From Candidatus Cloacimonadota bacterium (GTDB taxonomy: Bacteria > Cloacimonadota > Cloacimonadia > JGIOTU-2): 64,000 bases of DNA. The translations under genes and the position numbers were made by a program. The notes beneath the pieces are model-generated. The model had not been told where the DNA came from. It searched no databases and saw only the letters and a list, made by a program, of their open reading frames with translations. The stretch lies in assembly GCA_049903315.1 (NCBI GenBank), contig JBNGBT010000001.1, forward strand, positions 192,001-256,000, in the 5' to 3' direction. Positions 1 to 64,000 of this stretch are shown here, one piece after another; the stretch's first letter is position 1; the number at the start of each line of letters is the position of its first letter.

Positions 1-3000
1 TATTTCAGGAATATGAGCAAAACAAAACAATATTTGGTATTCACGACACCCAATTTTATTTTAAGAAGAATAATAACTATTACAATGTTTTGAATGCTTC
101 AATAGAAGAACCGATCGGACCGGCTGCAGGACCGCACACACAGCTTGCTCAGAATATTATTGTGTCATATCTTTGTGGGGGAAGATTCTTCGAGCTGAAA
201 ACTGTGCAGAAACTAGATGAACTTGAGATCGAGAAACCTTGTATAGATGCGCCGGACGAAGGATATAATACTGAGTGGTCGACCGAATTGACAGTCCCAC
301 AAGCGTATGACGAATATCTGAAAGCGTGGTTTGTGCTTCATATCATAAAAGAAGTGTTTAAGCTTTCGGAAAATGAGCAATCGGGATTCCTTTTCAATAT
401 GAGTGTGGGCTATGATCTCGCAGGCATTAAAACTAAAAAGATAGATGATTTTATAGAGCACCTTAAAAATGCCGAAAAAAATCCTTTATTTAATGAATAT
501 AAAAAAATTATTAGAAAATTTGCTCAGCACAATCCTGAATATTCAAAAAGTATCGAGGAAGTACTCTCAAAAATATTTCCTCTTATTTCTGATTCGATCA
601 CACTGTCCACAATGCATGGTTGCCCACCGGATGAAATCGAGTCAATTTGTGAATATCTTCTCACAGAGAAAAAACTGCACACATTTGTAAAACTGAATCC
701 GACACTGCTTGGTTATGACCGGGTTCGGGAAATCTTGGACGGACAGGGATTTTCCGATATTGCACTTCACCGCGATTCCTTTGAAAAAGACCTGCAGTTC
801 GATGCAGCAGTTCCCATGCTCATTCGTCTTATGAAGGTAGCTGAAGTTGAAAACAAGAAGTTTGGGGTGAAGCTCTCGAATACGCTTGCAGTCGGCAATA
901 ATGATACACGACTGCCTGGTGATGAGAAGTATATGTCCGGCAGAGCGCTGTATCCGATCACTATCACACTTGCTGCTGAGATCGCACATGCATTCGATGG
1001 AAAATTGCCAATCTCGTATTCCGGTGGTGCCTCATTTTGGAACATTGTCGATATATTGGAGACTGGTATCAAACCAATTACATTCGCCACAGTTCTGCTT
1101 AAACCGGGCGGGTATGTGCGTCTAAAGCAGCTTGCTGAAATAATCGAGAATAATCATATAGAAAATAAAATTTTTATTGATTTTAAGAGATTAAAAGAGT
1201 TAGCAGAGCGTGCTCTTACAAATCAGCAATTTACAAAAAGAGAATTTGCATCATCTGATTTGAAGATTAAAAAAGAATTAACTCCATTCGATTGTTTTAT
1301 AGCTCCCTGCAAAGAACGATGCCCGATCCATCAAGATGTACCGGAATACATTCGAGCAATCGAGGAAGAACGTTTTGATGATGCGCTGAAAATCATATAT
1401 GAAAAGAATCCTTTGCCTAATATCACAGGATATATCTGCGACCATCAATGCCAAACGAAGTGTGCGAGGTGGAATTACGAAAATTCTGTAGCGATACGGG
1501 AATTGAAAAAAGTAGCAGCAGAGAAAGGCACAGTTCGAAACCCGAAACTCGATACTCGAAACTCGGGTAAAAGTGTTGCCATTCTCGGTGCTGGTCCGGC
1601 AGGTTTAGCAGGGGCATATTTCTTAAGAAAATACGGATTTGAAGTGACCATTTTTGAAAAGGAAGCACATGCAGGCGGAACAGTTCGCAATGTGATACCT
1701 GATTTTAGAATACCGGATGATTTCATTCAAAAAGATATTGAATTCCTGGAAAGTTTAGGTGTCGAATTCCAATTTAATTATCAAAACGACGCTTTTCTTG
1801 AAGACTTCTCTGAACGTGGTTTCAATTATGTTGTTATTGGAATAGGAGCACATATTCCACGTATGTTGGATTGGTGTACTGAAAAAGAAAATGTATTTGA
1901 AGCACTCTCATTTTTGAGAGCACTGAAATCCGGAGATGAGATTACGCTTGGTAAAAAAGTCGCAATCATTGGTGGGGGAAATTCTGCTATGGATGCTGCC
2001 CGGGCAGCGAAGAGAGTTGCAGGTGTGCAAGAAGTATCGATTTTGTATCGACGTACAGAAGAATATATGCCGGCAGACAAAGAGGAATTTGATAATGCAC
2101 TCAATGAAGGGGTAGAATTTATAGAACTTATCAATCCCATTGATTTTGAGAACTCGCAGCTATTGTGCCAGAGAATGGAACTTGGCGATGCGGATGAAAG
2201 CGGACGAAGAACACCACTTCCGATTGAGAACGCACAGGAAATATATGAATTTAATTCGGTTGTTATGGCTATCGGCGAAGCTGTTGACCATGACCTTCTC
2301 GAACAAAATGGACTTGCGTTTGAAAAAGGAAAACCTGTTTACAATTTGGATACTCTTGAGACATCGATAGAGAATGTGTTTATCGGCGGCGATGCCTTAC
2401 GTGGACCTTCCACAGTGGTAGAGTCTATAGCAGATGGCAAACGGGCTGCTGAAGCCATTTTGGAGAAAGAGAAGATTATATTTAATGATGCGTCAGATAT
2501 AGAATTTGATAAAGTGAAGAGATTCGAGCAACTGATAACGCATCAGGGATATCTTCAAATAGAAAAAGAAGAGTTGCATTCTCCGGATGAGATAATAACA
2601 GAATCAAACAGGTGCCTGCAATGCGATTTCCTCTGTGCAAAATGTGTAGAAGTGTGTCCAAATAGGGCAAATGTACTAATAAATCTGATTGGAGAAGATC
2701 ATCCTTTCAAAAATGATTTCCAGATAGTTCATATTGATGATTTCTGCAATGAATGTGGAAACTGCGCTACATTCTGTCCATATGATAATGGAAAACCATA
2801 TAAAGAGAAATTTACACTTTACTGCTCCGAGAGGTCTTTCATAGAAAGCTCTAATGATGGTGTCATTTTCAATAATACTCATTTGAAAGTGAGAATAAGT
2901 GATTGTGTATATGAAGGAAATGTGAGCAAGAATAAAATTCAGTGGCATTCAAGGATTAATATTGAAAATCTTGACCGTATTGAATACATTTTAAAAAAAA

Positions 3001-3023
3001 TATACGAGAGTTATCTCATTTAG
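1..3023 (+). CDS. ygfK: YgfK-type flavin/Fe-S oxidoreductase ('putative selenate reductase subunit'), 5'-partial
   Basis: The frame is open from the window start (FQEYEQNKTIFGI...). Motifs: GPAAGPHTQLAQN, TLSTMHGCPP, VKLNPTLLG, MSGRAL, CPIHQDVPEY, GAGPAGL, GGGNSAMDAAR, and C-terminal ferredoxin CxxCxxxCP (CNECGNCATFCP). Confidence 0.92.
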   Translation, partial: FQEYEQNKTIFGIHDTQFYFKKNNNYYNVLNASIEEPIGPAAGPHTQLAQNIIVSYLCGGRFFELKTVQKLDELEIEKPCIDAPDEGYNTEWSTELTVPQAYDEYLKAWFVLHIIKEVFKLSENEQSGFLFNMSVGYDLAGIKTKKIDDFIEHLKNAEKNPLFNEYKKIIRKFAQHNPEYSKSIEEVLSKIFPLISDSITLSTMHGCPPDEIESICEYLLTEKKLHTFVKLNPTLLGYDRVREILDGQGFSDIALHRDSFEKDLQFDAAVPMLIRLMKVAEVENKKFGVKLSNTLAVGNNDTRLPGDEKYMSGRALYPITITLAAEIAHAFDGKLPISYSGGASFWNIVDILETGIKPITFATVLLKPGGYVRLKQLAEIIENNHIENKIFIDFKRLKELAERALTNQQFTKREFASSDLKIKKELTPFDCFIAPCKERCPIHQDVPEYIRAIEEERFDDALKIIYEKNPLPNITGYICDHQCQTKCARWNYENSVAIRELKKVAAEKGTVRNPKLDTRNSGKSVAILGAGPAGLAGAYFLRKYGFEVTIFEKEAHAGGTVRNVIPDFRIPDDFIQKDIEFLESLGVEFQFNYQNDAFLEDFSERGFNYVVIGIGAHIPRMLDWCTEKENVFEALSFLRALKSGDEITLGKKVAIIGGGNSAMDAARAAKRVAGVQEVSILYRRTEEYMPADKEEFDNALNEGVEFIELINPIDFENSQLLCQRMELGDADESGRRTPLPIENAQEIYEFNSVVMAIGEAVDHDLLEQNGLAFEKGKPVYNLDTLETSIENVFIGGDALRGPSTVVESIADGKRAAEAILEKEKIIFNDASDIEFDKVKRFEQLITHQGYLQIEKEELHSPDEIITESNRCLQCDFLCAKCVEVCPNRANVLINLIGEDHPFKNDFQIVHIDDFCNECGNCATFCPYDNGKPYKEKFTLYCSERSFIESSNDGVIFNNTHLKVRISDCVYEGNVSKNKIQWHSRINIENLDRIEYILKKIYESYLI
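1535..1565 (+). repeat. Tandem 7-mer repeat (tcgaaac)x4, in frame inside ygfK
   Basis: tcgaaac-ccgaaac-tcgatac-tcgaaac-tcg, encoding RNPKLDTRNS. Confidence 0.7.
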
Positions 3024-3071
3024 TTTTGAGATGTCATGAAACGACCCATGACTGTAAAACCAGAGGAATCT

Positions 3072-3269
3072 ATGGCTGAAGATGTAAAAATTGCATGTGA
3101 AAATTGTGTCTACTGGCACAATCGTCATTGCGAGAATTTCTCATCCAAATGGATGGGAATGGTCACCGCAAAGAATCAAAACTGCGGTTATTTCAAACAA
3201 AAACCTAAAAAGAAGGAAGAAAAAAAAGAAACCAAATCAGAAGAATCTTCTGAAAAAAATGAAAAGTAA
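3072..3269 (+). CDS. Small Cys-rich hypothetical protein with Lys/Glu-rich tail
   Basis: GAGGA RBS before ATG 3072 (ORF track starts at 3036); CENCVYW...C...CGYF four-Cys pattern. Confidence 0.55.
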   Translation: MAEDVKIACENCVYWHNRHCENFSSKWMGMVTAKNQNCGYFKQKPKKKEEKKETKSEESSEKNEK

Positions 3270-3283
3270 GAAAGGAAGGTCAC

Positions 3284-3793
3284 ATGGCAAAGACAATTGG
3301 TAAAGGTTCATGGATAATTACGTTAAAAGGGATAGTTGCGTTAATTTTTGGATTAATCGCACTTTTTTATCCCGGAATGACTCTTGCTGTGCTCACACAG
3401 GTTTTTGGATTTATGCTTCTTATTGCGGGTGTTGTCTTTATTGTTGGAGCGATATTTCATACAAAGCATAATAAGAGCTGGAGTTCATGGCTTTTTGAAG
3501 GTATTATCGATCTCATAATGGGATTGATCATCATTGCATTCCCGATTTTTGCTGTTGGTGCATTTATGATCTTGATTGCTATCTGGGCTCTTATTATGGG
3601 GATTTGGAGGATTTATCTTGCATTTAAATTCACATCTCAACGAGGAATATTGCTATTCGGTGGAATTATTTCTCTCATTTTTGGTATTCTTGTCCTTATT
3701 AATCCCTTTGCAGGTGCAGGAGCAATAATGATCGTGATCGGTATCTGGGCAATTATTTTCGGACTTTCAGTGATTTTCCGATCATTTAACTAA
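3284..3793 (+). CDS. HdeD/DUF308 family membrane protein
   Basis: About six hydrophobic helices with repeated GI-LIFGL / G-LVLINP motifs. Confidence 0.85.
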   Translation: MAKTIGKGSWIITLKGIVALIFGLIALFYPGMTLAVLTQVFGFMLLIAGVVFIVGAIFHTKHNKSWSSWLFEGIIDLIMGLIIIAFPIFAVGAFMILIAIWALIMGIWRIYLAFKFTSQRGILLFGGIISLIFGILVLINPFAGAGAIMIVIGIWAIIFGLSVIFRSFN

Positions 3794-3827
3794 GTATTTA
3801 ATAAAACGTATTCATGAATAATCTCGG

Positions 3828-3974
3828 AAGCTGGGGCTTACACAGTTATGTGCTTTACCAATTTAGGAATTGGTAAAGAGCAGAGCAGGAATAGAGGATT
3901 TATATTGAGTATAAAAGGTTGGTTTTATACATCAATGCCCACCCTCTCTTTACCAAGCCCCAGCTTGGTAAAGC
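3828..3974. repeat. REP doublet (REPIN-like), left of RAYT
   Basis: Hairpins ctttaccaatttaggaattggtaaag(ag) at 3853-3880 and (ct)ctttaccaagccccagcttggtaaag at 3946-3973 are in inverted orientation; a core aagctggggctt lies at 3828-3839. Confidence 0.85.
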
Positions 3975-3992
3975 AAGCTGAGTGATATTGAT

Positions 3993-4532
3993 ATGAGAAG
4001 CTCTTACAGATTCTCAGAAGATGCGTCTGAGCTTTATTTTGTGACATTTACAATTGTTGAATGGATACCGATATTTATAAAACAGAGATATTGCGATATC
4101 ATTATTCGCAATCTGGAATTCTATAGAAGAGAACAAGGACTAAGGATTCATTACCTTGTAATAATGCCTGAGCATATCCATATTATTTTGTCTTCCGAAA
4201 AAGATGTTGGGAATATAATTCATAACTTAAAAAGTTATACAGCAAAAGATATAATATTTAGCTTGAAAAATGACAAACATAAATGGATTTTAAATTTATT
4301 GAAGTATTATAAGAAACAGCATAAAGCTCAGTCAGAATATCAACTATGGCAAGAAGGAAGCCATCCAGAAATGATTATCTCCGAGAAGATGCTTATACAA
4401 AAGATAGAGTATATACATTTCAATCCAGTGAAGGCAGGATTAGTTAGAGAACCTGAAGATTGGATATATTCTAGTGCGAGTTATTTTGCAGGTAAAGATT
4501 CGATAATGGAATTTGATGAGATTGAATTATAG
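3993..4532 (+). mobile_element. REP-associated tyrosine transposase (RAYT, Y1 HUH family)
   Basis: YFVTFTIVEW, HUH motif IMPEHIHII, LWQEGSHP, catalytic YIHFNPVKAGLV, W-YSSA; flanked by REP palindromes. Confidence 0.92.
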
Positions 4533-4575
4533 TTATTGAGAATGTGGTGCTTCTTTTATATCATTTGTCTTGTAG

Positions 4576-4679
4576 AAGCGGGGGCTTGTACTTTACCAAC
4601 TAAGGAGTTGGTAAAGAGTATGAAAATATATGAAATAAATATCTATTAAATCTCTTTACCAAGCCCCAGCTTGGTAAAG
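4576..4679. repeat. REP doublet (REPIN-like), right of RAYT
   Basis: aagcgggggctt at 4576-4587; ctttaccaactaaggagttggtaaagag at 4591-4618; ctctttaccaagccccagcttggtaaag at 4652-4679 (identical to 3946-3973). Confidence 0.85.
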
Positions 4680-4954
4680 AAGGAGTTACATACATCGAAT
4701 AATTTGACATAAAATACATGCATCAAAATAAACTTGATTTTCTAAATTTACAAGGAGATGCTGGATAATGAATACTGGCAGTAGCGGTTACAGTATATTG
4801 ATCTTGATCTACAAGACAAGGCGATTGTCCTGTATTTTCTAGCGCAGGAACACCTTCTTAATTACGATACAGCACAATAATAATATCAAAAAATATATTA
4901 GATCCGTAATTACATTATATGTATATGTATTTTTATCGGATCAAGGAGTAAAAA

Positions 4955-6031
4955 ATGCGAACAAATAAATTCTTGGGCAGAGATTGGCTCAGCCCTGAAA
5001 TCGACTACACAAAAGAAGAATGGGAATCAATGCTTCGGCTTGCAGAAGAGTTGAAAACACGTTATGCAATTAACGAAGATACTTCTCATATTCTTAAAGG
5101 GAAAACACTTTATACAATGTTTTTCAACAGCTCGCTTCGAACAAGAAGCACATTTGCTGCAGGCATTCAGCAGCTTGGTGGATATCACGTAGATCTTGAA
5201 CCGGGAAAGACATACACACCGGCAAGAAAGGGTTTTGAAATACCCTATAAAACAGAACGAATCTGCGACGTTGCACAGGTGCTTAGCAGAACAGGCGACG
5301 CAATAGCGATCCGTATGTATGGTGCTCCCTCACAATGGATATATGGTTTTGCTCATGAAACTATGAAGGAATTTGCCTATTACTCAGATATTCCAATCAT
5401 TAATATGGAGTGTGACAAATATCATCCATGCCAGGCATTGGCTGACATGCTCACGATCAAAGAAAAATTCCATGAATTCAAAGGGAAGAAATTCGTCATA
5501 AGCTGGGCATATTCCGGTTCAACTTCTAAGCCCTTTGCTGTTCCTCAAAGTCTTGCACTTGCACCTTCGCTACTTGGAATGGATGTAGTTCTTGCACGTC
5601 CCAAAGGATTCGAACTCGATCCTGAAGTAACAAAGAAATGCCATGAATATGCTGCACAGAACGGTAGCACCTTTGAAGAAACAGATGATATGGAAGCCGC
5701 ATTTGAAGGCGCACATGTTGTGTATCCGAAATCATGGGGAGCGCTTCCTTACTTTGCTCAAGTCGATAAGAATGGCAAAAAGGTCAAAGAAGAAAACCTC
5801 GCTGGAATGAAAGATCTTTTCGAGAAAAACAAGCACTGGATCTGCGATGAAAAGAAAATGAAGCTCATCGATAAGAATGGTGTTTACATGCATTGCTTAC
5901 CTGCAGACCGAGATATGGAAGTTACTGATGCCGTGATCGATGGACCTCAGAGTGTTGTCTATGACGAAGCTGAAAACCGTCTTCATGCTCAGAAAGCGAT
6001 CATGACACTTCTCATGGGCGGAAGATTGTAA
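4955..6031 (+). CDS. Knotted-type carbamoyltransferase, YgeW-like
   Basis: SLRTR carbamoyl-phosphate motif, HPCQ, HCLPAD, AENRLH; the loop WAYSGSTSKPFAVPQ and VYPKSW resemble YgeW. Confidence 0.85.
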   Translation: MRTNKFLGRDWLSPEIDYTKEEWESMLRLAEELKTRYAINEDTSHILKGKTLYTMFFNSSLRTRSTFAAGIQQLGGYHVDLEPGKTYTPARKGFEIPYKTERICDVAQVLSRTGDAIAIRMYGAPSQWIYGFAHETMKEFAYYSDIPIINMECDKYHPCQALADMLTIKEKFHEFKGKKFVISWAYSGSTSKPFAVPQSLALAPSLLGMDVVLARPKGFELDPEVTKKCHEYAAQNGSTFEETDDMEAAFEGAHVVYPKSWGALPYFAQVDKNGKKVKEENLAGMKDLFEKNKHWICDEKKMKLIDKNGVYMHCLPADRDMEVTDAVIDGPQSVVYDEAENRLHAQKAIMTLLMGGRL

Positions 6032-6053
6032 ATTTAAAATGTAAATAAAAAAT

Positions 6054-6204
6054 GAACCACGAAAGTCACGAAAAGCACAAAAAATATTCTCAACTTGATT
6101 TTCATAAATTCCATAGGATGAGATTGTAAGAGTTCAAATAAATTTATGACTCTTATAAATAATATTAGTTACTTCTTTCGTGAATTTTGTGTATTTCGTG
6201 GTTC
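6054..6204. repeat. Inverted pair of ~9-nt-period repeats (MITE/REP-like)
   Basis: Left arm gaaccacgaaagtcacgaaaagcacaaaa (from 6054); the right arm 6176-6204 reverse-complements to gaaccacgaaatacacaaaattcacgaaa. Confidence 0.75.
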
Positions 6205-6224
6205 CGAATTAAATAGGAGAAAAA

Positions 6225-7262
6225 ATGTTAATAGATTTAAAAGGGAAAGATGTTATCTGTAGCCAAGAACTTACACTGCCTCAGATTGAGGCGCTTCTTA
6301 AGCTTGCAAAAGAAATGAAGGCAGATCGGTTCGGTGATAAATATATTGAACTGTTGAAGGATCGAACATTCTTGATGTTTTTCTTTAACCCTTCATTACG
6401 TACACGTATTTCTTTTGAAGCAGCTGCGACTGAACTCGGCGGTCATGCTCAATTTCTCGAACCAAAAACAATGCGTCTAAAAAAAACAAGCAAAGGTGTA
6501 GAAGTTCAGGCAGGAGAAACGATCGAAGATGCAGCTCAGGTTCTAGATCGATATGCGTGCGGAATGGGTATCAGGATTCTTGAAACCTCAGTAGAAAATT
6601 ACGGTGATGGAGATGCACTGTTGCGTGAATACGCTCGCTGGATGGATGCTCCGATCATTAATATGGCTGATGATAAGTATCATCCATGCCAGGGATTATC
6701 AGATGTGATGGGCATGCAGGAGCACAAAGGCGATCTAACAGGAAAAACTGTTCTCATGACTTGGGCACACGGCGCTCTTGCACGTTCCTATTGCTCGGTG
6801 CATGAGAATCTTTTGATAACCTCACGATTGGGAATGAATGTTCGCCTTGCGTATCCTGAGAGATATGATCTGCCAGAAGAAGAAATAGAAAAAGTCCGCA
6901 TGAACTGCAAATTGAATAATAAGAAATTTGAGATCTGCCACGATCCCGATGAAGCATATACGGCTGATGTTGAGTTTGTGTACTCCCGAAACTGGTTTGG
7001 ACCGGATTTCTATGAAATAGGTAAAGAAGCTGAGATCGGAAGGGCGAGTAAACTCACAAACTGGATTTGCACTGAAGAGAGAATGAAGCGCACAAACAAC
7101 GGACTATTTGTACATCCCATGCCGGTTGATCGGGGCAAAGAAGTAACCGACGAAGTTGCAAGCGGTCCTCGATCCATTATAGTTGATATCGCAGAAAACC
7201 GCCTTCATACCCAGAAAGCAATCATGGCAATGACGATTGCGGGGATGAAGGTTGAAATTTGA
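6225..7262 (+). CDS. Second, divergent carbamoyltransferase (OTCase/ATCase superfamily)
   Basis: SLRTR, HPCQ, AENRLH; has HPMP instead of HCLP, and a divergent acceptor loop WAHGALARSYCSVHEN. Confidence 0.85.
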   Translation: MLIDLKGKDVICSQELTLPQIEALLKLAKEMKADRFGDKYIELLKDRTFLMFFFNPSLRTRISFEAAATELGGHAQFLEPKTMRLKKTSKGVEVQAGETIEDAAQVLDRYACGMGIRILETSVENYGDGDALLREYARWMDAPIINMADDKYHPCQGLSDVMGMQEHKGDLTGKTVLMTWAHGALARSYCSVHENLLITSRLGMNVRLAYPERYDLPEEEIEKVRMNCKLNNKKFEICHDPDEAYTADVEFVYSRNWFGPDFYEIGKEAEIGRASKLTNWICTEERMKRTNNGLFVHPMPVDRGKEVTDEVASGPRSIIVDIAENRLHTQKAIMAMTIAGMKVEI

Positions 7263-7290
7263 AATAATACTGAAAACAATAATATATGAA

Positions 7291-7358
7291 ACCACAGAGA
7301 ACACAGAAAGAACCGAGAAAATCTCCTCTTGAGAGGAGTACTCCGCTTGCTGGCGGAG
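7291..7358. repeat. 9-mer repeat followed by two GC-rich hairpins
   Basis: accacagagaacacagaaagaaccgaga (7291-7318); ctcctct-tg-agaggag (7323-7338); ctccgc-ttgctg-gcggag (7341-7358). Confidence 0.6.
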
Positions 7359-7468
7359 GGAGGTATGTTTTATATAATATTTTCGAAAGAAAGTTATGCT
7401 TAATATGATATTTAATGATTTCATGTTTTAAGTTGATATTTACAATTTTATAAAATGGAGATAAAACA

Positions 7469-8440
7469 ATGACTGAAGATAAACGAAAACTCGTTGTCAT
7501 CGCACTTGGTGGCAATGCAATAAAACAGGCAGATGAAAAGGGCACAGCTGAAGAACAGTTCAATAATGTTGCAATTACGTGTGAGCAGCTTATCAGGATG
7601 AATGCCCTCAACTATAAACTGATTATAACTCATGGAAACGGACCACAGGCAGGTAATCTGCTTATACAACAGGAAGAAGCAAAGAATCTTGTCCCGCCAC
7701 AACCGCTCGATGTTGTTGGTGCAATGACGCAAGGTCAGATCGGGTATATGTTCCAGAATATTTTAAGGGACTATTTCCTCAGAAAAGGGAAAGATATTCC
7801 CATCACTACAGTTGTCACACAAGTGCTTGTGGATGAGAACGATCCTGATTTTAAGGATCCCTCTAAACCTGTTGGACCATTCTATCCAAAAGAAGTTGCA
7901 CTGGAGTTGAAAGAGAAAAAAGGGTATGTGGTAAAACAAGTTAAGCCAAATGGTGAAAAGACCTGGCGTCGTGTCGTTCCATCCCCTGAACCGATCAGAA
8001 TTATTGAAGCAGACTGCATCCGAGCGCTTGTAGCAGCACGTGCAATTATCATTGCTTCAGGTGGCGGGGGGGTGCCGGTCAAAAAGAATCCTGATGGAAC
8101 TTTTAGCGGACTCGAAGCAGTTATTGATAAAGATAAAGCCGGAAATGTACTCGCTCAAGCCGTTGATGCAGATATTTTCCTGATACTGACTGATGTACAG
8201 CATGCATGCATAAACTATGGCAAACCTGATGAAAAAACTCTGGCAGAAATCACCGTTGAAGAAGCCGAAAAGTATCTTGCCGAAGGTCACTTCCTTGCCG
8301 GCAGTATGGGACCGAAGATGCAGGCAGCAATACGCTTTGTAAAAGAAGGTGGAGATAAAGCGATCATCACATCCCTCGATCATGCAGTTGATGCGCTGGA
8401 AGGCAGGACCGGGACGATAATAAGAAAAAGACTCAAATAA
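7469..8440 (+). CDS. arcC: Carbamate kinase
   Basis: VIALGGNAI, THGNGPQ, TQGQIGY, KPVGPFY, RRVVPSP, GGGGVPV, VIDKD, GSMGPK. Confidence 0.95.
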   Translation: MTEDKRKLVVIALGGNAIKQADEKGTAEEQFNNVAITCEQLIRMNALNYKLIITHGNGPQAGNLLIQQEEAKNLVPPQPLDVVGAMTQGQIGYMFQNILRDYFLRKGKDIPITTVVTQVLVDENDPDFKDPSKPVGPFYPKEVALELKEKKGYVVKQVKPNGEKTWRRVVPSPEPIRIIEADCIRALVAARAIIIASGGGGVPVKKNPDGTFSGLEAVIDKDKAGNVLAQAVDADIFLILTDVQHACINYGKPDEKTLAEITVEEAEKYLAEGHFLAGSMGPKMQAAIRFVKEGGDKAIITSLDHAVDALEGRTGTIIRKRLK

Positions 8441-8455
8441 TGAGTCTTTTTCTTA
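8421..8455. terminator. Bidirectional hairpin terminator between convergent genes
   Basis: Perfect 15-bp inverted repeat taagaaaaagactca-aataa-tgagtctttttctta spanning the arcC stop codon. Confidence 0.7.
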
Positions 8456-8475
8456 AAGATTTTTAAATTCTGTAT

Positions 8476-9537
8476 TTATTTCCAACCACCTTCATGATAT
8501 AAAGCATCTATTTCTGATTGATTCAAGGTTCTTTTATAAATTCTTATATCATCCATATCACCATAAAAATATGATTGATCTGAATGTTGTCTATAATCAG
8601 TCCCGAACCTGTCCTCTTCATCTGAAAAACGAACAAATGTTAGTGAAGGATTTCCATCTAGGTATGTTGATTTTTCTTCTCCATTCAAATATATTTTAAT
8701 ATTTGATGGATTATCAAAACATACTGTTAGCATAGTCCATTGCATTATAGGAATGGTATTGTTAGTAATGATTTTTTTTGTTGCATCATCACCAGCTCCT
8801 GCAGTTTGTGCAAAAGATGCAATAATTTTATTATCTGCATTTCTTCGAATCCAAAAGCCATAATAACTAGCCCAGTAACTATCATTATAATCACTTGAAT
8901 AAAAAGTCTCACTTCTTTGTAGATTTAAATTATTTGCATAGAACCAAATATTTACAGTCAAGGGAAAATTATTTATTGGTAATTTATTATCAGTTTCAAT
9001 ATAAGCATCAGATCCGTTATAATCAATAGCACTGTTTGAATTTCCGAATCTATCAGCAGAATAATTTACACCACCAATAGAATGAGCATTCCATCCATTT
9101 GCACTTGAGTCATTAGAGTTACCATTTAAAGGGTAATAGACTAAATAATCAGTTGGAATATTATTAGGTGTTTCAGTTAGAATAATAGAAATTGATTGGG
9201 AAATTGAGGAATTATTATTAGTATCAATTGCTTTAACATAAATCGAATGGTTTGTATCCTTCAATTCTCCAGTATCCCATGAATATTGATATGGTTCATT
9301 TTCATCAATAAATACAATACTTCCATCAATATAAAATCTTACTTCAAGAATTCCATTATTATCACTGGCTTCTGCAGTAATATTAATTGTTGATCCTTGT
9401 TCAAACTCAGCATTATTTGCAGGAAAGGTGATAGAAACCGTAGGCGCTGTTGAGTCTGTTTCGGTAGTTCTGTCACAGGAAAGAGACGACAAAGTCATTA
9501 GAATTAAAACAAACATAATAATTTTTGTTTTTTTCAT
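8476..9537 (-). CDS. Lipoprotein with bacterial Ig-like domain and LamG/concanavalin-like domain
   Basis: Lipobox SLSC; DSTAPTVSITFP...VRFYIDG Ig domain; YYPLNGN...DRFGNSNSA...DDIRIYKRTL LamG domain. Confidence 0.85.
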   Translation of the reverse strand: MKKTKIIMFVLILMTLSSLSCDRTTETDSTAPTVSITFPANNAEFEQGSTINITAEASDNNGILEVRFYIDGSIVFIDENEPYQYSWDTGELKDTNHSIYVKAIDTNNNSSISQSISIILTETPNNIPTDYLVYYPLNGNSNDSSANGWNAHSIGGVNYSADRFGNSNSAIDYNGSDAYIETDNKLPINNFPLTVNIWFYANNLNLQRSETFYSSDYNDSYWASYYGFWIRRNADNKIIASFAQTAGAGDDATKKIITNNTIPIMQWTMLTVCFDNPSNIKIYLNGEEKSTYLDGNPSLTFVRFSDEEDRFGTDYRQHSDQSYFYGDMDDIRIYKRTLNQSEIDALYHEGGWK

Positions 9538-9571
9538 GATTTAAATACTCCTTTCTTTTACAAATCCAAAC

Positions 9572-9587
9572 TACAATTTCCGTGCCA
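9572..9587 (-). promoter_or_regulatory. Sigma-54 -24/-12 promoter for the LamG lipoprotein gene
   Basis: The minus strand reads TGGCAC-GGAAA-TTGTA, about 35 nt upstream of the start codon. Confidence 0.65.
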
Positions 9588-9750
9588 AACACAAAATCCC
9601 CTTAAACTCGGCATTTCCACCTTTTCCAACAAATTATCAAATAATCATTTTGCCCGATTCCGACCACTTATATTAAATTATTGAGATGGAAAAATTATAG
9701 AAAAATGTTTATTAGCAGTACTTTATGGAATTATTCCATTGAGTGTCCGA

Positions 9751-9986
9751 TTTGCAACACCATGTTGCAAATATGCAGCGCATCAAGAAATTTAATTAAT
9801 ATAAACTAATTGTATATTAAATCTGTTGCAATTCTGCAACGAGTGTTCGAAATCGATCAGGGGGTAATAAAGTGCTGTAATCTACTGAATAGAGGTGAAA
9901 TAAGTAATTTTTTTTGAGATTCTATTGCCCGAATTCGAGCAATTTTGGGTTTGTAGATTTCCCGCTTATGTTGCAAGTATGCTACA
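9751..9986. promoter_or_regulatory. Repeated palindromic enhancer-like sites (TGTTGCA-N4-TGCAACA consensus)
   Basis: tgttgcaaatatgcagcg 9763-9780, tgttgcaattctgcaacg 9824-9841, tgttgcaagtatgctaca 9969-9986; also the perfect inverted repeat tttgcaaca-cca-tgttgcaaa at 9751-9771. Confidence 0.6.
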
Positions 9987-10005
9987 CAGAGGATCTTAAC
10001 AATTT

Positions 10006-10021
10006 TGGCACAATATTTGCA
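10006..10021 (+). promoter_or_regulatory. Sigma-54 -24/-12 promoter for the kinase island operon
   Basis: TGGCAC-AATAT-TTGCA, an exact match to the TGGCAC-N5-TTGC consensus. Confidence 0.75.
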
Positions 10022-10134
10022 GTATTTTATAATATGTTAAAAGAATATAAATTTAGCAATAAAATCATAGTATTATTAACAAATAATTTTCAAATATAAG
10101 ATATCTAATAGAAAGTTTATAATGTAATATTGTT

Positions 10135-10386
10135 ATGAATGAGAAACTATTAAAAAGTTTAGAAAAAGTTAATTTAAAATTTAACGAAGATTTTGTTAGT
10201 GGAAAATTGAATGGATATAATATATTGATTGATGCTTCAAATGATGCTTTAAGAATTGTGCTGAATACTGAAATTGAAGAAGATAAAGGAAAACTTTATG
10301 AATATCTAGATATGAAGAAAAAGAAAATTTTCGCTTTGAAAAATTGTAAAGGATATGATTTCGTTTTGATTTTCTTAAAGATATAA
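10135..10386 (+). other. Short AT-rich ORF, hypothetical or gene remnant
   Basis: 83 aa, protein-like composition, but no clear RBS or recognisable motif. Confidence 0.3.
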
Positions 10387-10620
10387 TTTATATTGCAAAC
10401 TTGAAGATGAAATAATCTATAGTTAAATGATTATGTATAAAAATGATTTAGAGAAGTTAAGATTATTGTCATAATCCTTGATGGTTAAATAATACATGAC
10501 AGTTATACGGCTCAGTTTTGAAATCAAATCGGCTTTATATATATTTAAGAGAATAATGATATATACTTGTAGTGTAATAAAAAGACAATGAAAGAAAAAA
10601 TTAAATTCCATGGAGGAAAA

Positions 10621-11568
10621 ATGGAAAAAAAGACCTTAGTTGGTATAGTCATTCTTGTATTGCTGGTAAGTGCATTATATGCACAGGTTGCTACAACCAC
10701 AATTGAAAAGATTGAAGCAAATCCCGGATCTTATTTCGGAAAAGAAGTTACTGTTCTTGGTTTCATTGAACTGTATGTCGACTCACCAGGTGGCACATAT
10801 TATTATCTTTTAAAAGGCGATTACGGTGGTGTAATAAAAGTAAACTGTTCAAAACAAGAGGAAACTAAAAAGAAATATTATGTAACAGGTCTCGTGCAAA
10901 AAGATTTGAAAACAACCCAACCAATCATTGTTGAAACAAAGATCATTCCTGTAATACCGATACCTGCTGAAGAGGAACCAATCGTAGATTACACGTGGAT
11001 ATACTATGTCTTTGGTGGCTTAGTGATAGTCTTAATAATTCTCATAATTGTACAGTTTGCTATCAAGAAAAAAGGGAAGATGGAACAAACCCTTAGTACT
11101 TCTTCCGATAGCTTCTCTTCAGAACTAAAAGCTCCCCCAACAATGCCCAGTCAGAATACAATGCCCCGAACTTCATCCCAGTTCTCTACTATTAAAATAA
11201 CCAATGCTGTACCTAAAACAATGAGATTCATTCCCGGAAAATTAAAAATTGTATCAGATAGAGATAAGGGTAAAGAGTTCAGGATTGCTGGATACCCAAC
11301 ACCTAAGGGAAATATAGTTACTATAGGAAGAGAAGCAGTAAAAGGTGATAGAGAATTTGCACATATTCAGATTGATGAAAAGTTCGGAACTGTTTCCAGA
11401 AAACAAGCTGAATTCAGAGAAAAGGATGGTAAACTCTATATTAAGAATTTGAGTAGTACTAATCTCACTCAAATCAATGGAAAAGAGATTGCCGCTAATG
11501 AAATTGTTGAAGTGAAGTTTGGTGATGTCGTTCGAATGGGCGAGATCGAGTTCGAATATTCAATGTAA
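10621..11568 (+). CDS. Membrane-anchored FHA-domain protein
   Basis: GGAGG RBS before ATG 10621; signal peptide, exported domain, TM helix, Ser/Thr-rich linker, then FHA (TIGR...VSRKQAEF...STNLTQING). Confidence 0.85.
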   Translation: MEKKTLVGIVILVLLVSALYAQVATTTIEKIEANPGSYFGKEVTVLGFIELYVDSPGGTYYYLLKGDYGGVIKVNCSKQEETKKKYYVTGLVQKDLKTTQPIIVETKIIPVIPIPAEEEPIVDYTWIYYVFGGLVIVLIILIIVQFAIKKKGKMEQTLSTSSDSFSSELKAPPTMPSQNTMPRTSSQFSTIKITNAVPKTMRFIPGKLKIVSDRDKGKEFRIAGYPTPKGNIVTIGREAVKGDREFAHIQIDEKFGTVSRKQAEFREKDGKLYIKNLSSTNLTQINGKEIAANEIVEVKFGDVVRMGEIEFEYSM

Positions 11569-11603
11569 ATAACCAGCTTATCAACAAATATTTGGAGCAA
11601 AAA

Positions 11604-12905
11604 ATGAAAATCAATTCATTTGGGTGGACCTATGTCGGTAGAAGAGAGCAAAATCAGGATTCGATTTTGCTCTTGGAGATAGATAAGACACGTAATATAT
11701 ATTTTTACGCTGTTGCCGATGGAATGGGAGGAATGGGGGGCGGAGAAGTTGCCAGTGAAATAGTGACGCGAATTTGTAAGAATTATCTCGAAGAGATATT
11801 CAAAATACATGAAAATCTTAAACTGAAAGAAATTCTTAATGAAGTGATTATTGAGATCGACAATGAGATCCTCAGAACGACAGAGGAAGACAAAAGCCTT
11901 TCTGGCATGGGATCCACCCTTACATGTCTTTTGATAGCTGGGAAAAATTACGTAGTGGGAAATGTTGGGGATAGTAGAACCTATATTTTAGATGGAAAAA
12001 ATATTCATCAATTATCAGTTGATCATTCATATATAGAGGAATATAAGCAAAAATATAATGGACAGGTTGATGAAGCTATACAGAAGAAATACGGGCATAT
12101 TGTTACAAAATCTTTGAGTGGCGTTCATGATGAACCTGATATTTTCCCCAAAGAAAAAGATAGTTATTTACTTGGGGAAGGAACTGCTTTCATGTTATGC
12201 TCTGATGGACTGCTTGTTAATAAAAACAATAATACAACAGGCAATTTCATTCATAAAGTTTGCATTGGGACAAAAAATCCAAAAGAAGCTGTAGAATATC
12301 TTATTAAACTAGCCTATCATTCTGGCTCAACAGATAATATTTCTGTGATATTTGTAGAAATAGGAGAACTGGCCAGGAAAAAGAAAGCGGATCTTCCAAA
12401 ATCTTTCTTCGTTGATCAGGTTGTTTCCAAAGTAAAATTAAAGCCTGTAAAGAGGTTGAAAGTTATTAATTTTGCTTTTATTATTGTTATATTAGCTGGG
12501 ATACTTTTTATTGGGTATAAAATACTACCAACAAAAAGTTACATTAATAGGGAATATAATATTGGCAAAAGTGAATTAGAAACACCAGATACTTCTAAGA
12601 CTTACAACAAAATACAGAAATTAGAATTCGTAAAAATCGATGTTGGTGACGAAATAAATATTGATGTTGGTCGAATTTCTTGGGAATTTAGTGGAGGTAA
12701 AAATCTTGAATACACATTACAAATTGAAAAAGACAATTCAATAGTAATAACATATGAAACAGAAATGATAGAAATTGAAATTAATAAAGTTTTCGATAAA
12801 GATAAAGACATAAAAAGAGGAGAAAAGTACAATTTTATTATCAATGCTAATTCAAGTGATGGGCAAACAGAACAAGGAATCAAAAAGAATGTATTATTAA
12901 AATAA
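11604..12905 (+). CDS. PP2C-family Ser/Thr phosphatase with TM helix and C-terminal exported domain
   Basis: GRREQNQD, VADGMGG, NVGDSR, CSDGL, DNIS; TM helix near residue 295; GGAG RBS before ATG 11604. Confidence 0.92.
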   Translation: MKINSFGWTYVGRREQNQDSILLLEIDKTRNIYFYAVADGMGGMGGGEVASEIVTRICKNYLEEIFKIHENLKLKEILNEVIIEIDNEILRTTEEDKSLSGMGSTLTCLLIAGKNYVVGNVGDSRTYILDGKNIHQLSVDHSYIEEYKQKYNGQVDEAIQKKYGHIVTKSLSGVHDEPDIFPKEKDSYLLGEGTAFMLCSDGLLVNKNNNTTGNFIHKVCIGTKNPKEAVEYLIKLAYHSGSTDNISVIFVEIGELARKKKADLPKSFFVDQVVSKVKLKPVKRLKVINFAFIIVILAGILFIGYKILPTKSYINREYNIGKSELETPDTSKTYNKIQKLEFVKIDVGDEINIDVGRISWEFSGGKNLEYTLQIEKDNSIVITYETEMIEIEINKVFDKDKDIKRGEKYNFIINANSSDGQTEQGIKKNVLLK

Positions 12906-12921
12906 AAGAATTAGGAGAAGC

Positions 12922-15462
12922 ATGAAAAAATATATTTTATTACTACTTTGCATCTTTCTGGCATTTTGTAAAGGTTCTCAATACGAATTCAAGACGACAG
13001 AACTAAAGATTAAAAGGATAGAAATAACCCAGTTACCAGATCTTACATTATTTTACAAGTGTTTTGTGAATGGTGAAGCTATTGCTGAAGACGAAAACTG
13101 TATAAAGAGTACTAATATAAGCTGTAACGATCAGAATTTTACCATTGACGACATATCGCTTTATACTCCCAATCTTGATGTATATTATATAACCAACTAT
13201 CTCAGCAACACTTCAATTCTGAATTACGAATCATCATTAAATAAAATACACTCTCAGTATAAAATCTATAAAAATGATATCAATTCCCTTTCAGAAATAC
13301 CAATCATGAATGCAGAGGTTATTAATCTACAGACATATTGGAAAAAATGTAGTAATTTCTTTGATAATACGTTTTCTTTTCTGCAGACACTTGATGATCA
13401 ATACTCATACAAATTATTCATATTTTTCATATCCAAAAATACAGATGAAAACGAAATAGCGAACAGGAAGTATGTGGAGAACATACAACAGGTGATTAAT
13501 AAGCACCCTAATTGGGGATTTGGAATTTTCTATGAAAAAGGTTTTGCAGAACAGATCAAAAACTTCAATATAAGCATTCCAGATCAATGTTTCTTTATTA
13601 AAGAGCTTATTGATGTTGAATACAAAGGTTCACAAGCACAGGAAAAAGAAATCAATAGTGCTGTAAGTTTGATGATGAACTCAAACTACAAAATAGATCT
13701 AAGATTTGATAATGAATATATTGTAGATCCTAATAGAGAAACATATGAAATTATCCTTTCTTCAAATTATAAGAATATACTCCTTAGTGACAATTATAGT
13801 TGGCATCCTGCTCTGTCTTTAATCAAAGAATATTATATACAATATGTGGAAAATTCGATAGCTGTATATGAAGAAGATGAAAATTATCCAGCGATGCTTG
13901 GCATAATATGGGATGAATACAGTAAAACGAAGTTCCCAGAATTAAAACAATTAGCGGTTAGTAAAATCAGAGAATGGCTTGTTTCTAACGTTGATTTACT
14001 AGAAAATCAATCACAATCAGAATTACTATTTCAGAGTGGATTTGATGCTCTATATATTGCTGATAATGTCTGGGAACTAACAAGTATCTGGTATTTAGGT
14101 TTAAAAGAGAAATTTTTAGTTCTTTACGCAGCTTATCAAAAAAATCAAAATCATAATTATAATGAGCGCATAGAGATATATAATAAAATACTTACCATTA
14201 ATCCAGATAATAAGGAGATGGAATTTGATCTTAACGAATGCATTGCCGATCAATATTTAGATGCATCAAATTATCCTAATGCTTTAGAGTATCTGCAAAA
14301 AGCTGTTGATATAAATAACACATCGGAAATTCGGACAAAACTTAAAACAAATCTTAAAAGAATAATTACTTCAGATTTCCAAAACAGAAACTATGAAGAG
14401 CTTTATTACTTAGCGGAAAAGTACAACATCTATATTAATGATCCAAAGGAGGATTTTAGAAGTATTACATACTGGGCTATTGCAGCAAGGAATATACACA
14501 AATCAGATTCAGCACTTGCAAAATTTAACATTTTACTTGATAATTGGCACCAGAATGATGTATTAGACTACGATGATTTGTTGAAGTATATGTTTAATGT
14601 TTATGCCGAGAATATGGATTTTGAAGAAGCATATGAGTTATTAAAGCAAGTCAGCATGGATATACAGGAGGACGAGCTTTACAAGGTGCCCGATCTTTTA
14701 TGGGCAATTGTCTATCTACGTAGTGTTTATTTGGAACCATTCATAAATGTGGTAAATAGATATTTTATGAATAATGGTCTACACAATATACAACCACTTG
14801 CGATGGAGTATGCAGATACTGATTTATCTCAATATTTGGAAAATATGTATATCTTAAACTCTAATGGTAATCTTAAAACAAACATATATGGTTTAGAAGG
14901 GAATATTAAATTACCTACTCACCTTAATAGATATACAAAGAAATATATCGAAGATGATATTACGAACTGGTATATACAACCAATTAGTAATGGATATTTT
15001 GTTGTGCAAACCAGTAATAACCTTACTCCTTCTGAAGAAGTGTGGTATAGGGATCTGCAGAACAATTTCTCGGAACCAGCGATCTGGAATGAAGCGAAAG
15101 AGTTTTTTACGGATGAATCAAGGATAACCTTGATCAAACTTACTTCAGTAATTATTGGAAATGATGTCGTGTATAATGGTGTTCAAAATATTCCCACATA
15201 TAGTCAAGTATTAGGTGAGTTCCCGGATTATAAATATTTTGTTATTCAGAATTCAGTCGAGAAGATTATATATAATTTGAACTTCGATACTGGAGATGCA
15301 CTATATTTTAATAATGGTTGGGAATCATCAAGTCAATCCCCCCTTCTATACCGACAAGAAATTGAATATGGTTTTAATAAGACCAAGTTATTAGATATAG
15401 CTTACCCATATTTCAAGTCCGGAAACTGGCAAGGTGTAATACGCTACGGATTCAAAGAATAA
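12922..15462 (+). CDS. Large exported protein (possibly a lipoprotein) with central TPR-like helical repeats
   Basis: Signal peptide MKKYILLLLCIFLAFC; TPR-like segments (YNKILTINPDN, NYPNALEYLQKAVDI). Confidence 0.65.
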   Translation: MKKYILLLLCIFLAFCKGSQYEFKTTELKIKRIEITQLPDLTLFYKCFVNGEAIAEDENCIKSTNISCNDQNFTIDDISLYTPNLDVYYITNYLSNTSILNYESSLNKIHSQYKIYKNDINSLSEIPIMNAEVINLQTYWKKCSNFFDNTFSFLQTLDDQYSYKLFIFFISKNTDENEIANRKYVENIQQVINKHPNWGFGIFYEKGFAEQIKNFNISIPDQCFFIKELIDVEYKGSQAQEKEINSAVSLMMNSNYKIDLRFDNEYIVDPNRETYEIILSSNYKNILLSDNYSWHPALSLIKEYYIQYVENSIAVYEEDENYPAMLGIIWDEYSKTKFPELKQLAVSKIREWLVSNVDLLENQSQSELLFQSGFDALYIADNVWELTSIWYLGLKEKFLVLYAAYQKNQNHNYNERIEIYNKILTINPDNKEMEFDLNECIADQYLDASNYPNALEYLQKAVDINNTSEIRTKLKTNLKRIITSDFQNRNYEELYYLAEKYNIYINDPKEDFRSITYWAIAARNIHKSDSALAKFNILLDNWHQNDVLDYDDLLKYMFNVYAENMDFEEAYELLKQVSMDIQEDELYKVPDLLWAIVYLRSVYLEPFINVVNRYFMNNGLHNIQPLAMEYADTDLSQYLENMYILNSNGNLKTNIYGLEGNIKLPTHLNRYTKKYIEDDITNWYIQPISNGYFVVQTSNNLTPSEEVWYRDLQNNFSEPAIWNEAKEFFTDESRITLIKLTSVIIGNDVVYNGVQNIPTYSQVLGEFPDYKYFVIQNSVEKIIYNLNFDTGDALYFNNGWESSSQSPLLYRQEIEYGFNKTKLLDIAYPYFKSGNWQGVIRYGFKE

Positions 15463-15511
15463 CGTTCTACAGCTGCTGACATGAGTAATCAAACAAGAAA
15501 TTGGAGTTTAC

Positions 15512-17047
15512 GTGCTAGTAGAAAAATTTAAGGAATATTATGGTTCTAAGTACTCAATTGAAAACCAATTGCATCAGTCAAACATGTCTTATATATATAA
15601 AGGACTGAAACTTGATACTGGTGAACCTGTAGCTATTAAGATACAAAAGCCGCAGATGAACGATCCGGAGACCAGCAAAAAACGTTTTTTCCTCGAACCC
15701 GAACTGCTTAATCAGTTCAGCCATCCCAATATTGTAAAAGTGCGGGAGATGGAGGGCAACGGTGAGGTCAACTATTTCTCTCTTGAGTACATCAATGGAC
15801 TGGATTTGTTCAAAACGGTAAATACCCAAGGTATAATTCCATACGATAAAGGAATCGAGATCATTAAGCAGGTTAATTCTGCATTAAAACATGTACACAA
15901 GCTTGGTAAGGTCCACAGAGATATAAAAACTTCAAACATTATGGTTGATCAGAGTGGCAGAGCTGTGCTTATTGATTTTGGCATTGCCCTGGATCTTCAT
16001 GCAACAACACGTTTAACTATACATGGCGACATTTTTGGAACTCCTGAATATATGTCTCCGGAACAGGCACGGGGTGAAAGAGACATTGATAAGTCAACGG
16101 ATATTTATTCAATTGGTATAGTCTTGTATGAGATCTTTACCGGTAAAATTCCTTTCAGGTCTGATAATCAAATCCGGACAATTGAACTTATAAAAAATAT
16201 GGATCCTGAACCACCTAAAAAACATAATCCTTCCATACCAAAGCATATAAATAATACGATCATGAAATGCATTGCAAAAAATCCCGCTGATCGTTTTCAG
16301 CATATTGAGGATATCAGCGATGCGCTAGAATCTGATAAGATAGTCATTTCACACCAGGACGAAAAGATAAAAACAGCTCGAAAAGCAGATACAAGAGACA
16401 AGCCTGATACGAAGGCAACTATAACAAGCAGTGAGATCAAGATAAAACGCGCAATCAATGCAATTATTGGTATTATTGTACTTGCCATGGTAATTTTTCC
16501 TGTATTTTTCGTAAAAGATACTGTTTTAAGAATAATCATTCCTTTAATGATAATCATACTTGGTAGTATAATATACATGCTGTCCCCATTTTTCCCAAAG
16601 AAAGCATTCAGAAGAATGCCTACACAGCAACCGGGAAATATTCAAGGCAATTCTTTCAATGATTTCTTTGTTCCTTCTCTCCAGAGGAACAGCTCCCGCA
16701 TTCCGGGTACTTTTAAAATAATTGATGGTCCTGATAAAGGCAAATGTTTTACTGTTCCGGGAATCATTGAATCGGGATTAATTCGTTCGACTTTTGGAAG
16801 AGGAGGTATTGAGTATCCACTTTCCCTGGCACATATTAAAATATATGATAGGGAAGATCTGAGGATGATTTCACGGTACCAAATGGAATTATTTTACAAT
16901 AACCGTGATGTGATACTTCGTAATAAAAGCCAAAATACCCCCGTATGCATTAATGATGATATTCTTTATAGCGACCAACACAGTGTACTAAATGATGGGG
17001 ACATCATAGAAATCTCTAAGATAAAGCTAAGGTACAACAGTCTATAA
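15512..17047 (+). CDS. Hanks-type Ser/Thr kinase with TM hairpin and C-terminal FHA domain
   Basis: VAIK, HRDIKTSN, DFG, GTPEYMSPEQ, DIYSIG; two TM helices; FHA (TFGR...ISRYQ). Confidence 0.92.
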   Translation: MLVEKFKEYYGSKYSIENQLHQSNMSYIYKGLKLDTGEPVAIKIQKPQMNDPETSKKRFFLEPELLNQFSHPNIVKVREMEGNGEVNYFSLEYINGLDLFKTVNTQGIIPYDKGIEIIKQVNSALKHVHKLGKVHRDIKTSNIMVDQSGRAVLIDFGIALDLHATTRLTIHGDIFGTPEYMSPEQARGERDIDKSTDIYSIGIVLYEIFTGKIPFRSDNQIRTIELIKNMDPEPPKKHNPSIPKHINNTIMKCIAKNPADRFQHIEDISDALESDKIVISHQDEKIKTARKADTRDKPDTKATITSSEIKIKRAINAIIGIIVLAMVIFPVFFVKDTVLRIIIPLMIIILGSIIYMLSPFFPKKAFRRMPTQQPGNIQGNSFNDFFVPSLQRNSSRIPGTFKIIDGPDKGKCFTVPGIIESGLIRSTFGRGGIEYPLSLAHIKIYDREDLRMISRYQMELFYNNRDVILRNKSQNTPVCINDDILYSDQHSVLNDGDIIEISKIKLRYNSL

Positions 17048-17066
17048 ATTAAATTGATGAGGTGAC

Positions 17067-17774
17067 ATGGAAATATATATAGGTAAAAGCAGCGATAATG
17101 ATTATAGGATTGAAGATCCACATGTTTCAAGAAAACACTGTAAGATAATTATTCAGAGTGGCAGAATGTACATTATAGATCTGAATTCCACCAACGGAAC
17201 ATACCTTGATGGACAGAAGATCAATCCCAACGAAAAATATTATATTGATAGTCGTTCTGAAATTCTTCTTGCAGGGACCAAAAAAATTGATTGGAACGTG
17301 ATAACTCGATACATTCCTGATGAAAATAAGACAGTAAGGATAAGCGAACCTGTTCAATTTCCGCCGAAAAACCACAAGTTACCTGGAGAGCAGCACAGTC
17401 ATAAGCAGGAACTCAGAAATGAATATTCTAGAAATAAACGGGAGAGAACAAGTCGAGATAATAGACAGTATGATAATTATCAGAAAAGAGGTTTTAGAGA
17501 TGAAGTGAATTATGCAGTACATGCAGGAAAATCTTATGTAGGATCAGCATTTATCACACTTGCACTTTATTATGTAGGTCTTTGGTTAGGGGGAGTTATA
17601 TGCAATATTATATATTTAGGACAAGCAAAAAAAACAAAAGAAATAATTGGCTCTAGTCCATCAGGATATGGGTGTTTGATCTTTTTAATATGGACCCACT
17701 TGATAATTCCTATACTAGTCCTATTGTTTTTATTAATAACTGGTTCATCAATATTGGTTGGGATATTTAATTAA
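17067..17774 (+). CDS. FHA-domain protein with C-terminal TM helices
   Basis: IGK...VSRKHCKI...DLNSTNGTYLDG; two C-terminal hydrophobic segments. Confidence 0.88.
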   Translation: MEIYIGKSSDNDYRIEDPHVSRKHCKIIIQSGRMYIIDLNSTNGTYLDGQKINPNEKYYIDSRSEILLAGTKKIDWNVITRYIPDENKTVRISEPVQFPPKNHKLPGEQHSHKQELRNEYSRNKRERTSRDNRQYDNYQKRGFRDEVNYAVHAGKSYVGSAFITLALYYVGLWLGGVICNIIYLGQAKKTKEIIGSSPSGYGCLIFLIWTHLIIPILVLLFLLITGSSILVGIFN

Positions 17775-18007
17775 TGAAATTAATAATTCTGTTCATGATA
17801 AAAATATATAGATTTATATATCATCCCATCAAACAAGGATTCCGTGATGCGGGGATCGAACTGAATAAATGCCAGTTTACACCGACCTGCTCGGAATATG
17901 CAATTATAGCACTAAACAAGTACCCTATAAAAAGAGCACTAAAGAAAATAATAAACCGCCTGAAGCGGTGCAGTTTTACCACGATTAATCAGATAGATTA
18001 CCCTTAA
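17774..18007 (+). CDS. yidD: YidD-like membrane protein insertion efficiency factor
   Basis: Signature IKIYR...CQFTPTCSEYA...RLKRC...DYP; translationally coupled (TAATG) to the upstream gene. Confidence 0.8.
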   Translation: MKLIILFMIKIYRFIYHPIKQGFRDAGIELNKCQFTPTCSEYAIIALNKYPIKRALKKIINRLKRCSFTTINQIDYP

Positions 18008-18021
18008 AGATTGAGGTTTAC

Positions 18022-21000
18022 ATGCCAGAAACCAAACAGTGTCCATTTTGCTATGCAGAGATCCCAATCCATGCTCAAAAATGCCAGCATTGCGGAGAGT
18101 GGCTTTCTGATGAACATACACTTGGTCATACTACAATAATCTCGGCTTTTTCGTCCGAGTATGAGATAATAGAGGAAATCGGGCGCGGCGGCATGTCCAC
18201 GGTGTATAAAGCTCGCTATAAAAGATTGAATCGAATAGTTGCACTAAAAGTCATACCCAAAGCATTATCACATGATAAAGAGTATATCCAGCGGCTACAT
18301 CATGAAGCCAGAAATTCGGCACTTCTTATGCACGCTAACATTATTACTATTTTTGATGTTGGAGAAATGGGAGGATATCCTTTTATTTCAATGGAATATC
18401 TTGGTGGAAACACGCTTGCAAAATTAATCCGGGAGAAAGGACCTTTGCCCGAACAAAAAATCAAAGAGATCATTATACCTATTCTAGACGGACTACAACA
18501 TGCCCATTCAAAAGGAATAATACATCGAGATATTAAAAGTTCTAACATTATGTTCGATGAAACGGGAAGACCTGTATTGATGGATTTTGGGATTGCTAAG
18601 AGTAGTGAGGGGACTAAACTGACTCAAGCTGGAACTATTATAGGCACACCTGAGTTTATGAGTCCAGAGCAAGCTAATGCCGATGTTGATATAGATCACA
18701 GAACTGATATCTATTCTTTAGGTATCGTAATGTATGAAATGGCTACAGGAAGGCTGCCCTTCTTGAACGAAAATCCCTTTGCTGTTGTACATGATGTGTT
18801 GCATAAGCTACCATATGATCCAAGATTAATAAACAATTCAGTCTCTCTCTTTTTATCGAATGTCATCGGAAAAGCTGTCAATAAAGATCCTAAAAGAAGA
18901 TTCAAAACCTGTGGGGAGATGATACAAGTATTTGAAAAGACAAAAAAATATACCTTTACAAATGCCGATGTTGTATTTCGTGAAAAGAACAAAGTTAAGA
19001 AAACATCAAAAAAGGATTCAATCCAGATACCGAAAAGACTGATCTCAAATTTTATTATTATTGTTGGTATCCTATTGATTTTAATTATTGGATATATAGG
19101 CTATAATCATTTCTTTCCTTTAACCTCTATTCCAAGGGTGACCGGGCTTGATTATAAAGTTGGGATTATGCGTTTAAAATCTAATGGCTTTAGGCCTAAA
19201 GTAAGTAAATGGAAAAAAACGACAGATAAAAATAAATATGGGCTCATTTCGAATCAAATTCCACAAAATGGAGAGAAACGAAAAGGATCGAGTGTATATA
19301 TAGAGGTTTATAGAAAATACGTCTCAATTCCCAAACTTGATAACTTGTCAGCAAATCAAGCTACTGCTTCTCTTAAATCATTAGGTTTGAAAATAAGTAA
19401 GGTTAAATATTATTGGCATCCTACTATTCCAAAAGGTACTGCAATTGGGGTAGAAACTTCACAAAAAGAGCTTCCGGAGGGATCCACAGTTGTACTTAAG
19501 GTTTCAAATGGCGTAAAAAAAGAGCAGATACCAGATGTCATTGGTGACTCATATGTTAAAGCAAAGCGAGCTTTGCAAGAGCTAGGTTTTGTTATTAATG
19601 ATGTTAAAAGAATTGAAGATAAAAACGAGGATAAGGGTGATATAGTTCTCGGTATACAACCACAGTCTGGAGAATACCCCAGGGGTACAAAAATCGACCT
19701 TGTTCTTTCAAAAAAGATGGTAAAAGTACCTATCCTTAAGAAGCTCGATCTTGAAGTTGCGAAGAAGAAACTTGAGAAAGCCGGGCTTGACACGGGTTCT
19801 GTCACAAAGAAAATAAGTGATATTAATGAAAAGAATATAGTTATTTCTTATGAACCTAACGGAAGGGTCGCTTCCGGTTCAAAGGTGGATATGGTTATCA
19901 CATATGAGATGGTAAGTCTACCAGATCTCTCGGGACAGAACTATGAAACTGCAAAAAATAGATTACGAGGTCTTGGGCTTTATGCTTCAAAATCTCAGTA
20001 TGTAAAATCTGTATATGATGAACCTAATATAGTAGTTAGAACTAATCCTGGACCGGGTAGAGTGATCGAGGGAAGCACAATAGAATTATATCTCTCAGCT
20101 GCAATGGTAAATGTGCCTAATGTAGTGGGTCTCACATTATCGGAAGGAATGAATAAATTAGAGGGTGCAGGACTTCCTGTCGAAATGGGAGAGTATATAA
20201 AAAGTTATTCATATCCAGATGGCACTATTGCAGCTCAGTCAATACAGAATCAAAGGGTAATAACCGGCACAACCGTTAAACTGGATATATATAAGAAATA
20301 TGTTAAAATTCCGTATGTCCGAGGGCTAACACAAGATGAAGGTATTGATAAGATTCGTCAAGAGGGTTTGGATGTAACCGCAACAAAATTGACTTATGAT
20401 AATTCAATACCGATTAATCATGTTATAGGAATAGAAGGTCAAAAGGAAGAACTTCCAGACGGTTCAAAGATAGTAATTCTTGTTTCAAGAGGAGAAAAAA
20501 AAGAGGTTTATGTTGATGGTAAAACATTTACTATGGGAAATACAGATTTGAATGCTGCTAATGATGAGAAGCCAACCCATATTGTGTATCTTGGTGATTT
20601 CAATATTTGGAAGTATGAAATAACTAATCTGGAAGTTGCTACGATTTTTAACTGGGTTATGGATGAAAATCATCTTACTCATAACAATGGTAAATTATAT
20701 TCTATCGAAAATAAAACCCAATATTTAATTGATCTCAATGATAAAGATTGTAGATTAAAACTAGAGGGGAAAAATATCGCAGTAGAAGCAGGATTCGAAG
20801 ATCACCCTTGCGTAGAAATCACTCATTTTGGAGCTGCCGCATTCTGTAATTATTTAAGTATTCATGATGGCTTGAATCCATGTTATGATTTAACTAAGAC
20901 ACATTCTTGTAGATGGGATGAGAATGGGTATCGTCTTCCAACTGAAGCAGAATGGGAGTGTGCTGCTAAGATGGCTGAAAAAAATTCAACTACTCAACTA

Positions 21001-21336
21001 TATAATTATTCTGGTAGCAACAATATCAGTGAAATTGCCTGGTATGCCTCAAATGCCGGCCAGCATACACACGATATCGGACAGAAAATAGCCAATCAGC
21101 TTGGTCTTTATGATATGAGTGGTAATGTTTGGGAATGGTGCTGGGATTATTATGATGAAAATTATTACAGGAATAAAACAAAATATCATCCTACTGGTCC
21201 AACACAAGGTAATAGTTTTATAATACGTGGAGGTTCCTGGCAAACCGGCAGAGATGAATGTACTGTAACTAATCGAGGAAGTAATAAGGGAAATGGTGAT
21301 AAGGATATTGGATTTCGAATAGTAAGAAATCAGTAG
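18022..21336 (+). CDS. Ser/Thr kinase: zinc ribbon + kinase + TM + 7 PASTA + FGE-sulfatase (SUMF1) domain
   Basis: CPFC...CQHCG; IGRGGMSTVY, VALK, HRDIKSSN, DFG; seven V/IP-x-V/L-x-G/x starts of PASTA repeats; FTMG, YRLPTEAEWE, GLYDMSGNVWEW, RGGSW, IGFRIVR. Confidence 0.93.
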   Translation: MPETKQCPFCYAEIPIHAQKCQHCGEWLSDEHTLGHTTIISAFSSEYEIIEEIGRGGMSTVYKARYKRLNRIVALKVIPKALSHDKEYIQRLHHEARNSALLMHANIITIFDVGEMGGYPFISMEYLGGNTLAKLIREKGPLPEQKIKEIIIPILDGLQHAHSKGIIHRDIKSSNIMFDETGRPVLMDFGIAKSSEGTKLTQAGTIIGTPEFMSPEQANADVDIDHRTDIYSLGIVMYEMATGRLPFLNENPFAVVHDVLHKLPYDPRLINNSVSLFLSNVIGKAVNKDPKRRFKTCGEMIQVFEKTKKYTFTNADVVFREKNKVKKTSKKDSIQIPKRLISNFIIIVGILLILIIGYIGYNHFFPLTSIPRVTGLDYKVGIMRLKSNGFRPKVSKWKKTTDKNKYGLISNQIPQNGEKRKGSSVYIEVYRKYVSIPKLDNLSANQATASLKSLGLKISKVKYYWHPTIPKGTAIGVETSQKELPEGSTVVLKVSNGVKKEQIPDVIGDSYVKAKRALQELGFVINDVKRIEDKNEDKGDIVLGIQPQSGEYPRGTKIDLVLSKKMVKVPILKKLDLEVAKKKLEKAGLDTGSVTKKISDINEKNIVISYEPNGRVASGSKVDMVITYEMVSLPDLSGQNYETAKNRLRGLGLYASKSQYVKSVYDEPNIVVRTNPGPGRVIEGSTIELYLSAAMVNVPNVVGLTLSEGMNKLEGAGLPVEMGEYIKSYSYPDGTIAAQSIQNQRVITGTTVKLDIYKKYVKIPYVRGLTQDEGIDKIRQEGLDVTATKLTYDNSIPINHVIGIEGQKEELPDGSKIVILVSRGEKKEVYVDGKTFTMGNTDLNAANDEKPTHIVYLGDFNIWKYEITNLEVATIFNWVMDENHLTHNNGKLYSIENKTQYLIDLNDKDCRLKLEGKNIAVEAGFEDHPCVEITHFGAAAFCNYLSIHDGLNPCYDLTKTHSCRWDENGYRLPTEAEWECAAKMAEKNSTTQLYNYSGSNNISEIAWYASNAGQHTHDIGQKIANQLGLYDMSGNVWEWCWDYYDENYYRNKTKYHPTGPTQGNSFIIRGGSWQTGRDECTVTNRGSNKGNGDKDIGFRIVRNQ

Positions 21337-21346
21337 AAGGTGCTAC

Positions 21347-21547
21347 ATGGAAATTTTTCTAAAAATTATATTAAGTCTAATATTGGGAAACTGTATTATC
21401 CTAATTTCATGCACAAATGATCTAGTGGACTTTTCAGAGTTACAAATCCTGGACCAGCAGATACATGCGCCCTACAAAAAGATACCGGAGTATTCAGAAC
21501 AATATTTACCACACTATCCTTTGCTGCTATCGATGATACTGCGATAA
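21347..21547 (+). pseudogene. Short lipoprotein-like ORF, probably a truncated remnant
   Basis: RBS, hydrophobic signal ending LISC, then an early stop at 66 aa. Confidence 0.35.
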
Positions 21548-21625
21548 GAATTATGTTATTGAACGATCTAATAAATTGGTTAATTAATGAAAAATAATAA
21601 AAAAAAATTACTTTTGGAGGATCTC

Positions 21626-23557
21626 ATGAAAAAAATAATAATTGTTATTTTAATAGTATTAAATTTTGCACTACTGAAAGCAGAAACGGTCATTTTAAAA
21701 AACGATGAATCAATATATGGTAAGTTAGTAGGCAAGGCTGATAACATGATTTATTTAGAGTTAAACTATGCTAATGTTAAAATCCCATGGTCAAATATTA
21801 AACAAATTGATGGTTTTGCAGGTGAAATTACGAATGTTACATATAATAAAAAAGATTTTTTTAGGAGCGATCTTGATAAAGGCGAGTTCATTATGCTGGG
21901 TGAAATGTCTAAGCTCGAAAGGAATAAAGTCTGGGACACATCCATCTTTGGAAAAGAAAATTATATAAATGTTAAATTTAAAGTCAATGTAAAAGACTAT
22001 TATGTGAAAGTCAATGATAATGATCCACTCTTAATCAAGGAAAATTCGTTTGAAACCTTACTTAATAAAGACATTCCATATGTATTTAATTTTTACAAAG
22101 ATCGTTATGAAGATCATTATAAAGTAGTTACCTTAAATAAAGATGCAACAAAAGAAATACTTCTTAATTTCAATGGCGTTGAAAAACATTTCAATCTTCC
22201 CGGATATGTAACCATAGATTCATATCCTGAAAAGTCAATGATATATATTGATAATATTAAAATGGGATTTGCTCCCAAACAACTGCAAGTCACTTCAGGT
22301 GAGCATGCTCTAACCCTTCAAAAAGACTGGTATCAGCTTAAAAGACAGAAAATTATCGTAAAAGAGAAACAGACTTTGGATATTGGTACAGTTACTCTAA
22401 TTGAGGACTTTGGATATTTCTCAGTGACAACTGAACCCGAGGGAGCTGAAATACATTTAAACGATAAATATGTTGGATTGTCTCCTATTACAGAAAAGAA
22501 ATTAATTAGCGGTAATTATACAATTTCAGCTTTCTTAGACGATTATCATCCTAAAATTATAGCAATGACCCTGAAACGGTATGATGATATAACAATTCCT
22601 ATTGGTTTGGAACCAGCTTTTGGAAAACTTATCATAAAATCAACTTCCGTAAGCGATGCGTCCGTTTATATCAATGACGAATTAGTAGGTAAGACACCGT
22701 ACAATGATGTAAAATTTCCATCTGGCAAATATCTTATCAGCGTTGAAAAAGATAATTGGTTTGGAGAAGAGAGGGAAGTTGTAATAAAGGATGGTTGTAC
22801 AACAGAAGAGACTTTTAATCTATTTAAAAATTTCGGGAGAATTAGCGTTAATGCTCCTGGTTGTCAGATATATCTCGATGATGAGCTAATCGGCACTAAT
22901 TCTGTAGTTAAGGATGTCAAATCTGGTGATTATATTCTCAGAGCAACAAAAAAGGATCACTATGATGACAGTAAAGAGATTTCGATAGAAGCGAATGAAT
23001 CAAAGGAAATTCAGCTAAATCCACTTCCTATAATAGCGAGTCTTGATATACGAAGTGAACCTTATGCAACCAAGGGGGCGACTATCAAAATAGATGATAA
23101 AAACTGGCCTGAAGGAACACCTACAATAATAGAAACAACAATTGGGCAGCATAAAGTAAGTGTCAGTTATCCGGAATATATTACCCAAACGAAGAAGGTC
23201 GACTTGCAAAAAGGGGATTATAAGGAGTTGTTATTCAATATGACACTCTATAAAAACAGCGCAACATACAAATGGAAAAAATGGCGTACTTGGAAATGGT
23301 TATATTTTACTACAACTATAGTATGTTTGGGCACTGGCGGTGGATGTCATTATCTTGGAGAGCAAAATTACGACAAATATACTCATGCGACATCATCAAG
23401 TATAGCAGCAGTATATAAAGACAATTATGAAAAATGGTATAAATACAGAGATTACTCTTTTAAGATATCTATAGCTCCAGCCGTATTGTTCTTGTATAGT
23501 TGGATTAAAGAAGGCTATTATGCAGGAAAAGCTAAACATGAGATGGGAGATCAATAA
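21626..23557 (+). CDS. PEGA-repeat exported protein with C-terminal membrane hairpin
   Basis: GGAGG RBS; signal peptide; about five PEGA repeats (G-xx-I-S-PEGA-I-YLND...G-TP); C-terminal hydrophobic segments. Confidence 0.88.
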   Translation: MKKIIIVILIVLNFALLKAETVILKNDESIYGKLVGKADNMIYLELNYANVKIPWSNIKQIDGFAGEITNVTYNKKDFFRSDLDKGEFIMLGEMSKLERNKVWDTSIFGKENYINVKFKVNVKDYYVKVNDNDPLLIKENSFETLLNKDIPYVFNFYKDRYEDHYKVVTLNKDATKEILLNFNGVEKHFNLPGYVTIDSYPEKSMIYIDNIKMGFAPKQLQVTSGEHALTLQKDWYQLKRQKIIVKEKQTLDIGTVTLIEDFGYFSVTTEPEGAEIHLNDKYVGLSPITEKKLISGNYTISAFLDDYHPKIIAMTLKRYDDITIPIGLEPAFGKLIIKSTSVSDASVYINDELVGKTPYNDVKFPSGKYLISVEKDNWFGEEREVVIKDGCTTEETFNLFKNFGRISVNAPGCQIYLDDELIGTNSVVKDVKSGDYILRATKKDHYDDSKEISIEANESKEIQLNPLPIIASLDIRSEPYATKGATIKIDDKNWPEGTPTIIETTIGQHKVSVSYPEYITQTKKVDLQKGDYKELLFNMTLYKNSATYKWKKWRTWKWLYFTTTIVCLGTGGGCHYLGEQNYDKYTHATSSSIAAVYKDNYEKWYKYRDYSFKISIAPAVLFLYSWIKEGYYAGKAKHEMGDQ

Positions 23558-25611
23558 TGAGAAATAAAATATATCTTGTAGTAATATGCATTATTGTAAG
23601 TATTATCATAACTTGTAAATCAACAACACCTTCGAATCCCTATGATCCCGGGTTTGATTTACCAGCTCCTACTAATTTTTCAGTTGAACAGACTGGTATT
23701 ACAACGACATCATTAACTTGGACTGATAACGCAGAAGGAGAGCAAGGTTATAAGATAGACAGGAAAGTAGATAATGGGTCATGGGTTATCGGGTACGCGC
23801 AAGTTGGAGAAAATATCCTGCAAATCAATGATTTGGGATTAACCCCAGAAGAAACATATTCATATCGTATTTATACCTATGCTGGAGAAAACACATCAAC
23901 TAGTCAGGAACAATCAATCGAACTTGACTTCCCGAATCCAAGTAACTTTACTATTAACCAGGATGACGTACATTCATTTATTCTCAAATGGAACTATTCA
24001 TCAACATGGCCAGAAGGTTATAAAATTGACCGCAAGATCGACAGCGGAAGTTGGGAAAATGAATTGGTAGCTCTGGATGTAAATACGAAACAATGGACTG
24101 ATAACAGCATTGGAAGGTCATATAATATAGTGTATTACCGGGTGTATGCTTATTATTTAGACTATATTTCAAAGAAAATTGAAGTAAACAGCGACATAGA
24201 TTTTCCCCCACCCTCTTCTCTAACAATTAATCAAACTAATCCAACAACCTGCAAACTTGAATGGCAAGATAACTCAAGCGGAGAACAGGGTTTCTATATT
24301 GATAGAAAGATAAATGATGGTTCGTGGATTTTGGATTATGCAACAGTCGGAGAAAACATAGAGATCTATACTAATTCGGGTTTGATTCCTGACAATACTT
24401 ATTCGTATAGAGTATGTGCTTACTATGGAGACAACAATACACCAGGGGTTGAAGAAAGTATCTCAATAGTTTTTTATGCCCCGACTAATTTATCTATTGA
24501 ACAAACTGGTGATACATCATGTAAATTAACCTGGGATGACAATTCAAGTGGTGAACAAGGTTTTAAGATAGATAGAAAGGTGAATAGTGGTTCGTGGAGT
24601 TACCATGCACAGGTTGGAGGTAATGTTGAAGAACATTCTGCAACAGGTTTAACAGCAGGAAATTCTTACACATACAGAGTATATGCATATTATCAAAGCG
24701 TTGAAACTGATTGTTCGAATGAAGTAAATATAGATTTAGATGAGCCGTTAGGTTCTCTGTCAGGTTATGTACGTGAAGCAATTACCCAAAATCCAATACA
24801 AGGTGCACATGTTGAAATTGGAAGTTGGTCAGCTATTACGAATTTAAATGGTTATTATTTGATTACAGATATTACACCAGGTTCCTATACTGTAGTATGC
24901 TCAGCACGTTACTATATATCACAATCAGAAACGGTTGAAGTAAATGGGGGAGAAACTGCTTCTCAAAATTTCATTCTCTCTTACAGTACTGAGATTTTGT
25001 CATATTATTATGCAGTCGAAGATGCCATCGGTTTAATTAACGGTGGAACGATGATTGTTGCTGTAAGGTTTACTTCAGATGAACTTGCAGATTATTATGA
25101 AAACTTTTGTATTAAACAGGTAGCTTTGTATATCTGGGATTTACCTACTTATGCTGTTTTAAAGATATGGGAAGGGGGTAATTATGGTAATCCTGGGTCG
25201 GTAGTTTATTCTGAGAATATTACAAGTCAGTTGTCACAAGAAAGTTGGATTGGGGTTAACCTTTCAGAGTTAATTGATCTTGTATCACAAAAGGAATATT
25301 GGGTAGGTTACGAAGTTATACACGAAGCGGATATTCATCCAGCGGGATCTGATATAGGTCCAGTGGTAGATGGAAAAGGTGACTGGATTTATATTAATGA
25401 TACATGGGATGAACTCCAAAATTACGGTTTCGAATTTAACTGGGCAATTAAAGCTATACTCATGGGGAATGCTGACAAAAACAACAATGAGTGTATTACA
25501 AAAAATTATAGTATTGAAATTATTAATAATGGCAGAAAAAAGAAAAACACAAATCAATTCAGTTCGAAAAAACAGGAAGATCTTAAATATGAGCTCTTAA
25601 ATAACAAATAA
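23557..25611 (+). CDS. Lipoprotein with four FN3-like repeats, a carboxypeptidase-regulatory-like domain and a C-terminal beta domain
   Basis: Lipobox IITC; repeated APTN...LTWTDN-EGEQG(Y/F)KIDRK...YRVYAY; GSLSGYVRE...TNLNGYYLI. Confidence 0.82.
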   Translation: MRNKIYLVVICIIVSIIITCKSTTPSNPYDPGFDLPAPTNFSVEQTGITTTSLTWTDNAEGEQGYKIDRKVDNGSWVIGYAQVGENILQINDLGLTPEETYSYRIYTYAGENTSTSQEQSIELDFPNPSNFTINQDDVHSFILKWNYSSTWPEGYKIDRKIDSGSWENELVALDVNTKQWTDNSIGRSYNIVYYRVYAYYLDYISKKIEVNSDIDFPPPSSLTINQTNPTTCKLEWQDNSSGEQGFYIDRKINDGSWILDYATVGENIEIYTNSGLIPDNTYSYRVCAYYGDNNTPGVEESISIVFYAPTNLSIEQTGDTSCKLTWDDNSSGEQGFKIDRKVNSGSWSYHAQVGGNVEEHSATGLTAGNSYTYRVYAYYQSVETDCSNEVNIDLDEPLGSLSGYVREAITQNPIQGAHVEIGSWSAITNLNGYYLITDITPGSYTVVCSARYYISQSETVEVNGGETASQNFILSYSTEILSYYYAVEDAIGLINGGTMIVAVRFTSDELADYYENFCIKQVALYIWDLPTYAVLKIWEGGNYGNPGSVVYSENITSQLSQESWIGVNLSELIDLVSQKEYWVGYEVIHEADIHPAGSDIGPVVDGKGDWIYINDTWDELQNYGFEFNWAIKAILMGNADKNNNECITKNYSIEIINNGRKKKNTNQFSSKKQEDLKYELLNNK

Positions 25612-25620
25612 GGATTGACC

Positions 25621-27762
25621 ATGAACATTTTTAAATATCTGATTGTTTTATTATTGGTGAATATTTTATTTTTAGCAAAATGCACCACCCCCGAAACCAC
25701 AAATCCCTATGATCCTGGCTATGAGTTGCCAGCTCCAAGCAATTTTGATATTGCGCAGGAAACACTAACCTCCTGTGCCCTTACCTGGACTGATAATGCA
25801 GAAGGAGAGGAAGGATATAGGATAGAGAGAAAATCAGAGCAACGTAAGATATCTACTCAAAAAGGAAAATGTGAGACTAAAGGAGATTGGGAAAGATTAG
25901 TAGAATTAGATCCTAACACAGAACAGTTCCCGGATGAAGATGTGATGCCGGGTTATACCTATATCTACAGAGTGTATGCCTTTGCAGGGGAGAATGAATC
26001 CAATAAGCTTGAGAAAGAATTTATAGTTCAGTTCAATGCACCTAGTGGATTTAATGTTAAGCAGACAAGTCTTAGCTCATGTAAACTAAACTGGAATGAC
26101 AATTCTGAAGGAGAGTATGGCTTTATTATTGATAGAAAAGTAGATGGTGGATTCTGGGAAATAGGTTATGCAGATGTAGAAGAGAATATTAACGAATTTG
26201 ATGATACAGAGGTTTTACCTGAATCAATTTATACATATCGTATATATGGTTTTATCGAAGGGGCTACCTCGAGTAAGATAGAAAGTTCAGCAGAAATTAT
26301 ATTTGCAGAACCTACAGACCTATATATCTCACAGGATAATGTGCACACCTTTATCTTAACCTGGAACTATCCAACGGACTGGCCAGAAGGATACAAGATA
26401 GATAGAAAGATAGATGATGGAGAATGGGAGCAAGAGATAGGGCTGGTTAATGATGTATTAATAACTTTATGGGCTGATGATACTGTTGGAAGAAACTACA
26501 CTACGGTTTATTATAGGATGTATGCATACTGGAATGATTATACCTCAAACAAAGTTGAAGGTAATAGTAACATAGAGTTTGATGCTCCTACGAATTTAAA
26601 TTATGACAAGGTAACAATAAATTCAATAAAACTATCCTGGCAAGATAACAGTGATGGAGAGAGTGGATTTAAGATAGACAAAAAGGTTGGGGCTTCTAGT
26701 TGGGTAGAGGAATATGGTGAAGTAAGTGAGAATGATACTACCTGGACAGATATTGATGTAGAGGTCAATGAGGATTTACAGTATAGTGTATATGCCTATT
26801 GTGGAGATAACACATCTAATTCGATAGAGACTGATCTGATAGATAATACGATCCCAGCACCCGAAAACTTATCCTATGAAATCGAGAATGGTAATGATGT
26901 TCATTTGTATTGGGAATATACAACGTCTGGTATAGACGGATTTACATTAGAGCGGAAAGTTGATGATGAGTCCTGGGCTATGTTAGTAAATAATCTCTCT
27001 CCTGATTTGCGAGAATATCTTGATGAGGAGATTAGTATGGAAGATCATTATTCCTATAGAGTATTAGCATATTATGGTAATTATGAACCTTCTTATTCTA
27101 TAGAAATAGTGGTTAATTCTATTCCAACAAATGGACTAGTAGCATATTATCCTTTTAACGGTAATGCAAATGATGAAAGCGGGAATGGTCATAATGGTGA
27201 TTCCCAACCAAATGTTGATTTTTCAGCTGTCGATAGATTTGGAAACTCTAATAGTGCTATCTACATTGGTTCAAGTTATATCACTATTCCTGAAAATGTT
27301 GATTTAAATCTTCAAAGTCATACTATTTCAGCTTGGTCAAAATTCGAAAATGGGCATACAGGTTCTTTGGGAGGGATTTTCAATAACGGTTACAATTATG
27401 ATCATTATGCATTATGTGGAAACAATAGTCTTATTAGATCTTGGATAAATTATCCCAATAGTCCTGATGATGAACATATTTTCAATACAACAATTTTGGA
27501 AGATGAAGAATACCATCATTTGGCAGCAACTTATAATTTTGAGATTAGAACCTTATGGATAGATGGAAATTTAGTAAGTACCATGGTTTTCAATGAAACA
27601 ATTAATTATTCAAATAGTGAAAATTGTTATATTGGAATTAATTTTCCTGGAGGTGATGATTGGTTTCCTGGTTATTTAGACGACATTCGTATATACAATC
27701 GAGCCTTAACTGAACAAGAGATTCAGTCCTTATACCATGAAGGTGGTTGGGGATATAAATAG
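25621..27762 (+). CDS. Lipoprotein with five FN3-like repeats and a C-terminal LamG domain
   Basis: Signal ending LAKC; NPYDPG N-terminus shared with the previous gene; GLVAYYPFNGNANDESGN...DDIRIYNRAL. Confidence 0.85.
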   Translation: MNIFKYLIVLLLVNILFLAKCTTPETTNPYDPGYELPAPSNFDIAQETLTSCALTWTDNAEGEEGYRIERKSEQRKISTQKGKCETKGDWERLVELDPNTEQFPDEDVMPGYTYIYRVYAFAGENESNKLEKEFIVQFNAPSGFNVKQTSLSSCKLNWNDNSEGEYGFIIDRKVDGGFWEIGYADVEENINEFDDTEVLPESIYTYRIYGFIEGATSSKIESSAEIIFAEPTDLYISQDNVHTFILTWNYPTDWPEGYKIDRKIDDGEWEQEIGLVNDVLITLWADDTVGRNYTTVYYRMYAYWNDYTSNKVEGNSNIEFDAPTNLNYDKVTINSIKLSWQDNSDGESGFKIDKKVGASSWVEEYGEVSENDTTWTDIDVEVNEDLQYSVYAYCGDNTSNSIETDLIDNTIPAPENLSYEIENGNDVHLYWEYTTSGIDGFTLERKVDDESWAMLVNNLSPDLREYLDEEISMEDHYSYRVLAYYGNYEPSYSIEIVVNSIPTNGLVAYYPFNGNANDESGNGHNGDSQPNVDFSAVDRFGNSNSAIYIGSSYITIPENVDLNLQSHTISAWSKFENGHTGSLGGIFNNGYNYDHYALCGNNSLIRSWINYPNSPDDEHIFNTTILEDEEYHHLAATYNFEIRTLWIDGNLVSTMVFNETINYSNSENCYIGINFPGGDDWFPGYLDDIRIYNRALTEQEIQSLYHEGGWGYK

Positions 27763-27771
27763 GAGATACTC

Positions 27772-29751
27772 ATGATTCATAATACTATGAAACAGAAATT
27801 ATTGTTAGCTTATATTTCTTTCGTTTTTATTTTAGTAAATTGTTCTCTTTTTGCTCAAAGCTCAATGCATATATGGGATCAGAACGACGGGAGTCTTAGT
27901 GATGGTGCAATCCATGGACAGGTTTGGTCAAACATTGGAGGACCAATCAAAGATGCACTTGTTTTTGTATCCAATCCAGAACTTTCACATCTCTATGGTG
28001 ATGATGTGAGTGCTGGTGGTGATAATTGGGGTGATTATTGGGTAGGGCCTCTCCCTTCAAATACTAATCTAGTAGTCTTTGCATATCATCTAGAAAGACC
28101 ATTTATTCTTAAATCAGAAGAATTTAATTTAAATTATAATGAAAATCGCGAAATAGAGTTGGATCTATCAATAGATTATACAGATCCAGGTTTTATCACT
28201 ATGAATAGTGATTTCGTTAATTATGGAAATGGGGGGGTATTACACTTAGCAGGTTTTATTTTAAGAATGATAACATTACTTCAACAATCTCAAAATAATA
28301 CTACAGCTCAAGCTATTATTGAACAGTTAGAATCATTGCAAACAAATAATCAAACGTCGTATGCAAATCCTACCCTCGGTTTCATCCTCGACTCATCAGG
28401 GAGCATGAGTGATAATGATCTGAATGATATTAGAAAAACTGCACTGATCAATATTATCAAAGATAGACTAACGGGAAATGAACAGGTACATATTGTGGAT
28501 TTTGACTCAGATGCCCATGTCTGTAATAGTAAAATATCAGGTTGGTCTAAAGATGAGCTCATAAGCGCTGCAAAGACGATCGACTCATCCGGTGGTACCA
28601 ATGTAGAAGCAGGACTGGACGTCATGAGTGCGTCACTCACAAAGAGTGGTTTTTCAAATAATACAGGAGTGATGTTATTAACTGACGGAAAGGGGGAATA
28701 CAAAGACGCAGCACAGTGGTATATGAATAAGGGGATAAAGGTTTATACCGTAAGCTTTGTGGGAGATGCCGATGAGGTACTTCTCAGGAATATCGCTCAC
28801 CAGACAGGTGGTATTTACATGCGCGCTGATACCGCAGACCAGATATGCAATCTTTTTAATCTGTTTTACGATCTTCTCACTGGGAGCAGTATGTTTGCCT
28901 TTCATCAGGATCTTATCCATCAGGGTGATGTGCTTGATTATTATTTCCCAATTGATAATGTTGAAGGAGATCTGTATTTTGCTACAAACTGGTCAGGGAG
29001 CAAAGTCGATATGAAAATAATCTCACCGTCAGGTAATGTGTATACCGTAAATGATGGTAAGGGTTCATGGAATATTGGTGATAATTATGCTACAGCTTCG
29101 ATCCCATCCAAAGAGATCGGTAATTGGGAAGTACAGTTAATAGGTTCGCAGATACCCCAGCAGGGTGAAGAGGTAAGTCTCGAGGTGCATGGTAAATCTG
29201 ATCTCCTGTTCAATATTGACATGAACACTCATCAGGGATTTGTTGATTTTACTATAGTCAGCGCAATGCAACATCTTGTAGGGAATTATTCCGCAAATGT
29301 CACAGTAAAAACACCAAATGGAAAAGTGCTAGATATCTCAGATAAATTAAATGGGAACAAGCTGAACTATTTTCCAATTTCGGGCAAAGGAAGTTATCAG
29401 TTCAGTTTTCATATCCAGGGCAGCAGAAACGATGGTACTAAATTCCAGAGACAACTTACACGCTACTATTTTGCTGGGGAGCATGCAATACCATACATAT
29501 CACCAATTACATATATTCTCGGTAATTGTGTATATGCTGATATAGGTAAGGTCGTAGGTAACTCACCAGGTATAAAATGTTATATATATCGAGGTGATGT
29601 GAATAATTATCAAAATTGCATCGCAGAAGGTTATGTAATCAACTGTAAAGATCTTGAATGTACTGCTGAGATCGATTATTATCTTCAAAATACAAAAGCT
29701 CAGGTCGGTGATATCCTTAAGCTTGATGAGGATGACTGGAGAGCTGATTGA
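27772..29751 (+). CDS. Exported von Willebrand factor A domain protein
   Basis: Signal peptide; MIDAS motif ILDSSGSM, GGTN, LLTDG, LRNIAHQTGG. Confidence 0.88.
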   Translation: MIHNTMKQKLLLAYISFVFILVNCSLFAQSSMHIWDQNDGSLSDGAIHGQVWSNIGGPIKDALVFVSNPELSHLYGDDVSAGGDNWGDYWVGPLPSNTNLVVFAYHLERPFILKSEEFNLNYNENREIELDLSIDYTDPGFITMNSDFVNYGNGGVLHLAGFILRMITLLQQSQNNTTAQAIIEQLESLQTNNQTSYANPTLGFILDSSGSMSDNDLNDIRKTALINIIKDRLTGNEQVHIVDFDSDAHVCNSKISGWSKDELISAAKTIDSSGGTNVEAGLDVMSASLTKSGFSNNTGVMLLTDGKGEYKDAAQWYMNKGIKVYTVSFVGDADEVLLRNIAHQTGGIYMRADTADQICNLFNLFYDLLTGSSMFAFHQDLIHQGDVLDYYFPIDNVEGDLYFATNWSGSKVDMKIISPSGNVYTVNDGKGSWNIGDNYATASIPSKEIGNWEVQLIGSQIPQQGEEVSLEVHGKSDLLFNIDMNTHQGFVDFTIVSAMQHLVGNYSANVTVKTPNGKVLDISDKLNGNKLNYFPISGKGSYQFSFHIQGSRNDGTKFQRQLTRYYFAGEHAIPYISPITYILGNCVYADIGKVVGNSPGIKCYIYRGDVNNYQNCIAEGYVINCKDLECTAEIDYYLQNTKAQVGDILKLDEDDWRAD

Positions 29752-29855
29752 ATGATGTTACGCTGTTGTATTTGTCTTAAATTACAGGATCTCTTAAATT
29801 CTTTGTCAGATATGAATTTGTTCAAACCAATTCCCCTAATTTATAAAGAAGGTTT

Positions 29856-30695
29856 ATGAAAAGGATTTTGATTTTAGAAGACAACGAAGAATTAGCAAAT
29901 TATTATTCCAGGTTGGTCTTAAAGGAGGGATTCAAGACTAAGCACGCCTTAAACAGTAATGAATTTTTTAAATTATATGATACTTTCTTACCATCTATCA
30001 TTTTACTGGATATAAAACTTAATAATAGTAAATTAAGTGGGCTCGAAGTTTTTGTGAAGCTGGTAAAAAGTGGTGATTTCAAAGCAAAAGTCATTGTTAT
30101 TTCGGGGGAAGCATCACGAAGTGAGATTGCTCATGCAATAAAGTTAGGTGCCCATACCTTTATCGAAAAAACTGGTGATTTCAATGTTGATAAATTCCTT
30201 TCTGATGTAAGAGCGGCATATCAACTAAAAAGACAGGAGGAAGCAACAGATAAACTACTGCAGGAGAAGAAAAATCTTAGGCATTCATTATTGTATCAAT
30301 ATCCATTTATCGGTCAATCAAATACAATTGAAAAAGTTAAAAAGAATATTAAGAAGTTTGCAGAAGCTGATGTTGATGTAATGATACTCGGAGATACTGG
30401 TACGAGTAAAGAAGTAGTTGTACATCATTTATATTATCATTCGAAAAGAGCTGGAAAACCATTTGTGAAGGTAAATGCTGGTGGTTTACCCGAGAGTATA
30501 GTAGACCTTGAGTTATTTGGACATAAAAAAGGATCTTTTACTGATGCAAGGTTTGATAAAAGAGAATACTTTGAACAAGCAAATGGAGGATATTTGTTTT
30601 TAGATGAAATAGCAAATATCACACTACCAATACAGGTAAAAATACTTCAGGCAATTGAAAATATTGATTATTACTTACAAAATACTATAGCCTAG
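29856..30695 (+). pseudogene. Truncated paralogue of the sigma-54-dependent response regulator, fused to a vWA-gene tail
   Basis: Closely similar to 33357..34763 up to AIEN, then switches to IDYYLQNTIA*; Walker A altered (GTSKE); AAA+ C-terminal half and HTH missing. Confidence 0.8.
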
Positions 30696-30743
30696 ATCGG
30701 TGACATACTTAAACTTGACGAGGATGATTGGAAGTCTGAATAA
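30663..30743 (+). repeat. Diverged 81-nt copy of the 3' end of the vWA gene (29671-29751)
   Basis: IDYYLQNTIA*IGDILKLDEDDWKSE* versus IDYYLQNTKAQVGDILKLDEDDWRAD*. Confidence 0.9.
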
Positions 30744-30759
30744 AAACTTCAGAGGATAG

Positions 30760-33360
30760 ATGAACAAAATGAGAAAATTATTAAAACCTGAATATTTTAT
30801 TATACTTGCTATCATTCTAACTGCTATTTACTTTATATCGAGCCCGTTTCGTTTTTATAAGGGTGGTGAGTTATATCGAACTGAATTTACTCGAATTGAA
30901 TCTGCAGAAGTTGGCATTGTTAATCGTAATAATCCAAGTGAATATTTCATTGCCCATAGAGCACGCACAGGATTTTATGCAGAATTTCATAATTTTGATG
31001 GTACAATTCAATCAATCCATGAAATTTCTGGTGCAGCCCTACGAAACATTGGGCATCCCTTTTCAACAAATTTATGGGTAGGGGATAAAGCTTATTTTTC
31101 AGGTTTACGGTCTCAAGAAGATTTAGTAATTTGGGAAGTTGATTTCAATACAAAAAAGGTTCAAGAACATTTTGTAAAGAACCTCAATATTTTAAGATCT
31201 TTACAGGATACAATGATCGTGAAGAACGGATTTGCTTTTTATAAACCAAAAATAAATACGCAAAATGATAAAAAAATTGATTTGTATTTTGATGGGGAAG
31301 GATACAGATTACTATTCTCAGAGTCAACAGGGGATTCAATCTATTCTTATTTTGATGTAGAATTTCTTGAGAATCATTATGCATATCTGAAAGTATCGGA
31401 GTATCTGAATAATTATCTCAAACCTGAGAAAAAATTCACTTTGTACGATGTATTTGAGATAATAAACTTTTTCAACAGAAATAATTTCTATGATAAAAAA
31501 TACTTTGCTCACATGGACTACGTATGTGCTCCTGTAAGTTATATTTTATTGCAGAATAGTTTCGATGCAAATAATGATGGTAATAAAGACCTTTTAATAA
31601 GAGTGAATTTTTCTAGATTTTGTAATGATATGCTGATATGTTATGATCTACATAATGAAAGAATTCTATGGGAAAGAAATGATTTTCATAATGTAAAAAA
31701 TGTTCAAATTCTTGATTTAGAAAATGACGGAGAAGATGAATTGCTTTTTAGTACCTATGCGCCATGTAACGAAATTCCGATAAATTTTCATGAGCTCAAC
31801 ACTAAATTTCGTAATAGAAGTTATTTTTGTATCTTAAGTGCTCAAGATGGAAGTATAAAAGAGATTAATGGTAAACAAGCTCTTATCAAATCCCCAAGAG
31901 GATTTTATGAATTTAGATTTATTCCAATTAAAGAAAAAAATAAGATATTGTTGGGATTAATGGCAAGATCAGATTTTGAAGTTAAGAAATTGCTTGAGTT
32001 TGATTTTTCAGTTAATTTCTTAGATACTTTGAACATTGAATATACAAATCTCTTGGGATTCACAAAAGATAAAGGGAAAATAGTTATTTTCGACAATCCC
32101 CTTAATATGCTAAGGTCAATAAAGTTAGATGCCAACTTAGAGCTGGCATCAACGAAAACAATTAAAGTTAACGAAAGTAAACTTATGACATTTATGCCAA
32201 CATTTATTGATATTGATAAAAAAAAATATAATCTTCTTTTTTCAGTAGAAAAGTTTGTGTTCGATAATTCACTAAAATCAATCGCCAATTTTTATCAACA
32301 GTTTAGAGATTTCACTGCGCAATCATTCAATAATAACTTATATTTCATTGATTATACTGGTGATAATTTCTATTTTTCACAAATAAAATTCATACAAAAT
32401 AGAACACTTAATCCGGTGATTATAAACTTACTTATCTTTGAGTTAATCATTTTTTTATTTTTTTTGTTGATCAAACAATCAATTTCACTACCTGCATTAT
32501 CAACAAAGGATAATTTTTTTGTAATCTGTTCCTTCTTCGGCTTATTATACACCTGGCGCGTAACAGGTGTCTATAGCAGGTTTTTCCGATTGCCCAAATG
32601 TATGTCCTTCAATAAGCAGTTAGCATACAGATACTTATATGATATATCAGACAAGGTTCAAGAATATTATATCAATTCTGCACTTTTCATAAAAACTAAG
32701 ATATATAAGTTCCACACCGAAAATGAGCTTTCAATCATCCAGAGAATTTCCCACGATCTCAAAAATCAAATTCTCATGATCAAGCTTCAAATAGATGAAT
32801 ATTACAGCAATCTGAAAAAGAAACGGGCTGAAGAAGTGAGTATGATGCTTGATACGATCAAAGAAATTTCTGAAGTGGCACAAACGTTATCGAATTTCTC
32901 TCAGATAAATCAATTATTCAAGGAACAAATACATATTTTGTCTTTGATAGAAGAGATCCTTGCAGAATTATACGCACATAAGAATATCAATTGTGTTCAG
33001 ATTGAATCAGATAACGATTACGCTCTATTCGTTGACAAAAAGCTACTCAAGACAGCGCTGAAAAATCTTATTTGCAATGCAATGGATGCAATAAAAAATG
33101 ATCAGCGATTTTTGATTGCCATAAAAAAAGTCGATCATGTGATTAGCATCATCCTTAAGAATCCGACAGATATAATCCAAGAAGAATTCGAGAAGATTGA
33201 AGAAATCGGATTTACAACAAAAAAAACGGGATCTGGGCTTGGTATACCAATTTCTCGGTCGATCATTGAAAAACATGATGGAAAATTTCAAATAATTTTA
33301 AAGGATAAATATTTTATAGTTGAAATATATCTGCCGTACGAACAAAGGGAGAAATCATGA
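30760..33360 (+). CDS. Sensor histidine kinase with large extracytoplasmic domain
   Basis: N-terminal TM; FG-GAP-like DANNDGNKDLL and DLENDGEDELL; TM helices; H-box ISHDLKN, N-box NLICNAMDA, G2 box FTTKKTGSGLG. Confidence 0.88.
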   Translation: MNKMRKLLKPEYFIILAIILTAIYFISSPFRFYKGGELYRTEFTRIESAEVGIVNRNNPSEYFIAHRARTGFYAEFHNFDGTIQSIHEISGAALRNIGHPFSTNLWVGDKAYFSGLRSQEDLVIWEVDFNTKKVQEHFVKNLNILRSLQDTMIVKNGFAFYKPKINTQNDKKIDLYFDGEGYRLLFSESTGDSIYSYFDVEFLENHYAYLKVSEYLNNYLKPEKKFTLYDVFEIINFFNRNNFYDKKYFAHMDYVCAPVSYILLQNSFDANNDGNKDLLIRVNFSRFCNDMLICYDLHNERILWERNDFHNVKNVQILDLENDGEDELLFSTYAPCNEIPINFHELNTKFRNRSYFCILSAQDGSIKEINGKQALIKSPRGFYEFRFIPIKEKNKILLGLMARSDFEVKKLLEFDFSVNFLDTLNIEYTNLLGFTKDKGKIVIFDNPLNMLRSIKLDANLELASTKTIKVNESKLMTFMPTFIDIDKKKYNLLFSVEKFVFDNSLKSIANFYQQFRDFTAQSFNNNLYFIDYTGDNFYFSQIKFIQNRTLNPVIINLLIFELIIFLFFLLIKQSISLPALSTKDNFFVICSFFGLLYTWRVTGVYSRFFRLPKCMSFNKQLAYRYLYDISDKVQEYYINSALFIKTKIYKFHTENELSIIQRISHDLKNQILMIKLQIDEYYSNLKKKRAEEVSMMLDTIKEISEVAQTLSNFSQINQLFKEQIHILSLIEEILAELYAHKNINCVQIESDNDYALFVDKKLLKTALKNLICNAMDAIKNDQRFLIAIKKVDHVISIILKNPTDIIQEEFEKIEEIGFTTKKTGSGLGIPISRSIIEKHDGKFQIILKDKYFIVEIYLPYEQREKS

Positions 33361-34763
33361 GTAAGAAAATACTTATTCTCGAAGATAATGAAAAACTCGG
33401 TAAGTATTATTCCAAAATACTGAGAGAAACCGGTTTCGAAGTAGCACATGTCAAAAATAGTACAGATTTTTTTGCAAGATATCCTGTGTTTAAACCTGCA
33501 ATAATATTATTGGATATTAAGCTGAATAATAGTCCATTGAGTGGACTTGAAGTTTTTGAAGAACTCATAAAAAAAGATCAGATTAGTGCGAAGGTAATTG
33601 TCCTGTCAGGTGAGGCAAGCCGAAGTGAAATCGCACATGCAATGAAACTGGGGGCTCATACTTTTATCGAAAAAACCGGCGATTTTAATACTGATAAATT
33701 TTTATCAGATATAGAAACGGCATATCAGCTCCAAAAGCAGGAAGAAACCACGAGAGAACTGATCGAGGAGAAAAAAAATCTAACCAGTTCATTCCTTGCA
33801 CAGTACCCGCTAATAGGAGAATCGAAGTGCATTAAAGAACTCAAAAAGGAAATTCTACGTTTTGCGAAAGCGGATGTGGATGTGCTTATACTTGGTGATA
33901 CGGGAACCGGTAAGGAAGTAGTTGCACATCACCTGTACTGGAACTCAAAACGATCAGGTAAGCCCTTTATTAAAGTTAACGCAGGAGGAATGCCGGATAG
34001 TTTGGTCGATTCAGAGCTTTTCGGGCATAAGAAAGGCTCCTTCACAGATGCTCACTATGATAAAAAGGGGTATTTTGAGCAAGCAGATGGTGGATATTTA
34101 TTCCTTGATGAAATAGCAAGTATCTCCCCAGCTATACAGGCTAAGATATTACGTGCAATCGAAAATAAGGAAATTCGCGTGGTCGGCGGGGAACAAAAAA
34201 AAGTCGATGTGAAGATCATATTTGCATCAAATAAAGACCATAAACAACTCATTAAAGATAATGAATTTCGCAGTGATCTTTATTACAGAGTTGCAAGAAA
34301 TGTCATTTTTATTCCTCCACTAATTGAGCGGGATGATGATATTATCCTTTTGCTGAATTATTTTTGCGAGATGCACAGCAAAGAATTTGAAGCATTTCTC
34401 GATTTTGATCTATATAAAATAAAAGGAGAACTTTTACGTTACACCTGGCCTGGAAATGTTCGTGAACTTCATAGTTTTTGTGAAAATCTTCTTATTCGTT
34501 ACAACATAATTGATAATGATGTGATTTTGGAAGAGGTCAATAATAAGATATCTGGAAAGTTATATAAAGATGATGATTCGCTATTTAAACTTCTTCAAAT
34601 AAATAAATTGCCAGATGCGGTTGATGTATTTGAAAAAAAATATCTTCAATATCATCTTGCTTTGAATGACGAAAATATGAGTAAAACTGCTGAGAGAATT
34701 GGAATAGAAAGAACGACTCTATATCGTAAATTGAAGAAGGGAGGTGAGGAGGGTAAAAAGTAA
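33357..34763 (+). CDS. NtrC-family sigma-54-dependent response regulator
   Basis: Receiver (LEDN, LLDIKL); Walker A GDTGTGKE; SELFGHKKGSFTDA; LFLDEI; FRSDLYYR; WPGNVREL; Fis-type HTH (IGIERTTLYRKL); ATGA overlap with the kinase gene. Confidence 0.95.
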   Translation: MSKKILILEDNEKLGKYYSKILRETGFEVAHVKNSTDFFARYPVFKPAIILLDIKLNNSPLSGLEVFEELIKKDQISAKVIVLSGEASRSEIAHAMKLGAHTFIEKTGDFNTDKFLSDIETAYQLQKQEETTRELIEEKKNLTSSFLAQYPLIGESKCIKELKKEILRFAKADVDVLILGDTGTGKEVVAHHLYWNSKRSGKPFIKVNAGGMPDSLVDSELFGHKKGSFTDAHYDKKGYFEQADGGYLFLDEIASISPAIQAKILRAIENKEIRVVGGEQKKVDVKIIFASNKDHKQLIKDNEFRSDLYYRVARNVIFIPPLIERDDDIILLLNYFCEMHSKEFEAFLDFDLYKIKGELLRYTWPGNVRELHSFCENLLIRYNIIDNDVILEEVNNKISGKLYKDDDSLFKLLQINKLPDAVDVFEKKYLQYHLALNDENMSKTAERIGIERTTLYRKLKKGGEEGKK

Positions 34764-34825
34764 AAGTATTGCTTTGAGGGTAGAGTGATGTACAATATCT
34801 TTGCATGTTAACATGCTGCAATATA

Positions 34826-34940
34826 AATATCGAATATCCAACACGGAATATCCAATGTCCATATGATAGTCTTCTTAAATCTTAAATCGTTTTTCATTGA
34901 TTTTAGAATATCGAACACCGATTTTTTATTTCTGATATTC
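34826..34940. repeat. Degenerate 7-mer tandem repeats at the right edge of the island
   Basis: aatatcg-aatatcc-aacacgg-aatatcc-aatgtcc; further ttaaatc x2 and gatttta-gaatatc-gaacacc. Confidence 0.6.
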
Positions 34941-35038
34941 TTAACGAGTCGGTCACGAAAGGAACGACTCTGGACATCAAGGAATCGCAAAAAAGTGGAC
35001 AAACATTTTCAGTACTCATCTTTTCGATTCGATTGCGT

Positions 35039-36247
35039 ATGAAAAATTATTACTATACTTGCTTTTCATGTGGTGAGAAGTGGTCATCCGATGAGATCGA
35101 GGAAAACGACCACTATCTCTGTCCGAATTGTGCAGATAAAAATAAACCACAATCACCCCTTGTTGGATGTTTGAGGATTCTTTACGATTATAAAGTACTG
35201 AAAACTGAATATACTCTCGATTTCTTTAAAGAATCAACCCCGGGAAATATTTTTCAGTTTCCCTTACTTTTGCCCCTGAAAAGAGAAGTTCAGGATATAC
35301 TGAAAACCAGAATGTCTTTACCTTGCAATTCTCTCAGTAAAATTGCATTTGATTCGGACAATTCGGTTTTAATTTTGGATGACACGCACAATCCAACCTT
35401 CTCTTACAAGGACAGGGCATCCGTATTGGTTTTGGCAAAATCATTCGAACTCGGCAAAGATGCTATCTGTACCGCTTCGACTGGGAATGCAGCATCCTCG
35501 ATTTCCGGGCTGTGTGCAATGGTCGGAATGACATCAAAAATATTCGTCCCTCAAAGTATTCCACACGAAAAACTTACCCAGATAAAAATGTTCGGCGCCG
35601 ATGTTGAGAAAATCAAGGGCTCTTATGACGATGCCTATGACATTTCGATCGAAGAGTCAAAAAAACATGGATGGTATAACCGCAACACTGCGTATAATCC
35701 ACTCACAACAGAGGGAAAGAAATCCGGAGCTTATGATATTTTCCTGCAAATGAACTGCGAAGCGCCGGACAAAGTATTCGTTCCAACCGGTGACGGAAGC
35801 ATAATTTCCGGAATATTCAAAGGATTTTACGATCTCAAGCAGCTTGATCTTATCGAAAAAATTCCACAACTCATTGCGGTGCAGGCAGAAGGAAGTTCAG
35901 GCATTATAGATTATTTTGAAAGCGGTACATTCCATTATAAAGAATCCAATACACTCGCAGACAGCATATCCGTGAATGCACCCCGAAATCTCTACATGGC
36001 TGCCGATGATATAAAGAGGACTGATGGATTCGGCATCAAAGTGTCAGATGATGAAATTTTAAGTGCAGAGAAATATCTCAGTCAACAACATGGCTATTTC
36101 GTAGAGCCATCTGCAGCAGCAGCATGGGCGGGATTCATAAAATACAATGAAGAGTTCCATCAGAATAATGAAAAAATAGTTATTTTACTTACAGGCAGCG
36201 GATTGAAAGATATTAAGAATGCGCAGAAAGCTTTGTTGATGAAGTGA
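35039..36247 (+). CDS. Threonine synthase-like PLP enzyme (fold type II) with N-terminal Zn ribbon
   Basis: CFSCG...CPNC; NPTFSYKDRAS (PLP Lys), ASTGNAASS, VPTGDG, EPSAAAA, LTGSGLKD. Confidence 0.85.
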   Translation: MKNYYYTCFSCGEKWSSDEIEENDHYLCPNCADKNKPQSPLVGCLRILYDYKVLKTEYTLDFFKESTPGNIFQFPLLLPLKREVQDILKTRMSLPCNSLSKIAFDSDNSVLILDDTHNPTFSYKDRASVLVLAKSFELGKDAICTASTGNAASSISGLCAMVGMTSKIFVPQSIPHEKLTQIKMFGADVEKIKGSYDDAYDISIEESKKHGWYNRNTAYNPLTTEGKKSGAYDIFLQMNCEAPDKVFVPTGDGSIISGIFKGFYDLKQLDLIEKIPQLIAVQAEGSSGIIDYFESGTFHYKESNTLADSISVNAPRNLYMAADDIKRTDGFGIKVSDDEILSAEKYLSQQHGYFVEPSAAAAWAGFIKYNEEFHQNNEKIVILLTGSGLKDIKNAQKALLMK

Positions 36248-36249
36248 AT

Positions 36250-36867
36250 ATGGGTAATAAAATCTATGGATTGATCTTAGCAGCCGGGCTGTCCAGTAGA
36301 ATGGATGGCTTCAAACCTCTCGTACTCTTTGACCAAAAACCATTCATCATACATATTATTGATAAACTGTCTGCAGTGTGTGATGAAATCTTTGTCGTGA
36401 CTGGTTTTAACAGGTATGCACTTGAAGATAGTGTAAGAGCTCTTTATCGTGGAGATGCCATTCTAAAAAAGATTGACTTCATTCATAATCAGTACTTCGA
36501 GAAAGGGATGTTCAGCAGTATTCAAAAGGGTATGAAAGAAATCCTTCCCGAAATGAGCGAGCAAGACTATGTCATGCTTCATCTTATTGATCAGCCACAT
36601 ATTTCAGAAGATGTGTATGAGAAATTAGCCGAGAAGGCGCATAATGTGAATATGAAGGTCATTGTGCCTTCTTATAATATGAAAGCGGGACATCCAATAA
36701 TGCTATCAAAAGAAGTTGTTGAAGAAATCGTTGAAGCATCCGAGTCCGAGAATCTTCGGGATCTGCTGAGAAAACTTAATGATGAGATCATGTATGTGAA
36801 TATTTCAGATGAGTCTATTATCCAAGATGTAAATACGCCCGAAGAGAAAAATAGGTATTTAAAATAG
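36250..36867 (+). CDS. mocA: Molybdenum cofactor cytidylyltransferase (MocA/YgfJ-like)
   Basis: LILAAGLSSRM, GMFSSIQKG, DQPHI, GHPI, DVNTPE; adjacent to xdh genes. Confidence 0.85.
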   Translation: MGNKIYGLILAAGLSSRMDGFKPLVLFDQKPFIIHIIDKLSAVCDEIFVVTGFNRYALEDSVRALYRGDAILKKIDFIHNQYFEKGMFSSIQKGMKEILPEMSEQDYVMLHLIDQPHISEDVYEKLAEKAHNVNMKVIVPSYNMKAGHPIMLSKEVVEEIVEASESENLRDLLRKLNDEIMYVNISDESIIQDVNTPEEKNRYLK

Positions 36868-36868
36868 C

Positions 36869-37684
36869 ATGGGTATAATAGAAAAAATATATCAACTCAA
36901 ACAAGACCAAAGGTCATTTATCGTCGCCACTGTGATAGAAGCTGAAGGATCGACACCCGGGAAAATTGGATTCAAAATGATCATCACATCTGATGGTGGA
37001 ACCTATGGCACAGTTGGTGGGGGAACCATTGAAAAAATGGTAGAAAAAGATGCACTTCAATTTCTAAAAAGAGGGATGAACGGCACGAAAGATTACGATT
37101 TGCAGTCCGAAGAATCTACTTCAAAAGAAGCAACCGGCATGCTGTGCGGTGGGGCAGTAAAAGTATATTTTGAAATTCATGTACCTAAAAGAAAAATATA
37201 TATATTCGGGGGAGGACATGTATCTCAGGCACTTGAAAGAATATTACCTGCGGAGAAATACTCGATCGTAATTATTGACAACCGCGAGCAGTTTGTATCA
37301 AAATCTTTACACCCTTTTGCTGATGTGAGAGTGTGCGAAGAATATTCTGATTTCTTAGAGCATTTTAATCCTGAAATCAACTCGTATGCAGTGATCGTCA
37401 CTCATGGTCATAGGTTTGACTATGATGTGTTGAGAATGATCGTAAAGAAAAAATATTCTTTTAAATATATTGGTATGATCGGATCAAAAATAAAAGTGAA
37501 AGCAACTCTGGATAAAATAATAAATGAGTTCAGCGAAGTCGATTTGGAGAATCTTTATTCACCAATAGGAATCGATCTTGGTGGTTCGTCTGCTTCCGAA
37601 ATTGCGTTGAGTATTGCCGCAGAGATGCAAGCGCTTGAATATAACAAAGAAGTACCTCACATGAGGTTGAGATATGATGAATAA
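36869..37684 (+). CDS. xdhC: XdhC/CoxI family Moco insertion accessory protein
   Basis: GSTPG, GTVGGG, CGG, IFGGGHV, THGH-D, YIGMIGS, PIGIDLG, EIALSI. Confidence 0.9.
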   Translation: MGIIEKIYQLKQDQRSFIVATVIEAEGSTPGKIGFKMIITSDGGTYGTVGGGTIEKMVEKDALQFLKRGMNGTKDYDLQSEESTSKEATGMLCGGAVKVYFEIHVPKRKIYIFGGGHVSQALERILPAEKYSIVIIDNREQFVSKSLHPFADVRVCEEYSDFLEHFNPEINSYAVIVTHGHRFDYDVLRMIVKKKYSFKYIGMIGSKIKVKATLDKIINEFSEVDLENLYSPIGIDLGGSSASEIALSIAAEMQALEYNKEVPHMRLRYDE

Positions 37685-39881
37685 AAAGCAAGAAATCCGA
37701 GTCGACGCTGCTACAAAGATTGCCGGCATTGAGAAATATACAAGAGACTTTCGTATAGATAATCTCCTTTATGCAGCTACCGTTCGATCCGGAAGAGCAC
37801 ATGCACGTATCCTATCAATTGTCTTTGATGATGATTTTGATTGGTCACTAGTAACAGTTCTCTCTGCGAAAGAGATACAAAAAAATTTTGTCGCCATCAT
37901 TAAAAATGATATGCCATATCTTGCAGACGAAGAAGTGAATTATTATGGAGAGCCAATCCTTCTTCTTGCGGCAGAGAACGAGGACATTCTTCGTGAAGCA
38001 AAAAAGCATATTACGGTTGAATATGAAGACAGACAGGCATTTTGCACACTTGAAGAAGCAATACAATCGTCGTATGCAAAGGAACCCTTTGAAGAGATAT
38101 TACTGGAAAACGGTGATGTTAAAAAAGCATTTTCGGATACTGATCATATCGTTGAAGATGTTTTTAAAACCGGATTTCAGGAACATGTATATCTTGAACC
38201 TCAGGTTGTTGTCGCCATTCCGGAAGGGAAGACCATTCATGTAAAGGGTTCGATGCAATGTCCCTATTATGTGCAGAATGCAATGAATGAGCTTTTCAAA
38301 GGAACAGAAACAAAAGTGGATGTAACTCAAATAATGACTGGCGGCGCTTTTGGGGGAAAAGAAGACTTTCCATCTCTGATATGTGGACACGTCGCCCTGC
38401 TTGCTCAGAAAACGGGTAGACCGATAATCATTAGTTATAATAGGGAAGAAGATATTCAGTTCACCACCAAAAGACATCCTTCAAAAATACGTGCAAAGGC
38501 AGCAGTGAGTAAAGAAGGAAAAATTCTTGCTGTTGATATGGATATTCTCCAGGACAGTGGCGCCTATACAACATTAAGCCCTGTGGTACTTGCACGAGCT
38601 GTGCTGACTTCCTTTGGATGCTATAATCTTCCGAATGTCCGTATATACGGGAAAGCGATCAAAACAAATATTCCTCCATGCGGAGCATTCCGCGGTTTTG
38701 GAGGTCCTCAATCATTGTATGCCATGGAGATGCTGGTCGAAAAAATAGCGCAGATCATGAACGTCCCTGTGTGGGAGATCAAAAAAACAAACATGCTATC
38801 CCTTGGCGACAAATTACCAACTGGGCAACCAATCGACTATAGCTATGGATTACCTCAATGCGTGGATAAAGTTTTAAAAAGTTCGGAGTATGAGAAAAAA
38901 TACAGAGAATTCAAAAACTATAACGAAAAAGAATCAAAGCAATCAGGAATTCTTAAAGGTATTGGAATTTCTCTTGCACCTCATGGCTGCGGATTTACCG
39001 GGGTAGGTGAAAATCGCATTAAGGCAATTGCCGCACTCGAACTTCTACGAGAGGGAAAGGTGCTTGTCAAAACTGCAAATACCGAGATGGGACAGGGCGT
39101 TGATACTGCATACAAAATTATTGTTTCAGAAGCACTGCATCTGCCATTTGAAGATATTATTATCGAAGAAAAAAATACAAGTAAGGTGCCAAACAGCGGT
39201 CCGACAGTTGCGTCGCGCAGTACAATGATCGTCGGCAAACTGCTTCTCGAAAACTGCGAACAAATTCAAAGTGCTCTGCATTTAAAGAGTAAATTTTCAA
39301 TTAAAGATTTTAAAGAAGCGACAAAAAAATATTTTGAATCTCATGAATCTCTTCTCGTGCAAAAAGAGTATGAGCATCCAAAATTTATCAAATTTGATGA
39401 AAAGACCTACAAGGGATACGGCTATCCTGTGTATGCGTGGTCTGCAAATGTCGCCGAAGTAGAGATCGATCTGACATCATACCAGGTAAGTGTGAAGAAG
39501 TTCTACTCTGCTCATGATGTCGGAAAGGCGATCAATCATCAGCAGTCGGAAGGACAAATACAAGGTGGCATTATACAGGGCATCGGTTATGCAATATATG
39601 AGGATATTCGCTTAGAGAAGGGACAAGTGCTCAATAGAGGCTTTCGTGATTATATTATTCCAACAATTGAAGACGTCCCCGAATTGCATGTGGAAATCGT
39701 AGAAGATCCATACTTTAATGGACCCTTCGGCGCAAAGGCACTCGGTGAACTTCCACTTGTCGGTGCTGCCCCTGCTGTTGCTTCTGCTGTGAGTTTTGCT
39801 CTTGGAAAAACTGCAACCAAAATACCGATGACACCCGAAGTGATCGCTTCGATGATCGAGAATAAAGATTATGAATATTAA
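37674..39881 (+). CDS. Xanthine dehydrogenase family molybdopterin-binding subunit
   Basis: QEHVYLEP, GGAFGGKE, KRHP, AFRGFGGPQ, MGQG, ASRST, GAKALGE. The Glu and Arg in these motifs match the purine-hydroxylating subgroup. Confidence 0.93.
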   Translation: MMNKKQEIRVDAATKIAGIEKYTRDFRIDNLLYAATVRSGRAHARILSIVFDDDFDWSLVTVLSAKEIQKNFVAIIKNDMPYLADEEVNYYGEPILLLAAENEDILREAKKHITVEYEDRQAFCTLEEAIQSSYAKEPFEEILLENGDVKKAFSDTDHIVEDVFKTGFQEHVYLEPQVVVAIPEGKTIHVKGSMQCPYYVQNAMNELFKGTETKVDVTQIMTGGAFGGKEDFPSLICGHVALLAQKTGRPIIISYNREEDIQFTTKRHPSKIRAKAAVSKEGKILAVDMDILQDSGAYTTLSPVVLARAVLTSFGCYNLPNVRIYGKAIKTNIPPCGAFRGFGGPQSLYAMEMLVEKIAQIMNVPVWEIKKTNMLSLGDKLPTGQPIDYSYGLPQCVDKVLKSSEYEKKYREFKNYNEKESKQSGILKGIGISLAPHGCGFTGVGENRIKAIAALELLREGKVLVKTANTEMGQGVDTAYKIIVSEALHLPFEDIIIEEKNTSKVPNSGPTVASRSTMIVGKLLLENCEQIQSALHLKSKFSIKDFKEATKKYFESHESLLVQKEYEHPKFIKFDEKTYKGYGYPVYAWSANVAEVEIDLTSYQVSVKKFYSAHDVGKAINHQQSEGQIQGGIIQGIGYAIYEDIRLEKGQVLNRGFRDYIIPTIEDVPELHVEIVEDPYFNGPFGAKALGELPLVGAAPAVASAVSFALGKTATKIPMTPEVIASMIENKDYEY

Positions 39882-40362
39882 TTTGAAAGTAAATGGGAAA
39901 GCGGTTTCTGTTGAAGCTGAACCACTTGATCGGCTTCTTGATATTTTACGAGATACGCTCGGACTGACTGGCACAAAAGAAGGATGTGGAGAAGGTGAAT
40001 GCGGTGCATGCACTGTTTTTATGAACAACAAGCTTGTGAATTCGTGCCTCGTTCCGGCTATGCATCTTCAGGATGCGGATATACTAACCATAGATGGATT
40101 GCGAGACTTTGAGTTCTTTGCATCTATATCAAAATCCTATGAAGAGAACGGCGCAGTGCAATGCGGTTTTTGCACACCGGGATTTATCATGTCAACGATA
40201 GAACTGTTAAGAAAATCGAAGGGGAAAAAACTCACCGATGACGAGATCAAGAGCGCTTTTGCCGGTAATATCTGCCGATGTACCGGGTATGATAAGATAA
40301 TGAACGCAGTGCGGCAACTGTTGCATAGTGACATCAAAATACCGGAGAGATTTTATGAATAA
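39871..40362 (+). CDS. Xanthine dehydrogenase 2Fe-2S subunit
   Basis: KEGCGEGECGACT, NSCL, QCGFCTPG, NICRCTGY. Confidence 0.95.
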   Translation: MNINLKVNGKAVSVEAEPLDRLLDILRDTLGLTGTKEGCGEGECGACTVFMNNKLVNSCLVPAMHLQDADILTIDGLRDFEFFASISKSYEENGAVQCGFCTPGFIMSTIELLRKSKGKKLTDDEIKSAFAGNICRCTGYDKIMNAVRQLLHSDIKIPERFYE

Positions 40363-41227
40363 GAAACAAACCTTCTCTCCAAAAACATTACATGAGTATC
40401 ATAAACTCTATTCACAGATCGAGGATTCCATAATTATCATTTTTTCTGGTGGAACCGATCTTATGGTCGGGAAAAATGAACTTCCAGAAGATTCAATTCT
40501 TGTGAATTTATCAGGTCTTGAGGTACTCAAGGGTATTGAAAAAAAGGATGATACGATTATCATCGGAGCGTGCACGACGTTGAATGAAGTTTTACATTCG
40601 ACAGTAGTACAAGAAGAATTACCGATTCTTGTTAAAGCGATACGCACAATGGCTTCGGAGCAGGTTCGTAACAGGGCAACGATCGGGGGCAATATCGGTA
40701 ATGCCTCTCCTGCAGGTGATACGATCACACCGCTTGTTGTGCTGAGTGCTGAGATTGAGATATTTGCTCCCGAATCAAATTATAGCAGAATTATATTGAT
40801 TGATGAACTCTTCTGCGGTCCCTGCACGACAACTCTTAAAAGAGGTGAGATCATTACAAAGATTATCATTCCTCTCCTTCAGGACGATGATGTTGTGTAT
40901 TATTTCAGAAAGATCGGCCAGAGAAATGCGATGACGATCACAAAAGCATCCTTGTCCGCAATAGCAAAATTAGCAGATGGAAAAGTTAAGTGGATACGTC
41001 TGGCTCCGGGAAGCGTCTCTCCCATAGTGCACAGAATGACCAAAACCGAGGAATTCCTAAAAGGGAAAGAGCTCTCTCCGCAAGTTATTGAAGAAGTAAA
41101 GAACATTCTTGAACAAGAGATAACGCCCATTACCGATATCCGTTCCACGAAAGCATTTCGTGAATTGGTGACGAAGAATCTGCTGGGGGATTGTCTTAAA
41201 TCCATAATGTTAAAAAATGAACAATAA
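40355..41227 (+). CDS. Xanthine dehydrogenase FAD-binding subunit
   Basis: GGTDL, QVRNRATIGGNIGNASPAGD, PITDIRST; GGAG RBS before ATG 40355. Confidence 0.93.
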   Translation: MNKKQTFSPKTLHEYHKLYSQIEDSIIIIFSGGTDLMVGKNELPEDSILVNLSGLEVLKGIEKKDDTIIIGACTTLNEVLHSTVVQEELPILVKAIRTMASEQVRNRATIGGNIGNASPAGDTITPLVVLSAEIEIFAPESNYSRIILIDELFCGPCTTTLKRGEIITKIIIPLLQDDDVVYYFRKIGQRNAMTITKASLSAIAKLADGKVKWIRLAPGSVSPIVHRMTKTEEFLKGKELSPQVIEEVKNILEQEITPITDIRSTKAFRELVTKNLLGDCLKSIMLKNEQ

Positions 41228-42206
41228 AATCACACTACTTCAGGGCGGCACATCCGAAGAACGGGAAGTCTCGATCCATACCTGCGAAGCGGTGGAACAA
41301 GCACTTATCGCACTTGGCAAAACAGTCCTCACCTTCGATCCTTCCGACTATGTCGAAAATGGGGAAATAAACTACCTGAAGTTAATCGAAGATATTAAAA
41401 AAGCACAATGTGATATTGTATTCATCGGCTTGCATGGCGGCGATGGGGAGGACGGAACTTTCCAGAAATTATTCGAACTTGCAAGCGTACCTTACGTTGG
41501 TTCGGATGCAGATTCGAGTTGCCTTTGTATGAGTAAGAAGATGTCCAAACTGCTTGCTCGAGACCTTCTCGATGTCCCCGTTCCAAAAGCATTATTTTAT
41601 AAAAGGGGTGATGTCGTTCCCTCCTATGAAGATGTTGTTGAAATACTGGGAGCTCATCTTGTGATAAAACCTAATGCTTCCGGTTCATCTGTTGGTGTAA
41701 CAATTCTCGAAAATGAAGCTAGCTTCGACGATGCGGTGGAATATGCCTTTTCTGTCGATTCCGACATCATCATCGAGCAGTATATTCCGGGTAGGGAAAT
41801 AACTGTCGCGATGCTCGGAAGTAAAGCGCTTCCCGTAGTTGAGATCAAACCGAAAAACGGATTCTATGATTACAAAAATAAATATACTGAGAATTGCACA
41901 GTCTATGACACTCCTGCTGATCTGTCTCACGAAGAAGCTGAACTCGTCACACAATATGCGGAAAGTATTTATAAAGAATTTGGATGTTCTGACTATGCAC
42001 GAATCGACTTCAGATTTGATGGAGAAAAATTCTATTTCCTCGAAGTGAACACTCTTCCCGGTATGACATCCCTGAGTTTGGTGCCAATGGCTGCGAAAGC
42101 AGTTGGCATTTCTTTTGAAGAGCTTATCAGAAAATTAGTGGAAAAAGATATGTATCGAACCACGAAAAACACGAAAAGACACGAAAAAAGAGTATCCAAA
42201 TTTTAA
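41217..42206 (+). CDS. ddl: D-alanine--D-alanine ligase
   Basis: GGTSEEREVS, LHGGDGEDG, GSSVGV, FYDYKNKY, RIDF, LEVNTLPGMT. Confidence 0.95.
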   Translation: MNNKITLLQGGTSEEREVSIHTCEAVEQALIALGKTVLTFDPSDYVENGEINYLKLIEDIKKAQCDIVFIGLHGGDGEDGTFQKLFELASVPYVGSDADSSCLCMSKKMSKLLARDLLDVPVPKALFYKRGDVVPSYEDVVEILGAHLVIKPNASGSSVGVTILENEASFDDAVEYAFSVDSDIIIEQYIPGREITVAMLGSKALPVVEIKPKNGFYDYKNKYTENCTVYDTPADLSHEEAELVTQYAESIYKEFGCSDYARIDFRFDGEKFYFLEVNTLPGMTSLSLVPMAAKAVGISFEELIRKLVEKDMYRTTKNTKRHEKRVSKF

Positions 42207-42278
42207 AATGAAGTAACCAAAGCGCGAACACTCACTAACAAAAAGAAGTTACATTGCTGTTCGTTAAAGTTCGTTGCT
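42157..42278. repeat. 9-mer-period repeats overlapping the ddl 3' end, plus a small inverted pair
   Basis: gaaccacgaaaaacacgaaaagacacgaaaa (42157-42187); agcgcgaacactcactaaca (42221-42240) versus the reverse complement of 42258-42278. Confidence 0.7.
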
Positions 42279-42298
42279 AAGATATAAAAAGGTATATA

Positions 42299-44215
42299 AT
42301 GAAAAAGATTAAATTTAGATTCGTCATCATTTTTTCGATCTTCGTGTTTGTCGCGGTCATGCTTTTGTCAATGACGCGAATTTATAAAAATCTCGAACTC
42401 ATCTGGATAGATACGAATTTCAACCTTCGGGGACCACTCGAAGTGTCCCAGGATATCGTTATTCTTGATGTCTCTGACGAAGCTTTCGAGGAGCTTGGAA
42501 GGTACCCGTTTCCACGGAGTTACTTTGCGCATCTAATAGAAAATCTCAACAAAGCAGGTGCTGCGGTTATTATATTTGATATTGAGTTCACAGAACCGAC
42601 ACTCGCAAAAGAGGATGTCGATCTCGGAGTGACAGCAGCAGAATATGGAAATGTTATTTTTGCTGGAAAGCTCAGTGAAATACGGAAAACCGGATCAGTT
42701 ACACTCAGAATTGTGCCGCCTATTAATGAAATTACTGATAGAGATTTGCAATGGGGACTTGTTGGTATATCTCAGGACCAGGACGGATTTGTGCGAAAAT
42801 ACACACTTTTCTCAACCTTTTCTGACCAACCGTACTACACAATTGGAGTGAAGGGACTGGAAATGCTTCTTGCTCAAAAACAGGGTGAAGAACCGAAGAT
42901 TTTTAATTCTCATGAAAATTTTATACTCGGATCATATGTTATTCCAAAATATTCCGGCAATACGGTCATTATCAATTATTATGGACCTGCAAACACATTC
43001 CCGTATTATCATATAGATACAGTGCTGGATGACAGCACGTTCCAGGTCCGCAGCGAGCAGGCATTCGGATTGGATTTCAATACATTTGAGAATTATCTGG
43101 AAACAGGCACTTTTAAGGATAAAATAGTGCTGGTAGGAGCTTCAGCTGAGGAACTTCATGATCTTTTCCCCACACCCTTTTATAATCCTGGAAAGGGACA
43201 AGGACTCACCCCTGGTGTGGAGATCCATGCGAATTTTCTTGAGATGGTACTGCATTCCAATTATTTAAGATCCTTCAGCTATCTCTACCTTGTGCTTGGC
43301 CTCCTGATCATGATCCTGATCGTCAATGTGATATTCAATTTTTTCAAACCTACTATAAATGCTGTGATCGGAGTGCTGCTCATTGCGGGATATCTGATTT
43401 TTGTTTACTTTATGTTCAAATCAAATCATACTATTGTGAACGTGACGGAAGTCCCATCTGCGATTTTGATCTCATTCCTTGGAAATCTGATCATGCAATA
43501 CTACATGGGCAGGAAAGAGAAACTTTTCGTTAAAAAGGCGTTCCAGCAGTATGTGGCAAAAGATATCGTTGATCTCATCATGAAAGATCCCAAGCGTTTA
43601 AAATTTGGGGGACAGGTTCAGGAACTCACAGTACTTTTCTCTGATCTTCGGTCATTTACAACCTATTCCGAACAACACGAAACTCAGGAAGTCGTTGATA
43701 TTCTGCGCGAGTACCTGACCGAGATGGTTGAAATCCTGAAAGATAACAGCGGAACAGTTGATAAGTTCATCGGTGATGCGATCATGGCGCTTTTCGGTGT
43801 GCCGTATTACTACGATATGCATGCATACAATGCGTGTAAGACAGCACTACTCATGGCAGAAAAATTGAAACAGTTACAAGAAAAATGGACAAAAGAAGGC
43901 AAGGACTGTGTGCAGTTCGGTATTGGTATTCATACAGGATCAGCACTTGTTGGGAACCTCGGATCGGAGCAGATCTTCGACTATACAGCAATTGGTGATA
44001 CTATTAATTCCGGTGCGCGTATCGAACCAATGAATAAAATCTATGAAACTGAAAATCATATTATAATTAGTGAAACAACATACGAAGCGGTGAAAGATAA
44101 AGTCGAAGCCCGTTACCTGGATACAAAAACACTTCGGGGAAAGGGCAAACCGCTTAAATTGTATGAATTGATCTCTCTCAAAGAAGATTTGAATGTGCAG
44201 AAGACGATAGAGTAA
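42299..44215 (+). CDS. CHASE2-domain class III adenylate cyclase
   Basis: YPFPRS, IIFDIEF, DQDGFVR, PGVEIHAN (CHASE2); three TM helices; LFSDLRSFT, DKFIGDAIMA, YTAIGDTIN-GARIE. Confidence 0.93.
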   Translation: MKKIKFRFVIIFSIFVFVAVMLLSMTRIYKNLELIWIDTNFNLRGPLEVSQDIVILDVSDEAFEELGRYPFPRSYFAHLIENLNKAGAAVIIFDIEFTEPTLAKEDVDLGVTAAEYGNVIFAGKLSEIRKTGSVTLRIVPPINEITDRDLQWGLVGISQDQDGFVRKYTLFSTFSDQPYYTIGVKGLEMLLAQKQGEEPKIFNSHENFILGSYVIPKYSGNTVIINYYGPANTFPYYHIDTVLDDSTFQVRSEQAFGLDFNTFENYLETGTFKDKIVLVGASAEELHDLFPTPFYNPGKGQGLTPGVEIHANFLEMVLHSNYLRSFSYLYLVLGLLIMILIVNVIFNFFKPTINAVIGVLLIAGYLIFVYFMFKSNHTIVNVTEVPSAILISFLGNLIMQYYMGRKEKLFVKKAFQQYVAKDIVDLIMKDPKRLKFGGQVQELTVLFSDLRSFTTYSEQHETQEVVDILREYLTEMVEILKDNSGTVDKFIGDAIMALFGVPYYYDMHAYNACKTALLMAEKLKQLQEKWTKEGKDCVQFGIGIHTGSALVGNLGSEQIFDYTAIGDTINSGARIEPMNKIYETENHIIISETTYEAVKDKVEARYLDTKTLRGKGKPLKLYELISLKEDLNVQKTIE

Positions 44216-44222
44216 GTTCGGC

Positions 44223-44861
44223 TTACTTCAAATATTGAAATATATCGCTTAAAGTAGTAAGATAGTAATCCGCTCCTTTGAGATATTCTTTGGGGAGCGT
44301 TGTTGCGATTGCTGCAACTTTTATTCCTGCATTCTTCCCTGATTCGATGCCAAGTGGCGCATTTTCAATAACCAGACATTCATCCTTTTTTAAGCCAAGC
44401 TTTTTTCTGGCAATGTCGTAAGGATCGGGATTGGGCTTTGCTCGGGGAATGTCATCTCCAGTGATGATCACATCAAAATATTTTAACTCATTTTCCGAGA
44501 GTGCGTGGTTCATGTTCTTCTTAGCACAAGCGGTTACCAAAGCCAGAGTATATCCCTCTTTATGAAGTTTCTTTAAGGTTTCTTTTGCTTCAGGATAGAA
44601 TTGTACATCAACGATAGAGCGGTAATATGCGCGTTTGGTCTCAATAAAATCATGACGCTGATCTTCGGGAATGTCAATACCTGCTTCTTCAATCAGGAGG
44701 GGAAGGATTTCTCGTGAACTTCTTCCTTCATGAAGGAGGACGGTGAGTTCTTGGACCTCACCGCCCCATTTGCGAAACATTTCCTGCCAGGCAAGAAAGT
44801 GAAAATGAAGAGTGTCAACAATTACACCATCAAGATCAAATAGAATGGCTTTAACAGGCAT
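44223..44861 (-). CDS. HAD-superfamily hydrolase (beta-phosphoglucomutase-like)
   Basis: FDLDGVIVDT, KPNPDPY, IENAPLGIESGKNAG. Confidence 0.88.
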   Translation of the reverse strand: MPVKAILFDLDGVIVDTLHFHFLAWQEMFRKWGGEVQELTVLLHEGRSSREILPLLIEEAGIDIPEDQRHDFIETKRAYYRSIVDVQFYPEAKETLKKLHKEGYTLALVTACAKKNMNHALSENELKYFDVIITGDDIPRAKPNPDPYDIARKKLGLKKDECLVIENAPLGIESGKNAGIKVAAIATTLPKEYLKGADYYLTTLSDIFQYLK

Positions 44862-44872
44862 CTACGTCTGTG

Positions 44873-45058
44873 CTACTCCTTTTTCTTATCAGCGAGAAGG
44901 AACGCAATGGAGAAAAGAATAAGGAGAGTAGCAACATGGATGAAGTTGATACCTTTGGTAACACCAAGGAATGGAACAACGCCAAATAGCCACATGATAT
45001 CACCAAAGATGAATAAGATCACAGCGAGAATACCGCAAATCCATGCAAGTATTTTCAT
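44873..45058 (-). CDS. Small two-TM membrane protein
   Basis: 61 aa, two hydrophobic helices, AAGGGGG RBS. Confidence 0.65.
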   Translation of the reverse strand: MKILAWICGILAVILFIFGDIMWLFGVVPFLGVTKGINFIHVATLLILFSIAFLLADKKKE

Positions 45059-45096
45059 GTGTCCCCCTTATGTTTTTTTTGATGCTTCTGCACCAT

Positions 45097-46062
45097 CTAT
45101 TTATTTAACATCTGCTTTGCAAGATTGAGGAATTGCTGAGCTTCTGCGCTGTCTGGCTCAACGTCGAGCCATTTCTGCGCATAAATGACCAGATCAGTAT
45201 AGTTCTTTGTATTACTCAGGCAATAGCAAAGATACTTGAGCGCTTCAAGCTCTGTAGGATCAACCGCGACAACTTTTTCATAATATATTGCTGCCTCAGT
45301 ATAATTTTTTTGATTGAACTGCATGTCCGCAATATTATAAAGTAATTCCTTATTACTCGGATCGATTGTAATAGCTTTTAATGCAAACTCCATGGCAGCT
45401 TCAGTATTTCCAAGTTTAATTTCTCCAACCCAGACATTATAAAGCCAGTCAATGTTTTGAGGATCCAAATTATGAAGAACTAAAAAATATTCAACAGATT
45501 TTTCGTAGTCACCTTGATTAAAGTAGGTTGTGGCAATTCTATTGAGGGCAAAAACGCTTTCGGGATCCTTATCATAGATTTGAAGATACACATCCAGGGC
45601 TTTATCAATATCACCTGAACGAATGTAGGTATCACCAAGCAATTCGAATGTGATCATGCTATCGGGTTGTATTTCGTGGGCTTGATTCAGTTTGATTAAA
45701 GCTTCTGAATAATTATCTTCTTTCAGCTCTTCAAGTCCCTGATTGTGGAGTTGGCTCCAGGTCGCAAGTTTTATTACGTTAACTTCTTTTTCCTTACCCG
45801 GATCAGCTTTTAATGCTTTCATTGCATATTGATAAGCTGTGTAATATTCTTCCTTATATTGACCGTAAATTTGAGACATGAAGAGGTATGCATCTGCATT
45901 TCCGGGATTTGCTTCGATCTCTTTTTGAAGATTTTCAATAGCTTTATCCGGATCGTCTTCGTCACGAATAGCAAGCTTTGCAGTTCTCATATACATGCTC
46001 TCACATGCAACAAGAACCAACACCGCAACAATAACCAAGAATATTGGAAGATATTTTTTCAT
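45097..46062 (-). CDS. TPR-repeat lipoprotein
   Basis: Lipobox LVAC; multiple TPR repeats; AAGGAG RBS. Confidence 0.88.
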   Translation of the reverse strand: MKKYLPIFLVIVAVLVLVACESMYMRTAKLAIRDEDDPDKAIENLQKEIEANPGNADAYLFMSQIYGQYKEEYYTAYQYAMKALKADPGKEKEVNVIKLATWSQLHNQGLEELKEDNYSEALIKLNQAHEIQPDSMITFELLGDTYIRSGDIDKALDVYLQIYDKDPESVFALNRIATTYFNQGDYEKSVEYFLVLHNLDPQNIDWLYNVWVGEIKLGNTEAAMEFALKAITIDPSNKELLYNIADMQFNQKNYTEAAIYYEKVVAVDPTELEALKYLCYCLSNTKNYTDLVIYAQKWLDVEPDSAEAQQFLNLAKQMLNK

Positions 46063-46116
46063 TTGTTCTCCTTTTTAAGAAAAATTTTCAGAAAAATCCG
46101 AGAGCTGGAGAGTTCG

Positions 46117-47424
46117 TCAAGAATTTTCATACTGTGACGATACTCTTTTAACCCATAGAGTGAGATTATCAATTTTCACCACTTCGATTGGTTCATTCTT
46201 TTCAATTTTACCATCTGTAGAGATTGCTTTCCAAAGCTCGCCACGAACAAAAACCTGCCCCTCTGGATTGAGAATAGTTTTTGTAAGTCCTCTCTCACCA
46301 ATCTCGCCTTCACGTCCTGTGGTTATCTTGCTTTTATGAACCTTGAGCACAAGTGTGACAAGAAGCAGAAAGAAGAGTATTGTAAATATCGCAACCCCAA
46401 TGATGAGTGAAATTGAAATTCGCAGGAAAGGAGCTTTGGACTGGATTAACATCATTGAGCCAAGTATGATGCCCACGACACCTCCTATTCCTAATATTCC
46501 TGAGGATTGCACCTTGAGTTCAAGAAAAAGCAAGATGAATCCCACGACAATAAGTAATAATCCCACAATGTTGACTGGCAGATTTGAAAGAGCAAAGAAA
46601 GCGAGCAGGAGAGAAATCGCGCCGAAAACTCCCGCAAAGCCAATTCCCGGTGATGAAAATTCTGCAATAAGTCCGTAGATGCCAAGCATCAGGAGTATAT
46701 AGGCAATATTGGGATTTGTTATATAAAATAAAAATTTTTCTATGAAATTCATGCGATGCGGAATGATATCAGCATGGGCAGTACTCATGATGAAGACTTC
46801 GTCATTTTTGATAATTTCAGAAGAGTCTATCTGTTTGAAAAGGTCATTTCTTGAGGAAGCCATATAATTAATGATGTTCTCTTCCAGTGCTTCTCTTGCA
46901 TGAAGTGAAATACTTTCGGAGACCATCTTTTGTGCAATTTCCTCGTTTCTGCCTGTTTTCTGTGCAATAGAAGCAACATAGGAAAGCATGTCGTTGACCA
47001 CTTTTTTTTCCATTGTTGAATCAATTTTTGCTCCCATAGAAACAGGATGGGCAGCACCGATGCTCGAGGTGGGGGTCATCGCATTTATATCGCATGCAAG
47101 CATTATGATAGCGCCTGCGGAAGCAGCACGAGCGCCTTCCGGAGTAACATATCCTATAACGGGAACATCTGCATTCATGATCTTTTGAATGATCTCCCTC
47201 ATAGAAGTATCAAGACCACCTGGTGTGTTGATTTCAATGAGTACTGCCGCATTGTGTGCTTCGGCTGTTTCGATTCTATCTATTATATAATTTGCAATTG
47301 GGGGTCCGATCGTTCCGTCAACAGTGAGGAGATAAATTTCATCAATAGTTGTTTGTGCGTGAATAATAAAAGGAAGAAATAAAATAAAAACTAAAATTAT
47401 TACTTTTTTCATTTGAGACTCCAC
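46117..47424 (-). CDS. nfeD: NfeD (long form, ClpP-like serine protease domain)
   Basis: INTPGG, ARAASAG, IGAAHPV, TM bundle, C-terminal OB fold (PEGQVFVRGELWKA). Confidence 0.93.
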   Translation of the reverse strand: MESQMKKVIILVFILFLPFIIHAQTTIDEIYLLTVDGTIGPPIANYIIDRIETAEAHNAAVLIEINTPGGLDTSMREIIQKIMNADVPVIGYVTPEGARAASAGAIIMLACDINAMTPTSSIGAAHPVSMGAKIDSTMEKKVVNDMLSYVASIAQKTGRNEEIAQKMVSESISLHAREALEENIINYMASSRNDLFKQIDSSEIIKNDEVFIMSTAHADIIPHRMNFIEKFLFYITNPNIAYILLMLGIYGLIAEFSSPGIGFAGVFGAISLLLAFFALSNLPVNIVGLLLIVVGFILLFLELKVQSSGILGIGGVVGIILGSMMLIQSKAPFLRISISLIIGVAIFTILFFLLLVTLVLKVHKSKITTGREGEIGERGLTKTILNPEGQVFVRGELWKAISTDGKIEKNEPIEVVKIDNLTLWVKRVSSQYENS

Positions 47425-47478
47425 TGATAAAGAAAATATCTATTTTTGAATGTCAACTATTTCTAAAATAAATATTAT

Positions 47479-47693
47479 TAACCACCAGTCTTCTCCGCCC
47501 AGAATTGTGCCATATGACGCATATTTGGCTAGGGGACACCCCCGGGCAGGCGAAATGATACACGGCTTCGCACACTACGCCGCTGCAAGCGAAAGGACGC
47601 GAAAATAAAAATAATTTATATTGAGTACTCGAAATTGTTCTCAAATCTCAAATTTTCAATCAAGAGTATTTTTTTCTCTGTGTTCTCTGTGGT
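47479..47693. repeat. Composite GC-rich structured intergenic element (nested REP-like hairpins and 9-mer repeats)
   Basis: Imperfect hairpin 47488-47537; cggc...gccg hairpin; gcgaaaggacgcgaaa; ctctgtgttctctgtggt (47676-47693) is the reverse complement of the 7291 repeat. Confidence 0.5.
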
Positions 47694-47784
47694 GTTAAGG
47701 GCTACTACTTAACCTTACAAATCAAATCCAATACTACTCGCTGAAAATCTTGACAGCATAACCTTAAAACGGTGCAAGAGTCAA

Positions 47785-49482
47785 ATGAAAAACAATGAAA
47801 TAACCTTTTCAAATATATCTCCACTTGTAGATAATGGGCAGTATTATTGCAAGGGGGAAACCGACCTTCTATTCAAAGTATCTGTTACTATCTCAGGACT
47901 GAATGAAAACTCGAAAGTCTTTCTGAATTACCGAAGAACAGAAGAAAAGGGCTGGCAGCAGATTTTAATGAATTCGGTCGAGTCAAACCGATTTGAAGCA
48001 GAGATCAAAACTGACCAAACCGGATTGTATGAATATACTTTTAATGTTGAAATTGATGAGCTTAGCATTACTCATGATCGGATTTATCAGGTTTATTTCG
48101 ACAGACCGAGAGCTCGATTCGCAGCTTGGTATGAGATGTGGCCGCGTTCTCAAGGAAAAATTGAAGGCAAAAGTGCGACCTTCGATAATATGATCAATCG
48201 ACTCCCTTATGTACACGATCTCGGATTCGATACGATCTATCTCGCACCGATCTATCCAGTAGGAAGAACAAATAAAAAGGGACCAAACAACTCATTAAAT
48301 GCAGGACCCAATGACCCGGGAAGTTTGTATTCGATAGGCAATGAGCATGGAGGGCATACAGCAGTCAATCCGGACTTCGGCACTATGGGAGATTTCCATC
48401 GCTTTATAAAAGAAGCGGCAAATTTCGGAATTGAACTCGTAATTGATATTGTGTTTACCTGCTCACCAGACCATCCATGGATAAAGCAACATCCCGAATG
48501 GTTTTATCACAATCCAGACGGCTCGATAAAGTATGCAGAAAATCCACCCAAAAAATATGAGGATGTACATCCGCTTAATTTTGAATGTGAGAACTATCAG
48601 GAGTTGTGGAATGAGTTAAGGGACATTTTTTTATTCTGGATAGACCAGGGAATTAGAACCTTCCGTGTGGACAATCCTCATACAAAGCCAGTCAAATTCT
48701 GGGAGTGGGTCATAGAGGAAATCCATGAAAAAGATTCAGGCGCAATCCTGCTTGCAGAAGCATTCACAGAACCCAAAATGATGAAGCTGCTTGCAAAAAC
48801 AGGCTTTACGCAATCATACACCTATTTCACATGGCGGTATAATAAGCACGATTTCACAGAATATCTCACCGAACTTACTATGACTGATATGCAGTATTAT
48901 TTTCGAGGGAACTTCTTCACCAATACTCCGGATATTCTCATGCCCCTTTTACAGGAAGCAGGCAGACCTGCATTTTTACAGAGAATCGTCCTTGCTGCAA
49001 CACTTTCTTCAGTGTACGGTATGTATAACGGGTATGAGCTCTGTGAAAATCGAGCAATCCCCGGCACCGAAGATTATCTGAATTCAGAAAAATATGAATA
49101 CAAAGTCTGGGATTGGGATCGACCCGGCAACATCAAATCATATATAAAAAACATAAATCAAATCCGCAAAGAAAACAAAGCACTTCATTATTACAGAAAT
49201 CTCACATTTTATGAATCCAGCGACGACAATATTCTCTTTTATGGTAAGACATCTTATGATAAAGAAAGCACAGTTCTCGTTGCTGTAAATATGGATGCAT
49301 ATAATGAACATTCCTGTATCCTGAATCTGCCTGTTGAGAAATTTGGAATCGAGGATGACGAAGAATATACTTTCGAAGAATTGCTGTCCGGAAAAACCTT
49401 TACACAAAAAGGCACGGAACTCTCAATTACTTTATCCAATGAAGATCCGGCATGGATTTTCACAATATATAAAAAGTATTAG
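47785..49482 (+). CDS. glgE: Alpha-1,4-glucan:maltose-1-phosphate maltosyltransferase (GH13_3)
   Basis: WYEMWPRS, CSPDHPW, YAENPPKKYED, FRVDNPHTKP, LAEAFT, QSYTYFTWR, NTPDIL, SEKYE. Confidence 0.95.
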   Translation: MKNNEITFSNISPLVDNGQYYCKGETDLLFKVSVTISGLNENSKVFLNYRRTEEKGWQQILMNSVESNRFEAEIKTDQTGLYEYTFNVEIDELSITHDRIYQVYFDRPRARFAAWYEMWPRSQGKIEGKSATFDNMINRLPYVHDLGFDTIYLAPIYPVGRTNKKGPNNSLNAGPNDPGSLYSIGNEHGGHTAVNPDFGTMGDFHRFIKEAANFGIELVIDIVFTCSPDHPWIKQHPEWFYHNPDGSIKYAENPPKKYEDVHPLNFECENYQELWNELRDIFLFWIDQGIRTFRVDNPHTKPVKFWEWVIEEIHEKDSGAILLAEAFTEPKMMKLLAKTGFTQSYTYFTWRYNKHDFTEYLTELTMTDMQYYFRGNFFTNTPDILMPLLQEAGRPAFLQRIVLAATLSSVYGMYNGYELCENRAIPGTEDYLNSEKYEYKVWDWDRPGNIKSYIKNINQIRKENKALHYYRNLTFYESSDDNILFYGKTSYDKESTVLVAVNMDAYNEHSCILNLPVEKFGIEDDEEYTFEELLSGKTFTQKGTELSITLSNEDPAWIFTIYKKY

Positions 49483-49492
49483 AAAGGTTTGT

Positions 49493-50632
49493 ATGAAAGT
49501 TACATTTATTTCAAAAGAATACCCGCCGAATGTCTATGGCGGTGCAGGAGTGCATGTACGCTATCTCGTACAGGAACTTCGCAAAATGATAGATATTGAA
49601 GTGAGAAGTTTTGGTGATCAGGACATCAAAGAGGAAGGCTATCGCGTCAAAGGGTACTCCTCACTTGGTAAATTGGAAGGTGATCCCCGCATCAGTAAAG
49701 CCCTCGACACACTTGGCATCGATCTCTCGATCGTCAATGATGTGATGGACTCCGACATTGTCCATACCCATACATGGTATGCAGCGTTTGCCGGATTTCT
49801 CGCAAAGATCCTATATAATAACAAATTCGTGATTACATCGCACAGTCTCGAACCGCTTCGTCCCTGGAAAGAGGAGCAGCTTGGAGCAGGTTATCGGCTC
49901 AGCAGTTGGGTGGAAAAACTCGGCATCGAAAATGCAGATAGAGTCGTAGCGGTTTCCAACATGATGAAAGCCGATATCCTTAAGTATTTTAATATCGACG
50001 AGAAAAAGATTGCAGTTATTTATAATGGAATTGATACAAGAAAATGGAAACAAACACTCACCGATTACACACTCAAAGAATACGGCATTGATGAGGAATA
50101 TGTGCTTTTTGTGGGCAGAACTACTCAGCAGAAAGGAATGGTCTATCTCATTGAAGCAGCGAAAGATATAAAAGCAAAGGTGGTATTTTGCACAAGCGCA
50201 CCCGATACACAAGAAATCGAGCAGTTACTCACTGAAAAGATGAATGAAACCACGAATACCTTGTGGATAAACAAACTCCTGAAGGAAGAGCAATATATCG
50301 AGTTGTACAGCAATGCATCGGTCTTTGCCTGTCCTTCGATCTACGAACCATTTGGCATAATAAATCTAGAAGCGATGGCGTGCAAGACACCGGTCGTTGC
50401 AAGCAGGGTTGGGGGAATAAAAGAAGTTGTTGTCGAAGGAGAAACAGGGTTCTTCGTCGAACCTAAAAAGCCAAAGCAGCTTGCGGAGAAGATCAATATT
50501 TTGCTTGAAGACAAAGAGTTAGCAAAGAAATTCGGCGATAACGGACGTAAAAGAGTTGAAGAGTTCTTTGACTGGAGGATCATTGCAAAGCAGACAAAAG
50601 AGATGTACGAGAAACTTCTTAAAGAAAAGTAA
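49493..50632 (+). CDS. glgA: GT4 glycosyltransferase, GlgM/GlgA type (maltose-1-phosphate synthase-like)
   Basis: KEYPPNVYGGAGVHV, HTHTWY, HSLEPLRPWKEEQLG, YEPFGIINLEAMAC; true start at ATG 49493, after the glgE stop. Confidence 0.9.
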   Translation: MKVTFISKEYPPNVYGGAGVHVRYLVQELRKMIDIEVRSFGDQDIKEEGYRVKGYSSLGKLEGDPRISKALDTLGIDLSIVNDVMDSDIVHTHTWYAAFAGFLAKILYNNKFVITSHSLEPLRPWKEEQLGAGYRLSSWVEKLGIENADRVVAVSNMMKADILKYFNIDEKKIAVIYNGIDTRKWKQTLTDYTLKEYGIDEEYVLFVGRTTQQKGMVYLIEAAKDIKAKVVFCTSAPDTQEIEQLLTEKMNETTNTLWINKLLKEEQYIELYSNASVFACPSIYEPFGIINLEAMACKTPVVASRVGGIKEVVVEGETGFFVEPKKPKQLAEKINILLEDKELAKKFGDNGRKRVEEFFDWRIIAKQTKEMYEKLLKEK

Positions 50633-50651
50633 CTGAAATCTCCTGCACTTC

Positions 50652-50667
50652 ATGAAATCGATTTAAT
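50652..50667. promoter_or_regulatory. Candidate LacI-family operator
   Basis: atgaaatcgatttaat, a near-palindrome with central CG, abutting TTGACA (50667) upstream of the ABC operon. Confidence 0.4.
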
Positions 50668-50728
50668 TGACAAAACTTTGCGCGAATCTTGTATTTATTT
50701 GATAAAATTAATGGACTTGAGTATATAA

Positions 50729-53017
50729 ATGAAAAGAACAATACTAATTTTTCTTATCTTAGTTATTTCTTTCGCATTCATGGGATGTGAAAAAACTGAG
50801 GAAGGGAAAACAGTTGTTCATCTCTGGCATCAAATGGAGCCGGAGAAGCGACCTCTTCTGCATGAGGTCATCACAGAATTTGAGCAGAATAATCCTGATA
50901 TAGAGATTGTTGTTCTTGCAAAAGGAACTGAGGAACTCCGTACCGGATACCAGGCAGCAGCAGCATTCACAGGCGGAGGTCCGGAGCTGGTTTATGGTCC
51001 GATGGATCAGATTGGTCCTTTTGAGGTAATGAAGGAGAAAAACAGCGACGCGAGCATTATTATGCCAATTGAGGATCTCTATCCCCCGGAATTTTTCGAT
51101 AAATTTGTAGATCAGGGATTGGTAACTTATAAAGGACACATCTATCAGATCGCTGACCGGCTTGGTAACCATCTTGCTCTCGTGTATAATAAAAGATTGT
51201 TTGAAGAAGCCGGCTTGACCGAAGCCCCTCAGACAATCGATGAATTGATTGAGTTCGGAAAAAAACTTACCATTGATAAAAACGGTGACGGCACAGTCGA
51301 TCAATGGGGATTTGTCTGGAATTATACGGAACCTTTCTGGTATATCCCATTCTTTGGAGGGTACGGAGGAAAAGTTTTTGATGAAAATAACAATCCTGAG
51401 CTTGATACTCCTGCTGCCGAGAAGGCATTTCAGTTGATTCTCGATATGCGTAATAAATCAAAGATCATGCCGCCGGAATGTGATTATGACATTGCTGATA
51501 ATATGTTCAACCAAGGCAATGCAGCAATGATCATAAATGGAGACTGGTCGTGGAATAAATATATTGCTTCACCTCATGTCGATTTTGGATTGGCGCGTAT
51601 TCCGTATGTGGAAGAAACACAAATGTGGTGCTCTCCAATGGTTTCTGCAACAGGTTATTCTGTGAACGGTTCGGCAGAAGGTGAGGTTCTGGAAGCAACC
51701 AAACGGGTGCTTGACTACCTTACATCTGAGGAAGTACAGGAGCAGTTTGTAGAAAAATTTAAATCAATTCCAAGTTTGAAATCTCTGCAGGAAAGACCAG
51801 CTATTGCAAATGATCCTATTATGATGATGTCTGCCAAACAGATTGAAGTAGGCCAGCTCATGCCGATCATACCGGAGATGAGAGCTGCGTGGGATGCGAT
51901 GCGTCCTGCACTTCAAAATGTCATAGGTGGCAATATGTCGCCCAAGCAGGCAGCAGAATATCAGCAGGAACTATGCATTCAGAAAATTGCAGCAATGTAT
52001 GAAGGTTCTGAAGAAGGTGTTGAACAAAAAACTGCACTTGCATCGACAATTTTTATGATCCTCGGCATTGCACTTGGGCTGTATTTTACGTATGTGCTCG
52101 TGTTCAAATTTATTCTCGCTTTGATGAGAAAACCGAATTCCTTTGAAACCAAGAATGCCAGGTTTGCTGTGATCATGGCAGTTCCCGCATCGGTAATTCT
52201 ATTCGGCGTAGTAATCTACCCATTTTTCTATAATATAGTACTCTCCTTTTCCAACATGAACATGACGAATGTGAATTCATGGACCATTATCGGATTTGGG
52301 CAATATGTAAAAGTCTTTGCAGAAAAGATATTCTATTCTGTATTTTTTAAAACAGTGATATGGACTGTCGTGAATGTATTCTTCCATGTTACATTAGGTG
52401 TATTTCTTGCAGTATTGCTTAATCGGCATTTACCCGGAAAAGCAATTATACGAGTGCTTCTCGTGCTCCCATGGGCTGTTCCAGAATATATAACTGCTCT
52501 CACATGGCGAGGTATGTTCATGTACGATACCGGCGCGATAAATCTGCTTCTGCATAAACTTGGAATACCTGCAGTTCACTGGCTTTCAGGAGCAACAACA
52601 GCTTTTATTGCGAGCATGGTCACAAATATCTGGCTTGGTGTTCCCTTCATGATGATCATTGCGCTTGGCGGATTGCAATCCATACCAAAAGAACTGTACG
52701 AAGCAGCAGAAATAGACGGTGCTTCTGCATGGAAGAAATTCTGGAGAGTGACCGTGCCGCTTCTCAAACCTGTTATGATACCTGCGATTACATTGGGAAT
52801 TGTGTGGACGTTCAATAAACTGACAGTAATATGGTTAGTCACAAATGGCGGTCAACCCGCAGATAAATCTCATATTCTTGTTTCCTACGTGTACCGGGCA
52901 GCATTTAACCTGTACCGGTACGGATATGCAGCAGCATTTTCCATGATAATCTTCCTGATTTTAGTGGTGTTCAGCGTAACGTTCATGAAGCGGTCGCAAG
53001 TCGCAGATAAGGTATAA
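50729..53017 (+). CDS. Fused maltodextrin ABC substrate-binding protein + permease (MalE-MalF fusion)
   Basis: Lipobox FMGC; SBP_bac_1-like region (LVYNKRLF, AMIINGDW, MPIIPEMRAAW); then TM helices with LPWAVP and the EAA loop LYEAAEIDGAS, all in one ORF. Confidence 0.9.
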   Translation: MKRTILIFLILVISFAFMGCEKTEEGKTVVHLWHQMEPEKRPLLHEVITEFEQNNPDIEIVVLAKGTEELRTGYQAAAAFTGGGPELVYGPMDQIGPFEVMKEKNSDASIIMPIEDLYPPEFFDKFVDQGLVTYKGHIYQIADRLGNHLALVYNKRLFEEAGLTEAPQTIDELIEFGKKLTIDKNGDGTVDQWGFVWNYTEPFWYIPFFGGYGGKVFDENNNPELDTPAAEKAFQLILDMRNKSKIMPPECDYDIADNMFNQGNAAMIINGDWSWNKYIASPHVDFGLARIPYVEETQMWCSPMVSATGYSVNGSAEGEVLEATKRVLDYLTSEEVQEQFVEKFKSIPSLKSLQERPAIANDPIMMMSAKQIEVGQLMPIIPEMRAAWDAMRPALQNVIGGNMSPKQAAEYQQELCIQKIAAMYEGSEEGVEQKTALASTIFMILGIALGLYFTYVLVFKFILALMRKPNSFETKNARFAVIMAVPASVILFGVVIYPFFYNIVLSFSNMNMTNVNSWTIIGFGQYVKVFAEKIFYSVFFKTVIWTVVNVFFHVTLGVFLAVLLNRHLPGKAIIRVLLVLPWAVPEYITALTWRGMFMYDTGAINLLLHKLGIPAVHWLSGATTAFIASMVTNIWLGVPFMMIIALGGLQSIPKELYEAAEIDGASAWKKFWRVTVPLLKPVMIPAITLGIVWTFNKLTVIWLVTNGGQPADKSHILVSYVYRAAFNLYRYGYAAAFSMIIFLILVVFSVTFMKRSQVADKV

Positions 53018-53025
53018 GGTGAAAA

Positions 53026-53862
53026 ATGAATAAAACAAGGCATTGGTATCAGTATGTAATTATTTATTCGATCCTGCTCCTTTTTGTTGCGATCTCAATT
53101 TTCCCGATCCTCCGTGTATTCACGATTTCCCTTCGTCCTGGAGATAACCTTCTCAATACATCTCTACGGATTATTCCCGAAGATGCAAGTTGGGCAAATT
53201 ATGTTCAACTCTTCACAGAAAAACCTTTCCTCACTTGGATACGAAACAGTTTGCTTGTTACTCTGGCAGTGACGGTAATTGGAGTTGCTCTCTCTTCAAC
53301 TGCCGGGTATGCCTTTTCCCGATATAAATTTCCGGGTCGGAGAGCAGGTTTGCTTGCCCTTCTTGTCACGCAGATGTTCCCGGCAACTATGCTTTTACTT
53401 CCTTTATATATTATGATCTCCAAATTGGGACTGGTAAATAGTTTTGTCGGATTGATAATTATGTACAGCGCATCGGCATTGCCTTTCTGTATCTGGCTTA
53501 TGAAAGGATATTACGATACGATCCCTTCAAGTCTGGAAGAATCGGCAACAGTTGATGGTGCAAGCAAATTTTATGCTTTCTGGAAAATTATTATTCCTCT
53601 TGCATCTCCAGCTCTTGTTATTACTGCCCTTTTCTCTTTCATGGCTGCGTGGAACGAATATGTGGTTGCGGCTCAGGTACTCTGGTATGAAGATATGTTC
53701 ACGATTCCTCTTGGACTGAAGAGTCTGCAGGGTAATATGACCACGCAATGGGGGATGTATGCAGCAGGAGCTTTGATAATAAGCATTCCTGTAATTGTTG
53801 TATTTTTAGTCCTCAGCAAATGGCTCGTTTCGGGCTTAACGCTGGGAAGTGTCAAAGGATAA
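53026..53862 (+). CDS. malG: Maltodextrin ABC permease
   Basis: GYAFSRYKFPGR, QMFP, KGYYDTIPSSLEESATVDGAS, GLTLGSVKG. Confidence 0.9.
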   Translation: MNKTRHWYQYVIIYSILLLFVAISIFPILRVFTISLRPGDNLLNTSLRIIPEDASWANYVQLFTEKPFLTWIRNSLLVTLAVTVIGVALSSTAGYAFSRYKFPGRRAGLLALLVTQMFPATMLLLPLYIMISKLGLVNSFVGLIIMYSASALPFCIWLMKGYYDTIPSSLEESATVDGASKFYAFWKIIIPLASPALVITALFSFMAAWNEYVVAAQVLWYEDMFTIPLGLKSLQGNMTTQWGMYAAGALIISIPVIVVFLVLSKWLVSGLTLGSVKG

Positions 53863-53889
53863 ATTTTTGAAAAAATTAAGGAGTTCTCA

Positions 53890-56571
53890 ATGAAAAAATA
53901 TCTTATAATTTTAGTAATGATGCTCGTATTTGCAGGCTCTCTGCATGCAGCGATTGGCTGGAGTGGCGGTATCTGGCCGAATTCCTCTACCGATCAAACA
54001 AATGGTTTTGATATTACAGTATATTATCAAATCTGGAAAGATGGAGTGACAAGTCTCCCTGGAAGAGGGGACAGTCTTTCCGCAACGATCTTCTATAAAA
54101 CGCAATCACAACCTTCCTTCTCATCAGAAGCGATGACGTTCAATGTCGATGTTGGGAATAATGATGAATATTTTGGCATCATACCCAACGCTATTTTCAG
54201 TGCAGGAGACACAGTATTTTTCTATTGTGAAGGGTATGATTCCACAGACGCAACCTATTCTTATGGAAATGATCAAAATGGAGTGGGTCCATTTACAGAT
54301 ACTACTCCCGGAAGTTATAATATCGTTGCCGGATTAAATCAGGATGTAACAGTTACATTTCAGGTAGATATGACGATTGTTGATCCTGTGTATACCGTAT
54401 CCGTTGCCGGTTCTTTCAATGGCTGGACAGCAGGTGTCGATACGTTAAATGATGTCGGAAATAACATCTATTCTGGTGATGTGCTTTTCACTGCCGGAAC
54501 CAATCCATACCAGGAATACAAATTCGTGAATGGCTCGATCTGGGAAGATTATATATCAAACCGTATACTAAATATTGATGACTCTTCTCCAACAATGATC
54601 CTGCCGCCAGTGTATTTTAATGACATCCCACCTGATGAGATTTTTGTGACATTCCAGGTTGATATGACATTGCAGATATGGAATGACTGGTTTGTACCCG
54701 GTGTGGATACCGCAGCAGTAAGCGGTTCCATGAACGGATGGAATAAGTGGGAGCTGACTGATATAGACGGAGATGATATCTATACTGGTGAATATTCATT
54801 TTATGGATGTGTCAGCGATGTGATCGAATATAAATTCAGAATTAATGATAATTTTGAATTGTTTGATCTGCCGAATAGAAGTTTTACGATTGATGATACC
54901 GTAACCACAATACCTGTCGTATTCTATGATGATTTCAATCCTAATACTCCGACTAATCTTACCGCAGTTGTAGATGAATGGGACGTTGATCTTGCATGGG
55001 ATGCACCAGCAACCCGTGATGTTGATTATTATAATCTCTATCGTGATGATTCTGTTATTGCTCTTGTGTATCATCCAACCACGATTTTCACAGATACATC
55101 AGTGCCTTTTGGAAATCATGTATACTATGTTACTGCAGTGTATCCTGAAGGGCAATCACTTCCATCCAACACACAAACTGTTTTTGTCGGAACGAACACA
55201 CCTCCGGTCGCAGTTGCAGGTGATGATAAGACTGTGATCGAAGACCATGCAGTATATTTGGACGGCTCCGGCTCTTATGATCCTGATGGACTTCCAATAA
55301 CGTATCACTGGAGTGCTCCTGCAGATATTGTGCTTTCTGATTCCACTGCGGTCGATCCTTCTTTTGTAGCCCCAATGGTAGATGAGGATACTATTTTCAC
55401 ACTTTCTCTTATTGTGTTTGATGGAGAGCTTTACTCGGATCCCGATTATGTCGATATTACCGTTCTGAACAGTGTGCCTCCTACTGCTGATTTTTCTGCA
55501 TTTCCTTTAACGGGTTCCATTCCTCTTGAGGTAACTTTTACAGATGAATCCTATTCTAATATTACAGACTGGAATTGGAATTTTGGTGATGGTGAAACGA
55601 GCGAAGAGCAGAATCCGGTTCACACCTATACTTCAGCCGGAACATTCTCTGTAATTCTCACTGTTACCAATTTCTTTGGATCAGATACTATCACAAAATG
55701 GAATTACATTCATGTTACTTCAGTTCCTCTTGATCCTCCTACAAATCTTACTTACACGGTCAATGTCGATGATGTCACCCTTGACTGGGATGCACCAACA
55801 TCAGATGAACGGGATTTAACTTTTTATAAGTTGTACCGCGATGATGTCGTGATTGTTGTGATTTATCCTCCTACAACAATGTACACTGACACGAATCTAC
55901 CATTAGGCGAATATGCATACTTCGTGACTGCGATGTATCCAGAAGGCGAATCTGCACCCACCAATCCAGTGACAGTTTCTATTATAAATAATCCTCCTGT
56001 AGCAAATGCTGGTCCCGATCAAACAGTTGATGAAGGTGATTTTGTTCAGCTTGACGGCTCCGGATCATATGATCCTGAAGGGCTAACCTTGACCTATAGC
56101 TGGACTGCTCCTGCTCAGATAACCCTTGATGATCCTGCAATTGTCGATCCTAGTTTTACCGCACCTCTTGTGACGCAGGATGAGGTATTCCCAATTGAGC
56201 TCCTGGTGTTTGACGGCAATTCATGGTCTGAGCCTGACACAGTATTTATCACTGTTCGTGAGCTTATGGATGCAGGTGATCAACCTCAAAATTTCGAGAC
56301 AGCACTTCATGCAAATCATCCCAATCCCTTTACTACTTCCACATTAATTTCTTTCTCTCTAAAGGAAAATGCTCACGTAGAAATTGAAATATATAATATA
56401 AAAGGAGCGCATGTTGCATCACTGATTCGTGAAACATTGGAGACTGGAAATTATGAAATTGAATGGGATGGTACTGACCAGTTTGGGCATAATGTGTCAC
56501 CCGGAATTTATTTCTGTAGGATTTCTGCTGGTCAATACGTTTCCACGAATAAGATGATATTAATGAAATAA
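53890..56571 (+). CDS. Secreted multidomain putative starch-binding protein (GNNDEY domain, CBM-like repeats, FN3, PKD, FlgD-Ig/T9SS-like CTD)
   Basis: Signal peptide; VTFQVDM...VAGSFNGW repeats; PKD WNFGDG; PVANAG repeats; NHPNPF...WDG...GIYF C-terminal domain; no GH13 catalytic motifs seen. Confidence 0.75.
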   Translation: MKKYLIILVMMLVFAGSLHAAIGWSGGIWPNSSTDQTNGFDITVYYQIWKDGVTSLPGRGDSLSATIFYKTQSQPSFSSEAMTFNVDVGNNDEYFGIIPNAIFSAGDTVFFYCEGYDSTDATYSYGNDQNGVGPFTDTTPGSYNIVAGLNQDVTVTFQVDMTIVDPVYTVSVAGSFNGWTAGVDTLNDVGNNIYSGDVLFTAGTNPYQEYKFVNGSIWEDYISNRILNIDDSSPTMILPPVYFNDIPPDEIFVTFQVDMTLQIWNDWFVPGVDTAAVSGSMNGWNKWELTDIDGDDIYTGEYSFYGCVSDVIEYKFRINDNFELFDLPNRSFTIDDTVTTIPVVFYDDFNPNTPTNLTAVVDEWDVDLAWDAPATRDVDYYNLYRDDSVIALVYHPTTIFTDTSVPFGNHVYYVTAVYPEGQSLPSNTQTVFVGTNTPPVAVAGDDKTVIEDHAVYLDGSGSYDPDGLPITYHWSAPADIVLSDSTAVDPSFVAPMVDEDTIFTLSLIVFDGELYSDPDYVDITVLNSVPPTADFSAFPLTGSIPLEVTFTDESYSNITDWNWNFGDGETSEEQNPVHTYTSAGTFSVILTVTNFFGSDTITKWNYIHVTSVPLDPPTNLTYTVNVDDVTLDWDAPTSDERDLTFYKLYRDDVVIVVIYPPTTMYTDTNLPLGEYAYFVTAMYPEGESAPTNPVTVSIINNPPVANAGPDQTVDEGDFVQLDGSGSYDPEGLTLTYSWTAPAQITLDDPAIVDPSFTAPLVTQDEVFPIELLVFDGNSWSEPDTVFITVRELMDAGDQPQNFETALHANHPNPFTTSTLISFSLKENAHVEIEIYNIKGAHVASLIRETLETGNYEIEWDGTDQFGHNVSPGIYFCRISAGQYVSTNKMILMK

Positions 56572-56609
56572 AAGACGGCGCTCATTTCATTGCGGAGTGG
56601 GCGTCTTTT
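56571..56609 (+). terminator. Rho-independent terminator
   Basis: Stem gcgctcatttc / ggagtgggcgt followed by ctttt. Confidence 0.55.
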
Positions 56610-56669
56610 AAAACTTGACATAAAATGAAAATAATTATGCTAAAATTAAAGACTTACTTGGAGGAACAC

Positions 56670-58064
56670 ATGAAAAAAATTATTATTTTTTCAGTTCTTA
56701 TTTTATTTGCCTTCTCCACTCTTCACGCAGTAATTGGATGGAGTGGAAATATTTGGCCAAATTCAGGATCAAATCAAACGAACGGTTCTGATATTACTGT
56801 GTACTATCAGATGTGGAAAGATGGAGCTACCGGTCCCGGCGGTCCAGCTCCCATGCTTTCAGCAACGATCTTTTATAAGAAATCAACAGAAACTACGTAT
56901 CAAGATCTCGCAATGACTTATAACGCACCTGTTGGAAATAATGACGAATACATGGGCGCAATTCCGGATACGTATTTTGGTTCCGGCGACATTATTCATT
57001 TCTATTGCGAGGGCTATGACTCCACTGACGCAACATATTCATACGGAACTGACCAGTCCGGCGCAGGTCCTTTTGATGCAGGAAATCCAGGTTCATATAA
57101 TATCGTAGGCGGCATAAGCCAGGATGTCACGGTTACCTTCCAGGTTGATATGAGCGTTGTGGGCCCAGTCGAACCAGTAACAGTAGCAGGTAGTTTCAAT
57201 GGCTGGAACGCCAGTGCTAATGAACTCACAGCACAGGGCGATGACATCTATGCAGGTGATGTACTGTTTACGGCAGGTACCAATCCAAGCCAGGAATATA
57301 AATATGTAAATGGCGGCAATTGGGAAGACCAGATCGGTAATCGAACACTTACTGTTGATGATTCATCACCCACAATGATACTACCGGTTGTATATTTCAA
57401 CGATCAGAACCCCAATGACTATACCGATATCGATGTCACTGTCACGATCAGCGTTGATGTAGCAGATTCTGTTGGTGCTGGTTATGTGTTTGACTCACTC
57501 GGTGTGTATGGGAATGTTGCTCCACTTGATTGGGATTTCGGTATCATACATAATGGATTGATAGAGATCATAACCGATGAACTGTGGACTGGAGAATTTC
57601 TTTTCCCTGCAGGATCATGGAAACATGTAGAGTTTAAACTTGGAAGAAATGGACTCGATCTCGAAGCCGGATTTGGAGAAAATCATACCTTTGATATTGA
57701 TGATTCAAGCCCAACCCAGCTCATAAGCTGCGTGTATGGAACAATGGGACCAGTCACCTCGATTGACGATCCACAAATGCAGGGTGACATATCTATGAAG
57801 AATGTTCCCAATCCCTTTATCAATGGCACGACAATTTCATTTTCTTTGAAATCACATGAATTCAAGAATGCTACTGTATCGATCTTCAACCTCAAAGGAC
57901 AACTTGTGAATGAGTTCAACACACAAACAAATCCTTTTGGACAGGGAGAAATTCATTGGAACGGAAAAGATCTTCAGGGCAAAGAACTGAATAGCGGTAT
58001 CTATTTCTATAAGGTTTCAACAGACGATGCATCCGAAATTCATAAAATGATAATGATGAGATAG
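56670..58064 (+). CDS. Shorter paralogue of 53890 (GNNDEY domain + CBM-like repeats + CTD)
   Basis: GGAGG RBS; the N-terminal ~230 aa align closely with 53890 (IGWSGNIWPNS, GNNDEY, FYCEGYDSTDATYSYG); PNPF...WNG...SGIYFY C-terminal domain. Confidence 0.8.
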   Translation: MKKIIIFSVLILFAFSTLHAVIGWSGNIWPNSGSNQTNGSDITVYYQMWKDGATGPGGPAPMLSATIFYKKSTETTYQDLAMTYNAPVGNNDEYMGAIPDTYFGSGDIIHFYCEGYDSTDATYSYGTDQSGAGPFDAGNPGSYNIVGGISQDVTVTFQVDMSVVGPVEPVTVAGSFNGWNASANELTAQGDDIYAGDVLFTAGTNPSQEYKYVNGGNWEDQIGNRTLTVDDSSPTMILPVVYFNDQNPNDYTDIDVTVTISVDVADSVGAGYVFDSLGVYGNVAPLDWDFGIIHNGLIEIITDELWTGEFLFPAGSWKHVEFKLGRNGLDLEAGFGENHTFDIDDSSPTQLISCVYGTMGPVTSIDDPQMQGDISMKNVPNPFINGTTISFSLKSHEFKNATVSIFNLKGQLVNEFNTQTNPFGQGEIHWNGKDLQGKELNSGIYFYKVSTDDASEIHKMIMMR

Positions 58065-58074
58065 AAGCCATATT

Positions 58075-59208
58075 ATGAGAAATTATTTAAATGCGAGATC
58101 CCGATTTTTACATCGGGGTCTCTTCTTTCTAATATTATTAACATTTTCTGTAAGCTCGCTGTATGCCACCACAGGTGATGATCTGAGTGACCGTATCATT
58201 ATAGACGGCTTTAGTGATGACTTTGCAGATAATGAGCGACTCTTTATTAAAACACCTCTTGCCGAATCTCAAGAGCTGGATGACGATTCCTGGTGGGGTG
58301 AATACAATGACGTCAAACAGATCGACCTTACGTGGGATCTCACCTATCTCTATGTCGCGATAGATGCCTGCTGCTGGGATAACAATGTGATCTATTACCT
58401 TGACGTGTATCCCGCTTACGGTATCCAGAATATGCTGGACTTGAATACATGGATGAGAGCATTCAAATTTTATGGTACTAATCCGGATTTCTTCCTTGCC
58501 ACATGGGATACCAATGATAATCCGCAGTTCTGGAAAATGCGGGAAGGTTCGTCTTTGCAGGCGGATGAAGTCTCTGTAAATGATTACTCGGCTTATAATA
58601 CAGGAAATCTCGGCAGGGCAATGGAAGCTGCAATTCCGTGGGAAGTTATCTATTATGATTCCCTTCACACAATGAAGGATTTTCCCACTCTGAAAATGCT
58701 CGCAGTGATCACCACCGGCTCAGATAATCTCGGCGGACCTGATGTCATACCGAATAATCTTGGCGGTATGCCAAGCGACGGCATCTCCACAGCAGTGCTC
58801 GATAATTATCTCGAGATATGTGTTGATTCTACGGGAGATGGGAGTCCGGATATTGGAATAAGCCCGAAAGAGCGGGTACACTTTTATAAAATCCCTCCCT
58901 TTGAAGAGCTTCCCCTTTCCGTCAGAAAGGTAATTTTTCCAGATGGGAAAGTCTTTGCTCCTTCCAAAGGGGAGAAGCTCTCATTCCAGATCGATCCCAA
59001 TCGTGTCAGTGCCTTCAATGTGGAAATATATGATGCACGAGGTGCCTATATCAGCAATGCTGAGCTTGTCGATCTCGAAACACAGGCATGGGAATGGGAC
59101 GGCACAAATAAGAATGGGAAGAGCGTTCCCTTCGGCATATACATCTTGAGAGTGGTCTCGGACTCTCAAGAGGTCAGCCATAATGAAGCGATTTCGGTAA
59201 TTAAATAA
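58075..59208 (+). CDS. Secreted protein with DOMON/CBM9-like domain and FlgD-like/type-B-like CTD
   Basis: IIIDGFSDDF, LTWDLTYLYVAI, MEAAIPW; C-terminal VFAP...IYDARG...WDGTNKNGKSVPFGIYI. Confidence 0.65.
   Translation: MRNYLNARSRFLHRGLFFLILLTFSVSSLYATTGDDLSDRIIIDGFSDDFADNERLFIKTPLAESQELDDDSWWGEYNDVKQIDLTWDLTYLYVAIDACCWDNNVIYYLDVYPAYGIQNMLDLNTWMRAFKFYGTNPDFFLATWDTNDNPQFWKMREGSSLQADEVSVNDYSAYNTGNLGRAMEAAIPWEVIYYDSLHTMKDFPTLKMLAVITTGSDNLGGPDVIPNNLGGMPSDGISTAVLDNYLEICVDSTGDGSPDIGISPKERVHFYKIPPFEELPLSVRKVIFPDGKVFAPSKGEKLSFQIDPNRVSAFNVEIYDARGAYISNAELVDLETQAWEWDGTNKNGKSVPFGIYILRVVSDSQEVSHNEAISVIK
58095..58130 (+). terminator. Terminator-like hairpin inside the 5' end of the 58075 ORF
   Basis: gagatcccgat-ttttac-atcggggtctc followed by ttctttct. 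Confidence 0.6.
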
Positions 59209-59209
59209 T

Positions 59210-60058
59210 ATGAAAAAATGTAGAAATAAACGAATCGGATTTTTAGCTCTCTTTTTATTATTGATCCCAATCGGATTGCAGGCAGATTTTATTGGTATGA
59301 ACTGGGGGGCACGCCCCATGGCATTGGGTGAAGCGTATGTGGGTCTTGCAAACGATCCCTCAGCAGTTTTCTGGAATCCTGCAGGGCTTTCTTATGTGAG
59401 CCGTTATTCAGTTATAGCATCGCATCAAAATTTGTATGGCGTCAAAGACCTGTATAATGAAATGGTGGCAGTGTCCATTCCCCTGAAATTCGTGCACCTC
59501 GGACTGGGTTGGACCCAGATGAATCTTCTTCATGAATATTCCGAACAAAACATTGCGCTTTCTGCCGCAAGTATTATATGGTATAAGAACATCGCGATCA
59601 GGTTTGGTCTGAGTCTGGATAATTACTTCGTCAGTGTTCCGGGATATGATGATGCCAAGAATACCTCAACATTTGATGTCGATGCAGGTCTGATCACAAC
59701 TCCGCTGAAAAATTTGTCTTTCGGATTCACAGCCCGCAATCTTATTGAACGGAGTGTCACACTTGTGTCTGAAAGCGAGAAGATCAAAAGAAATTTTGCT
59801 CTTGGTGCACATTACCAATGGCGGGACGTGGTGAATTTCCTTTTAGATTATAATTGGGATAATGACGAGAGCAGTCTCCATTTTGGATGGGAGATATGGT
59901 TCTTTGATGTGTTCGCACCACGTATGGGATTAAATAGAGATTATTTGACTGTTGGCTTCGGTATTAAATCAAAGAACTGGACGCTCGACGGCGCAGTGTA
60001 TTCACACGAAGAGCTTGGCAGTACATACCGTCTTTCTTTTGGCGTTCAATTCAAATAG
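59210..60058 (+). CDS. PorV/PorP-like outer-membrane beta-barrel
   Basis: GARPMALGEAYVGLANDPSAVFWNPAGL signature; alternating beta strands; ends ELGSTYRLSFGVQFK. Confidence 0.8.
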   Translation: MKKCRNKRIGFLALFLLLIPIGLQADFIGMNWGARPMALGEAYVGLANDPSAVFWNPAGLSYVSRYSVIASHQNLYGVKDLYNEMVAVSIPLKFVHLGLGWTQMNLLHEYSEQNIALSAASIIWYKNIAIRFGLSLDNYFVSVPGYDDAKNTSTFDVDAGLITTPLKNLSFGFTARNLIERSVTLVSESEKIKRNFALGAHYQWRDVVNFLLDYNWDNDESSLHFGWEIWFFDVFAPRMGLNRDYLTVGFGIKSKNWTLDGAVYSHEELGSTYRLSFGVQFK

Positions 60059-60080
60059 CATAAATGTACAGGTATTTATA

Positions 60081-61592
60081 GTGAAAAAAAGTATATTATT
60101 TATTATTAGTTTTCTTGTGGTCTGTTCATTCTCCCTTCATGCACAGATACGGCTGGAAGGTTATCTCGAAAGTTCATTCGGCACGAAATATGAATCCGAC
60201 AGCTTCCATTGGAATATTTGGGATCCCGATTTCAAGGTTGAGTTCCGGTTATTTGCTCATCCTATTGCTAATTCTGAAGCGTATGTGAAATTCTATGGTG
60301 ATAAATGGAACGAGCATGGGCAGATGACGGATCATTCTGAAGCGATCCTTGCAGAAGCCCACCTTTCCTACAGGCAGGAAAAGAACGGATTCGGATTCAA
60401 TACGGTTTTGTTCACCCGGGAAAATAATCACTATTGGACGGATGGTTCTCTACTCAATGTACTAAATTCGGGCTCGGTCAATAATGACGGCAACGGGCAA
60501 GGTGTGAGGTTCGATCTCTGGGAACCCTGGGGCGGAAGCGCAACGTATGTGTTTTCAGATTTCTCGCAAGGAGACAGTGACGATATCCATCTTGTCAGAC
60601 TTAGGCAGAATTTGTTGAAGGATAAGCTCAAAACCGGAATGTTCTATCAGAGAAAAAATTATGGGATCGGTGATAAAAATTCCTACAATGAAGTATTTGC
60701 ATTTGATGAACATGCTGAGATCGGTAAATACCAAGTCAACTTTGAAATGGCTTTCTCCAGCGTTCCCTCAGAGCAGGATGTTAAGGATACCCTAAAATAC
60801 TACAGAGATCAAAGCAGTAAGTATTTTGAAGATGGCGATTACATCAGCGGACTTCGAGAATTTTTCAAAGGAAATGTCGCAGCAAAAATGGAGTTCCGCG
60901 GCTTCAGGGTTGGTCATCCCAATTTTGGCTACTGGTTTATCAATCCCGGCGTATGGACATATGGAAAATGCTATAAGAACTATATGGGTGAGAACAAATC
61001 AGATGAATTTGGCATCTGGGTGAATACCTACTATTTTGTTCCTCAAAGAGCTATAACGCTTACTTTGAATTACTCGCAAAACCAGAAGCTTGAAGGTGAA
61101 CAATATTCCACAGGAGTGAGTCTCGATCCTGTGAGAAATCTTTATGGAGAAGCATATATTGAATTTGTGAACGGCTTCAAGGGTAAGGTTTACTATAATA
61201 TGAAGGACGAGGTCTGGCACGGGAAAAATTATAAACATAATGATTTTTTTGCTGAGCTTTCTGTAGAAAACCGCTTGGCAAAATTACTGACACAGTTCAA
61301 AATAAAAGATATTGGTGAAACCTGGGAAAAACAAATTGCAGGTATTGAATGTGCTGTGAATCTCTCTGACCGCTGGCGGGCTTTTGCCCGTGGTCTTGTC
61401 GTGAATGACAGGGTCGGTTCTCGCATGAGCTTTTTCGGAGAGCTTCAATACCGCATCGGCGGCAATTCTGAAATTTATCTTCAATATGGTCCGAGCTGGT
61501 ATGGCGGATACGGACTCGTAAATGACGACAGTTTTGTGTCCGGCGGCACAATGCAGGATGAGATCAGAGTCGTTTTCAAAGCATGGTTTTAA
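60081..61592 (+). CDS. Uncharacterised outer-membrane beta-barrel protein
   Basis: Likely GTG start at 60081 with a signal peptide ending LHA; aromatic-rich amphipathic strands; C-terminal beta-signal RVVFKAWF. Confidence 0.7.
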   Translation: MKKSILFIISFLVVCSFSLHAQIRLEGYLESSFGTKYESDSFHWNIWDPDFKVEFRLFAHPIANSEAYVKFYGDKWNEHGQMTDHSEAILAEAHLSYRQEKNGFGFNTVLFTRENNHYWTDGSLLNVLNSGSVNNDGNGQGVRFDLWEPWGGSATYVFSDFSQGDSDDIHLVRLRQNLLKDKLKTGMFYQRKNYGIGDKNSYNEVFAFDEHAEIGKYQVNFEMAFSSVPSEQDVKDTLKYYRDQSSKYFEDGDYISGLREFFKGNVAAKMEFRGFRVGHPNFGYWFINPGVWTYGKCYKNYMGENKSDEFGIWVNTYYFVPQRAITLTLNYSQNQKLEGEQYSTGVSLDPVRNLYGEAYIEFVNGFKGKVYYNMKDEVWHGKNYKHNDFFAELSVENRLAKLLTQFKIKDIGETWEKQIAGIECAVNLSDRWRAFARGLVVNDRVGSRMSFFGELQYRIGGNSEIYLQYGPSWYGGYGLVNDDSFVSGGTMQDEIRVVFKAWF

Positions 61593-61611
61593 CAGGATAT
61601 AAGGAGTAATA

Positions 61612-63555
61612 GTGAGAAAAGTAATACTTTTCATAATAATGTTTTGTTGGGTCAGCATGGCTTTTGCCGGTGTCTCGATAACAAAAAAAGGTGTGGAATT
61701 CTTTTATGAAGCACCGAATGCAGGTACGGTGTCCGTTGCTGGTGAATTCAATGAGTGGAACACGTCAGCACATGTCATGAAACTTGGTGATGACGGTGTG
61801 TGGAGAATTGTCATTCCGCTTTCTTCAGGTTCCTATATGTACAAGTTCGTTGCAGATGACAACTGGATTACTGATCCGGACAATCCCAAACAGAAGGATG
61901 ACGGCTATGGCGGTATGAACTCTCTTGTCGAAGTTACTGCTGGTGGTGAACTTATTGTGAGCAGCGAACCGGTGAAACAGGAAGGAATACGAACTTTGCT
62001 TAATCCGAAAGTGCTGTTTGACGGACGGATGTATTCACAAAATCTCTTTAATAAAGAAGATTATAATGACAAGCTGATGCTCGACAAACCCTTGTTCGAT
62101 ATCAATCTCGGCGTGAAGGTCAAATTCAATTCGCAGGTCGAGGGCTATACGGTCATGAATATCAACAACATCGCTGAAGGTGTTGATATGTGGAAAACCC
62201 ATCTGAATTTCAAACGAAGCTACCTCAAACTCGATACGCAATATTTTCTGGTGCAGGCATTCGATAAATACGGATTTCTTACCTTTGATGATCCTCTTCA
62301 CCTCGTGGGTGATATCGGCTGTAGAAGTTATAATTTCGGTTACGATGTGATGGGCATATATGGTCGCTCTAACCTGCCGATGTTCATGCTTCCAATTGTT
62401 GGAATTCCTATGCAATTTCAGGCAGAAGGAGTTTTTGCAGATAACGCAGGCGATGATGATACCGACATAAGTGCATTCAGGGGAAAAGTGTTCTTTGATG
62501 TGATACCGGAAACAACTTCTGTAAGGTTCGGATTCGGTGAATATCATGCACAAATGCCTGTGAGTACGACTTCTTCAAAGGAACATACAAGTAATGAATT
62601 TGATATACAGGCTTCTTATTCGATGGATCAACCCGGGTGGCAAAATCCGATGGAGTTCGTTTTATCTGGTGAATATTACCAATTCAAAGATACCGATAAT
62701 GTCAATATGGATTCATTGAAAACAGACTTTGCAAAAGGTGACAGAATATTTGCCGGGCTGGAAGTAAATTTCCCCGCAGCATTGAAGGTCTTTGCTCATT
62801 TCCAAAGAAACAAGCTTGAGTTCGCAAGAGATATCACAAAGAACCGGCTTACGCTTGGTGGAGAATTTTCTACAGAAAAGCTTGTTGCCAAAGTTGCAAT
62901 GAGTACGTGGAAAACAGATTTTGCGGACAGTCTTGTCACATGGAATGATTACTTTGTGTACATGGAAAAGACAGACGGAAACGGTCGTTGGTTCCAGAAA
63001 TATACAAATGTGCCTTATGCGCAGTATACACTTATGGGTTATGAAACTGCAATGTATTGGGATTTTCTGTTCGGGTATGATTTTGAACTCCTGAATCAGA
63101 AATTCCATGCCGGTTATGAAGGCAAAATAGCACAGCAGGATATCAAATACGAGCCCAAGTTGATCGAGAACATTGCAACTCTTCAATGGGATATATCACC
63201 TCAATGGTCACTCTATACCGATCTCCGTGTGCCGATATATAACGATCCATTCCTACAGGTTAAAACTGATTTCAGTGAGTGGAAGGATGTGTTCTGGTGC
63301 AATTTTACCAGTTTGACCTACCATCTGAGCAGAAGCATTGACCTCTCATTATACTGGGGCGTGAATCCCATAGCGCTCAGCAATGTGACCGATGAGTTTT
63401 TGCCGATCGGCAGATTCGAATATATGAATGAAATTGGAAATTTCGAGAACTATCTTGAAAACAGTTATACAGGACTCGGTGAACAGATACGAGAAGCTGA
63501 AAAGTCACTCACGGAAAAGCAGCGCATCGGCGTCGAAGCTGTATTGAGATTTTAA
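61612..63555 (+). CDS. CBM48 (AMPK-type glycogen-binding) domain fused to a predicted outer-membrane beta-barrel
   Basis: Signal peptide; VSVAGEFNEW...GVW...YMYKFVADDNWITDPDNP...GGMNS; barrel-like C-terminal ~500 aa ending RIGVEAVLRF. Confidence 0.75.
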   Translation: MRKVILFIIMFCWVSMAFAGVSITKKGVEFFYEAPNAGTVSVAGEFNEWNTSAHVMKLGDDGVWRIVIPLSSGSYMYKFVADDNWITDPDNPKQKDDGYGGMNSLVEVTAGGELIVSSEPVKQEGIRTLLNPKVLFDGRMYSQNLFNKEDYNDKLMLDKPLFDINLGVKVKFNSQVEGYTVMNINNIAEGVDMWKTHLNFKRSYLKLDTQYFLVQAFDKYGFLTFDDPLHLVGDIGCRSYNFGYDVMGIYGRSNLPMFMLPIVGIPMQFQAEGVFADNAGDDDTDISAFRGKVFFDVIPETTSVRFGFGEYHAQMPVSTTSSKEHTSNEFDIQASYSMDQPGWQNPMEFVLSGEYYQFKDTDNVNMDSLKTDFAKGDRIFAGLEVNFPAALKVFAHFQRNKLEFARDITKNRLTLGGEFSTEKLVAKVAMSTWKTDFADSLVTWNDYFVYMEKTDGNGRWFQKYTNVPYAQYTLMGYETAMYWDFLFGYDFELLNQKFHAGYEGKIAQQDIKYEPKLIENIATLQWDISPQWSLYTDLRVPIYNDPFLQVKTDFSEWKDVFWCNFTSLTYHLSRSIDLSLYWGVNPIALSNVTDEFLPIGRFEYMNEIGNFENYLENSYTGLGEQIREAEKSLTEKQRIGVEAVLRF

Positions 63556-63567
63556 GGAGTCCGCATC

Positions 63568-63993
63568 ATGAAAAAAATAGTTGCATTTATCCTAGTTATT
63601 TCACTGCTTTTCCTTTCAGCATGTTCAATGAACTTCATCAAGAAGCGTTTGCCTGCTCCTCATCAAATACCGGGTGGAGGAATCCTGTTCCAGTTTGACG
63701 CTCCGTCTGCACGTATTGTCACTCTTTCGGGAAGTTTCCCTGATAATATGTGGAGTGGAACTGCATCTTCATCTGGAAGTTTCAATGAGAATATTGATAA
63801 GATGTATGATGACGGCACACATGGTGACAGGATCGCTGAAGACGGTATCTGGTCTATCGTGAAGCAGCTTGCTCCCGGCAGATATGAATATAAATATGTT
63901 ATTGACAGAAACACCTGGGTGAAAGACCCCAATGCGTTCGAAGTGATCGATGATGGTTACGGCGGAAGCAATTCTGTCCTGATCATAAATTAA
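63568..63993 (+). CDS. CBM48/AMPK-type glycogen-binding lipoprotein
   Basis: Lipobox LSAC; VTLSGSF, MYDDGTHGDRIAEDGIWS, GRYEYKYVID...WVKDPN...DDGYGGSNS. Confidence 0.82.
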   Translation: MKKIVAFILVISLLFLSACSMNFIKKRLPAPHQIPGGGILFQFDAPSARIVTLSGSFPDNMWSGTASSSGSFNENIDKMYDDGTHGDRIAEDGIWSIVKQLAPGRYEYKYVIDRNTWVKDPNAFEVIDDGYGGSNSVLIIN

Positions 63994-64000
63994 TTTTGAG

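Follow-up and report, generated by a model that had tools for sequence, protein, structure and literature searches.

A ~26-kb low-GC insert of foreign DNA in an uncultured Candidatus Cloacimonadota bacterium carries three genes (g1, g2, and g7) whose products likely form a cell-surface alarm switch, though no type VI secretion genes were seen in the host genome. We give an even chance to a more specific reading, in which the trio is a stand-alone, phospho-threonine-based switch spanning the inner membrane. A surface cue met by the interchangeable outer domain of g7, the zinc-ribbon kinase, would activate this enzyme, which would then phosphorylate T190 and T200, the predicted phosphosites in the linker of g1; the FHA domain of g1 itself would bind the phosphorylated residues, and the PP2C phosphatase g2 would reset the switch.

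In the window (the whole stretch of 64,000 nucleotides that was analyzed), the insert lies between arcC and a PALP/xdh operon, which adjoin each other in five relatives. This junction is variable and in G009 carries other cargo. The parts named in the original prediction are all real and form a co-oriented run on the + strand at 10621–34763 (Table 1), with a consensus sigma-54 site at 10006: two Hanks kinases, a PP2C, three FHA domains (in g1, g4, and g5), one TPR, one PEGA, and one vWA protein, a YidD homologue, two FN3 proteins (of which one also has LamG), and a histidine kinase with an NtrC-type regulator. Intergenic gaps are −4 to 104 bp, except for 250 bp 3' of g7. The divergent g0 belongs to the insert as well; its LamG domain and that of g10 are 35% identical. 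The region 26000–36500 is recovered as a single contig with zero differences in three of four public runs, which are possibly the source of this DNA, so that little is excluded beyond a local mis-join. The host genome is 96.4% complete and gives no match to the T6SS markers VipB, TssC-iii, TssD, VgrG, and TssR or to WXG100.

Table 1. Features of the insert
Feature	Position	Strand	Description	Basis
g0	8476..9537	-	Exported Ig (Big_7) + LamG protein, 353 aa, divergent	Pfam
Perfect palindrome TGCAAC-N5-GTTGCA	9753..9769	.	Candidate enhancer (UAS), 254 bp 5' of sigma-54 site	
Sigma-54 (-24/-12) site	10006..10021	+	Consensus; 615 bp 5' of g1	
Unnamed ORF	10135..10386	+	83 aa; between sigma-54 site and g1	
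g1 (core)	10621..11568	+	OB-fold/TM/FHA membrane protein, 315 aa	Pfam, structure and homologue alignment
g2 (core)	11604..12905	+	PP2C phosphatase, one TM, small ectodomain; alternative TTG start at 11592	
g3 (frequent accessory)	12922..15462	+	Exported, 846 aa, signal-like N-terminus	
g4	15512..17047	+	Ser/Thr kinase, two TMs, FHA; both ends predicted cytoplasmic	
g5	17067..17774	+	FHA + two TMs; rare C-terminal domain	
g6	17774..18007	+	YidD homologue, second copy in genome; overlaps g5 stop	
g7 (core)	18022..21336	+	Zinc ribbon, Ser/Thr kinase, TM, 7 PASTA, FGE/C-type-lectin-fold domain	
g8 (variable accessory)	21587..23557	+	Exported PEGA-repeat protein	Pfam
g9	23557..25611	+	FN3-repeat exported protein; paralogues elsewhere in host genome	
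g10	25615..27762	+	FN3-repeat + LamG exported protein	
g11	27772..29751	+	Exported vWA protein, DxSxS MIDAS intact	
g12	29856..30695	+	Truncated NtrC copy: receiver + part of AAA+, no HTH	
g13	30760..33360	+	Membrane histidine kinase; likely from a separate cassette	
g14	33357..34763	+	Sigma-54 activator of the NtrC family, contact loop GSFTDA; likely from a separate cassette	

The g1 protein consists of a signal peptide (A21/Q22), a periplasmic OB-fold (23–111), a TM segment (125–152), a disordered linker, and an FHA domain (207–315). T190 and T200, each with a hydrophobic residue at +3, are invariant in all 47 aligned homologues, whereas the linker beside them is only 21% conserved. The FHA residues G236, R237, and S259 are likewise kept in 47/47 homologues, and N281 in 46/47. 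The threonine motif is absent or degenerate in divergent members (L020/L076/L077 and L080) and in the g4 FHA. At one locus (L070), g1 has neither signal peptide nor OB-fold nor TM segment, and at another (L005) it stands alone, with no PP2C or kinase. The actinobacterial proteins GarA and OdhI close on their own phosphothreonine. These self-binding switches and DgcB provide the nearest FHA structures to that of g1, DgcB being nearest by both structure and profile (Z 13.6). The Bdellovibrio DgcB FHA domain binds a phosphopeptide of its own N-terminal region (PMC6733907). The three proteins are, however, soluble and control an enzyme, whereas g1 is anchored in the membrane, carries two threonine motifs in tandem, and lacks a catalytic domain.

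Gene linkage indicates that the conserved unit is g1 with the PP2C and the zinc-ribbon Ser/Thr kinase, which is smaller than the full run. Of the 34 non-redundant loci that extend at least 1.5 kb downstream, 33 have a PP2C gene no more than 2.5 kb from g1; among the 25 that extend at least 4 kb, 21 have a kinase within 6 kb and 18 have one with a zinc ribbon within 8 kb. The linked core is seen in records whose titles name Bacteroidales, Cyclobacteriaceae, Ignavibacteria, and Verrucomicrobiae, and this linkage, with no T6SS/T7SS markers in the genome, supports the original prediction of a stand-alone conserved kinase/PP2C/FHA module spanning the envelope. The predicted order FHA-PP2C-STK-FHA-yidD-STK-PEGA-vWA did not hold as a conserved unit: g1–g7 are kept only in L032, a close metagenomic relative with an extra kinase, YidD and the g5 tail (which has three other homologues) occur in 1/25 loci, and a PEGA neighbor was found by BLAST in 3/25. 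Kinase ectodomains interchange among PASTA, FGE, PEGA, Fib_succ, TPR, WD40, TonB_C, FKBP+LamG, and BatD, and several loci have two to three kinase paralogues. Co-divergence within the core is modest: across 19 loci, pairwise identities correlate for PP2C and kinase (rho 0.44, 1/2000 permutations), weakly for g1 and PP2C (rho 0.29, 75/2000), and not for g1 and kinase (rho 0.15, 393/2000).

Among the other products of the run, g3 combines a vWA fold without MIDAS (82–255), TPRs (~300–600), and an alpha/beta C-terminal domain, whose Cache-like character is a lead only; this type of C-domain is fused to PP2C in L049/L061. The g4 kinase has lost the Gly-rich loop; VAIK, HRD, and DFG are intact. The other YidD copy, on contig C70, is housekeeping-like. 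The g9 and g10 proteins are likely lipoproteins, as suggested by a Cys behind a hydrophobic stretch, picked out by eye with no tool. The vWA domain of g3 is hidden within a TPR protein and was overlooked in the original prediction, as were g12, the g1 OB-fold, the N-terminal zinc ribbon of g7, and g0.

If the switch operates as proposed, FHA capture, in one chain or between neighbors, would cluster g1 and its periplasmic OB-fold, and clustered g1 could seed a local assembly of the envelope proteins encoded alongside it (g3 and the PEGA, FN3, and vWA proteins); at other loci, the assembly would take in TssR-like proteins and an ABC transporter. The cue may be damage to the envelope or an encounter with a parasite or foreign cell. 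No output gene, whether for a toxin, a transcription factor, an ATPase, or a secretion apparatus, accompanies the core in a conserved way, so the end point of the pathway is a guess. Patchy spread and insertion at a variable junction fit an accessory role in conflict or surveillance. The actinobacterial Esr system (EsrA–G), a threat-sensing pathway, similarly has a kinase, a phosphatase, vWA and surface Ig/lectin-like proteins, and diversified sensors, and its FHA protein EsrG1 is phosphorylated on a threonine in the disordered region ahead of the FHA domain (PMC13622651). In contrast, the insert has no Pfam match to MoxR, transglutaminase, or an Ig-filament/beta-propeller EsrA, the module's hosts are diderm, and EsrG1 has a pseudophosphatase rather than an outer OB-fold on a membrane protein. 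Deinococcus radiodurans DRA0331–0334 (vWA-STK-FHA-PP2C) is also a stand-alone operon of these four domain classes, but its PP2C itself carries FHA, it is tied to DNA-damage kinases, and its abstract mentions no exported OB-TM-FHA protein (bioRxiv 10.64898/2026.01.23.701218).

The module might instead act as the post-translational trigger for a secretion or pilus system whose genes lie elsewhere, with TssR-like proteins also part of the membrane anchor, and would be an orphan in genomes without such a system. We consider this unlikely. As in the original prediction, the domain vocabulary resembles that of the Pseudomonas aeruginosa H1-T6SS pathway (TagQRST-PpkA-PppA-Fha1): membrane Hanks kinase, PP2C, FHA reader, vWA, and a non-catalytic FGE domain (that of g7 lacks the first FGE cysteine). 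TagR has an FGE fold, and TagS/T are LolCDE-like; five related loci encode a LolD/FtsX-type ABC pair with TssR-like vWA proteins, mostly in genomes without T6SS. In that pathway, according to Kolesnikov 2026 (PMC13713981), TagQ/TagR likely dimerise PpkA, and Fha1 is the sole PpkA target. Unlike that pathway, the module occurs without T6SS in this genome and 17/20 carriers, its FHA protein g1 crosses the membrane once and has an OB-fold (its FHA score, 20.6, is far below the TagH cut-off of 120), its FGE domain is usually fused to the kinase, and its kinases bear a zinc ribbon. The TssR-like proteins clear up to all four TssR Pfam cut-offs, and TssP-like TM-PKD genes lie 5' of some, as in Bacteroidota T6SS-iii (TssNQOPR); yet their genes adjoin the ABC pair, not tssF/tssD, they fall opposite T6SS TssR across a 99%-supported branch of a quick tree, and the host genome has none. 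The original prediction had conceded that such a system elsewhere would undo it. This genome has two T2SS/T4P-family ATPases on C70 but no T6SS/T7SS marker; the objection may still apply to two related genomes with an unlinked T6SS-iii (G047 and G691), where the kinase locus holds the sole TssR matches, and in G047 the T6SS-iii locus has no TssP/Q/R matches. T6SS-iii loci are often split (PMC10781749, 2024). Nevertheless, TssC-iii occurs in 2/19 and Hcp/TssD in 3/20 carrier genomes, which does not exceed the 443 systems among 1253 Bacteroidota genomes given there, and TssD is absent from 6/8 carriers with a strong TssR-like match, absences that are soft because most carriers are MAGs. The same paper reports membrane-complex homologues outside T6SS loci to be absent, to which TssR-like proteins in mostly T6SS-free genomes run counter.

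The PknB/Stk1-PstP/Stp1-FhaA clusters combine a PASTA kinase with PP2C and FHA genes, and a wall-sensing regulator of growth or division of this kind, its PASTA repeats reading peptidoglycan, seems to us equally improbable. The g7 protein exceeds the NCBIfam Stk1/PknB cut-off (503 versus 450 bits) with its seven PASTA repeats, the insert holds the only FHA matches in the host genome, and g2, its catalytic Asp motifs intact, has no paralogue there by tblastn. But g2 falls under the Stp1 cut-off (167 versus 230), PASTA is just one among many interchangeable ectodomains, and rodA/pbpA and other wall genes are absent from the loci read. Moreover, the module is rare and mobile, not core (1/232 host-phylum genomes and ~1% of Bacteroidales); its absence from the 231 other phylum genomes makes it dispensable. 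A KKP- or PD-T4-6-like kinase system that defends against phage by arresting infected cells is slightly less probable again. It would suit a mobile, patchy module at a hotspot with other cargo in G009, kinases that match PADLOC kinase models, and a g1 outer domain nearest, by structure comparison, to nucleic-acid-binding OB folds; however, the PADLOC matches span the generic kinase domain only, none of the models matches g1, g2, g3, g5, g8, or g11, almost all partners are on the periplasmic side, and no effector domain is conserved.

It is very unlikely that the whole 25-kb run, HK-NtrC and sigma-54 promoter included, is one evolved sigma-54-controlled system, despite its single orientation, tight gaps, strong sigma-54 site with upstream palindrome, the g11-type vWA gene 3' of the core in L014, and the reading of related loci 10 kb past g1 (three up to 30 kb) when HK-NtrC here is 18–22 kb away, because same-genus G001 has vWA-HK-NtrC followed by a sigma-54 site and G008 has HK-NtrC adjoining PALP, both with no g1 match, none of 26 other loci has a sigma-54 site in the 800 bp ahead of g1 (which is not the first gene in every locus), the co-oriented run stops or meets unrelated genes with no NtrC in L003, L006, L009, L014, L018, L064, and L070, and g12 is a remnant of rearrangement at the join. 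Thus, the sigma-54/HK-NtrC control originally predicted as a feature of the system is local, and alongside the g1/g2/g7 switch, the vWA-HK-NtrC genes and sigma-54 promoter are likely a second cassette gained at the same insertion hotspot. In this one genome, which has rpoN and 12 consensus sigma-54 sites (8 within ORFs and 4 intergenic, including that at 10006), the run may be driven by this promoter. The unnamed ORF downstream of the sigma-54 site, for which no family or homologue was found, may not be a gene. The palindrome has no other exact copy in the host genome; TGTTGCA-like half sites in 9538–10140 number 7 versus 2.3 in shuffles (1.4% of 500 shuffles equal or exceed this, an optimistic value because the motif was picked after looking). 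At the other end of the run, g12 is 69% identical to g14 and runs into a stop-interrupted copy of the final 37 residues of g11, ending at 30740.

The original prediction treated the whole co-oriented run as one envelope phosphosignalling system, and every domain that it listed was confirmed by Pfam. The system is real, but it was drawn too large. Its core is a trio of genes, encoding an OB–TM–FHA protein (g1), a PP2C phosphatase (g2) and a zinc-ribbon kinase (g7), which is apparently undescribed. No description of the trio was found in the open-access literature; supplements and subscription journals, outside that scope, could list such loci. The available text of PMC7159879, PMC11188069 and PMC12419801 describes other systems.

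The protein collection holds 57 other homologues of g1, and a profile of 47 g1 sequences reached 19 loci in genomes and 47 in metagenomes; both counts are lower bounds, as the scans relied on no more than one or two short FHA patterns. With L080 and the window there are 68 loci, of which 62 gave a g1 ORF (L056, L062, L063, L067, L074 and L078, where no called ORF matched the profile, were left out of the counts), and these collapse to 47 groups at 85% identity. Where enough sequence is available, 33 of 34 groups have a PP2C no more than 2.5 kb from g1, 21 of 25 a kinase no more than 6 kb away, and 18 of 25 a zinc-ribbon kinase no more than 8 kb away. The linkage seen is that of the trio; the long gene order expected to be conserved is not supported. 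YidD, the tail of g5 (the FHA-2TM protein), the histidine kinase (HK) and NtrC are confined, among the 25 groups, to that of the window (flanks of at most 10 kb versus the 18–22 kb to HK–NtrC in the window). Other accessory genes near g1 are FGE (11 of 25 groups), proteins like the exported vWA/TPR protein g3 (7), PEGA (3), FN3 (3) and g11-type vWA (2). The PP2Cs of the module share a mean identity of 41% among themselves, versus 27–28% for two outside PP2Cs, and in L049 and L061 the PP2C is fused to a g3-type C-terminal domain. The variable part is the kinase ectodomain, which may carry PASTA, FGE, PEGA, Fib_succ, TPR, WD40, TonB_C, FKBP plus LamG, or BatD.

The module is rare. Of 232 genomes surveyed in the host phylum, one carries it; the order of the carrier G047 has 3 carriers among 401 genomes, its family 2 among 251, and the class of G043 likewise 2 among 251; six of the seven carriers in these clade surveys had already been reached by the g1 profile scan of genomes. 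A close metagenomic relative, L032, keeps g1–g7 at 63–89% identity, with an extra kinase and at another chromosomal site, the sequence read ending at g7. A full bacterial-type module also occurs in L010, on a contig titled Candidatus Pacearchaeota, through either mis-binning or transfer.

In G000, the genome carrying the window at C11:192001-256000 (2.96 Mb, 96.4% complete), the run splits a host operon. The host most likely belongs to Candidatus Cloacimonadota, since a protein in the 90% cluster of the flanking carbamate kinase bears that name. The flanking genes arcC and PALP are 6–211 bp apart in relatives without the insert (G003, G011, G012, G013 and G014) with a gap of less than 1 kb in G001 and G005, and their junction holds different cargo in G008, G009 and G010; the ~26 kb are therefore an insertion at a variable site. 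GC content is 30–37% across the run, versus 38.5% genome-wide. In the genus, this junction is an insertion hotspot holding HK–NtrC, ATPase/repeat proteins, short repeats, or nothing.

Coordinates of the features discussed
Feature	Position	Content
Host operon on both sides of the insert	window 90-8440 and 35033-42200	two carbamoyltransferases, carbamate kinase, PALP, MobA-like, XdhC, xanthine-dehydrogenase-family genes
arcC–PALP junction (L086-L094)	window 8440-35033	
Sigma-54 consensus site	window 10006	
Second YidD copy plus FHA-2TM gene	window 17067-18007	coupled to FHA-2TM protein with rare tail
Truncated NtrC (g12) plus remnant of the g11 tail	window 29856-30740	
Kinase-like protein outside the insert	G000:C44:114567-120089 (= L084:2567-8089)	1840 aa, N-terminal kinase-like domain
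Two-component cassette (L098)	G001:C90:3054-11600	vWA(+TPR)-HK-NtrC, then sigma-54 site before exported proteins
T6SS-iii locus of G047 (L081)	G047:C1:1920000-1939999	
T6SS-iii locus of G691 (L102)	G691:C14	
Double-FHA ABC transporters	L047:6192-8495; L054:4002-6305; L030:14783-17257	

The g1 protein consists of a signal peptide ending at A21/Q22 (the Q conserved in 45 of 47 homologues), an OB-fold at residues 23–111, one TM segment, a disordered linker and the FHA domain. In structure comparison, the OB-fold is a five-stranded barrel closest to the MCM N-domain (Z 13.9, rmsd 1.6, 86 residues aligned), nearly tied with AsnRS/AspRS (Z 12.6–12.7) and RPA (Z 12.2); the ESM Atlas gave leads only, at 0.83–0.84. 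The aromatics Y52, Y61, Y62 and Y86 are conserved, and the likeness to nucleic-acid binders is one of fold alone. On the cytoplasmic side, all 47 aligned sequences keep two linker threonines unchanged: T190, in the consensus DFKTIKI, and T200, in PKTLKF. The motif region is about as conserved as the FHA domain (0.74 and 0.70), versus 21% in the preceding linker, and the model falls below pLDDT 50 at residues 156–185, ahead of both threonines and the FHA domain. Most g1 ORFs derived from the loci, which were picked by FHA patterns independently of the threonines, also match both motifs, the exceptions being the divergent L020, L076 and L077, and L080. Position +3 from each threonine is hydrophobic, which FHA domains usually prefer, and the FHA domain of g1 retains its phosphate-binding Arg, Ser and Asn. 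The nearest solved FHA domain is that of DgcB, which, according to the available text of PMC6733907, binds its own phosphorylated tail.

These features make T190 and T200 candidate phosphosites for the module kinase. In the mechanism that we propose, g7 would phosphorylate both threonines, the FHA domain of g1 would capture them within one chain or between chains, and the PP2C would reverse the modification. Two sites on a membrane-anchored protein could allow chains to form, clustering the periplasmic OB domains. We give this mechanism as a whole even chances, because its stimulus and its output are inferred. Complex prediction for the cytoplasmic part of g1 with the PP2C and the zinc-ribbon kinase scored 0.00 in two runs, which counts neither way.

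The N-terminus of g7 is a four-Cys zinc ribbon, and its C-terminus is an FGE-fold domain with TvpA as best PDB match. Aligned to PDB 6muj, this domain has Thr in place of the first of two Cys after RGGS, a catalytic cysteine of FGE; a catalytic formylglycine-generating enzyme was rejected on this ground. A DGR target was likewise rejected, as G000 has neither an RVT_1 match nor a second FGE-like tblastn match. In g3, residues 82–255 form a hidden vWA fold (Z about 11, rmsd 3.0–3.4) without MIDAS, followed by TPRs and an alpha/beta domain. A Cache domain at about 600–846 is a mere lead, with one of 57 members matching sCache_3_2 (E 1.7e-4) and CACHD1 at rank 50 in the structure search; the C-terminal domain had no usable match in the ESM Atlas, and a profile search of g3 against the PDB returned TPR proteins only. 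The second Ser/Thr kinase, g4, retains VAIK, HRD and DFG and has lost the Gly-rich loop. All FHA matches of G000 fall within the insert (g1 and g5 in the genome search, g4 added by Pfam), and Pfam found no TolQ/proton-channel partner there. Among the loci read, the second YidD copy with its FHA-2TM neighbor is kept only in L032. The only other kinase match of the genome is an 1840-aa protein on another contig.

Sigma-54 control, as originally claimed, is not supported as a feature of the system. The site has a good consensus and is intergenic, rpoN is present in G000, and the site is probably functional. Its distance to g1, however, is 615 bp, with an orphan 83-aa ORF between, and at 26 other loci no such site was seen in the 800 bp before g1. 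The cassette, whole or in part, also occurs in genomes lacking a g1 match: G001 has vWA–HK–NtrC and then a similar sigma-54 site, and G008 has HK–NtrC at 72% DNA identity. Sigma-54 control of the module is thus at most a local graft. In G001 the cassette, an unstudied two-component cassette of the lineage, precedes exported proteins. We rejected the view that the site began as the host's own promoter for the PALP/xdh operon and was displaced: in nine stretches from relatives, neither the arcC–PALP gap nor the upstream region of PALP contains one. A genome-unique palindrome lies 254 bp upstream of the site; its reading by g14, the NtrC-family activator, is unsupported, as the palindrome is absent from the sigma-54 promoter of G001 and from four of five relatives searched. 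The truncated NtrC duplicate g12 (69% to g14) runs into a stop-interrupted copy of the last 37 residues of g11, and the region may reflect either an old duplication or recombination between two vWA–HK–NtrC cassettes; g12 could serve as a receiver-only decoy.

The trio would work like the threonine-phosphorylation pathways of T6SS and Esr, and belongs to neither. The predicted T6SS-type likeness holds insofar as a membrane Ser/Thr kinase, a PP2C and an FHA protein are encoded together. However, g1 and g5 score 20.6 and 38.8 bits against a TIGR03354 (TagH/Fha1) cut-off of 120, and Pfam found no TagS/TagT-type ABC pair in the run. G000, at 96.4% completeness, has no match to any of the T6SS markers searched, namely VipB, TssC-iii, TssD, the VgrG OB domain and TssR, nor to WXG100, so that no Esx/T7SS link is seen; the independence from T6SS and T7SS proposed earlier agrees with this. 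Two T2SS/T4P-family ATPases lie on another contig. In the Esr pathway, according to PMC13622651, switching depends on a threonine within a disordered region that precedes the EsrG1 FHA domain. The g1 protein similarly has invariant Thr, predicted to be phosphorylated, in or near such a region. Unlike Esr, the insert encodes no MoxR AAA+ (its AAA+ being NtrC-type only), transglutaminase, or Ig-filament/beta-propeller sensor by Pfam, and WXG100 has no match in G000. Compared with PknB/Stk1, g7 has the kinase–TM–PASTA architecture and passes NF033483 (503 versus 450 bits, a score inflated by 7 PASTA repeats), whereas g2 falls short of Stp1 (NF033484, 167 versus 230 bits). Nor does the pair have the conserved core-genome location of PknB/Stk1–Stp1, with g1 in a single genome of the phylum and the site empty in relatives. 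In PADLOC, six of eight proteins match nothing, and the matches of the two kinases span just their generic kinase domain.

A functional link to T6SS is possible in two carriers, G047 and G691, because their only TssR matches lie in the locus holding the module; the T6SS-iii loci of both genomes have no TssP/Q/R match. Among carriers generally, two of 19 have TssC-iii and three of 20 have TssD. In five core loci (L003, L008, L009, L018 and L080), genes for a LolD-like ATPase and an FtsX permease come after those for TssR-like vWA proteins. TssR_VWA has 14 matches in 401 Bacteroidales-order genomes, 5 strong and 9 weak. Four of the strong matches lie within tssP–tssR–T6SS loci and the fifth on a 2.8-kb contig; an ABC ATPase comes next in all eight weak cases where the contig is long enough. 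The two groups split at 99% SH-aLRT in a quick, unrooted tree with long branches, which does not give the direction of co-option. The T6SS-iii membrane-complex paper, in its available text, detected no membrane-complex homologues outside T6SS loci and found no ancestral system (PMC10781749); the proteins resembling TssR and TssP that occur outside T6SS loci, linked with a TagS/T-like ABC pair, are candidates for the ancestral system sought there.

More broadly, the trio is a small testable module, with three genes and two candidate phosphosites, by which FCB-group bacteria would signal through threonine phosphorylation without a tie to type VI secretion. It may be seen as the diderm analogue of the recently described Esr threat-sensing logic. 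Among cultured carriers, the records name Saccharicrinis spp. and Rosettibacter firmus. A bolder joint proposal has two parts. First, g1 would be a new receptor class: its periplasmic OB-fold, of RPA/anticodon type, would bind single-stranded nucleic acid or glycan of foreign origin on entry into the envelope, and g1 would signal via tandem phospho-threonine/FHA polymerisation. Second, the loci joining g1 to TssR-like vWA, PKD proteins and a TagS/T-like ABC transporter would be a free-living envelope-surveillance machine, the source from which co-option gave rise to both the phospho-trigger of T6SS and the membrane complex of the Bacteroidota T6SS. We consider the two together quite improbable.

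TssR-like vWA proteins, often as two or three paralogues, occur with the LolD-like ATPase and FtsX permease outside T6SS loci also in L028, L030, L121 and L123–L131. T9SS-sorted surface proteins and PKD proteins often precede them, and the downstream partners vary: FHA/PP2C/kinase, SrfB plus Virul_Fac (L123), a tubulin-like GTPase (L127), or none. Finally, some related loci (L047, L054 and L030) encode double-FHA ABC transporters, presumably of Rv1747-like architecture, which are candidate kinase outputs.
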